NCBI GenBank assembly: GCA_964016885.1 | Contig: CAXHJY010000214.1 | Coordinates: 52,823-116,822 of the forward strand | From: Eledone cirrhosa | Lineage: Eukaryota | DNA length: 64,000 nt | Direction of reading: 5' to 3' | In this document: piece by piece, positions 1 to 64,000 of the stretch | Numbering within the stretch: position 1 is the stretch's first letter | Layout of the letters: each line of letters opens with the position of its first letter | The notes under the pieces: generated by a model | Told to the model about the DNA's origin: nothing | Database searches by the model: none | Seen by the model: only the letters and a program-made list of their open reading frames with translations | Position numbers and translations under genes: made by a program

Positions 1-117
1 TCATAATGCACTTTCCCAATATGCAGACATCCAAATATAGATTCAGAAACTCATCATGAATATACTGTAATATTTGTAAACCCAGATTTCAACACCAACT
101 CCAGATGAAATCAGAGA

Positions 118-415
118 ACTTGCAATCGAAAGGTTGTGAATTCAATTCTCAGACCAGGTGAGCAAGACACTTTATTTCACATTGCTCCAGTTTACTCAGC
201 TGTAGAAATGAGATTATAGGGACTGAGGTCCCTATCATTCCACTGCAAAGTGGACGTGGAGGTGCCACGGCAAAAAAAGCACCCAGCACTCACTGTAAAT
301 GAGGTTGGTGTTAGGAAGGGCATCCAGCTGTAGAAATCAAGCCAGAATCAGTTCCCGTCCCACCCTTGCAAGCAGGGAAAAGTGGACGTAAAATGAAATG
401 AATGAATGAAATGAA
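118..415 (+). mobile_element. SINE family A, 5' truncated
   Basis: TTGCAATCGAAAGGTTGTG...CCCTTGCAAGCAGGGAAAAGTGGACGTAAAATG. Confidence 0.8.
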
Positions 416-1214
416 TACTATATAGTTATAGTTATAGGTATTTGCAGTAATGAGTTCAGATCTTGCTATGTATCCAGAAAATGCAACAAAAAACTACTCC
501 AAACTCATTTTCAAAACACAGTCCCTCTATCATCTCAATGAGTTTACCTTGTGGTCCAGACCACAGCTAATACAGGCTGTAAGCCATGGTTTGAATATAA
601 CAAAGCATCTTATGCTAAAGTTTATCTTACACAGACATCTTCCATCCAAGTCAACAACTTTACTCAATTATATACAATGCTTTGACAATGACAATTGCTT
701 TATTGTATAGATATATGCTATACAGTCATATCACTACAGAAGATAATATTAACCCATTCCTGAGCTTTGTATTTAAGCATCATTTCCACTACTGGATATA
801 TTAACAATTCAAGATAAATTAAACACAAATTGGAAAAATTAGGTCCAGGAAAACTTTCCATTTCAGGAAAACTTCTGTCAGTTTGTTTGTTAACCCCAAG
901 TTAGCTCTAACTGAGCAGACCTATGATGGAAGCCATTACAGTTGTAACCATCCTATCTTTTATTCAGGCATACTTTATCAAGGCTGTAATTTGAATGAGA
1001 TTTGACTGCTATTTCTAGCAAGTTGAGCTATCGCATAAAAGCTACATCGTTACTTCACATTACTTTATATTTGTAATTTTTCTCTTATTAGAAAAAATAA
1101 CATAAAAAACAAAGGACCTGATAATGAATAAAGCCACAGTTGAAACAATTATATAGTTCAAACTTTCATTTTAGATTAATATTTTAAATTTACTTGATTT
1201 ATTTTCCTTCTTAC

Positions 1215-1375
1215 CTCCATCATTTCTAGCTTTTCTGGATAAGCTAAATCTCCAGATGCAGCATTATACATGAAGATATCATTCTTGATATAGATATAGG
1301 TTCTATAAACAAGCCGTTCTTGAACATCCATAAGCATTTGATTGCAAATATTCTCAAAGGCCTTCAGTTCTTGTG
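1215..1375 (-). CDS. COG3: COG3 exon 13 (gene continues beyond the window start)
   Basis: tag|[53 protein letters not shown]|gtaaga; 161 nt; [10 protein letters not shown] and GDLAYP motifs. Confidence 0.95.
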
Positions 1376-2960
1376 CTAAAACAAAGGACATTTAACAAAT
1401 AAATATCTTCAATATTTTAAAAATAATTACATATTTTAAATTCAAAGAACAACTTAATTTCTAATGAACCGAATAAGATGCTGATTTGTTCAACTCCCAT
1501 TTGTCCCCCCCCCCCCCTATTTTGTTAGCTCAGAGTACTGAGATAATGAATAATTGTTGTAGTTGTCAAATCTACAAGCAGTTTCCTTGTGCTCTCCAAA
1601 AAACAGTTGGAGGTAACCTCCTACATCAGAATAGGGAAGGCCATAAGGAACTATATGCATCGTTTTTAAAACAGCAGATGGGTAAAGAGACAAACTGAGT
1701 TAATGTGTCATAGACCTGCCCATAGCTAATCACACAATATATGACATGATGGAATATGAGGATCATCATGAGAAACATCAGAGATTTTTACCCTTGGATC
1801 ATTGTTACTTTGGTGGCACAATATGTGCAGCTGATCAGTGTTGAAATGATCTTTTATATGTAAGATGTCTCTATGGACAAAGAAGTCTGGTTGACTTGAA
1901 AACTACAGAACTATTCTAAAGAAGTTCATCAAAGCAAGTGCAAAAAAGAAAAGCTTCATAACTGGTCATGCAGGACAAAAAGCCTAGTTGCTATACATAT
2001 GGAAGTAAAGATCATTTAAGGGCTTTCTGCCAAGAAGAGCTAGAGATGCTAAAAGGAAAACACCACTCTCAAAAATAGCATCTACAGGCCGTGGGGATTG
2101 CTGTTCACAGGGCAGCATCAGTCATAGCTCCAGAAATATCAGATGAAATAACTTCCTCCTCAATTCCAAGAGCTGTTGGAACCTCTCTCCAACCAATAAC
2201 CAGTAGCTCCACACAGTGATGTGGGAATGAAAAATAGATGGAAAATGAGTAGTGTGGCAGTCTGCTGGAGACATAGGAAAATCAAGAAAAGGAAAAAGAA
2301 CAAAACACTAATCAAGTACTTGACTGGTGTTTTGTTCTTTAATCATATCATCTGTTCCCTTCACCCAAATTTCTGGCTTCATGCAAAAACATCTATCTCG
2401 TAATAAAAATTGCTGCCACTACCATTATTGTGGTAACTATTATCATCATTGATTTCAACCAATTTCATTTACTATGTTGGGATATACTAATTATAAATCA
2501 ACAAGTAAATCCATGATTAAAAAAAAATAGTTAAATTTAACTCTTCTGTGACCATACTTCCTTGCTCCTTTTCATTAATTTTTTAAATTATTAAGGTTTT
2601 GGATGGATTTGACTAACTTAATTCATTATTGCGTTGATGTTTGAAACATTACTTAGTAAATGATTCTGACATAATGGAAAGTTTCAATTTTAATCTGAAC
2701 ACTTTAACCCTTTCATTACCATACTTCTAATGAATGTCACTGCCTGATTTTCAAATCATTTTGAAAAAATCAAGAAGTTAATGTTTGGAACATACCATAA
2801 TAAAAGTTCTTACATAAATTATGATCGATTTTTTTTAGATAAATATAAAAAATTTAAACAAACAGTTTTGTATTATAGAACAAGGAGTGGTTTTAGGTAG
2901 GCTGGTATCAAAAGTGTTAATTAATACTTAGAATAGATTTTAGTTCCCATTGGTACTTAC

Positions 2961-2994
2961 GGTTATTTCGTACATGTTCTTCGATCATTTCAAT
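2961..2994 (-). CDS. COG3: COG3 exon 12 (34-nt micro-exon)
   Basis: tag|IEMIEEHVRNN(P)|gtaagt; fills the COG3 NEVLEDHVQNN segment and restores phase between exons 11 and 13. Confidence 0.9.
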
Positions 2995-3731
2995 CTATAA
3001 ATAATACAAAACAAATATTACATTGTATATTCTTGGAGAAATACTGAATAGGCTAAATAATAATAAACTCATAGAGAAGCTTTATAAAAGAGGGTTTTAT
3101 ATATATGACCACCGACATATCTCCATGATTGCATAAATGCACCCATGATTATATGAGCATCTGACTAAGTCACATGCATAACCATGCAATTATGATGAAA
3201 TAAACCCTGTCTTAACTACTTTTAATTGATAAATGAATACTCCATCACTCCTAATTACCAACTTTTAGGTGGGATAAACTACTGACATAAAGTGCTTTTG
3301 GATTGCTTGAATCAGCTTATCCTCACAAAGTTACAGCGTAACATCCACATATATTTTCTGCAACTATCTATCTCTCTCTATATATAATAATAATAATAAT
3401 AATGAAATTATTGTGTAAAGTGCTCAGGTGCACTACAACTCGTCAATATAGTACATAGAATAATACACAAATGTCAGGGAAGTACATGTGTGTATGTGTT
3501 AGCTGTTCTGTTGGCGGATCTCGGGAAGCATGGAGGCCTTAAAGGATGCAGTGTCTCGACAGCCAACAACTGATGCAGGTAGTTTGTTCCATGCTTCAGC
3601 AACTCTGAGCATGAAAAAATGTTTCCATATCATCATCATCTTCATTTAATGTCCATTTTCCACGCTAGCATGGGTTCATATATATTATTCAAAATATTAA
3701 TAGATGAAAAATATTCTCATAACCAAAATAT

Positions 3732-3796
3732 ATATTTTATTATACAAATTTCAAAGGTACAATGGTGTTTAAGTACGTTTTCATCAGATAAAATAT
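3732..3796 (-). ncRNA. Minimal type-I hammerhead ribozyme motif in a PLE pLTR-like remnant
   Basis: Minus strand: atattttat-CTGATGA-aaacgtac..gtaccttt-GAAA-tttgtaTA-ataaaatat. Perfect 9-bp stem I, intact core, AUA cleavage triplet. Confidence 0.7.
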
Positions 3797-4751
3797 GAGA
3801 GATTGGATATGCGACATACGGCTACAGTTTTGATTATTCAATTCCAGTAGAGGCAGTGATTTATTTCACCAACCCCCAACGTTTTTATACCACAAATAAT
3901 ATGATAAACTTAGAGAAGAAGAGAACGTAGGTATAGAAGGGGAGTTGAGATGGAAGATGCGAAGAAAAAGAAGGGAAATAAATAAATAAATAAAAGAAGA
4001 GAAGATGCAGAGAGAGAAGAAGGGTAATAAAAAACATATATAAACTTAATCATCATTTTTGTCTATTTTTCCAAGACATTTTTGAAACAGACTTTGGACA
4101 GCCAGATGCCTTTCTTGACACCAAACCATGCTTTATTTTAAGTATGTTATATGCCACTCTTGTTCATAAAACCACTATGCTGCAGCACTCATTGTTTTAT
4201 GGGGGAACAGTCACTGTTTTTATAGATGATGTTAATGCGATGTTGGCAGTACTGGAGCATACACACATACAACAAGCTTCCTTACAGTTTCTCTCTACAA
4301 AATTCACTGATAATGCATTGGACAACCTGGAACTATAGTAGAAGACACTTGTATAAGATGCCATGCAGTGGGACTCATCTCAAAACCATGTAATTCCAGA
4401 GCAAAATTATTTCTTTGGCATGGGTTAGACAAACTTTCATGGTTCAAGACCAGACATGTAAGATTGACCCATCTTGCTCATAAGTTACATTTTTGGTATA
4501 GTTTCTATGGCAGGATACTCTTCATAATGCCAACCAGCTTACTGAATGTACTAGGTGTGTTTTTTGATGAATTAATTTAATTCTTTATTTCTATTCATCA
4601 TAAATAACTATATGGATTTAACTGCAAAAGCATGCAGAAAGAATGATGTTAAAATTAATGGATTTTGCTTCCCTTCAAAAGTATGGTACAAGAAGTGCAT
4701 ATTATGAAACAAACATAAAACCATTTTAAAAAACAATAAAATGTTACCAAC

Positions 4752-4857
4752 TTTTAAAATAGCGCAAAGTTCTGCTAGTGTTTCCAAGTGATTAATATGA
4801 ATTATCAGCGGACGGAATACATCATAAAGGTTGGTACATAATTTCTCAAGCATTTGG
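4752..4857 (-). CDS. COG3: COG3 exon 11
   Basis: tag|[35 protein letters not shown]|gttggt; 106 nt; the phase-0 donor is required by the next exon. Confidence 0.93.
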
Positions 4858-6342
4858 CTATAAAAGATTAAAGGGAAAACTTAGAAAAACTTCATATCAA
4901 ATATTTCATTTACATTTCAAGAAATATATATTTTTCTTAACATTTAACATCAGGTAAACTCTGATTGAAAAGTCTGACAAAGGCATCCCAGCCAGGACCA
5001 CCTCATCTTTCTCTCAAGCAGTGGATATCTATGTCTACATTATTTAATACTCTCCTCCGTTTTCAAGACAGGTCTAATTTGAGGGAGATTTGGCTGCTAT
5101 TTCTAATGGGTCAAGAACCTAAATGGAGGCTTTCTCTTCATTTGCATATCTATGCAATAAAATATCACTTAAACATATGCGTCAAATGAATTTTCAGCTT
5201 AAGCCTAGTTTTTATTTGGAATTAGCTGTGGTACTCAGCATTGCCTGGGTGCTGAATGCATAACTCCACATTGAAACACATAATTCACATATATAAATCT
5301 ATAAACATATATTAACACACAAATGCATATGAATTTGTACACACATGTGCACATACAGACACTAACACACTATGCAAATATATAAATTCATGCACACATC
5401 TACACACATACAAATACATAGAGAGGATTGAGAAAAATTATGTGTGTGTGTATGTAAGAGAGAGATAGAGACAGACAGATATACAAACAGAAGGAAATAG
5501 AACAAGTCAGAGAGATGAAGGAGTTGGAGTGAATTAAGGAGAGATTGAACAACAAATAAAAAATACAGAGGTGGATATTACAAAATGACAATGTATTTTA
5601 GGAAGCTTTCTAGGCCTCACCCTCACTTCACCAATATTCTTGTGTTTATTCTTTTTCCCACTTCCTCTACATTAGAACTTTCTACCTTTCTCAATTTCCT
5701 TTCTTAACTTCTTGTTTAAATCCAGTGCAAACTCAGACACAGAAATTTTTGTTCATGGATTATCTAAGATATCTTGATCTCCACATCAAATTTTGTAAGG
5801 ATTCATTGAGAAATGACAACTTTGTTTCAAGACAAACAGACACATTTTTGTACATATCCTTATTTAGGATAATGTGGCAAAATATTAACATTCAAGCATT
5901 GTTCTTATTTTGCTTTGGTTTGGCTTGTTTGCACTGTAAAGACTTTCTTAAAAACTATTATTCTATTTATTTATTTTTGTTTTAAAAATGACATCAATTA
6001 GTTTAATCCATTAAAAATAATTGCCTGTTAAAAATAGATGCAATAATCATCTCCCATATTCATAACTTTGTCATACAGTCATATGGCAGAACTTGTATTA
6101 TATGTTAACCACCATAAGATCCCCAAACTTCAGTTTTCACAACAATTTTACAATAAAGATGAGAAGGACATAACTAAATATTTAATTGAATGCACCTATC
6201 AATCAGCTAGCTACCTTTGTCATAAGAGAAATCAAACAGAACTTACTGTGGTTAACTATTTATAAGAAAAGTCACATTATTACAAGTTTACAATCACATT
6301 ATTACAATGCCAATTGAAACTATAAAATGCTAGTTTACTTAC

Positions 6343-6434
6343 TCAAGTAATGGTGATGGTTTTGAGAAAAAATTGAAATATAGTTGGCTTTCATCTTCAC
6401 ATACATGCACCATAAAAACACAACCACTGCGCAT
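6343..6434 (-). CDS. COG3: COG3 exon 10
   Basis: cag|MRSGCVFMVHVCEDESQLYFNFFSKPSPLL(D)|gtaagt; 92 nt. Confidence 0.95.
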
Positions 6435-8015
6435 CTGTTAGAGATAAACAGAAGCAAAGTCAATTATGAAGAACTCTTTATTTCAAAAACAAAATCTAAT
6501 GATATGTACTGAGAAAAATAGGAAGTTTACAAAAAGCATCATAGCAAACATAGAATTATCAGTTGAAAAAAGAAAAGCTCAGATTAACAGGTACATTTTA
6601 AAAAAACTACAACAAAAGAAAATGCTAAAAGAATTCATTGACATTCCACTCTTTATTAATGACAATCTACCTGAGTCACTATCTGTAGATAGCACTTGGC
6701 TGCTCACCTCAAAGTCATCTGGTTGTTGTTCTTTATCCTCAAGATAGCCTTGAAATAGAAATATGCAGCAGTGATCATCACTTTTTCTTTATTTAACCAT
6801 AGTGTATCAGGACCACATTATCTTATGCATCTACTTCAGATGGTTGAGAATGATATAAAGAAAATTTGGCTATTTATAGTAGGTGGAACAATTTAATAGA
6901 TGTAACTAATGCAGTCAAACCCAGTCAGCTAAGTTCAGAAATATGATGGATATTGACTTTCACCAATGATCGTATCTATGTATGCATAGTAGTAGAATCA
7001 TAGGTATAAAAACTGTCATACATATATAATCCCATATGGGTCCACCTGACACTAGAATGAAGCAGTGAGCATGTGAAAGATATGAAGAGAGGAGCTAATA
7101 CAATTAAGAATACAAGATAGAAAGAAGAACAGAAATGCCATCAAGAGAAAAGAAACAATTGTGCTTTGTAACTATTTTATTTATTTCTTCTCTTTTTAAG
7201 GAATTCATTATATTTATCTGTTATACATCAGTCATAATGTACTGATGTTCAAAGAACATGCATTGATCTTACAACTTTAGTAATAATCACATTCCACCAT
7301 CATTTGCATATCCATATACATATTCAATCATAGATTGCTCCTCACTCTGTCATATAGTCACACAGACGTTTCTCATTAGTGGTTTTCCACTGCTTCTCCA
7401 AGTAGGCAAGAGTTTTAAAGCAGGGTGAAATGGGGTTTGCAATCATCATCATTTAACATCCACTTTCCCAGCCAGCAAGGGTTAGATGAGTTGGCACAGA
7501 CAAAGTCAGTATTGAAGCTGAGCTCCTGACCTCTTGGATGGGCTGGGAGCTTGCATCTCACTTACATACATTCCCACACTTTACAGGCGAGGGCCCACAT
7601 CTCGCTCACATACATTCCAGCACTCTGCCAAGTGAAATTTATCATGGCACCAGCACTAGGGGTGGTCACCATATCTATTACACAGCTGAAGAGTCCTCTA
7701 GACATGTTGGCAGATTTTATATGGCTGGATGCACTTTCTATAACCAACCATTTTATAGACTGTAATCAGTGTGTATAAGTGAAATGAAACAGCTACAAAC
7801 AGGAATCACAACAAGGTTGTAGACTCAACTCACTGGAAACTACCCAAGAACACCTTTCTAGAACAATCATAAGAAGAACGGAGTCTCAAAATAGAAATAT
7901 TATAGTAAAGGATCAACTAACTTGATATTAGAATTATAGTGATACAGAGTATCTTATTGAATGAAATATTAACAGCTAAGCTGCAATGTTAGACAAGAAA
8001 GACAACCATACATAC

Positions 8016-8142
8016 CAAAGCGCAATGGTCTCGTTGATATCGTGCAGCAAGATCAGCAATTGTAGATTCGACACTGGGCCCAAGAAGTAATTCTCGCTGG
8101 GAGAAATAGCACTGGTGACAATCATTTAATATCTGGGCATAC
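8016..8142 (-). CDS. COG3: COG3 exon 9
   Basis: tag|YAQILNDCHQCYFSQRELLLGPSVESTIADLAARYQRDHCAL|gtatgt; 127 nt. Confidence 0.95.
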
Positions 8143-8971
8143 CTACAACATAATGTTATGTCATAGTAATATTGATATAGTTTCATAAATAAAAAATATC
8201 TCTTAGTAATCATGCAATCATTATGACAGAAAGGAATTATCATACATGTTGATAAATGCTATCAAGAATCAGTACATAAAAAAGGGTTGAGTTTCACCAC
8301 AATCATCAAGCAAATCCCTTATTTAGATAAGTAAAACTAAAGAAATTTGAGACAGATGAGTTAAGATAATACCAAAATATACTATGACATCTTAAAACAA
8401 GCACCACTAAGGTGGAAAAGAATGCTATTGAAAATCTGAAAAACAATATCACAATACTTCTAGCAGATAAAACTAATTTCTCAAAATACCAGCTAAATCT
8501 CCCTAAAACCAGATCCTACTGACAGGGCCAGATTTAATGGGGAGCAAAGGAGACAATTGTCCCTGACCCCCTGCTGTGGGGGGTTCCACTAGCAACGGCT
8601 ATAGTAATTTATTTGTGCCCTCAGCTGGGCTTTTTTTTTTAGGATGGTTAGAATTTTTGAATTTAATACCTGTATGTATAACTTGCACCAAGTTAACTTT
8701 GATATGTTTGCTGTGTATCCTAATTTTTTGTGTATGAGGGGCTCCCCCAAGGTTTAAATCCAACCAGCCTACTGTCTGAAAAAGGGAAGGATACATTAGA
8801 TAATGTAATGTGTAAGATATATTATGCCATAAAAATGATGGGGTCACCAGGATTGGAACACCATTTGATCATATGTCTGCTCAATCTAGGCTGAACTGAG
8901 GCTCAACAATAACTTTCTTGAACTGAAACACTTCAGAGAAGATATTCTAAAAGAAGTTTTTTCATCTAAAC

Positions 8972-9928
8972 CACAGGTTCTCAACCCATTTAGGCCAAAC
9001 GCCCCCTTTTGTCCCTCGAAATCACGACCCCCCCCCCCCCACCCCCACCCCCCAATTTTTCTATTTTTCAATATACTACTGATTTTTATATCAGTAGATT
9101 ACTAAAAAATTGATTAACAATATTCCAAAGATGTGTGTATTATCTGATTATGTGTTGTATGTGGTCCTAGATGTGTGTATTATCTGATTATGTGTTGTAT
9201 GTGGTCCTAGATGTGTGTATTATCTGATTATGTGCTGTATGTGGTCCTAGATGTGTGTATTATCTGATTATGTGTTGTATGTGGTCCTAGATGTGTGTAT
9301 TATCTGATTATGTGTTGTATGTGGTCCTAGATGTGTGTATTATCTGATTATGTGTTGTATGTGGTCCTAGATGTGTGTATTACCTGTTTATATGTTGTAT
9401 GTGGTCCTAGATGTGTGTGCTACTCGCTTCTGTTTTTTCTTTTCTTTTTTTTTTATTTGTAATATTATTTATACAATAAGGAATAAAATAGATCTACATA
9501 GTGTTAACTCGTTATGGCTGAGTCAATAATTTCAGACATGAAATACATTGTTATCGGTGAAGGAAAGATAAGATTCTAACTGGCTGCGCGCAAAGTGTCT
9601 TTGACCCAGTTGACTGGGTTTTTCCATTTTTAGGATCTCAATTACCGGTTAACGTCTCAATTACCGGACACGCCTGCACACCTGCTCACAGCTGCGGTCA
9701 GACTATAGTTATGCTGTCTGCAAGCTCATTCAAATGCATTCACACTGGCTGTCTCAAAGACATACAAATATGGCTTATAAAACTTACCAAAATAAAGAGC
9801 CTTCCAGCGCCCCCTAACCCCCTCCCCCAGCTCCAAACGCCCCCCTAACGCGACCCTGCTCCCAAACGCCCCCCTGGAGTTCCAAAACGACCCCCGGAGG
9901 TGCATATGCCCCTCGTTGAGAACCTTTG
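8972..9928. mobile_element. Non-autonomous hAT (Charlie-like) element, 957 bp
   Basis: 14-bp TIRs CACAGGTTCTCAAC / GTTGAGAACCTTTG (1 mismatch); exact 8-bp TSD ATCTAAAC at 8964-8971 and 9929-9936; subterminal AACGCCCC motifs. Confidence 0.9.
9131..9419. repeat. 40-bp minisatellite, about 7.2 copies, inside the hAT element
   Basis: Unit ATGTGTGTATTATCTGATTATGTGTTGTATGTGGTCCTAG in exact 40-nt register. Confidence 0.95.
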
Positions 9929-10982
9929 ATCTAAACAAAGGGCTAGGTTTCAAATTATTTTTCACACTAGTACAAAATCTATCATCATCATCATTGTTTA
10001 ACATTCATTTTCCATGCTAGTATGGATAGAAGTATCCAATATTTGCAAGTATAACAAAAGATGGAGTTAATATCTTATTAACAAATAAATAGACTAAAAA
10101 CTATACAACTATTTTCCTTTCTAGCAACTGGAGAGGAACAGGTGGAATAGGATCTGTTAAATATGAAATGTTTATAAACAAGTTGAGTTTTTGTAAAAAA
10201 ATAAAAGCCACTGGTTATCAAAGTTATTGGTCAATGTAAGAAGCAATGATGAGTAAAAGAGGTGGTTATGTAAAAAATACACTAAGTAAGACTTGGGGGC
10301 AGAAATAGTTAGACAAGTCCTTGTAACATATCAACAAACTGGCATGATAATGTATGACTGGAATGCACAGAGAGATACTACACTACCATCCATACTAACA
10401 CAGAAAAATAGAACTAATGTTCATGATGATGATTTAAGAAAACCCTAAATTTAAAGAATTATTTAAATATGTACATGATCAACATCATATTTACTTCTCT
10501 TTTTCTATGTGTATATGGACTGAATAAAACTTTTTGAGGCAGAATACTATGGCCAGATGCCCTTCCTGATGCCAACCCTCACTTGTTTCATAAAGTATGG
10601 ATCTTTGGATGCAGTGAGTAGTGAAGAGACAAACAAACAAACAAACAAACAAACACACGTGCACAGATAATCATCATCGTCATCATCATATATACAGAAC
10701 AGGTTTCCTTACAGTTTCTGTTGTCTGAATTCATTCACAAAGCATTGGTCAGTCTGAGACTATAGTAGGAAAACATTTGCCAAAGTTGCCATGCAGTAGG
10801 ATTGAACCTAATACAAAAATGCTAAATCAAATGAAAAATGTCTGTAATTAACAAATATGTAAATTACTCATACTATTTGTGATGTGAATGTTAGTAGTGG
10901 TGGTAGGAGGAACTTAAAAACATCAAAAGTTTTTTTTTTAATCTGAATGTTTGAATAAATGCAACAAGATATGTTTACTAAC

Positions 10983-11101
10983 TCTATGGATTTATTAGTT
11001 CTTTGTTCTAGTTGTTCCATCAGAGCATGCACCCGAGGTGCATTTGTGCGGAATTTCCCATAAAATAATGTAAATGCATCATCGCCTGCATTTGGTGTAT
11101 C
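10983..11101 (-). CDS. COG3: COG3 exon 8
   Basis: tag|DTPNAGDDAFTLFYGKFRTNAPRVHALMEQLEQRTNKSI(E)|gttagt; 119 nt, phase 2; AFTLFY.KFR motif. Confidence 0.93.
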
Positions 11102-11221
11102 CTAGAACAGAAAATGACACATATTAGTATAATTGTATCAAAACAGTAAGAAACAGTTCAATTTAATTTTAATTTGTTCAATAGACGACACAGCTCAAGC
11201 TAAAGTCAAAAGTTATAATGG

Positions 11222-11960
11222 TTTCTGATTTAAGCACAAGGCTAGCAATTTTGGGGGAGGGGAAAGTCGATTAAATCGACCCCAGTGAGTGACTGGTACT
11301 TTATTTTATCGACCTCATAAGGATGAAAGGCAAAGCTAACTTCAGCAGAATTTGAACTCATAACGTAAAGGGCCGTAACTCTATGCTGCGAGGATGTTGT
11401 CCGATGCTCTACTGTTACTGCCAGCCCACCACTCAAACTAAAGTCAAAATTTATAACATTACCATAAATGTATTATTTTTTTTTTTCGTATATACTAGAG
11501 AGGTGGATTAGCAGAATCAATAAGGTCAAACAAAATACTTTGCAGTATTTAGTTAAGACTTTCTACATTTTGAGTTCAAATCTTGTCAAAGTCAACTTTG
11601 CCTTTCATCCTTCAAGGGTTCATAAATAAAGTAGCAGTCAAGTGCTGGGGTTGATTTAATCAGCTTTCCCCAAATCTGCTGGTCATGTACCTAAATTAGA
11701 AATTATTATTCTTTTTATATACTTGGGCAGTGGATTGGCAGAATCGGTAGAGTATCATACAAAATGTTTCACAGTATTTAGTTACAAATTTCTACAGTTT
11801 GAATTCAAATCTTGCAATGGCCAATATTGCTTTTCATCCTTCCAGAGTCAATAAAACAAAGTACCAGTAAAATACTGGAGTTTGTATAATCAACTTTTTC
11901 CTTCCCCCAAATGGATGGCTTTGTGCCAATGTCTCGAAAGAATTATTATTATTATTATTG
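11222..11960. mobile_element. Cluster of three tRNA-derived SINEs (family B): one minus (11222-11433), two plus (about 11500-11710 and 11725-11960)
   Basis: Shared TTTGCCTTTCATCCT..GGTCGATAAAATAAAGTACCAG domain, tRNA-like head and (ATT)n tails. Other copies at 18484-18676 (-) and 40810-40968. Confidence 0.75.
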
Positions 11961-14900
11961 TTTTTATTTTCTTTCATTATTGTTTCTGAGATATATGCCG
12001 AGTGTCTTCCTGACACCTTGGGCAAATAAATTCACAGTGTGCATTGGTAAACCAGTTAATACAGCACATTGATTATAATTAAAAAAAAAAAAAACACATG
12101 TGCATATGCATATGTAAATACAAGGAGGGATATCAATCTTACAGAGATAGTGCTCTTCTCAATATGTGTGCAGTACCAGTCAAAACACTTTTTTGCACCT
12201 CGTGCAGAGAGGGTAAACCAGGAGTCATTCTCAAATATTGTTCTGTTCCTTTCTTGATCATTCCCAGTCCTCCCACAATCACTGGTATTGTAACAACCTT
12301 GAGGTGCCACATTTTCTCAATTTCAATAAGCAGATCTTTATATTTTCGTAGCTTGTCAAATTCTTTTGCCGTGATATTGTGATCACATGGGATGCTCATA
12401 TCTATCAATAAACAGGCCTTGTTATGTTGATATTTTACAATAATGTCAGGTCTATTTGCTTTTATGGTCCTGTCAGTATGTACAGGAAAGTCCCAGAGAA
12501 TTGTTACTTTTTCTCCTTCAGTTACAGCTCAGGGTCATGATTGTACTACTTGTCTTCAGCTTTGATATTGTAATGCCGACATATTACCCAGTGTAGATAT
12601 TGGCCAACTCTGTCATGTCTATATTTGTATTCTACTGGTGCTAAAACTTTACATCCAGAGACTAAGTGATCCACTGTTTCAACCTCAGCATCGCAGAATC
12701 GGCACTTTGGGTTTATTCCGTTTCTCATCACATTGGCCTGGTAATTACGAGTCAATAAGCTTTGATCTTGGGCAGCTAAGATGAAGCCTTCACTCTCCAC
12801 CTTTAGCCCTGAACTACTGATGGGTGTGCTTTTGGTCAACATCAGCTTGTTTGCTACGGGCCACATATTTGCCATGCAGAGGTTTCTGTTCCCAATTCGA
12901 TGCTAATTATCCTTGCCCTTTTGCTTTTGCCTGTGATTTTATGTGCCTAGCAGCATCAGTTGCAACAGTCTCTTTAGTCTGTCCAGCCTGGGTATCAAGC
13001 ATGAGATCAATAGCATATTTTTTGCTCTCCTTCAAGATAGAATGAAGCTTCTTACTTCTTACTTCTCTCATGCTTTTCAACAAGTTTCAGCATACAGTCG
13101 TTAGTTGTTTCAAGGTATTTGGCCAGTCAAATGATGGTGGTCTTGTAAACAAGTTCAAATTGGATCAGGCCACAGCCTCCTTGAGTTCTAGGAAGGTAAA
13201 GACGATCCATATCTGCTTTTGGGTGGTGCATCCTATTACAGGTCAGTAGCTGACGGACTTTGGTGTCAATTCTTTTGATTTCACTCATATTCCAGGTCAA
13301 CACACCGCAGCTCTAAGTGACAACTGGGACTGCCAAAGAATTTATGGCTGGCACCTTGTTATGAGCGTTTAGTTCTGATCTCAGAACTGCACGTACTCTC
13401 CTGTAACATTCTTTCCTCATCCTCTCTTTCATACTTGCATGCTGTATATCAGAACCCTCATTAATCCCTAAGTATTTATAGGTTTGTTCCTGCTCAAGTT
13501 CCTTTATGATTGTTTCAGCATCCAATTCAACTGAGTCTGAGTTAACAATATTCCCCTTCTTGAAAGTGGCTTTTGCACTCTTGTCAAGTCCAAACTCCAT
13601 CCTGATGTCATCGCTAAACGTTTTTACTGTCCGCAAAAGGCCTCCAGTTCGTCATTATCTTTGCAATATAGCTTAAAATCATCCATATAAAACAGGTGGC
13701 TTATTTTTTTGTTGTCAATTCTATAACCGTACCCTGTCCTATTAAGTTCGGATGTAAGGGGTATTAAAGCTATGCAGAAAAGCAAGGGTGAAAGTGAGTC
13801 ACCCTGGAATATACCACAGTTGATGTTTATATTCCTAGAGCACAGTACCCCAGTGGAATGAGACAATTGGAGATTTGTGTTCCATAATGACATATTGTGT
13901 TTCAGGAAGTTTGAGATCACAGGTGAGCTTTTGATGATGTCCAGTGATTTCAGAATCCATGAGTGTGGTATGCTGTCAAAGGCTTTTTTATAATCGATCC
14001 ATGCAGAACTGAGATTTCTGTGTTTATTATGATAGTTCTCAAGGATCATACGATTAATCAAAAGTTGATATTTGCAACCATATGAACCTCATCGGCACCC
14101 CTTTTGTTCAATGGGGAAAAGATTGTTCTCCTCCAAAAACACGTATGCTTTTTCCATGAGAATAGAGGTTAATAGTTTATAAGTGGTGGACAAGCAGGTT
14201 ATGGGCCGATAGATTTTTGGATCTTTGGTTTCGTTGTTCTTTGGTAGAAAGTAGGTAATGCCACTTGCTATCCAATCAGGTGTATTTTTTGGATCTTTCA
14301 TAATTTCATTAAACAGCTTGACCAATATATTGTGAGTGTACGGGAGTGAGGAAAGCCAGAAATTTGGCACCCTGTCTCTATCAGATTTCCATTTATGAGA
14401 TTTATTGAGTGCTGTCCTTAAGTCTGCTATAGAGATGTCTTCTCACGCCTGTTCTTCTAAATTTGTGTAGGATTTTTCCAGGCGACTAATCCAATCTACA
14501 TTAGCATTATATGTTTTCTCATCACTCCAAATCTTACTCCAGAAGTTTTCAACTTCTTCTAATTATTTTTTCTTCCCTACTTCTCTATAAAATGACTCGG
14601 CATTGGATGAAAGCAACTTATTTTGCCCGTAGAAGTTGTTTCGCTTCTCGAATCTACGAATTCGTTGGGCTTTTACTTGGACTTTTTGTTTCAGAGATTC
14701 TTTTGTTGAAACTATTGCTTCTCTAGAAGACAGTCCATATTTTCTCTTTAGCTTTCTTACCTTCTTGGATCTTATATCATTTCCAGCGGCTAACTCACTC
14801 AATAAAGATATTTCTCCTCTCATTACGACAATTTCCTTTTCGATTCTACTCCTCCAAATTGGTTTACCTCGAAGGTTCAACTTTTTTTGTTTTTTTGGTG

Positions 14901-15204
14901 GTAAACAACTTGTTTCAATTACTCTAGCAGATGCATAAATGATTTCATTTAACTCAGTAAGATCAGGTTCTAGTTCTTCTATGATTTCTTTTGTCACAGA
15001 ATTACCAATCATTATTTGTTTTCTATTTTGGATTGTATTTGGGAGTTTTTGAAGTGGTGCTCTATCATTTATACTAGAATGTCTTACTACTGCAAGCTCA
15101 TTCAGTATTTTTTGCTTTAATTCCTTCATAGTCTCCCTGCGTTCTTCAGCAGATGTTTGGTTTTCAATTACTGTTTCTAAGTCCCTCTCCTGGCTATTTT
15201 CCAT
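11941..15204 (-). mobile_element. R4/Dong-like non-LTR retrotransposon (RT + CCHC + restriction-like endonuclease), degenerate and 5' truncated
   Basis: Frameshifted ORFs with YRPITCL, WIDYKKAFDS, GIFQGDSLSP, YMDD, CRFC..DHLVSGC, NRPDI, EIEKMWHL. The 3' end terminates in (TAA)n at about 11941-11960. Confidence 0.88.
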
Positions 15205-15291
15205 GTGCCAAAAGCAGAAACAATTATTATTATAATAGTAGTATGTAATTTAAAAGACAATATATCATTAATAAAAAGTTAATATGTTCAC

Positions 15292-15420
15292 CTTTTTAGG
15301 TAAAACTTGCTGTGTGGCATTTTGCAGAACTGTGATCACATGACTTTTTATGAGAGTAAGTGCTCTGGATAAGCATTGCTTAAATCGTGCCAAATACACT
15401 TGAGATTCTCGATAACGAGA
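15292..15420 (-). CDS. COG3: COG3 exon 7
   Basis: cag|SRYRESQVYLARFKQCLSRALTLIKSHVITVLQNATQQVLPKK|gtgaac; 129 nt; FKQCLS motif. Confidence 0.95.
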
Positions 15421-15702
15421 CTGAAAAGAGATTTTGTAAAATTATTAATAATCAAAATGAAAAAAAATAAGTAGTTATTATAAATCTAAACATGCAGTTA
15501 AAATTCAAACATTTGTGATTAAATTTATAAAAATAAAAATGACAGTTAATATGATTTTAAACAACAAAAAAAAAGTCCTAATCATTTTGCTACCAAACAC
15601 AACTTCACCACCATCATCATCGATTTAGATATTTCTTAAGAGACTGCATTCCCATCTAACTCAACAACACATATTTAAAAAAAAAAAGAGTTAACTACTC
15701 AC

Positions 15703-15795
15703 ATTACTTGCAATATATAATATGCATTCATCTAGCCGTGCTAACATGTGTACAAAGGAGTCATTGGTGACTGAAAAAACAGGGGAACCCAATTT
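15703..15795 (-). CDS. COG3: COG3 exon 6
   Basis: cag|KLGSPVFSVTNDSFVHMLARLDECILYIASN|gtgagt; 93 nt. Confidence 0.95.
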
Positions 15796-16359
15796 CTGAA
15801 AAAAAAATTAAAATAAATAAAAAAACATAATCAAAATATAAAAACAAGAGAATTTGTAAAACATAGCAAAAATTGATTTTTATTAGAGACTTTCAACCTG
15901 AAAAGTTAATGCAATAGGGAAATGTATTTACTACATGAAAAAATTAGCATATAGTAAAATACTTCCTGAACCCATTTCCTCTCTTGCGTTTGTTTATTTG
16001 GCCTCGCCATGCTTTGCTTTCTCTCTAGCTTAACTCAGAGCTTAACATTTCTACCCACACTCCCTTTTGTAATGGTGTTTATTACACATATTTACTACCT
16101 CTTACTTAAACTTAGTTAATGTTATATATAGGGAAAAAGTTTATCTCACTAGTGCTGTTTTGAAAAGCCAGTAGCTTTGGTAAAATTTTAAAAGAAACAG
16201 TCACTATTAATAATAAACATTATGTTGACTTTATAAAGTATATGTGAGTCCTCCACTCAGTGCATGTTAAGTGTATATATTAAACAAATGATAATACAAG
16301 TTCATTTCATTCATTCATTTCATTTTACGTCCGCTTTTTCCCTGCTTGCAAGGACATAT

Positions 16360-17545
16360 GTAATACTTTTCCCAGGCAAGAAACCAAACTGCATCTCATC
16401 TATTTTGACTTTTTCCTAATTATCTGCGCTATAACTCTTTCTATCACTTTCATAACTTGAACCATTAGTTTTATTCCTCTATAGTTGCTCCTTTTTAGAG
16501 CATCACCTTTGCCCTTGTAGCAATTTATGATTATACTGCTGCACCAGACATTGGGTATGACTCCGTCATGTATTACTTGATTTACTATATGGGTTACTAG
16601 TTTGACTCCTACCCCTCCCAATGCTTTTAGTATGTCAGCAAGTATTTTTTATGATCCCACAGCTTTACTATTCTTATCTCCTTGATTGCATCATTGACCT
16701 TAACACTATCAACTTCAATAGCTTGTCCTTCCTTTTGGTAAGTTGGGGGTAGTTTCTCTTCTGCCCATTCATTCTCTACATTCATCAATCTCTCATAGTG
16801 ACATTTCGAGGCCTCTTTCTTTTGAGTATCAGTGGTGCTAAATGCACTAGCGTAATTTCAAACACATTTTTCCCCAACAACATCTCAATTCACACTAACA
16901 CAATGCCTTGCAATACAGAACACTTCACGTCTATAGACATTGATAAATTCTTCAGCCTCTCTCCGAGCTGTTGCCTAGCTTCTTTCTTAGCTACTTGGTA
17001 CCGGTCTCTGCTACCCCCATTTTTCCACTATTTCCATACCTGTATCTTGGCTTTAATGGCTATATGTACTGTGCTGTTCCACCACCAGGTCACCCTCTGT
17101 CTGGTTGGCGCTTTTCTCCAGCTGCAAGTCTCGCCAGAAGTTCACAAAAAGTTGTCGCATAAGAATTTCCAGTTGTCCTCTATGTTATATGTATCTAGCT
17201 CATCATCTATCTCATCAAGTACATCCTGTAGGGCCTTTCTAAACTTATATTTAACTGAGAGGTCCTTTAGCTTTCACACCCTCCATCTCTATATTTTCCT
17301 GCGTGTCTTGTTCTGTCTTTTGTTTATTTTGATGTCACTAATAATTAACTTGTACTGGGCAATGCATTCTTCCCCGGGGAAGGCCTTAGTTTTTATTAGA
17401 GTCCGTTTATCTTGTTGTCTAACGAGTAAGTAATCGATTTGGCTTGTGTGTTCACCTGACTGATATGAAATCAGGTGGCTGGTTGGTTTCCTGAAATGTG
17501 TGTTGTAGATGGTTAGTTCAGTTGCATCACAGCATTCCAGGAGTC
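16360..17545 (-). mobile_element. Degenerate RTE LINE fragment (APE C-terminus to RT start)
   Basis: CYKGKGDALKRSNYRGIKL; reverse strand near 17430-17500 reads like NTHFRKP...SQIDYLL of an AP endonuclease. Confidence 0.75.
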
Positions 17546-17559
17546 TTAGCCCCTCTTCA

Positions 17560-18015
17560 TTCCTTGAGCCATAACCATAGCCACTATGAACTCCACTGCA
17601 TTCATACTGGTACTGTCCAGCATGTCCATTGAAGTGTTGCTATGGGAAAAGCTGAGGGAACACAACAAACTACATGTCTTTCCAGTCGTTTGTTCCATGG
17701 CAAAGGTCATGAGGTCATCTTTTCTCCACTGCATCATTCCGATTTGCAGCCGATCGAGCTCATATGGGCCATTGTCAAGGGAGAAGTGGAAAGACAGTAC
17801 ACCACAAACACCACCTTCGAGCAAGTGATGGCATGACTGTATGCATCATTTCAGAATGTGGAGAGCAAAATGGTCCCAGGATGCATTACAAAGCTAATTC
17901 TCATCCGAACACACTTTACAAGCCACTGAAGCTGATGAAGAGTCCGAAGATGAAATCATTAATGGTGAAAGTGATATTTCAGGCAGTAATGATGAAGATA
18001 ACTTCAATAAATGAT
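17560..18015 (+). mobile_element. IS630/Tc1-family transposase remnant
   Basis: GHEVIFSPLHHSDLQPIELIWAIVKGEV corresponds to the (P/Y)..DLNPIE.W motif; frameshifted. Confidence 0.7.
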
Positions 18016-18431
18016 AAAGTACACTAGTTATGACCTTGCTTTCTTTTATTTTCTCTCAAAATCGAATAATGATCATAACTTTTGAACCAGAATTGCAAAA
18101 CTACCAAACTATAATTTATTCTATTCATCAAAGCTATATTTTTCTCCAAATAACATCAAAGCATTGTGTTAAAAAACAGCCTCAATGGTGTCACGGACTG
18201 TCAATACTAACTATTATTCATGTGTGTCTGTTCAGTGAAATGATAGATTTTGTGTTCAACATAACATTATTTACTTTCTTTCTCCTGTAAATAAATATTT
18301 CGCATGACTTGCATTGTTTAATACACACACACATGTACATACACTTACATGGACACACACACAGGCACAAGCACACAAACACACATTCTCGCTCTATTTA
18401 TCTATGTCTGTTTGTCGTCATCCCTCTCTCC

Positions 18432-18464
<33 letters not shown>

Positions 18465-18995
18465 ATCTGAATTTTTCGAATATTAATAATTGTTTCTACT
18501 TTAGGCACAAGGCCAGCAATTACCCAGTGCATTACTGGTACTTTATTTTATCGACCCCGTAAGGATGAAAGGCAAAGTCAACCTCGGCGGGATTTGAACT
18601 TAGATCGTAAAGGGACGTAACTATGCTGGAAAGCATGGCGTCCGACCCTCTACCGATACTGCCAATCCACCTCCACGACCACTTTGCAGTGGAATGATAG
18701 GGACCCCGGTCCCTATCATCTCATTTCTACAGCTGAGTAAACTGGAGCAATGTGAAATAAAGTGTCTTGCTCAAGGAAACAACACATTACCCGGTCTGAG
18801 AATTGAACTCACAACCTCTCGATTGCAAGGCCAATGCTCTAACCACTAAGCCATATATATATATATATATATATTTGAGGACCGTCTGCTATTGATATAA
18901 CACCATATTGGCAGGCTGTACCTGAATCGAACTTTCTATTTTCTATTTTTTCTTCTATCTCCCATCTGCTATTTTATGTTTGGGTTCAATGTAAT

Positions 18996-19352
18996 CATCA
19001 TCATCATCATTTTACGTCCGCTTTTCTCTGCTTGCAAGGGTGGGACGGGAACTGATTCTGGCTTGATTTCTACAGCTGGATGCCATTCCTAACACCAACC
19101 TCATTTACAGTGAGTGCTGGATGCTTTTTTTCCGTGGCGCCTACACGATCACTTTACAGTGTGGGCTGGGTGCTTTTTTGCCGTGGCACCTCCATGACCA
19201 CTTTGCAGTGGAATGATAGGGACTCCAGTCCCTATCATCTCATTTCTACAGCTGAGTAAACTGGAGCAATGTGAAATAAAGTGTCTTGCTCAAGGAAACA
19301 ACACATCACCCGGTCTGAAAATTGAACTCACAACCTTTCGATTGCAAGGCCA
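18996..19352 (-). mobile_element. SINE family A, inverted copy with an internal duplication
   Basis: Reverse complement of 35250-35560. A further partial inverted copy lies at 18670-18853. Confidence 0.8.
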
Positions 19353-19357
19353 ATATA

Positions 19358-19734
19358 TATCAGAGTTTTCCTTCTCCTAGAATTCTGCCTGCAACCTGAT
19401 GGTATCCAATGATGTTGACTTGTTCTTCTTTTTGGTAAATATCATCTTGGTTAAGAGAGTGGGACTGGCTTTGTGCAGTGCCTTTGCTCACTATAAAAGC
19501 TTCACGGCACAGGCATTGCTTTATATCTGGAGATCTCTCTGCACTTGTCATCACATGGTACCATGGGCCCAGCACTATGTGTCAATAATTGTCACAGGTG
19601 TAGTGTTTGTACCAGAGTTTTCAAGTCGCTGGCTGGACTAAAAAGTCACACTCGTTCAGCGCATCGGTAGGGCTTCTCCTACATGGATATAAAGTAGTGG
19701 CCGTACTCGAAAACGAGTTGGCAGCCACCACACC
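19358..19734 (+). mobile_element. 5'-truncated copy of the same RTE-derived element, with a short 5' inversion
   Basis: Matches 55840-56183; its first 30 or so nt are the reverse complement of 55804-55837; TA tracts on both sides. Confidence 0.75.
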
Positions 19735-19910
19735 ATATATATATATATATATAAAATGAAGTATTTCCGTAGGAAAGGTAAAGGAAAAGAGAGTGCTCTA
19801 TGTAGGCTACAGAGCTTTTTAGTTATGTAATAAACAACATAAGATAATTATTTCATTTACCAGTGGTTTCTTGAAGACAGATATTTATGTCTGTCTTCAT
19901 TCATCAGGAA

Positions 19911-20038
<128 letters not shown>

Positions 20039-20186
20039 ATATATATATATATACATATATATGTAGGAGGTGAGTTTTATTGTAGTACAATAAAGCAATG
20101 CAGATATCGGATAAGAAGCACTCTACAGTTTGTAGGACTGGAGTATACATAATATAAGATCAAAAGATGGTTAAAGGAGTTCCATG

Positions 20187-20257
20187 TATTTTATTATGCG
20201 CATTTCAAAAACAAACATCATCATGCAATAATATTTGTGTTTTCATCAGATAAAACA
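20187..20257 (-). ncRNA. Minimal type-I hammerhead ribozyme motif (PLE inverted pLTR)
   Basis: Minus strand: tgttttat-CTGATGA-aaacacaaatattatt(gcat)gatgatgtttgttttt-GAAA-TGCGCATA-ataaaata. 8-bp stem I, long stem II, palindromic TGCGCA stem III. Confidence 0.82.
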
Positions 20258-20353
20258 GGAGAACATGATATGAAGGCTAAAAAACACTTGTGGATAGTGC
20301 AGTTTTAAATCAACATATGAAAAGTGGTTTTAGATTGATGTGTGATATTGGGA

Positions 20354-20762
20354 AAAATATTTTATTTAGAGAGGGGGGGGGGAAGGATGAAAAAGGGGAG
20401 GAGATGAGAGGGAGAGATGGGTGATAGAGAGAAAGAGATAGTTTTTATAACTGAGAGAAGATATATTGTTTTACATAGAGAGGTTGAAAACCGTTGGAAG
20501 ATAATGTATAAATTAAAAGAATTTGAAAATTAACGAAGGGAAGATATGTACGAGGAAAAAATATTTTATTTAGGGAGGGGGGGTGGAAAGGATGAAAAAA
20601 GGGGGAGGAGATGAGAGTGAAGGTGGAGAGGGAGAGATGGGTGATAGAGAGAAAGAGATAGTTTTTATAACTGAGAAAAGATATATTGTTTTACATAGAG
20701 AGGTTGAGAACCGTTGGAAGATAATGTATAAATTAAAAGAATTTGAAAATTAACGAAGGGAA
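20354..20762. repeat. About 190-240-bp direct duplication in the PLE inverted region
   Basis: GAGGGAGAGATGGGTGATAG...TTTGAAAATTAACGAAGGGAA occurs at about 20408-20541 and 20628-20762. Confidence 0.85.
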
Positions 20763-20988
20763 TTTATGTATGAAGATAGAGAGAAAAAATAATAATTGTG
20801 GATGAATATTCTAACGTCAAAAAAAGTGTATGTTGATAAGTATTGTGGCAATTTCAAAATTAACGAAGAGAAAAAAAAATTATTAAGGTTTGTGTGTAGA
20901 AGGATTTGAGAAAAATAATGTGAAGTTAAAGTTTGTATATTGAAGGAATTGATAATATGTGCGAATAAAGAGTTAATATGTATTAAGA

Positions 20989-22740
20989 ATGAGTTCGTTG
21001 AACACAATTTCTAACCTAAATTCCTCAAAAAATGTTTTAGTCCACTCTGACAAAACCAATAACTTATATGGTATTTCCAAGGATAATTATAACAACCTTA
21101 TCCTAAAGGAACTTAGGAAAAAGTATCGTAAAACCAACCATGAAAATTTAGAATACATAAACCTTGAAGCCTCTGAGATTATGTCAAAACTTGGCATTGA
21201 AAAAAAGACCGAACCATTCCTCCCAAGAACTCCGAGGATAAATCTCAAGGATCACAAAAACAATTTTCGCACCGAACTACCTGTTAGATTAATCGCCCCC
21301 TCTAAATCTGATCTGGGGGTTGTTAGTAAAGCCATCTTGGATAGAATTATCCCACAGGTTAGTTCTAATTGCTCTTCTTTGAACCTAAATTTATGGTTTG
21401 GTACTTCTGAGGTGATTGGCTGGTTCAACAAATTGGATAATAAAAACAAACTAAAATTTATTCAATTTGATATTGCCAGCTACTATTCCTCCATTTCGCC
21501 TTCACTTCTCAATAATGCTCTATCTTTCGCACTTAAATATTCTGACATCACCACAGATAAACTTCACATCATCCTCACCGCACGTAAAACCATCCTAGAG
21601 TTCAACAACGAATATTGGACCAGAGCCGATACCTCTAACAACTTCGACATCACAATGGGAGCATCTGATTCATCCCAATTGACTGATTTAATTGGTATCT
21701 TCATTTTGAACTCTTTGAGTCGGAAAATTCCTCAACTTCGCGGTGGAATTTATCGTGACGATGGACTCTTTACTATCCTAAATTGCAATATAGTTAACCT
21801 TAATATTATTAAGAACAATATACGTAATCTCTTTAACCAACATAACCTAAAAATTGAATTTGATAATAGTATCAAACTAGCTAATTTCTTGGATGTATCT
21901 CTTAATCTTAACACTGGCCTATATTACCCTTACCATAAAAACAATGAGAACCTAAATTATGTTAACTTTAAATCTAACCATCCTACCAATATCAAGAATG
22001 CTATAGTTAGTAATATTGGAAAAAGAATATTTAACATATCTTCTAATAAAAACATATTTGATGCTAACGCCAATTACTATAATAATGCACTTTCTAAAGC
22101 CGGCTATCCAGATAAAATCAAATATAGTAAAGAAACAAATTCTAGAAAAACTTACAGTAGAATAATTAATCATGATCATTCCAATAATTTTAATAAAAGA
22201 CCTAGATACAAAAACATAATCTGGTATAATGCTCCTTTTTCCATCTCTATTAATAACAATATTCCTAAATTATTTTTTAGTGCCTTAAATAAATGCTTCC
22301 CTCCCTCACATATCTATAGTAAAATATTTAACAAACACACCATCAAATTTTCTTATTCTACATCCTCCAATATTTCCAACATCATCTCTAAACACAACAA
22401 TAAAATACTAAATCTCTTCCTTCCAACATTGAATTTCATAATAACAGTAATAGTACTCCCGACGTCATTGTAAACCCTAGGCTAACTTCTGTAAACCCAA
22501 ATACAACGTCAAACACAACTTCGCTAAATGTCCATAATCCAACTCTAAATCAAGAAACTATTATTCCTATTATTCCTATCGCAAACAACTTCTCCAATCC
22601 AATTCCTTCTATAGATAACACTAGGTCACTCATTAATAATCTCTCTAATTGCAACTGCCGCATTAAAAATAAATGTCCTCTCAACAACCATTGTCTCGAT
22701 AAAAACTTAATTTATGAATGTAAAGTTATAACTAGCACCA
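20989..22740 (+). mobile_element. Penelope-like element 1: RT ORF (5' truncated, frameshifted) plus start of the CxC/GIY-YIG region
   Basis: ORF 20989-22473 with QFDIASYY, ITMGASDS and YRDDGL RT motifs and the PLE thumb (YVNFKSNHP). After a frameshift, CNCRIKNKCPLNNHCLDKNLIYECKV at about 22650-22730. Confidence 0.9.
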
Positions 22741-25411
22741 ATAGCAAAAACATTCTTGACAGGGTGATACAGCAAATTAAGAACTTGGATTGTGTATCTA
22801 ACCTGAGCTTGTGGAAGGGAACTGGAGAGGTTGTTGAGTGGTTTAGGCAAATTAAATATAACAATAATAATAGGTTTATTCAACTTGATATAGCTAACTA
22901 TTATTCTTCTATTACCCCTAGTCTACTAAATAAGGCACTAAATTACGCATTCAAACATACGGACCTAACTAGCAAAGAAATGCATATTATATTATCGGCT
23001 AGGAAAACTTTGATAGAATTTAATGACAAATTATGGACCAGAGCAGATAGAGATAGCAATTTTGACATAACTATGGGATCTTCCGACTCAGCTCAGGTTA
23101 CTGACCTTGTGGGCTTATTTTTAATCAATTCGCTGCATAGGAAAATACCTGGTACTACCGGAGGTTTATATAGGGATGACATGCTTTTACTTATTAATAA
23201 TAATAACCCTGAACTAAATAGAAAATGTAAACAAATTACAAAATTTTTTAATTACTTTAACCTTAAAATAGAAATTGAGAACAACCATAGAATAGTCAAT
23301 TTCCTAGATATAACATTAAATCTCAACACATGTCTCCACTATCCTTTTCACAAGTTGAATGAAAACTTAAACTATGTCAACTTTAACTCTAACCACCCCA
23401 GATCTGTCATAAACACTATAGTAAACTCAGTCCAAAAACGTATCTCTAGGATCTCGTCGAATAGAAAGATTTTTGACGAAAAGGCCCAGTACTATAATGA
23501 TGCACTAGCTAGGGCAGGGTATGCTGATAAGATTGTGTACATAGATAATGATAGACAAACTAAACAAAGTAACAACTTTTTTAATTACGGCAACAACATT
23601 AACAACTATAATAGAAAGCATTACAATAATTCCAAAGGACAAAAAAGAAATAGAACCAGGAACATAATTTGGTTTGCCCCCCCTTTCTCACTAAACATTA
23701 AAACCCACATCGCTAAATTATTTTTCAAAGCTCTTGATAATCGCTTCCCTAGAACACATAGGTATCACTCAATCTTCAATAGGCATACAATTAAATTAAC
23801 CTACTCATCCACCAAAAATTTAGCACAAAATATTAATAGAATAAATAATAGGAACTTAAAACCTACTGATAATAGCATAAATAATATACAAGTTAACAAA
23901 TGTAACTGTAGAGATAGATCTAAATGTCCGTTAAATAACAACTGCTTAGTTAAAAATATAGTATACAATTGTAATGTTAATACTGACTCTAATTCTTTTA
24001 ACTACGTCGGTTCCACATCGACGGAATTTAAACTTCGCTATAATAACCACAAGAATTCTTTCACAGATCCAAATAAAAAATTTTCAACGGCACTATCAGG
24101 CGTACTCTGGCAACTTAAGCTAGATAACGTTAGATATTCGACGGCTTGGAATATAGTCTCAAGAGGGATTCCTTTTAATTCATCCTCTGAGACATGTGAC
24201 CTCTGCGCAGAGGAGATATTCTTTATACTAAAATCTAAAAATTCCCTTAACCTACGGACAAATTTATTCAGTTGTTGCAAACATAGATTAAACTCAACGT
24301 TTAAATATAAATTTAAATTTAAAATGTAGTATATTTAGTTTGATTTATATTTATATGAGAACTAGCCGATAAATATTTTTTGATTCCTAAATCTTTGATT
24401 CCCTCTTTTTACTCTTTTTTTATTGTTTATTTTATTTTATTTATTTTTATTTTTATTTTTATTTTTATCTAAACACTCCTCATGAAAAATTAAGCTACCC
24501 TAAAAGCCGATGCTCCAAATTTTTTGAATTAACCTTACACTAGATAAACTTCTATATTAAATATAGGAACATATGTAGACATAATTGGACATCATAATCT
24601 TTTTGAGATGTTCTTTGCTAGATGTGATTTGATAGATAATTTTTGGCTTTGTCTTGTAATGAACTTGGCAATATATTGTCAATTAACTTTGAAGGGTTGT
24701 TCTTTGTGGTTTATTTTTATTTTTATTTTTATTTTTATTTTTATTCTTTTAGTATTGTAGTATTCTATAATATTTTTTATTTTTTATTTTTAATATTATT
24801 TTTAATATTTTTAATATCTTTAATATGTAAATTTTTAATACGTAATATTTTTTAATACGTAGTATTTTTAATATGCAATATTTTTATTATGTAATATTCT
24901 TTCGTAATATTTTTTTAGTTTTCTATTCTATATTTTTACTTATTATTATTATTATTGTTATCTTTTTATTTTTAGTTTTGTTTATAATATAATATATATT
25001 TTTGATTAGTATATTGAAATCTGCTCTCTATTTCTGCTTGATAGATAATCTTGTAGAGTAATCGCAAGAATAATAATACGCTCAAATTTTTATACCACAT
25101 TGAGAATGTTTTCCGGTAACCTAGAGTTTGCAGAGTGAATCAGTTGGATTCACATTGATGTTTGTAGCTGTCACATAAACATATGAATTTTTTAAAACTA
25201 AACATAAGATAATGAATTTTCACACATTATGGGTACTTGTTTCATTCAGGAATACTGATATTTACAATATAGTGTAAGTTTTATAAATACTAATACATTA
25301 AAACATAGGGTTTTCTACGCCTCGAATATGTCTGGCTATTTTTAAATTTTTTTTCTCTCTCTATATCTCTCTATATCTCTCTATATATCTCCCTTACATT
25401 AATACTTGAGC

Positions 25412-25442
<31 letters not shown>

Positions 25443-25916
25443 ATGTATCATTGATACACTTACTCAAAATGACCTCCCACTACCTAATTTTCTATATATA
25501 TATATGTATCTATCTCTATTTCCTCTCTCTATATATATATATATATCTCTTTCTGTTTCTTTACATGAAGCTCTTCGCTTTATCTATTTTTCCATCTCTC
25601 TATTTTGTTCCATGCATTTCTTCTTTTTCTCTTTTCTTCTTTTTCTTCCTTTTCTTCGTTTTGTCTTTCTTTCTTTTTTCTCTCTTTTTTCTCTCTTTTT
25701 TTTCTCTCTTTCTTTCTCTCTGTATTTTCACTGCTAGCGTAAACCTCTTCAAATGAAGTCGATGTTTATCACGGTATGTCGAATATATTTATCTATAAAA
25801 CTGTTTATATTGTATTTTGTCTGATGAAGGCATAGCATATTGTTAATATGATATCCCCGAAATATATATAATGAAATAAATATGGTTTTATAAATATAGT
25901 TTTCCATTTATTTAAT

Positions 25917-25920
<4 letters not shown>
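22741..25920 (+). mobile_element. Penelope-like element 2: RT + C-terminal GIY-YIG, long 3' region with hammerhead
   Basis: Open frame 22741-24329: YRDDML RT, CNCRDRSKCP linker, IVYNC..YVGSTSTEFKLRYNNH GIY-YIG, CDLC..CCKH. Ends at a (TA)n tract. Confidence 0.93.
25813..25878 (+). ncRNA. Minimal type-I hammerhead ribozyme motif (PLE 3' pLTR)
   Basis: tattttgt-CTGATGA-aggcatagcatatt(gtt)aatatgatatcccc-GAAA-TATATATA-atgaaata; 1.5 kb downstream of the PLE ORF on the same strand. Confidence 0.75.
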
Positions 25921-25949
<29 letters not shown>

Positions 25950-25951
<2 letters not shown>

Positions 25952-26295
25952 AGGCACATGGCTTAGTGGTTAGAGCATTGGCCTTGCAATCGAAAGGTTG
26001 TGTTCAATTCTCAGACCGGGCGATGTGTTGTTTCCTTGAGCAAGGCACTTTATTTCACATTGCTCCAGTTTACTCAGCTGTAGAAATGAGATGATAGGGA
26101 CCGGGGTCCCTATCATTCCACTGCAAAGTGGTCGTGGAGGTGCCACAGCAAAAAAGCACCCAGCACTCACTGTAAATGAGGTTGGTGTTAGGAAGGGCAT
26201 CCAGCTGTAGAAATCAAGCCAGAATCAGTTCCCGTCCCACCCTCACAAGCAGGGAAAAGTGGACGTAAAATGAAATGATGATGATGAAATGATGA
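25950..26295 (+). mobile_element. SINE family A, full length
   Basis: Near-identical to 35222-35560. Confidence 0.85.
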
Positions 26296-26319
26296 TATAT
26301 ATATGTAAATGTATATATA

Positions 26320-26810
26320 TGTGGGAGCAAAGATTGAGAACACAGAGGATGATGTGGTGGAGAGGAAGAGCAAAGCCTTGGCAGTGTGTCACAGTTCGAG
26401 GTCAGTATGGAAGTTGGACCTTCATAAAGATCTGAAGATCTATCTCTTCATCGCTACAGTGGAGTCTGTGCTGCTATTCGGGTCTGAGACTTGGACTCTG
26501 ACCAAGAGACTCACTCAAATGGTGGATGGGTGCTACATGAGAATCCTGAGGATGGCTCTGAACATTAATCAGTATACACTGAGGATGAAGAACTCAGAGC
26601 TGTACGGGAGCCTCCCAAAAGTCAGCTTGAAAGTAACACAGAGGTGACTGAGGTTAACTGGACAAGCTCACCAACATTCAGAGTTGACACTGCACTCAGT
26701 GGTCAAGTGGGAGCCCCCACATGGACACACTAGAAGAGGGAAACCGAGGTTGATGTATATTGATGCCCTAAGGACAGACACTGGTCTCTGGGAGATGCAG
26801 GACATGGCTC
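26320..26810 (+). mobile_element. Degenerate RTE-like LINE 3' fragment
   Basis: VESVLLFGSETWTL..DGCYMRILRMALNI; WEPPHGHTRRGKPRL. Confidence 0.75.
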
Positions 26811-27635
26811 AAAATGGCACGGTCCAGCCCCACACCGCAAACAAGGCTCATGGGAGGGCCACGAGGGTTTCATCACAGTCATCCAGTGCAGTGCTCCAGA
26901 ATTAAAATGTGATCTCATGAAGGGTTCATCATGTGGAGAGTGCCCAGCTCCGAAACAGATGTGCCACCGCGGGAAGGGTTCGGTGCGGCCAAATTGGCCT
27001 GTCTGTACTCATAGTGGAGGGTGCAGCATGACCAACTGACCTGTCCCTCCTCATAGTGGTGCCATCCAGTCCCAGGCTCCCAAAATGTGGTTTTGTATTG
27101 AGAAAGGTCCGTCACATGGAGAGTACCTGGCTCCGAAACTGGGGCGTAATTGTAAGAAGGGTCCGGCACAGTCAACTGGCCTGTCCCTCCTCAAGGTGGC
27201 ATAATCCAGTGCCGGGCCCGAAACCGTGGTTCCACTGTGAGATGGGTTTGCCGCAAGTCCCAGGCTCTAAAATATGGTTTCATACTGAGGTTTCGTTGCG
27301 TGAAGAGTACCGGCCCGAAACTGGGGTACCACTGTGAGAGGGGTTTGGCACGGCCTGTCCCTTCTCATATGGTGTCATCCAGTGCTGGTCTCCAAAAGCT
27401 GTGTTCCTGCTGTGAGCCAGGCTACCATACTGTGGTTCCGCACCTATCCTTCCTCAAAGCAGTATCATCCAGTACTGTGCCCTAGAAACTGTGGCTATGA
27501 TGTGAGATGGGCCAGGCTCCTCGTATCGGTGCCTCCCAGTATCAGGCTCCTGTGAGATGGGTTAGGCTCCAAAACTGTGGTTCCCTTGTGAGACATGTCC
27601 TTCCTCATGACGGAGCCATCCAGTCCCACACTATA
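26810..27635. repeat. Degenerate GC-rich minisatellite-like region
   Basis: Recurrent CCATCCAGT, CTCC..AACTGTGG, CTGTGAGATGGG and GGCCTGTCC motifs. Confidence 0.55.
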
Positions 27636-27771
27636 AATGTGGTTGGTGTTAGGAAGGACACCCAGCTGTAAAATACCCGGCCAAATTTACAGTCCTAGAA
27701 AGGTGTGACATGGCCAACCATGGCCACACTTGCCTCCTGGCATGGTTGACCCATCTAACCCATGCAAACAT

Positions 27772-28358
27772 GGAAGAATTGACACTGAACATAGTATCTA
27801 GAATTAGGACAGGTTGGAAGAAGTTTAGGGAGCTGCTTCCTCTGTTGACAAAGAAGGGTTTCTCCCTGCGTACGAAAGGACGGTTATATGATGCCTGTGT
27901 GAGATGCGCGATGTTGCATGGTAGTGAGACATGGGCAGCAACTGCAGAAGATATGCGACGGCTGGAGAGAAATGAAGCAAGCATGCTCCGTTGGATGTGC
28001 AATGTCAATGTGCGTGAACAACCAAGCATAGATGAGTTAAGAAAGAAACTGGGTATAAGAGGGATAAGTTGTGGTGTGCAGAAGAGAAGACTGAGATGGT
28101 ATAGACATGTGATGCGCATGGAGGATGACCACTGGCTAAAGAAGTGCCAAGAAATCCCAGTAGAAGGAAGACGCAGTAGAGGTAGACCACGAAAAACATG
28201 GGCGGAGGTGGTGAGAGCAGACCTCAGATCGCTGAAACTCACAGAGGAGATGACGAAGGACCGTGACAAGTGGAGAGATGCTGTGCTGAATAGGACCCGT
28301 CCAACCCTTGCAGGCAGGGAAAAGCGGATGTAAAATGACGATGATGATGATGATGATG
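27772..28358 (+). mobile_element. RTE LINE 3' fragment
   Basis: RIRTGWKKFRELLPLL..MLHGSETW..RLRWYRHV..GRPRKTW; ends CCCTTGCAGGCAGGGAAAAGCGGATGTAAAATGACGATGATG. Confidence 0.9.
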
Positions 28359-28449
28359 GGAGGTTTGCCCCAAAAGTAAGGGTACTGGTGTTTTATTTAA
28401 ATGTATATTAGACGCACATGAAATTACAAGTAATCTCATTTAAAATGTG

Positions 28450-29090
28450 ATCTTTAGGAAGTCACACAGTGGTTCCAATATTTTTTCCATTGATCATAGC
28501 AGTACCAGAAGACATTTTTTGTGGGTGTCCTTAGCTCGTTGGTTACAATTTTTTGTATGTTTTCCAGTCACAAAATGATGGCCCTTCAACTTCGATTTCA
28601 ACTTAGGGAGTTAGATTAGGTCTGTAGGGAGGATAGGGATGAGTGGGAATGCTTTCCTTTAACCGCTCACACCACATTCCCATTTTGTTTGTTTGTTGAT
28701 GAGATTAGCCTTCCAGACTGAAATTCATCTTCACTATTTTCTCAGCCCTCTTTGAAACCTTAGTGCTACTTAAAAACCTTACTCTTTGATAGAGTGGCAT
28801 CACTATAAGCTTGTGTTAAAGAATTAAATGTTTTGGTGACAGATTTGTTGAGTTTCACACAAAATTTGATCGTTTACCGTTGTTCAATATTTTCCTGCAT
28901 CGCTCACAGGTTATAAACACATCTGTACATAAACAGCAAAAACGCACAACTGACTCAATCGATCATGTTGAAACAAGTATGTACATGCAGCCAACGTCGT
29001 AACCAACATGCCCATATGCATCAATGAGGTGCTGTGTTATCATGTCGTACATAGGAAAATCAGTACTTACTTTTAGGATAAACCTCATAT
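28450..29090 (-). mobile_element. Decayed mariner-like element end
   Basis: Terminal TTACTTTTAGGATAAACCTCATA; reverse strand near 28700-28770 gives a decayed FQEG.E..EDE..SGR HTH-like motif. Confidence 0.45.
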
Positions 29091-29135
29091 ATATAATGTA
29101 GACCATAATTGAAAAAAATAAAACTGTATTCTTAC

Positions 29136-29210
29136 ACTTGATATTCTTTCTAATTCATTGAAATATGATAGTTTATTACTGATATTTTCTGCAGTGTTCA
29201 TCAAACTAGA
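29136..29210 (-). CDS. COG3: COG3 exon 5
   Basis: cag|SSLMNTAENISNKLSYFNELERISS|gtaaga; 75 nt; KLSYFNELE motif. Confidence 0.95.
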
Positions 29211-30030
29211 CTGAAATGAAAATAAAAATAAAGGATATAAATAAATTGCAAGAATTTTAGTGCTGTAAGGAAATACAAAATTTATTAGTATGAATAGACA
29301 ATTCTTCTTTCACACACACATACATCATCATTTCATTTCATTTTACGTCCGCTATTCCCTGCTTGCAAGGGAACTGAAATAAATACATATTTTTACTTTA
29401 TATATATACACACACATATGTGTATATATATAATCCTCATGACTCAACACTTACACTCCCTCCACATGACTGAATTCCTACTTCTTTGTCCAACCCCACC
29501 AATATGGAAAGCCATGTTCATCTGAAATGTCTAGCCTCTGAAGATGACAACCAGTCTAACCCATATAAGCATGAAAAATAGATGTAAAACTGTGATGATG
29601 ATGCATTTTAATATCCGTTTTCCCTGCTAGCAAGGGTTGAATGGGCCTACATAGACCAAGTCAGTGGTCCTTCTACTGCAGATACTATCTGCTGGTCACA
29701 AATCCTAGCCAAAAGATGTGGATTTGAAAGCAGAAAGCATAAAGTCACATCAGATGCCCTAAAACATCTCGTCCAACTCTTTAACAATTCTGTCAATTCA
29801 CCACCCTTGGACTAGTATTAAATTTTTCAACCCTGACTGAATGAAAGGCAAAGTAGATATCAGCAATATTTTAACACAGAGTGCAGAGAGCCAGTACAAA
29901 TGCTAAGACATTTAAACTGACACTCCAAAGACTGCCAATTCACTGCTTTCAAGTAAAACTCAGAAAGAAAATTAATAAACAAACATGATAAGAAACAAAA
30001 GCTCAATGCAAATATAAGTATTAAATTTAC

Positions 30031-30196
30031 CTGTTCTGCAAGCAAATGTTCACAGGCATCATGAAGAGCATTAGTTTTAAAAGATACTAAGTTATACTGG
30101 TGTTGTAGATTATTAAGGTAATCAAGGGCATCAGTGACTTCTTGTAATACATCACAGCACTGCTTTCTGTAGTTCTCAAGTTCTGTTATATAATCC
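30031..30196 (-). CDS. COG3: COG3 exon 4
   Basis: cag|DYITELENYRKQCCDVLQEVTDALDYLNNLQHQYNLVSFKTNALHDACEHLLAEQ|gtaaat; 166 nt; Sec34 domain. Confidence 0.95.
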
Positions 30197-30861
30197 CTGT
30201 ACAGAATATTGAAAATAACAATAAATCTAAAGAAAATCAAGCAGCAATTGTGTTAGGGATAAACATTATCATGACTATTTCATAAAATTAATATATATGG
30301 GTGAGTGGCCAAGAAGGTCATTTTACAATTATGAGGTTCTGGTCATTGCATGACATCTTGAAAAGTGTCTTTTACCATAACCTAGACAGAAACTGCATGG
30401 GAGCTGTGTAATAATACTAATGTAGCATATTCTGACTCCTATGCTGTACTCTACTCAACTATACAATGCACAGCAGCATGATCCTCGAACAGTTGGATAT
30501 TCATCAAGAGGTGTGGTCTTCAAATATTCAACAAGCAATTTTTAAACTACATGTAAACTTACATTTCATTACTACCAGTGGCTTTTCCTAATTTTTTTTT
30601 CAGATCATACATAGGCGTCTCTACCCAGATCTTCACCTCTTCAGAAGTCAATATTTTGCCATGTATTTTTTCTAATTACCAATATCCACTTTTCCAAATA
30701 CAGAGTTAGCAGCATTAATTTTACAAATTTCAACCATTTGTCTTATATGGTCCACACAAGACAGTTGCTTTCCTCCATATTAAGACATAATAAAATATAA
30801 ATAATAATTTAAATGTTGTACTGCTAATCCATGAGGTGTTGACATTTACATCAAAAGAAAT

Positions 30862-31110
30862 CATTATCATTGTTTTTACGTCTGTTTGTCCATACTTGCA
30901 TGGGTTGGACAGGTTCTTCTCAGCACAACATCTCTCCACTCACCACATTTCTTTGTTATTTCCTCTGTAAGTCTCAGCAATTTGAGGTCAGTTCTCACCA
31001 CCTCTGCCCAGGTCTTTCTCGGTCTACCTCTATTGCAGCTTCCTTCCACTGGCATTTCCGGGCATTTCTTCACCCATTGATCATCATTCATGTGCATCAC
31101 ATGTCCCTAT
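30862..31110 (-). mobile_element. RTE LINE extreme 3' fragment
   Basis: VEGSCNRGRPRKTWAEVVRTDL; paralogous to 28110-28340. Confidence 0.8.
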
Positions 31111-31402
31111 CAATGCAGAATACCCCCAATTCTAACAATATACTAATATTCATTAATTCAGTGATTAAGTACAGCTTTCTAATTGTACAACCTCTTGTTT
31201 TCACTGGCTGGCTTTCATTTCTGAAAAGAATAACAGATCCAAACAGTACTGGAATACAACTTGTACATATTTCTTCATCTCAGTCAACACTTTAGTTTAA
31301 GATAACCGTTTGCCTTTCAATCTGCAGACCCATTCAAACTAAAAGGTAGATATTAAGAGAAGTGTGATGGGGAAAAAATAATAATAAATAACATAAGCAT
31401 AC

Positions 31403-31464
31403 CTATATGGTACTTCTTCCTCTTTTGAAATATTTTCTTCAATACTTGCAAACCATGAAAAAAA
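31403..31464 (-). CDS. COG3: COG3 exon 3
   Basis: tag|FFSWFASIEENISKEEEVPY(R)|gtatgc; 62 nt; FFSWFA motif of COG3. Confidence 0.93.
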
Positions 31465-31579
31465 CTAGAAATTAAAATTTAAAAAAAAATCATAAAAGTT
31501 GTAAAACAATAAATTTATAAATAAGATAAATATTCATTAAATATGATGACATGGTAAAGTGATAATTATGGTGCCATGA

Positions 31580-31860
31580 TAAAAATCACCCATTCCACAC
31601 TGTAAAGTGGTTGTGTAGGTGTCACGACAAAAAGCACCCAGTTCATACTGTAAAGTGGTTGTGTAGGTGTCATGACAAAAAGCACCCAGTCCACACTGTA
31701 AAGTGGTTGTGTAGTTGTCATGACAAAAAGCACCCAGTCCACACTGTAAAGTGGTTGTGTAGGTGTCACGACAAAAAGCACCCAGTCCACACTGTAGAGT
31801 GGTTGTGTAGGTGTCACGAAAAAAAGCACCCAGTCCACACAGTAAATGTGGTTGGCATTA
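31580..31860. repeat. 48-bp tandem repeat, about 6 copies, derived from a SINE internal segment
   Basis: Unit AAAAAGCACCCAGTCCACACTGTAAAGTGGTTGTGTAGGTGTCACGAC; seen as a 16-aa period in the ORF track. Confidence 0.9.
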
Positions 31861-34334
31861 GGAAGGGCATCCAGCCATAGAAACTAAACCAGAAACAATT
31901 CTGTATGACCAAGACATAGTACCTGACCTGACTTGCCTCAAATGGGACAACCCATCTAACCTATGCCAGCATGGAAAATAGATGTTAAACAATGATGATG
32001 ATGAGTAAACCTTCTCCACTAAACTTGAATATACGGGCATGATCACTCTTTAGTAACTATACCTGTTCAAAACCAACTTCCTCCTACATCATTCTTCAGT
32101 AACTATTTCCAGCCTACTCTCCATCATCACTCTACTATTTAGTAACTATCTCAAGCCTGCCCCCTCCCAATCATCACTCTTTAGTGACTATTCCCAACAT
32201 CCCAATAACCCTATACTCAATCCAAGATTGCTCCTATTTCTACCCAACTCTTTCTTCTCCCCCACATCCCCCCATTTGTCATACACCCACGAATTCTTAC
32301 TTTCCATCCTTCTTACACTCATCTCATCCTCATAACATAAACATGTCTGCTTTAAGACAAGGCACTCCTTACCCACAGAGTAAAGAGTGCTCTTTAGTCA
32401 TATCACAGACAACATCCTCCCTAGTGCTGGTGCCACAATAAAATGCTCCTAGTAAACCCAGTAAAGCAGTTGGTGTTAGGAAGGTCATCCAACCATGGGT
32501 TGGCAGAACTCTTCAATTGTGTCAAGGACAAGGCAATCTTCCAGGTGCTATGATAAAATGCACTCTGTACAATCTGTAAAATGGTTGTAGATAGGAAGGG
32601 TATCTAGTTGTAGAAACCATACCCAAACTGGAATGTATGTAAATGAAATGTGTCACCAACCTACCACCCATCTTGGAAGACAATAATTCCAAATAATTAC
32701 CGCCATGTTCTTATAACAACCCATCCAACCCATTCCAGCATGAGCTAAGGGACCTCTGACATTTTACCATCTAAATTAAGAAGCTGGATCAAACAGCTTT
32801 TGAAAATGTAAATAAATATCATGTGAAGCTCAAACTTTTGAACCACTGAACAAATAAATTTATAGATGTAGGATGCTCAAGTGCAGAAAATAACAGCAAT
32901 TACAGGCAGTTGTTATAAAATAGCTAATAAGAATCAAGTAAAGACCCTTAGAGATGGAAAAAGAAGTTCCTAGTGGCCACTATGAGGAATCGAACTTCAT
33001 ATCTCTCAGATACAGGCTGAGTACTCTCACCATTAAACTAAGGGATCTCTGACATCTTACTATCTAGATGAAGGAGTTAAATCAAACAGCTTAGCACAAT
33101 GGTGAGAGCACTCAGTTGGTATCTGAGAGATACAAAGTTCAATTCCTTATAGCAGCCATTAGCAACAGCTTTTTCTGTCTCTAAAGATCTTTACCCAATC
33201 TTCATAGGCTATTTTATAACAACTGACTGGAATTACAGTTATTTTTTATACTTCAGCATCCTACATTTCTATAAATTAATCTCCTCAGTGTTTGAAAGTT
33301 AAAGCTTCACATACAATGTTTAATAACATTTTCAAAAAGTTTTATTCCTAATAGTGGCTGCTGGAAACATTGTTTTCTGACTCGAAAGGTTTTATAAGCT
33401 ATTTTATAGCAACTAGCACTTGTACCTAAGATGTCATCATCATCAACATTTGTACGTCGACCTTTCCATACTGACACGGGTTGAACAGGACTTTTTGAAG
33501 CAATGTTTTACAGCTGAATGCCCTTCCTGACACCAACCCTTTTAGTTAGCTGTTACAACACATGCAAGGATATGGTGTACTTATTCTAAAATTGATATAT
33601 ATGTCATTGTTATAAAATTAAAACAAAATTTTATATTGGAAAATAGCTGAATTAAGATGGTTTGTTGACAAAAATCAGAAGTTAAAATCTATCATTGAAC
33701 ATTTAAATGAGGTAAATTAATATATTTGTCAATCAATTGAGTTGAATAGTTAGAATAAAAGATGAATTAATGAACATTCTGAAAATGAAGATAAGTAAAT
33801 AACAGTTTGAGGGTGTTCAAATAAAAGAACATTGAACTTGATAGGAAAATGAAAACATCATCTTCAATTATAGATCTAATGGGATTAATGTGCAAACATT
33901 GTGGTGTACACCTAGGCAACATATATAACTATATTTGCATGGCTGGCAAACAAGTTTTACCCCCACTTCACTGTCTAGTGGTTAGCATAAAAAAAGTGCA
34001 TACAGATGTAAAAATCTATAAATATGCAAACCAGACCATCAAACCTAGCATTGTAAAATAGATATAAGAGAAAGATTCACAAAACAATAATAGATAAAAC
34101 TGCATTATTTTACTTACTTATGAACAACTAATGATGAACAGATACTGGGACAAGGATCAAATACAAACAGTCAATCAATAAGATTCATACAGATCATTAC
34201 GTCCAAAACAAATTAGCATTTCAATAAACCTACTTCAAAATTCCTTAACTTCAGATTGTTTTCAATTATAATTTTTAAAAAATATCTCCTGAGAGAAAAT
34301 TTACTCAGGCTGGGAATCGCCATTCAAATCATAC

Positions 34335-34460
34335 CTGTTGAGCATTTTCAATTTTTTCATCTAGTTCTGAAACTTTAGGTGAAACAATTGAACCTGGGAA
34401 CTGAGTTGCTTGGTCATCTCTGACAGAGAGATGTGCAGTAGGAACATCATCCAGAGGCAG
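34335..34460 (-). CDS. COG3: COG3 exon 2
   Basis: cag|LPLDDVPTAHLSVRDDQATQFPGSIVSPKVSELDEKIENAQQ|gtatga; 126 nt; matches COG3 LPIED...IETAQQ. Confidence 0.9.
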
Positions 34461-35221
34461 CTGTAACAAAATTGCATAGATATTTAATTGGGATACTATA
34501 AGAAAGATTATGAATGTAAATTACGAAAAAATACATTAACATTAACAACAAATTAAGGGTACCTAATTTCCTAAATGCCCAATTTTAACCTTTAAACAAT
34601 CTGCTTGAAAATGATTTACTGAAGAGTTCAAATTTAAATTCAAATCTTGGATCAAAATTTCATTACATATAATCCTAGATTTCTTTTATTATTAAGTTGA
34701 AAGTTAGAAATATGGTCACATAAACAGCACAATAAAAAGCACCCCCTCCACTCCACTCTGTAAATGTGGTTGGCATTACGAAACTCATCCAGCCATAGAA
34801 ACCAAGCCAAAATTAGTCCAGTATGAGCAAGATTGTAAAGAGCCGGAACAAATACTGCAAAGCATTTTGTCCAATGCTCTAATGATACTGCCAACTGACC
34901 ACCCTTTAAAAGTAGTTAAATAATGACAAATGTACCATTGAAGTCAATAAAAGTGTGAAGTGTAAAAACTAAACTACTTCAAATAATTTCGATAAAAATG
35001 TATAGTAAATAATTTCTTTAGGTATTATCAATTGTTAAAATCTATATATAAATTTCTGCAATTCTGTCACAACACATAAAGAAAGAGGAGTAGTTTGACT
35101 ACCTCATACTACTTCTCTCTCTTTACATCTGCTACCTGTGCGAATGTGTGTGTATTTTTGTGTGTCTATGTTTGCACATTTATATTTATATACTCATACA
35201 TATAAATGTATGCATATGCAT

Positions 35222-35560
35222 GGAGGCACATGGCTTAGTGGTTAGAGCATTGGCCTTACAATCGAAAGGTTGTGAGTTCAATTCTCAGACCTAGTGATGT
35301 GTTGTTTCCTTGAGCAAGGCACTTTATTTCACATTGATCCAGTTTACTCAGCTGTAGAAATGAGATGATAGGGACTGGGGTCCATATCATTCCACTGCAA
35401 AGTGGTCGTGGAGGTGCCACAGTAAAAAAAGCACCCAGCACTCACTGTAAATGAGGTTGGTGTTAGGAAGGGTATCCAGCTGTAGAAATCAAGCCAGAAT
35501 CAGTTCCCGTCCCACCCTTGCAAGCAGGGAAAAGCGGACGTAAAATGAAATGATGATGAT
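35222..35560 (+). mobile_element. tRNA-derived CORE-type SINE with RTE tail (family A), full length
   Basis: A box TGGCTTAGTGG, B box GAGTTCAATTC, CORE-like CCTTGAGCAAGGCACTTTA, tail CCCTTGCAAGCAGGGAAAAGCGGACGTAAAATG(ATG)n. Confidence 0.85.
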
Positions 35561-36197
35561 GCACATACACATACGCACATGCATATACACATATGCATCA
35601 GCGTATGGAAAACGATTCTAGTAAGAAAAAAATTTACTAACTACTTGAAGCTGCAATCATTCTTACTACAAGATGAGATATTGTGTGTCAAGAGCAGTAG
35701 TGATGTGTTGTTTTGCCAATTCATCTAAAGTGGTGGTGTAGGTGACAACAAAAAGCACCCAGTCCACACTGTAAAGTGGTCATGTTGGAAATACGGTAAA
35801 AAGGCTCCCAGTCCACACTGTAAATGTGGTTGGTGTTAGGAAGGGCATCCAGCCATAGAAAACCTGTCAGAAACAGTTCTGTATGACCAAGACATAGTAC
35901 CTGACCAATCTTGCCTCAAGTGGGACAAACCCGCCCAAACCATGCTAGTGTGGAAGGTGGACATTAAACGATAATGATGATGATGATATATAGCCATATG
36001 TAGTTTACAGCTGAAAGAAAAAGTACTCAATACAAAGTAGAGTTTAAATATTCATTTTATTAAGGTTAAATAGTGAGTCTTGTTACTCTGGATTTTCGTC
36101 TGCTTCTCATAAGGTCATCAGACAAGATGATCCAGTGATAAACAGGCAAATCTCCAGAGTAACAAGACTCACTATTTAGCCTTGATAAAATGAATAT

Positions 36198-38255
36198 ATC
36201 ATCATCATCATCATCATCATCAACGTTTAACGTCCGTGTTCCACGCTTGCATGGGTTTGGACGGGGGTAGTCCCACTTGAGGCAAGAGTGATTGTCTTGC
36301 TCGCATAGGACTGTCTGGCAGGTTTTCTACAGTTGGATGCCCTTCCTAACACCAACCACATTTACAGTGTGGGTCTGGGAGGTTTTTACCGTGTTGCCTA
36401 CACGGCCACATTACAGCGTGGACTGTGTGTTTTTTTGTCGTGACACCTACACGATCTCATTTGTTTCGGCCTGGATGGCGCGGCACCAACATAACTTTAC
36501 ATAGAACGGGGTGGTGTGGATGGGGTGGGGGTGGTGGCGGGACGGGGTGTAGTTTGTTAGAGATGCCTACTGGCAAGGCGGGTCTTCTCTGTTACTGAGT
36601 ACCGCCAAAGGTCACGGTCCAGTGACATTGTCTTGGAGAGGTGTAAGTGTGTGAGGTCGGAGTTTATCAGCTCATCCCATGTTTTTCTAGGTCTGCCTAT
36701 TCCGTGGCTACCGTCTATCTTTATTGCCCTGCACTTTGTAATACAGCTATCGACTTTCATGCGCATCACGTGTCCATACCAACGCAGCCTTCTCTCGAGT
36801 AAACAACATCTGATCCCTCTTATCTCTAATTTTTTCCTTAGTTCGTTTATGCTTTGCCGTTCACGTATATTACTGTTACACATCCAGCGGAGCATGCAAG
36901 CTTCGTTCCTCTCTAGTCTGCGTATATCCTCTGCACACAATGCCCAGGTCTCACTACCATGCAACATTGCTGTTCGTATGCAGGCATCGTACAACCTGCC
37001 TTTCATTTTTAGGGAGAACCCTTTAGCAGCTAATAGTGGTATAAGCTCTCTGAACTTTTTCCAGCCAGTTCTGACTCTAGATACAGTACTTTCAGAGCAC
37101 CCTCCCCCACTGCTGATTTTATCGCCCAGGTAACGGAAGCTGTCCACTATTTCTATAGAACCCTCTGCGCAATTGAAAGAGCTAGTATTTTGTGGGCACT
37201 TGCTGCTACTTATTGCACCAGAACACCGGCCACATGTAAAGTCTATGTTCTTAGTTAGCTTACCTGTGATCCCACTACATCTTTTATGCACCCATACTTT
37301 ACATTTAGGACATAAGATGGAGTTTCTACCTACGCCTTTCCTACATACCGAGCACGACCATTTCCCAGAAGGGACCGCCGCCTTGTTTTCTTTCCTACAA
37401 ACTAGAACTTTGGTCTTAGCCAGGTTAATTTTAAGTCCTTTTGACTCTAGGCCGTGCTTCCATGTTTGGAATTTCTTCTCTAGCTCGGCCATTGATTCCG
37501 CTATGAGTGTCAGGTCGTCTGCGTATAGGAGTTCCCATGGGCAGCCTGTCTTGAACTCCTCTGTTATAGCCTGAAGGGCAATAATAAATAGTAGGGGGCT
37601 GAGAACAGAGCCCTGATGGACGCCAACTTTTACGCTAAACTCTTCACTATATTCGTTGTTAATTCTAACCTTGCTGACTGTTTCTTTATACATGGCTTGT
37701 ATAGCCCTCACAAGCCATTCGTCAACGCCTAGTTTTCTAAGAGCCCACCAGATAATGGAGCGGGGGACTCTGTCGAAGGCTTTCTCCAGGTCGACAAAAG
37801 CTAAGTAGAGGGGTTTACCTTTAGCTAGGTACTTCTCCTGTAGTTGTCGTACTATGAAAAGAGCGTCTGTGGTGCTTTTGCCTGACACAAACCCGAACTG
37901 CATTTCATCTAGATCAATTCTCTCTCTGATTAGTTGCGCTATTACTTTTTCCGTGACCTTCATGACCTGGTCGATTAATTTAATGCCTCTATAGTTACTC
38001 CTATCTAGGGCGTCTCCTTTACCCTTATAACAGTTAACGATGATGCTGCTATGCCAGTCCTTCGGAACAACCCCATTCTGTACGACTTGGTTAACTATGC
38101 GGGTGACCATGGTGTGTCCCACCGTGCCAGATGCCTTCAGCATCTCAGCAACTATTTCCGAAGGCCCAGCCGCCTTACCAGTCTTCATATCCTTGATTGC
38201 CTTACTTATTATACTCCCCTCGACTAACACTGCTGGTCCCTCTATCGGGTCGATA
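36198..38255 (-). mobile_element. RTE-clade LINE, 5' truncated, intact 557-aa RT ORF, (GAT)n tail
   Basis: NYRGIKL, AFVDLEKAFD, GVHQGSVLSP, LYADD, PHD-like Cys cluster, RLRWYGHV, GRPRKTW; 3' UTR and (GAT)n tail at 36198-36222. Confidence 0.93.
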
Positions 38256-38559
38256 TGGGGGATATATATATATATATATATATTTACTAAAAATTAATAA
38301 TAAAGTCATTATAAATCTATGCCATGTCAAATAAGAAACCCAACCCTTATAACATTAAAGCTATAGTAAATCCAACACCAACACATCCACCTAAAGCAAA
38401 ACAAAAACCACAATAACAGTCTGCAAATATCAGAATAGTGTACAAAAAGTGTTGAGTAAACAGGTATGGTAGAGTACTCTCTCTAGGTTCACTCTCCTCC
38501 TGCTCAGAGGTTGGCTGTGCCTTTTATGCAGTCTGTGCCAATAAAATTAGTAGCAGTAA

Positions 38560-38990
38560 TATACGACTACTGATCCTGTGACCCTCAGGATTGTGGGGGC
38601 ATTGTAAGATGGAGCAGTGTACCACCTCCTTCCAACCATCTTTGCCATAAGCCAAGACTAGGGTTGTCCCAAAGTCTTTGCCTGTCCTTTCTGTGATGTT
38701 ATCAGCATATTTTTTTTCTGGTGTATTTGCTTTATTTTCCCTTGAATTCTTTATCGGTGGATGGTCTTGTTCAATCCAACAAATCTTGTCATGTAACAGT
38801 AACATCTCATTTTTTGTTTCTTTTGAGTGGTTATCAAATCTTTGTAGTTGTCTGATTGCAGTGCCAATGCTTTCATTGCTTAGATGTTCCATGTAGGAAA
38901 TATCCATTATTTTTCTGTAGCATCTCTTTTTGAATGTCAGTATTTTTTCTGTAATTCTGTTGGGGGTGTCCATGTTTTGGAGGCACATAA
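38560..38990 (-). mobile_element. Highly degenerate RTE-like 3' fragment
   Basis: FKKRCYRKIMDISY...ADNITERTG..WKEVVH resemble an RTE C-terminus. Confidence 0.55.
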
Positions 38991-40299
38991 AAAAATGGAG
39001 TAATATATGGTTAAAAAAATGGTAATCTGATACAGATGAGTGATAAAAAGAATCTTAACTTTTCTTTAGTTTTTCCATTCCTGATTCCATCTGCAACTCA
39101 TGATAGGTATTGAACTGAGAATGCACGGAGATAGGCCAGATATTGCAAAGCATTCTGTTCAATTCTTTAACAATCCTGTCAATCTACTGCCCTTGGACTG
39201 GTAATTTACTATCATCAGCATCACCATTTTACATCTGTTTTCCATACTGGCATGGGCTGGGCAGGCTGTTACATTCTGATATTAGACAGGTCAAATAATC
39301 ACATCCTGCTCATGTTCTAGGTTGGCATATGTTCCTCCAGCTGGGTGCCCTTCTAAATGCCAACCACTTTACATCATGTACTTGGTGCATCTTATTATGG
39401 CATCAGCTCTACCACTTTATAGAGTATACTGGGTGTATTTTATTGTGGACCCAGCACTGCCACTTTATAGGATGGGCTGAGTGTATTTTGTTGTGGTACC
39501 AGCACTACCAATTTACAGGGTGGACTGGTTAGTTTTACTTTAAGGCCCCTGTGGATTACTGTGAGACCCTAAGCTGTAGCTTCATCAGTCTGTGTCTAAA
39601 TCTTGCACAATTCCTTCCTAAACTTGCTTCAAACTGTAAACTTGATAAAAGGTCAAGGCCAACTAAGAAGCATTTGACTTCATTGTTTTCTAAATCCCAC
39701 CATCCTCGTATAACTTGATGTTTCGACACTATTTTGTCCATTTTCCATATTGGCCTAGGTTGGACAGCACATCATGATTTGAATCTATACAGGTCAGATG
39801 ACCACGTCTTGCTCATACATACCATTTTGGCATGGTTTCTTTGGTTGGATGCCCCTCCAAATACCAACCACTTTAAAGAGTGTACTGGGTGCATTTTATC
39901 GTGGCCTCAACACTACTAGTTTACAGTAGTTTATCAACCCCAAAAGGATGAAAGGCAAAGTTATCTCATTGGACTTTCAGCATATAAATGAATTAAAAAA
40001 GACCTATAACTGTGAATTGAAATTGAGTAGATTTCACTTAGAGTGACCTACTATGTATCCTACTATAACCCCGGTTGACCAATGCCATGAGAGTGGAATT
40101 AGGTAGATGGGAGTTGCAGAAGCAGCTCATTTTTGTGTTTCTTTTGCATTGATATTTGCTTTTTGTCTCTTCGAATTAGATAAAAGATAAATACTAACTG
40201 TTGGTCGTCAAACAAAATGATGCTGGATATTGTGCCTGTTACTCGAACTAATTTGTTTCCTTTAAACAATAAGTTTAGTCCTTATTGTATTACAAATAA

Positions 40300-40790
40300 C
40301 TATAACACTTTTGCTTCTTCCCACATGCTGGATGCTGCGGTTGGGGTGAGAGACACAGTTTCCGCCCCCGAACGGAAAATCTTAAAATACTGTGATCTGT
40401 TGGCCAATCACATTTACCAGCCTGTGGCGTTCGAGACGATTGGGGAAGTCGGGCCACTGACTGCAAGATTCCTATCTTCACAGGCGGATCGCCTAACAGA
40501 GGTGTCTGGTGAAGCTCGTGAGGGCGCTTGGTTGTTCCAGCGCATCAGCCGCGCCATCACCCGAGGTAACGCTGCGAGCGTGCTGGCTTGCCTCAAAAAT
40601 CATTAGAGAGGTTTCCCAGTGCTCCTCGCGATACTGTTATCTTTTGCTCTGGTGGCGGCTCGGTTGTCCACCCCTTTGTTGTATGTGGACGCAGATGAGT
40701 GGGTTTTTTTTCCTTTCTTTGTTTTCTGTTTTCCCTCTCCCTTACCTTTATATTATATTTGTTTGTGCTTTCGTTCTGTAAACATTGTAT
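40300..40790 (+). mobile_element. CRE-like non-LTR retrotransposon 3' fragment (restriction-like endonuclease C-terminus)
   Basis: ERKILKY..YQPVAFETIGEVG..WLFQRISRAITRGNAASVL; GC-rich relative to flanks. Confidence 0.7.
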
Positions 40791-41636
40791 TATTATATCT
40801 CTTTTTATCACTGGTGCTTCATTTTATCGACCCCGTGAGGATGAAAGGCAAAGCTAATCTCGCCGAGGTTAGCTTTGCCTTTCATCCTCATGGGGTCGAT
40901 AAAATGAAGCACCAGTAATGCACTGGGATAATTGATGGCCTTGTGCCAAAAGTAGAAACAATTATTATATCTCTTTTTATACAACAGTGAATAAAATTAC
41001 TGCAACCCCCACCCCCAAAAAACTATAACACATCTTTTTAAAATTGTAGTACGTGCATAGTACACCGAGCCAACGAGGAGCTTTTATAAAATCGCCCGAT
41101 CCGCTAGAAATAACAGCCACATTCCACCCCACATTCACTGAAAAGATGAAATGATTACGACTGGAACGCCTTCAATCAGAGATTTGATCAATCAAAGCCG
41201 ACCTAAGATAACAACCAGTGGAAGTATTCGTAGGTCGACTTTCTGTAATAATATTCACACCACTGACTGAATGAAAAATAAAACAAAATAAAGTACCAAA
41301 GACGTATTGATATATGATATATGGGAAACACCGAAACGGTGTATGTTTTAAATTAAGAATAATAAACTTGTTCGATGAAAAATCTGCACTAACTTTGTTT
41401 AGATTTGGTTTATTTAACGAGATTTAAATTTTATACAGTTCATTAACATAACGGTGTGTATGTTATATTTAAACAAAGTCAGTTAAATATAAATCCTTAA
41501 TTAAATGGTAAATTTAGATGTTTAAATATGGTTTGTGTAATTCGTCTTAAAATATCTCAAGCTAAACATTGTATCAAGTACAATAAAATATGTTAATAGT
41601 GTTTACATGGCTTTATGAGAATTACTCTTGTCCTAC

Positions 41637-41798
41637 CTCCACAGGAAGACGCCTGTGTTGAATCTGACTGGATAGTTCTATAAGTATATCCCTTTGTTTA
41701 TCTGTTAGGTAAGCTCTGGGCTCAACATTAGCATCCCACTGGCTTAGTCGTTCTCTTAATGTCTTTTGATCGAGCAACTTGGTCGACAAATCCGCCAT
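41637..41798 (-). CDS. COG3: COG3 (conserved oligomeric Golgi complex subunit 3) coding exon 1
   Basis: ATG at 41798; translates MADLSTKLLDQKTLRERLSQWDANVEPRAYLTDKQRDILIELSSQIQHRRLPVE, resembling the vertebrate COG3 N-terminus (REKLALWD...APLTDRQ). Donor GAG|gtagga; 162 nt, phase 0. Confidence 0.92.
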
Positions 41799-41870
41799 TT
41801 TGACATTTTTATAAACCGATCGTCCCAGCTTCGCTTGCCACGTCGCTTACGGTGTCAATTACAAAAGTGT
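41789..41870 (-). promoter_or_regulatory. COG3 promoter / start region with YY1-like AAAATGGCGG motif
   Basis: AAAATGGCGG overlaps the start codon; locally CpG-rich stretch immediately upstream. TSS not determinable. Confidence 0.5.
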
Positions 41871-42186
41871 ACATTGAGCAATTAATGACCGGGATTCTCA
41901 ACACTATTTCTAACAGTACGTATTTGAACTCGCTAGAAAATACTGATCAAGTACACCTATGCTTAAAAGCGATGTTGCCAAATGGAAATTACGATTTAAT
42001 ACTAAACTTCTTCAATATAAAAAAGTATTAAAGAAATACTTGATAAGGAAAAATTACTTTATTTAAAAAGAAGCGTAGAAAAGCTGTATTTGAATCCGCA
42101 TTTAACGATTTTTTTAAAATCATTAAATACTTTTAAAAATATTCCAGTATTGATATCTTGTTTCTCAATTAGCTATCTGTCCATTG

Positions 42187-43054
42187 GGCACTACAACGCT
42201 ATTAGCTGTCAGTCCAAGCAGCCGATGGAAACAGACGAAGGTGACGTCACTCGTCAAACATCGTTTATTTCCGTATTACTACCACACGTAAGTGGAGTTT
42301 TCACGCGTTTTCACAAATAGAAAACAAGTCATGGTTATAAAGCATATCGATGTAAGTGGAGTTACTTAAATGAAAATATAGGTAGCCCTTAAAAGGGCCA
42401 AATTAGAAAACAAATTTAAGTTAATTAGAAAACAAGACATGGTTATCAAATAAATTTGATTTATTCATTTATATTTTCATTATTCACCAACCTTATTCAA
42501 AAGCATGTTTAGAAACATTTTTTACACCAACTTTATTCAAATGCATGGAATCAGATGACGGATATGTTCTAATAACTTTTGGAAAATTTCTCCTTTAAAT
42601 TCATACCGCCACATGAATTCAATGAGATGGGTTTGAAGCAAATTTCTGGCTGTCCCGTTTTCCCTTTTATTCCTATTTTTTACGTGTTTCCACAAGCATT
42701 CTATGTGATTCGTTGTGGCAAATGTTACTGGATCAACAAAATTGATCGAATGGTTCACCGTCAAATGTTGATAGCCTAGCTGATCGATCGTATTATAGGA
42801 ACGCCATAGATCAGATATTATGGTTGTCCCTGGCAATATACGATCCTGTATAATGGTTAAAAGTGTCTCCGCTGTCCTGTCTTCTACTGCTACTAAAATA
42901 CATCTTCTGGTACCTCTTTCCAAAGCACCAAAAACCCACTGTGTTTTCACAGAATGGCCACGATGGTATTTCCTTCTCACGAATGCGCTTTCATCAATCT
43001 CGACAATTCGGTTTGGCCCGCCAAGCTTAATGTTTTGTGCCACATAGTACTCTG
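42187..43054 (-). mobile_element. Merlin (IS1595/ISXO2-like) DNA transposon: 3' half of transposase with terminal repeat
   Basis: ORF 42537-43043: LGGPNRIVEIDES, RKYHRG, WVFG, TTIISDLWRSY, HLTVNHS, TNHIECLW, the DDE signature of Merlin/IS1595. Terminal repeat GGCACTACAACGCTATTAGCTGTCAG starts at 42187. Confidence 0.92.
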
Positions 43055-43267
43055 GGCACTACAAAGCTATTAGCTGTCAGCCGAAGCAGCCGATGAAAGC
43101 AAAACATCGTTTATTTCCGTATTACTACCACGCGTAAGTGGAGTTACTTAAATGAACAATTTTTTTTTCACGCGTTTTTTTTGTTTTTTTTTTATTAAAG
43201 CATATAGATGTAAGTGGAGTTACTTAAATGAAAATATAGGTGGCCCTTAAAAGGGCCAAATTAGAAT
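43055..43267. mobile_element. Second Merlin terminal sequence, truncating the transposase
   Basis: GGCACTACAAAGCTATTAGCTGTCAG...CCCTTAAAAGGGCCAAATTAGAA is a direct-orientation copy of 42187-42408. Confidence 0.85.
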
Positions 43268-43325
43268 ATACCGCTGCGTTTTTACAGTTTTACTAGTTAC
43301 ACATACACACATATATATATATACA

Positions 43326-43404
43326 CACGGTGTCCCCTCCAAAATATATACACACTTTGATTAGTTTGCTGTTGAAGTGTGTATACATTTTTTGGGACAC
43401 TGTG
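43326..43404. mobile_element. About 80-bp Tc1/mariner-type mini-MITE
   Basis: cacggtgtccc..aaaa..tatacacactt / aagtgtgtata..ttttgggacactgtg inverted ends within a TA tract. Confidence 0.5.
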
Positions 43405-43406
43405 TT

Positions 43407-43452
<46 letters not shown>

Positions 43453-43879
43453 GGGAAGGGAGACATTTTTGGATGCTATACCTAACATAATAAAATCCAA
43501 AATACACCCCTAACATTTGTCGAAATATCAATCACGAGAGTAGATAAATAAATATATAAATACATAAATAAGAAATGATAGAAAAGGAAAAGAAAATCCC
43601 TACATTATGTAATATTCCCAGTCACGCCTAAATTTCAAAACCGGGAGGGAAAAGTCCGAGAGTTAAAATCCCAAATGATGGTACCTCAAATACTAGTGTA
43701 TCCCTTCGCATTACAGTTTAAAGCAATACATATGATCGCTTTGATGACTCTTATTCGTTTCTAAGTGTCTCGTTTTTTTCTCTTCTTTCTATATGTCAAA
43801 ATCTTTCCCTCTGTCTATCTCTTTCCCTCTCTGTCTATATTTTGCCATAAAAACGATAATGATAATCAATTCAATTAAG

Positions 43880-43955
<76 letters not shown>

Positions 43956-44019
43956 AAGATGAATATAAAATGAAAGTGCTTTTTTTTAAAAAGGAACTTA
44001 TTAGGTATTGACATATGTT

Positions 44020-45592
44020 TCTATAACAGACGGAATACCTATGTATCGCTGCTTGCGTAATAATGTTAGCAAGTATTCGATAGCAAATGTATAATCAGTT
44101 GTCACTTCTTCAGAGATTTTGGATAAATTGGATAAAATCAGAAAAATTGAAGTATTTATATTAGTTGTAATAGAGGAAGAAGAGAAGGGAGAGTATATGA
44201 CAGATGGTAATTCAATTTACAGCTAAACAAGTATATAAAGGGTTTCTAATGAGAATACAATTAGTAAATGGTTGATTTTATCTAAATAAGAATTTTTGGG
44301 AGTGCCTATTTTAATCTATACTTGACCAATTGAACAGTGGACAGGGCTGGTCATTTGGTGTAGTAGTATTAATTATAAAGTGTCAATTGAGGAAGGGGGA
44401 GATTTCGACTGCTACTGAATAACATTAATGCTAGTAGCCAGCTGGTATATGCATTAGGGAATTGAATTAAGAAATCAGAAATCTCATTTTATCTATAGCA
44501 GTTTATATTAAATGGTAAATAATAGAAGAGTTGATAGAATTAAGACTAATAGAGAATGTTAATATGTATTTTGACAATCAAACGGAGATGGAGACAGGCG
44601 TTCAATCCTGGTAGTATTTGTAATATGAAAATGTGGATTTTAAGCGATGGTTACAGTATAACGATCGCTCTATTCTGTTATTTAATAAAATGTTTTGGGA
44701 TTTCCTAATACAAAATAATTCCATATTACATAATTTACAAAATTCCTGTCCGTGGGAATATTGGGGGGGGGGGGGGCAGCCGCTATTATATCCCATTTTA
44801 GGTTAAATTGTTGGTTATTTTCACGCAGCTGCCAAGCCTTGTCTGCGAGTGTTGTTACATAACGCTGGTTTTCATGTTTTATCGAGTAGCGATGTCTATA
44901 AAGGCGTGATTTGAAGGAGGTGGCTGTAGATCCCACATAGTACCACTTCTGTCTATCCGATTCGATAGTACATTTGTATATGATGTTGCGTTCAAGACAC
45001 TGAGTGTTCAACGGACACATTCCTGGTTGGACACAGTTACAGTTATAATTTTGCATTGTTGTATTGTCATGGATGGGTTGATGAGGTTGCTTGGGTAGGA
45101 CAGGATGTTGTTTGTTGTTTTGTGATGTTATAGCTAATGTTTTACGTGTATTGTTATGTGTTGGAAGGCGTTTATACAACCGTTTTGCGTTAAGCTTTTT
45201 TATATGTTGTTCAATATTAGGGGCGGTTGGATAGGAAAGTCGAATAGTGTTAGGGTTTAAGATTTTATTATATTTATGTGATGTTGGAAAGTGTTTTTTA
45301 ACTAATCGAAAGAATTGTGAGGGTAGATTGGTTTTAATAGAGTTGTTATAGACCGGGTTGTACCAAATATACTCCTTACATCGCCTTCTGTTTGGTGGTG
45401 TGCGACTATTATTGTGTCTATTGCGGTAGTGTATGTATGGTGGTGATTCTGTGCTATTTCTACTCCTATGGGATTTATTTTGGGTGTTTTGGTGATCTTC
45501 GACTATATACTCTATATTATCTAGGTGTCCGGCTTTCCTAAGTGCATCATCATAACATTCGGCATGTTCTTTGAAGGTTTGTTGGTTGGACG
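44020..45592 (-). mobile_element. Penelope-like element 3' fragment (thumb + GIY-YIG)
   Basis: ORF 44682-45596: YDDALRKAG, IWYNP, CNCVQPGMCPLNTQC, YYVGSTATSFKSRLYRH; frameshift near the end. The 3' boundary is approximate. Confidence 0.85.
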
Positions 45593-46196
45593 ACATTCCC
45601 CCTTTTTTTAGCCGTTAAAAGAAATATAGATTTTTTTTTTTTTTTTTTTTGCGATTTATTTGCCACTGGGGCATATATTTCTTTATTTGCCCCTTTTTTG
45701 TTTGTTTGTTTTTTGGCGATTTATTAGCCTTTTGGGGTCACACACACCCCCGTAGAAACTGCGACCTTTCTGCCAGGGAGTACAGAGAGAGGGGGGTGCT
45801 CCCTTCTCTTACCTGTACAAGCCGATATAGAGAGATGGCCCACTTACACGGGCCATTTATTGCTACTTTCACCCGAAAAAGGCACTCAGTCCCAGCCAAT
45901 TCCATGAAAGATGGGTGAAAGTAGCAATAATGGCCCGTGTAAGTGGGCCATCTCTCTATATCGGCTTGTACAGGTAAGAGAAGGGAGCACCCCCCTCTCT
46001 GTGCTCCCTGGCAGAAAGGTCGCACACTTTCTACGGGGGCGTGTGTGACCCCAAAAGGCTAATAAATCGCAAAAAAACAAACAAACAAACAAAAAAGGGG
46101 CAAATAAAGAAATCTATGCCCCAGTTGCAAATAAATTGCAAAAAAATAAAAATAAATAAATCTATATTTCTTTTAACGGCTAAAGAAAGGGAATGT
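45593..46196. repeat. Foldback / long inverted repeat, about 280-bp arms and 38-nt spacer
   Basis: 45593-45874 is the near-perfect reverse complement of 45913-46196; the ORF track shows the same peptide on both strands. Confidence 0.93.
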
Positions 46197-46513
46197 AAAT
46201 TTGTTGGAATAGCCTCATACATTGAAGTAAGCAGCAACTGCAGCAAGTAAGCGGCATTTAGACAGCTAAAATTGGATATCGCCTATTTCTTAATTGAATT
46301 GATTATCATTATCGTTTTTATGGCAAAAGATAGACAGAGAGGGAATTATGTCTCATATAAAATAATACAACTGGCTATCCGCAAAATACGTATAGTTAGC
46401 ACCCCAAACGTATAATTAGGATTATACTAAGGTATATCCTAATGTTTGTTGAGTGAGACGGAGGCCGGTCGGAGTATTGCTTAAAGCTTTCTCTGTTAAT
46501 GTATTAAATATTA

Positions 46514-46690
46514 GGCACTACAACGCTATTAGCTGTCAGTCGAAAGCAGCAGATCAAAGCAAAACATCGTTTATTTCCGTATTACTACCACGCGTAAGTG
46601 GAGTTACTTGGTGGTAGCAATACGGAAATAAACGATGATGAATGACGTCACCTTCGCCTGCTTTCATCGGCTGCGTTCACGACTGACAGC
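46514..46690. mobile_element. Merlin-derived palindromic MITE-like remnant
   Basis: Third copy of the terminus (46514-46608) followed directly by an inverted copy (GTGGTAGCAATACGGAAATAAACGATG...CTGACAGCTA) lacking the outermost bases. Confidence 0.8.
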
Positions 46691-46699
46691 TATATATCA

Positions 46700-46862
46700 C
46701 GTGAACACAATCACATTATTCTTTCAAAAGGAAAAGTTTGGCGCCATTTTTTTCCAGGGAGTAAACAAACGCAGGAGAAAAGAATAAACAGCATTCTTTC
46801 ATCGTTACAACTTATATACACATTAATGATGACAAATTGTAAAAGCAAAAGATAAGAAAACG
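46700..46862 (+). other. Probable non-coding first exon of a divergent plus-strand gene
   Basis: CACGTG at about 46698, GGCGCCATTTT (YY1-type) at 46740-46750, strong donor ACG|GTAAGT at 46862/46863. No downstream exon found in the window. Confidence 0.45.
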
Positions 46863-47010
46863 GTAAGTAATATCAAATAATTATTAAAGTGTTGAGATTA
46901 AAAACGTTCAGTCTGACGGATGAGTTATGTATATGTTACAGGAGTACATTACACGAATAATTAAGGTTCATACATACATATATATATGTGTGTATGTATG
47001 TATATATATG

Positions 47011-47076
47011 TATTTTATCTTATGAAAGCGCACCATAATTTGCCTTGGTGGCCCTTGAAATATGTATACTAAAATA
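47011..47076 (+). ncRNA. Degenerate hammerhead motif (core CTTATGA) in a solo pLTR fragment
   Basis: tattttat-CTTATGA-aagcgcacca..tggtggccctt-GAAA-tatgtata-ctaaaata, followed by the same aaataaatatggttttataaatatagttt tail as the 25813 copy. G5 is mutated, so probably inactive. Confidence 0.55.
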
Positions 47077-47394
47077 AATATGGTTTTATAAATATAGTTT
47101 CCATTTATTAATATATTGTATATATATATATATGTATTAGAATTGGTGCTCTGAAATAACTATATATATATATATGAATGTATATATAGTGTATTTTGCA
47201 ATACACTGTATGCTATTGTTTTAGAGTAGTGGCAGACTCACTTTAATTTCAGCAAACAGGGGTAGAGATAAAGCTGAAATTAAAGTGAGTCTGTCACTAC
47301 TCTAAAAGAATAGCATAAGGTCTTCGAAATGCTTTTAATTAAGCATACGGTGTATTGCAAAATACACTATATATACATTCATATATATGTATGT

Positions 47395-48705
47395 TTTCTC
47401 TTTCTCTTAATTTCGAGTATATTTTTTTGACCGGCCACCTTCCTGGTGGCAAGGTTGTAAAAGAAAAGAAATTGTCATCCCTTGAATCGCAAGAATGTTT
47501 TGCATATTTTGAAGGTGCCAGCTATCGCAGCCATTTGTAGACTATGAATTAGGGAGCTGCGCTTTTTGTCCGCAAATCCAAGTTCGGTCATACTTTGGTC
47601 CAAGCGGGTTGGTATATAACCCGTAGCACCAATAATGATGGGTATGAAGCTAAAGGTGTATCTTGGATACTGGATTTGTAAGCTCCTCATCAATGGTCCG
47701 TAGATGTCCTCCTTCTCCTGTATTTTTCTGACAACGTTTACATCAAGTGGGCAGCTGATCTCCACAACAGAACACGTTTTCAATGTGTGGTCCCAAACTA
47801 CAATATCAGGCCGGTTGTGCTTTAATTTGGTGGCAGTTTTTATTTTCAGGTTCCACCAGTATTCCTTAGTGCCATCTGTCTCAATATATTCTTCCTCGTT
47901 TGTTGTTAATTTTGTTTTCCGAAGTGCGTTCCAGATAGTTCTAGCTATCCCATCGTGTCTCATGGGGAGGTAGTAGCGAGATGACATTCTTTCACAGCTG
48001 GCAACAATGTGGCTTACATCCTCGATCTTTGTTTTACATAGCCTACATTTATTGTCAGCTGCTGGCCCTCCTCTTTTGTGCAGCAGATATTTGGTAGGGA
48101 GTTCTTGTTCCTGTATTGCATAGAGATATCCCTCAAGGTGTGATGTCATAAACTTGTCGGAACTCCATGCCAGGCTTTTTGAGTGGTTTATCCCCTCTAT
48201 GGTCTGTGTTTTACGCCTCAAGTATCCATGCACAACTTTCTCTGTAAATTGGTCAATTTTTTTTTCTTGTTTGAACATTGAATAGGATCTTCCGATTTCT
48301 CTGGGTGAGAGATTTATATCAGGCTTTATTCCATATCTCTCCTCCAGATCAGTCGCTATTCTAATGATATTTCTTTTTTCATGCTCATAAACCTGAGCAA
48401 GATGGTCGCCAACCTTTTTCCTCTGTTGAAGGTGTTGCTTCAGTGTTACTATCCGGGTCTCATATGTTGTTAATATTGATTTTAGACCCCGGCCACCTTC
48501 CTTGCGTGAGAAGTATAGCCTATCCACATCACCATTGATGTTAAAGTTCCCAGTAACACTGAGAAGTTTACGAGTTCTAACATCCATCTCACTTAGTTCT
48601 TGCAATGACCAGTTCAGTAGGCCAAATGTTGGCGTTAGAATTGGCACAGCATAAGTATTGTGGGCAATGTATTTGTTGTATGCTGACAGTTCTGATGACC
48701 ATATT
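47395..48705 (-). mobile_element. R4/Dong-like LINE 3' fragment with uninterrupted ORF
   Basis: DRLYFSRKEGGRGL, AIQEQEL, CRLC..SHIVASC, RHD, NRPDIVVWD, VVEISCP. The frame is open from about 48705 to 47475, and the 5' end abuts the TA array. Confidence 0.88.

Positions 48706-64000
<15,295 letters not shown>

What the first reader, a model, noticed from the sequence alone, without database searches (positions are those of the whole stretch)
3732..47076. Family of four hidden minimal hammerhead ribozymes marking Penelope-like pLTRs
Seen: four loci (3732-, 20187-, 25813+, 47011+) share the architecture T(A/G)TTTT(A/G)T - CTGATGA - hairpin - GAAA - 8 nt ending ATA - complement of stem I. Their stem II sequences differ but still pair, which indicates conserved structure rather than simple repeat identity. 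Three share a downstream AT-rich tail. Known: PLEs carry minimal type-I hammerheads with tiny, often palindromic stem III that self-cleave as dimers. Inference: several PLE subfamilies have seeded self-cleaving motifs through this locus, including solo copies without an ORF.
Basis: partly seen in the sequence, partly recalled or inferred. Interest (0 to 1): 0.75.

Follow-up and report, generated by a model that had tools for sequence, protein, structure and literature searches.

The report
Hammerheads of Hydra-clade Penelope retrotransposons
The four motifs are real hammerhead-shaped RNAs at the ends of a known kind of animal jumping gene, present in tens of thousands of copies in this genome; one of the four has a broken core, and self-cutting is predicted but untested.

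Summary
Real, but a known kind. Three loci (3733-, 20187-, 25813+) have an exact type-I hammerhead core; 47011+ carries G5>U and a stem I mismatch. The 3.0-Gb genome holds 64,803 exact pattern matches; the reversed control has 0. Stem II covaries across 11 types around an invariant C·Y mismatch, and stem III is an 8-nt palindrome. The motifs end Hydra-clade Penelope-like elements (RT, CxCx5C, C-terminal GIY-YIG, (TA)n target), a clade already published with hammerheads, including in octopus (PMC8557442). 20187- is the inverted 3' arm of one family and 25813+ the 3' end of another, joined in one composite insert. 3733- and 47011+ are 5'-truncated ends. Half of sampled copies form outward-facing pairs, and 19 of 24 pairs have one long and one short end (p=0.003). 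Insert ends lie 45-140 nt beyond the cut site, so integration likely uses uncleaved RNA, as shown in vitro for Poseidon (PMC11167929). Junctions at the cut site are only weakly enriched (12 vs 6 and 3). Cleavage was not tested. This scan noted Hydra hammerheads and twin hairpins before on other DNA of this genome.

The parts
3678..4036 (-). 5'-truncated 3' end of a Hydra-type PLE (family C), short-ended, in a COG3 intron in sense
   Evidence: matches 11 other genomic copies at 85-94%; GIY-YIG remnant 1.3 kb upstream of the same motif in 1 of those 11 (L063); exons
3733..3795 (-). Hammerhead L1: exact core, stem III palindrome damaged by one private change
19790..19915 (-). Missed fifth hammerhead (core from 19907) with long tail, a separate repeat family; 9-nt near-palindromic stem III, stem I with an internal loop
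   Evidence: (40 loci scored, 17 extra inverted partner arms)
19915..20060 (.). (TA)n-rich target at the left end of the composite insert
20061..21001 (-). Inverted 5'-truncated 3' arm of family A, long-ended (tail 20061-20144)
20187..20257 (-). Hammerhead L2, identical to the commonest family A form; predicted cut between 20195 and 20194; strongest stem III self-duplex (-10.5 kcal/mol)
21000..22742 (+). Family A ORF fragment (DKT, RT core, CxCx5C linker), 5'-truncated, one frameshift near 22410-22470, endonuclease replaced by family B
22743..24329 (+). Family B ORF, 5'-truncated: RT, CxCx5C, GIY-YIG-type YVGST, CxxC, CxH; 52% identical to family A; joined to A without clear microhomology
24330..25920 (+). 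Family B 3' UTR / pLTR, short-ended, followed by (TA)n at 25921-25950
25813..25878 (+). Hammerhead L3, identical to the commonest family B form
36078..36127 (-). Missed degenerate hammerhead of another family: exact core, perfect 6-bp stem I, imperfect stem III
   Evidence: one related locus, L122
44002..44118 (-). Missed atypical hammerhead: CUGAAGA, 83-nt rod-like stem II, palindromic stem III, GUC site, weak stem I with a competing 8-bp helix; 3' of the third Hydra ORF
   Evidence: three further copies in L137, L138
44620..45614 (-). Third Hydra-type ORF fragment (RT thumb, CxCx5C, GIY-YIG), 33% identical to family B
47009..47120 (+). ~110-nt 3' end of family D between (TA)-rich runs; hammerhead L4 (47011-47076) with G5>U; lies inside an ~880-bp unit that has a second genomic copy

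Best explanation
The four motifs are type-I hammerhead sequences at the 3' ends (pseudo-LTRs) of four different Hydra-clade Penelope-like retrotransposon families that inserted into (TA)n; three have an intact core and would likely self-cleave only weakly, as dimers or with the element's protein, while the fourth is predicted to be dead. Shown: the link to the ORFs, covariation, copy number, and two classes of insert end 45-55 and 130-140 nt past the cut site. Also shown: inverted pairs mostly carry one end of each class, and a CTCC...GAG hairpin lies just past each end class. Inferred mechanism: a read-through transcript from tandem copies carries the hammerhead and the start of the next unit. 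The element's protein cuts both strands of a (TA)n target and starts reverse transcription inside the uncleaved RNA at two sites beside the two hairpins, likely one site per strand. The two cDNAs truncate and join head to head. The hammerhead is therefore copied as a passenger of every 3' end. It is kept by selection in the source elements, most likely for occasional processing of tandem transcripts or as an RNP fold, but it does not set the ends of most inserts.
For: Exact cores vs shuffles. 64,803 matches vs control 0. Stem II pairs 73 of 77 cells across 11 types; shuffles mean 62.2, max 70 of 5000; slid registers 27-46; both-side changes at pairs 2, 3, 5, 6. 143 of 155 hits carry one of three fully self-complementary stem III octamers. 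ORF linkage. Hydra motifs DKT, CxCx5C, CxxC, CxH (definitions). 48 of 98 sampled motifs lie in 24 divergent same-family pairs, 19 of 24 long+short, p=0.003. Hairpins at +52/+142 (A) and +59/+150 (B) past the cut. Of 12 other family A copies reaching the ORF start region, 4 run seamlessly through an upstream hammerhead and 1 starts at the cut site. Poseidon in vitro extends both strands, starts at two internal sites, does not need HHR cleavage, and its HHR is protein-assisted (PMC11167929).
Against: No cleavage or expression data. Only L2 folds into the hammerhead dimer as the minimum-energy state; L1, L3 and L4 do not, and stem I duplexes are weak (-1.5 to -3.1 kcal/mol). The canonical G10.1-C11.1 pair is absent (A-U, G-U or A·C). 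Rfam finds no match. The covariation shuffle ignores relatedness among the 11 types. No tree was built. An ORF link for families C and D rests on one locus each. A small excess of 5' junctions at the cut site (12 vs 6 and 3 raw) argues that some templates are cleaved. One strand per start site is inferred from end asymmetry alone.
Confidence: 0.8

Rival explanations
1. Hammerhead cleavage is an obligatory step: it cuts tandem transcripts to unit length, the unit circularises, and the circle is the template for integration (model proposed in PMC4209133).
For: Seamless tandem pLTRs in 4 of 12 family A copies and ends lying past the cut site fit a religated circle. The core is invariant across families 52% alike in protein. 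Junction excess at the cut site: 12 vs 6 and 3 raw, one-sided p=0.02; 10 vs 5 after removing apparent deletions, p=0.009. One near-full-length copy starts there (L072).
Against: The same ends follow from uncleaved read-through RNA. The junction counts are tiny against tens of thousands of copies, and 6 of the 10 sit after ATAT, where microhomology could explain them (4 vs 5 without them, p=0.35). G5-mutant cores occur in both arms of at least 3 pairs among the 100 rows listed, plus L107. That suggests dead-core RNA can be copied, or that arms are gene-converted. HHR mutants did not affect Poseidon insertion in vitro.
Confidence: 0.15
2. The motif is a conserved RNP-binding fold that only resembles a hammerhead and no longer cuts.
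For: Weak AU-only stem I, an invariant C·Y mismatch at pair 4 of stem II (88 of 90 sampled copies pyrimidine-pyrimidine), no G10.1-C11.1 pair, and an AUA site. PMC4209133 itself allows functions other than cleavage.
Against: All catalytic positions and the self-complementarity of stem III are kept while its sequence changes. Related PLE hammerheads cut weakly in vitro.
Confidence: 0.1
3. The solo copies are a non-autonomous family (retrozyme or MITE-like) that spreads as a unit.
For: Many ~100-300-bp inverted pairs without an ORF; L4 lies in an ~880-bp unit with a second copy.
Against: The head-to-head junction differs from pair to pair (core-to-core 88-5005 nt in 24 pairs). Arms run continuously into ORF-bearing copies. 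No tandem arrays of 150-450-bp units were seen.
Confidence: 0.05

Closest known systems
Hydra clade of C-terminal EN+ PLEs, e.g. Hydra-1_Obim, Penelope-13_HM (Craig et al. 2021, PMC8557442; seen: abstract, passages, section 11, supplement part 2 and search hits)
   Same: RT-linker-GIY-YIG order, DKT, CxCx5C, CxxC/CxH, (TA)n target, 3' type-I hammerhead with palindromic stem III, inverted 5'-truncated arm, tail at one end
   Different: Units are about 3.8-3.9 kb (cut site to cut site in L161, L167) versus <3 kb. RWK reads RWR, RWI or RWT. The site is AUA rather than the GUH of the listed Hydra hammerheads. Stem II is long with a fixed C·Y mismatch. Copy number is in the tens of thousands across at least 7 families, whereas Hydra-1_Obim was curated with the note that 4 copies end at one site. 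Hammerhead sequences differ from Hydra-1_Obim (compared by eye).
PLE min-HHR / type-I HHR (Cervera and de la Pena 2014, PMC4209133; seen: parts 1-2 of 4)
   Same: Type-I topology in pLTRs, long helix II, palindromic helix III, many solo copies, close opposite-strand pairs, many covarying families per genome
   Different: 8-nt stem III rather than none; no G10.1-C11.1 pair; 64,803 pattern matches versus about 2,000-9,000 per genome reported there
Poseidon_Ac internal initiation (Frangieh et al. 2024, PMC11167929; seen: parts 1-2 of 4)
   Same: Two insert ends downstream of the hammerhead bounding a tail; AT-rich target; both strands extended; uncleaved RNA as template
   Different: Different clade; tail of about 85-90 nt rather than 30-40; start sites lie in the 5' UTR next to twin CTCC...GAG hairpins rather than in an AC-rich stem-loop inside the ORF
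Non-LTR retrozymes (PMC7229834, passages; 10.64898/2026.07.22.740005, part 1 of 5)
   Same: Type-I hammerheads at very high copy number (up to 120,000 in axolotl)
   Different: No tandem arrays of short units here; copies are truncated ends of ORF-bearing elements

Membership tests
Type-I hammerhead | Core CUGANGA ... GAAA ... NUH | tested here: met
   3 of 4 loci exact; 47011 has G5>U
Type-I hammerhead | Helices I and II with covariation | tested here: met
   73 of 77 cells paired, both-side changes at 4 pairs, shuffles max 70; relatedness not controlled
Type-I hammerhead | Helix III short and palindromic (dimer-competent) | tested here: met
   143 of 155 hits carry three 8/8 self-complementary octamers; L1 copy damaged
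Type-I hammerhead | Match to an Rfam hammerhead model | tested here: not met
   none at E<=10 for L2, L5, L3; L1 and L4 only, where 154 of 304 rows were not shown
Type-I hammerhead | Self-cleavage | not testable with these tools
   no assay; indirect junction test inconclusive
min-HHR (Cervera 2014) | No helix III; G10.1-C11.1 pair | tested here: not met
   8-nt stem III; first stem II pair A-U 6, G-U 4, A·C 1 of 11
Hydra-clade PLE | RT followed by C-terminal GIY-YIG | tested here: met
   YRDD then YVGST/YFGST, read by motif; Pfam gave no hit on either ORF
Hydra-clade PLE | DKT motif, CxCx5C linker, CxxC and CxH | tested here: met
Hydra-clade PLE | RWK motif | tested here: inconclusive
   RWR in B, RWI/RWT in A
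Hydra-clade PLE | CCHH motif absent from the endonuclease | tested here: inconclusive
   by inspection only CxxC and CxH are seen in P0002; no alignment to CCHH-bearing clades
Hydra-clade PLE | (TA)n insertion and 3' hammerhead | tested here: met
Hydra-clade PLE | Length generally <3 kb | tested here: not met
   3.76 kb (A, L167) and 3.91 kb (B, L161) unit spacing; descriptive in the paper, not strict
Hydra-clade PLE | RT groups with Hydra in a tree | not tested
   reference proteins seen only as paper text and compared by eye
Naiad PLE | N-terminal endonuclease, no canonical hammerhead | tested here: not met
   endonuclease is C-terminal; definition
Non-LTR retrozyme | Tandem 150-450-bp units each with a hammerhead | tested here: not met
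   no such array in the window or among 98 sampled motifs

The most novel reading that the evidence does not exclude
Each inverted insert is made by one enzyme dimer that primes the two strands of a (TA)n break at two different hairpin-marked sites on same-family RNAs, one long and one short. The palindromic hammerhead stem III helps pair those RNAs, and the rare 5' junctions exactly at the AUA site are the first genomic footprint of PLE hammerhead cleavage in vivo.
Probability: 0.2. Interest if true: 0.65.

Novelty: new member of a known kind. Interest (0 to 1): 0.33.

Why it matters
Hammerheads in PLE pLTRs, in the Hydra clade and in octopus are in print, so the core finding is not new. What this genome adds is scale and a test bed. 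It has at least 64,803 young copies from many families with natural covariation, 993 natural G5 mutants, and a strong long/short asymmetry of paired ends. The role of PLE hammerheads is called unclear in PMC8557442; a full junction map here plus one cleavage assay could settle it. Three sense copies sit in introns of the housekeeping gene COG3, which suggests that single copies do little harm (inference).

Tried and rejected
Naiad: my first guess from recall, rejected because the endonuclease is C-terminal. A dead-core subfamily behind L4: G5 variants total 993 vs 64,803 (1.5%) and are spread over all families with A, C and T, so this is ordinary drift. Pile-up of 5' ends at the cut site in family A: 12 vs 6 (-8) and 3 (+12), inconclusive; only the 12 were inspected in context. 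Rfam gave no hammerhead match. Pfam gave nothing on the PLE ORFs. RNA evidence: no RNA holder listed, so no reads were laid. Locus 34238(-) was dropped as chance-like. A deletion as the origin of the 44002-44118 motif was rejected because three other copies share the layout. Microhomology at the A/B junction: none beyond 0-1 nt. Whether B replaced A's end by a template jump or by insertion with target deletion was not resolved. Literature searches: searches found no paper on hammerhead counts or end asymmetry in a cephalopod genome. PMC13282606 (passages only) mentions no hammerhead or ribozyme. The library lacks most subscription papers. bioRxiv supplements and most of the 59 parts of the PMC8557442 supplement were not read.
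Full report
Observation. The four stretches were read directly. A structure scan required core, stem II closure, stem III and at least 7 of 8 stem I pairs. It returned exactly 3733-3795(-), 20187-20257(-) and 25813-25878(+) with an exact core, and added 47011-47076(+) and one chance-like hit at one mismatch. Forty block shuffles gave 0.0 and 0.3 loci. The fourth locus has G5>U and a mismatch at the pair next to the cut, so the statement that all four carry CTGATGA is wrong. Rfam does not see these motifs (one search showed 150 of 304 rows).

What they belong to. The ORFs at 20977-22473 and 22404-24329 have no Pfam hit. They read as two PLE reverse transcriptases 52% alike; a third fragment lies at 44682-45614(-). 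The order RT, CxCx5C, YVGST, CxxC, CxH and the DKT motif match the Hydra clade as defined in PMC8557442 section 11. Its supplement lists Hydra-1_Obim from Octopus bimaculoides with a hammerhead and a (TA)n target. That the host is an octopus is my inference from this likeness, not a test. In 11 of 11 other family A copies the ORF continues past window 22742 into sequence that matches 21001-20144 inverted, and 8 of 11 reach the L2 hammerhead inside the fetched stretch. So L2 is the inverted 3' arm of family A. Family B copies continue upstream of 22743 and end in the L3 hammerhead. The window therefore holds one composite: (TA)n, inverted A arm, A ORF fragment, B fragment, (TA)n. L1 is a ~360-nt truncated end; 1 of 11 relatives has an endonuclease remnant 1.3 kb upstream. 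L4 is a ~110-nt end inside an ~880-bp unit with a second copy (5 of 15 related loci compared). In 1 of 15 loci a family D arm abuts an ORF 70% alike to B.

Genome scale. A tight pattern finds 64,803 matches in 2,996 Mb; the reversed pattern finds 0. The pattern misses the families at 19907, 36121 and 44111, so this is a floor. G5 variants number 993 (1.5%) and are spread across families.

Structure. Among 155 hits in all loci held at that point (L001-L160 plus the window, enriched for families A and B by my searches), 11 stem II types had at least 2 hits. Anchored on the core, pairs 1-3 and 5-7 form in 10, 11, 11, 11, 11 and 11 of 11 types, with A-U/G-C or U-A/C-G swaps at pairs 2, 3, 5 and 6. 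Pair 4 forms in 0 of 11. Over pairs 1-3 and 5-8 the total is 73 of 77, against a shuffle mean of 62.2 (max 70 in 5000) and 27-46 when slid. The shuffle does not correct for relatedness. In the less biased C1 sample, pair 4 is pyrimidine-pyrimidine in 88 of 90. Stem III changes sequence but stays self-complementary (143 of 155). Against robust cutting: stem I duplexes are only -1.5 to -3.1 kcal/mol, and only L2 gives the hammerhead dimer as its minimum-energy fold.

Insert anatomy. I fetched stretches around the pattern hits in the first 10.7 Mb of C1 (30 loci of 3 kb plus 40 of 10 kb). Of 98 motifs, 48 lie in 24 outward-facing same-family pairs within 6 kb, one further pair was split by my family rule, and 7 same-strand neighbours were counted. 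3' ends fall into a short class (45-55 nt past the cut) and a long class (130-140 nt). Of the 24 pairs, 19 have one of each, 3 are short/short and 2 long/long (p=0.003 against independent pairing). The tail classifier misses long tails of family E, which has no counted pair. The tail is the start of the next unit: in tandem copies it runs on into the 5' UTR and ORF. Following a lead from earlier notes e1-8673755 and e1-9560118, I found two similar hairpins past the cut in A (+52, +142) and B (+59, +150), each a few bases beyond one end class. Their predicted energies are weak (-2.9 to -5.6 kcal/mol). This fits Poseidon's two internal start sites and two-strand extension and the published remark that the tail is often at one end only.

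Does cleavage shape inserts? All 3' ends lie beyond the cut. Of 12 other family A copies with the 5' ORF region (L069-L080; L068 is a second view of L041), 4 pass seamlessly through an upstream hammerhead, 1 starts at the cut site, 1 starts 15 nt before it and 6 are truncated further in. Genome-wide, junction-type patterns gave 12 hits at the cut, 6 at -8 and 3 at +12. Two of the 12 are deletions, and 6 of the other 10 follow ATAT. The one-sided p is 0.02 raw, 0.009 filtered and 0.35 without the ATAT cases. This is suggestive at most. No RNA run was listed.

Context. COG3 exons on the minus strand at about 30030-30190, 8013-8144, 4752-4862 and 1146-1370 place L1, L2 and the 19907 motif in its introns in sense. 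Their stem III octamers differ, so they are unlikely to dimerise with each other (inference from sequence).

Verdict. The copy number, the fixed C·Y mismatch and the quantified end asymmetry are details I did not find in print, but each extends published features. Interest 0.33.

Noticed in passing
window 44002-44118 (-); L137, L138: Hydra-family hammerhead with an 83-88-nt rod stem II, GUC site and a weak stem I; an 8-nt stretch inside stem II pairs perfectly with the bases after the cut, a possible off-state switch
   Followed up: partly
window 19790-19915 (-): Fifth hammerhead family; 17 of 40 scored loci have an inverted partner arm, nearly all ending about 30-40 nt past the cut while the query arm runs about 100 nt; no ORF link found in 11 loci
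   Followed up: partly
window 36078-36127 (-): Degenerate hammerhead resembling the listed Hydra-2_aMil layout; related inverted pair in L122
   Followed up: partly
window 22742/22743: In-frame fusion of family A linker to family B RT without microhomology; L098 likewise shows a family D arm beside a family B ORF
   Followed up: partly
G000:C1:133388805/133394948, 167266784/167267136, 283495601/283495793; L107: Both arms of an inverted pair share the same G5 change: dead-core template or gene conversion
   Followed up: no
window 1146-30190 (-): Host gene COG3 spans the left half of the window
   Followed up: partly
window 45593-46196; 46514-47389; 43823-43884/46284-46345: MITE-like inverted-repeat element, an ~880-bp duplicated unit carrying L4, and a 62-nt inverted pair
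   Followed up: no
window 12139-14442 (-), 36557-38293 (-), 47475-48707 (-), 42537-43058 (-): LINE fragments (RVT_1, zf-RVT, one with a PHD finger) and an ISXO2-like transposase fragment
   Followed up: no
window 48600-64000: About 15 kb of (TA/TATG)n microsatellite with extreme GC skew; source of the spurious miRNA hits
   Followed up: no
window 43218-43262 (-): Histone 3' UTR stem-loop match at Rfam's gathering score (34 bits), not beside an identified histone ORF
   Followed up: no
L126, L128: Further Hydra-type families with other hammerhead forms, one with G8>A
   Followed up: no
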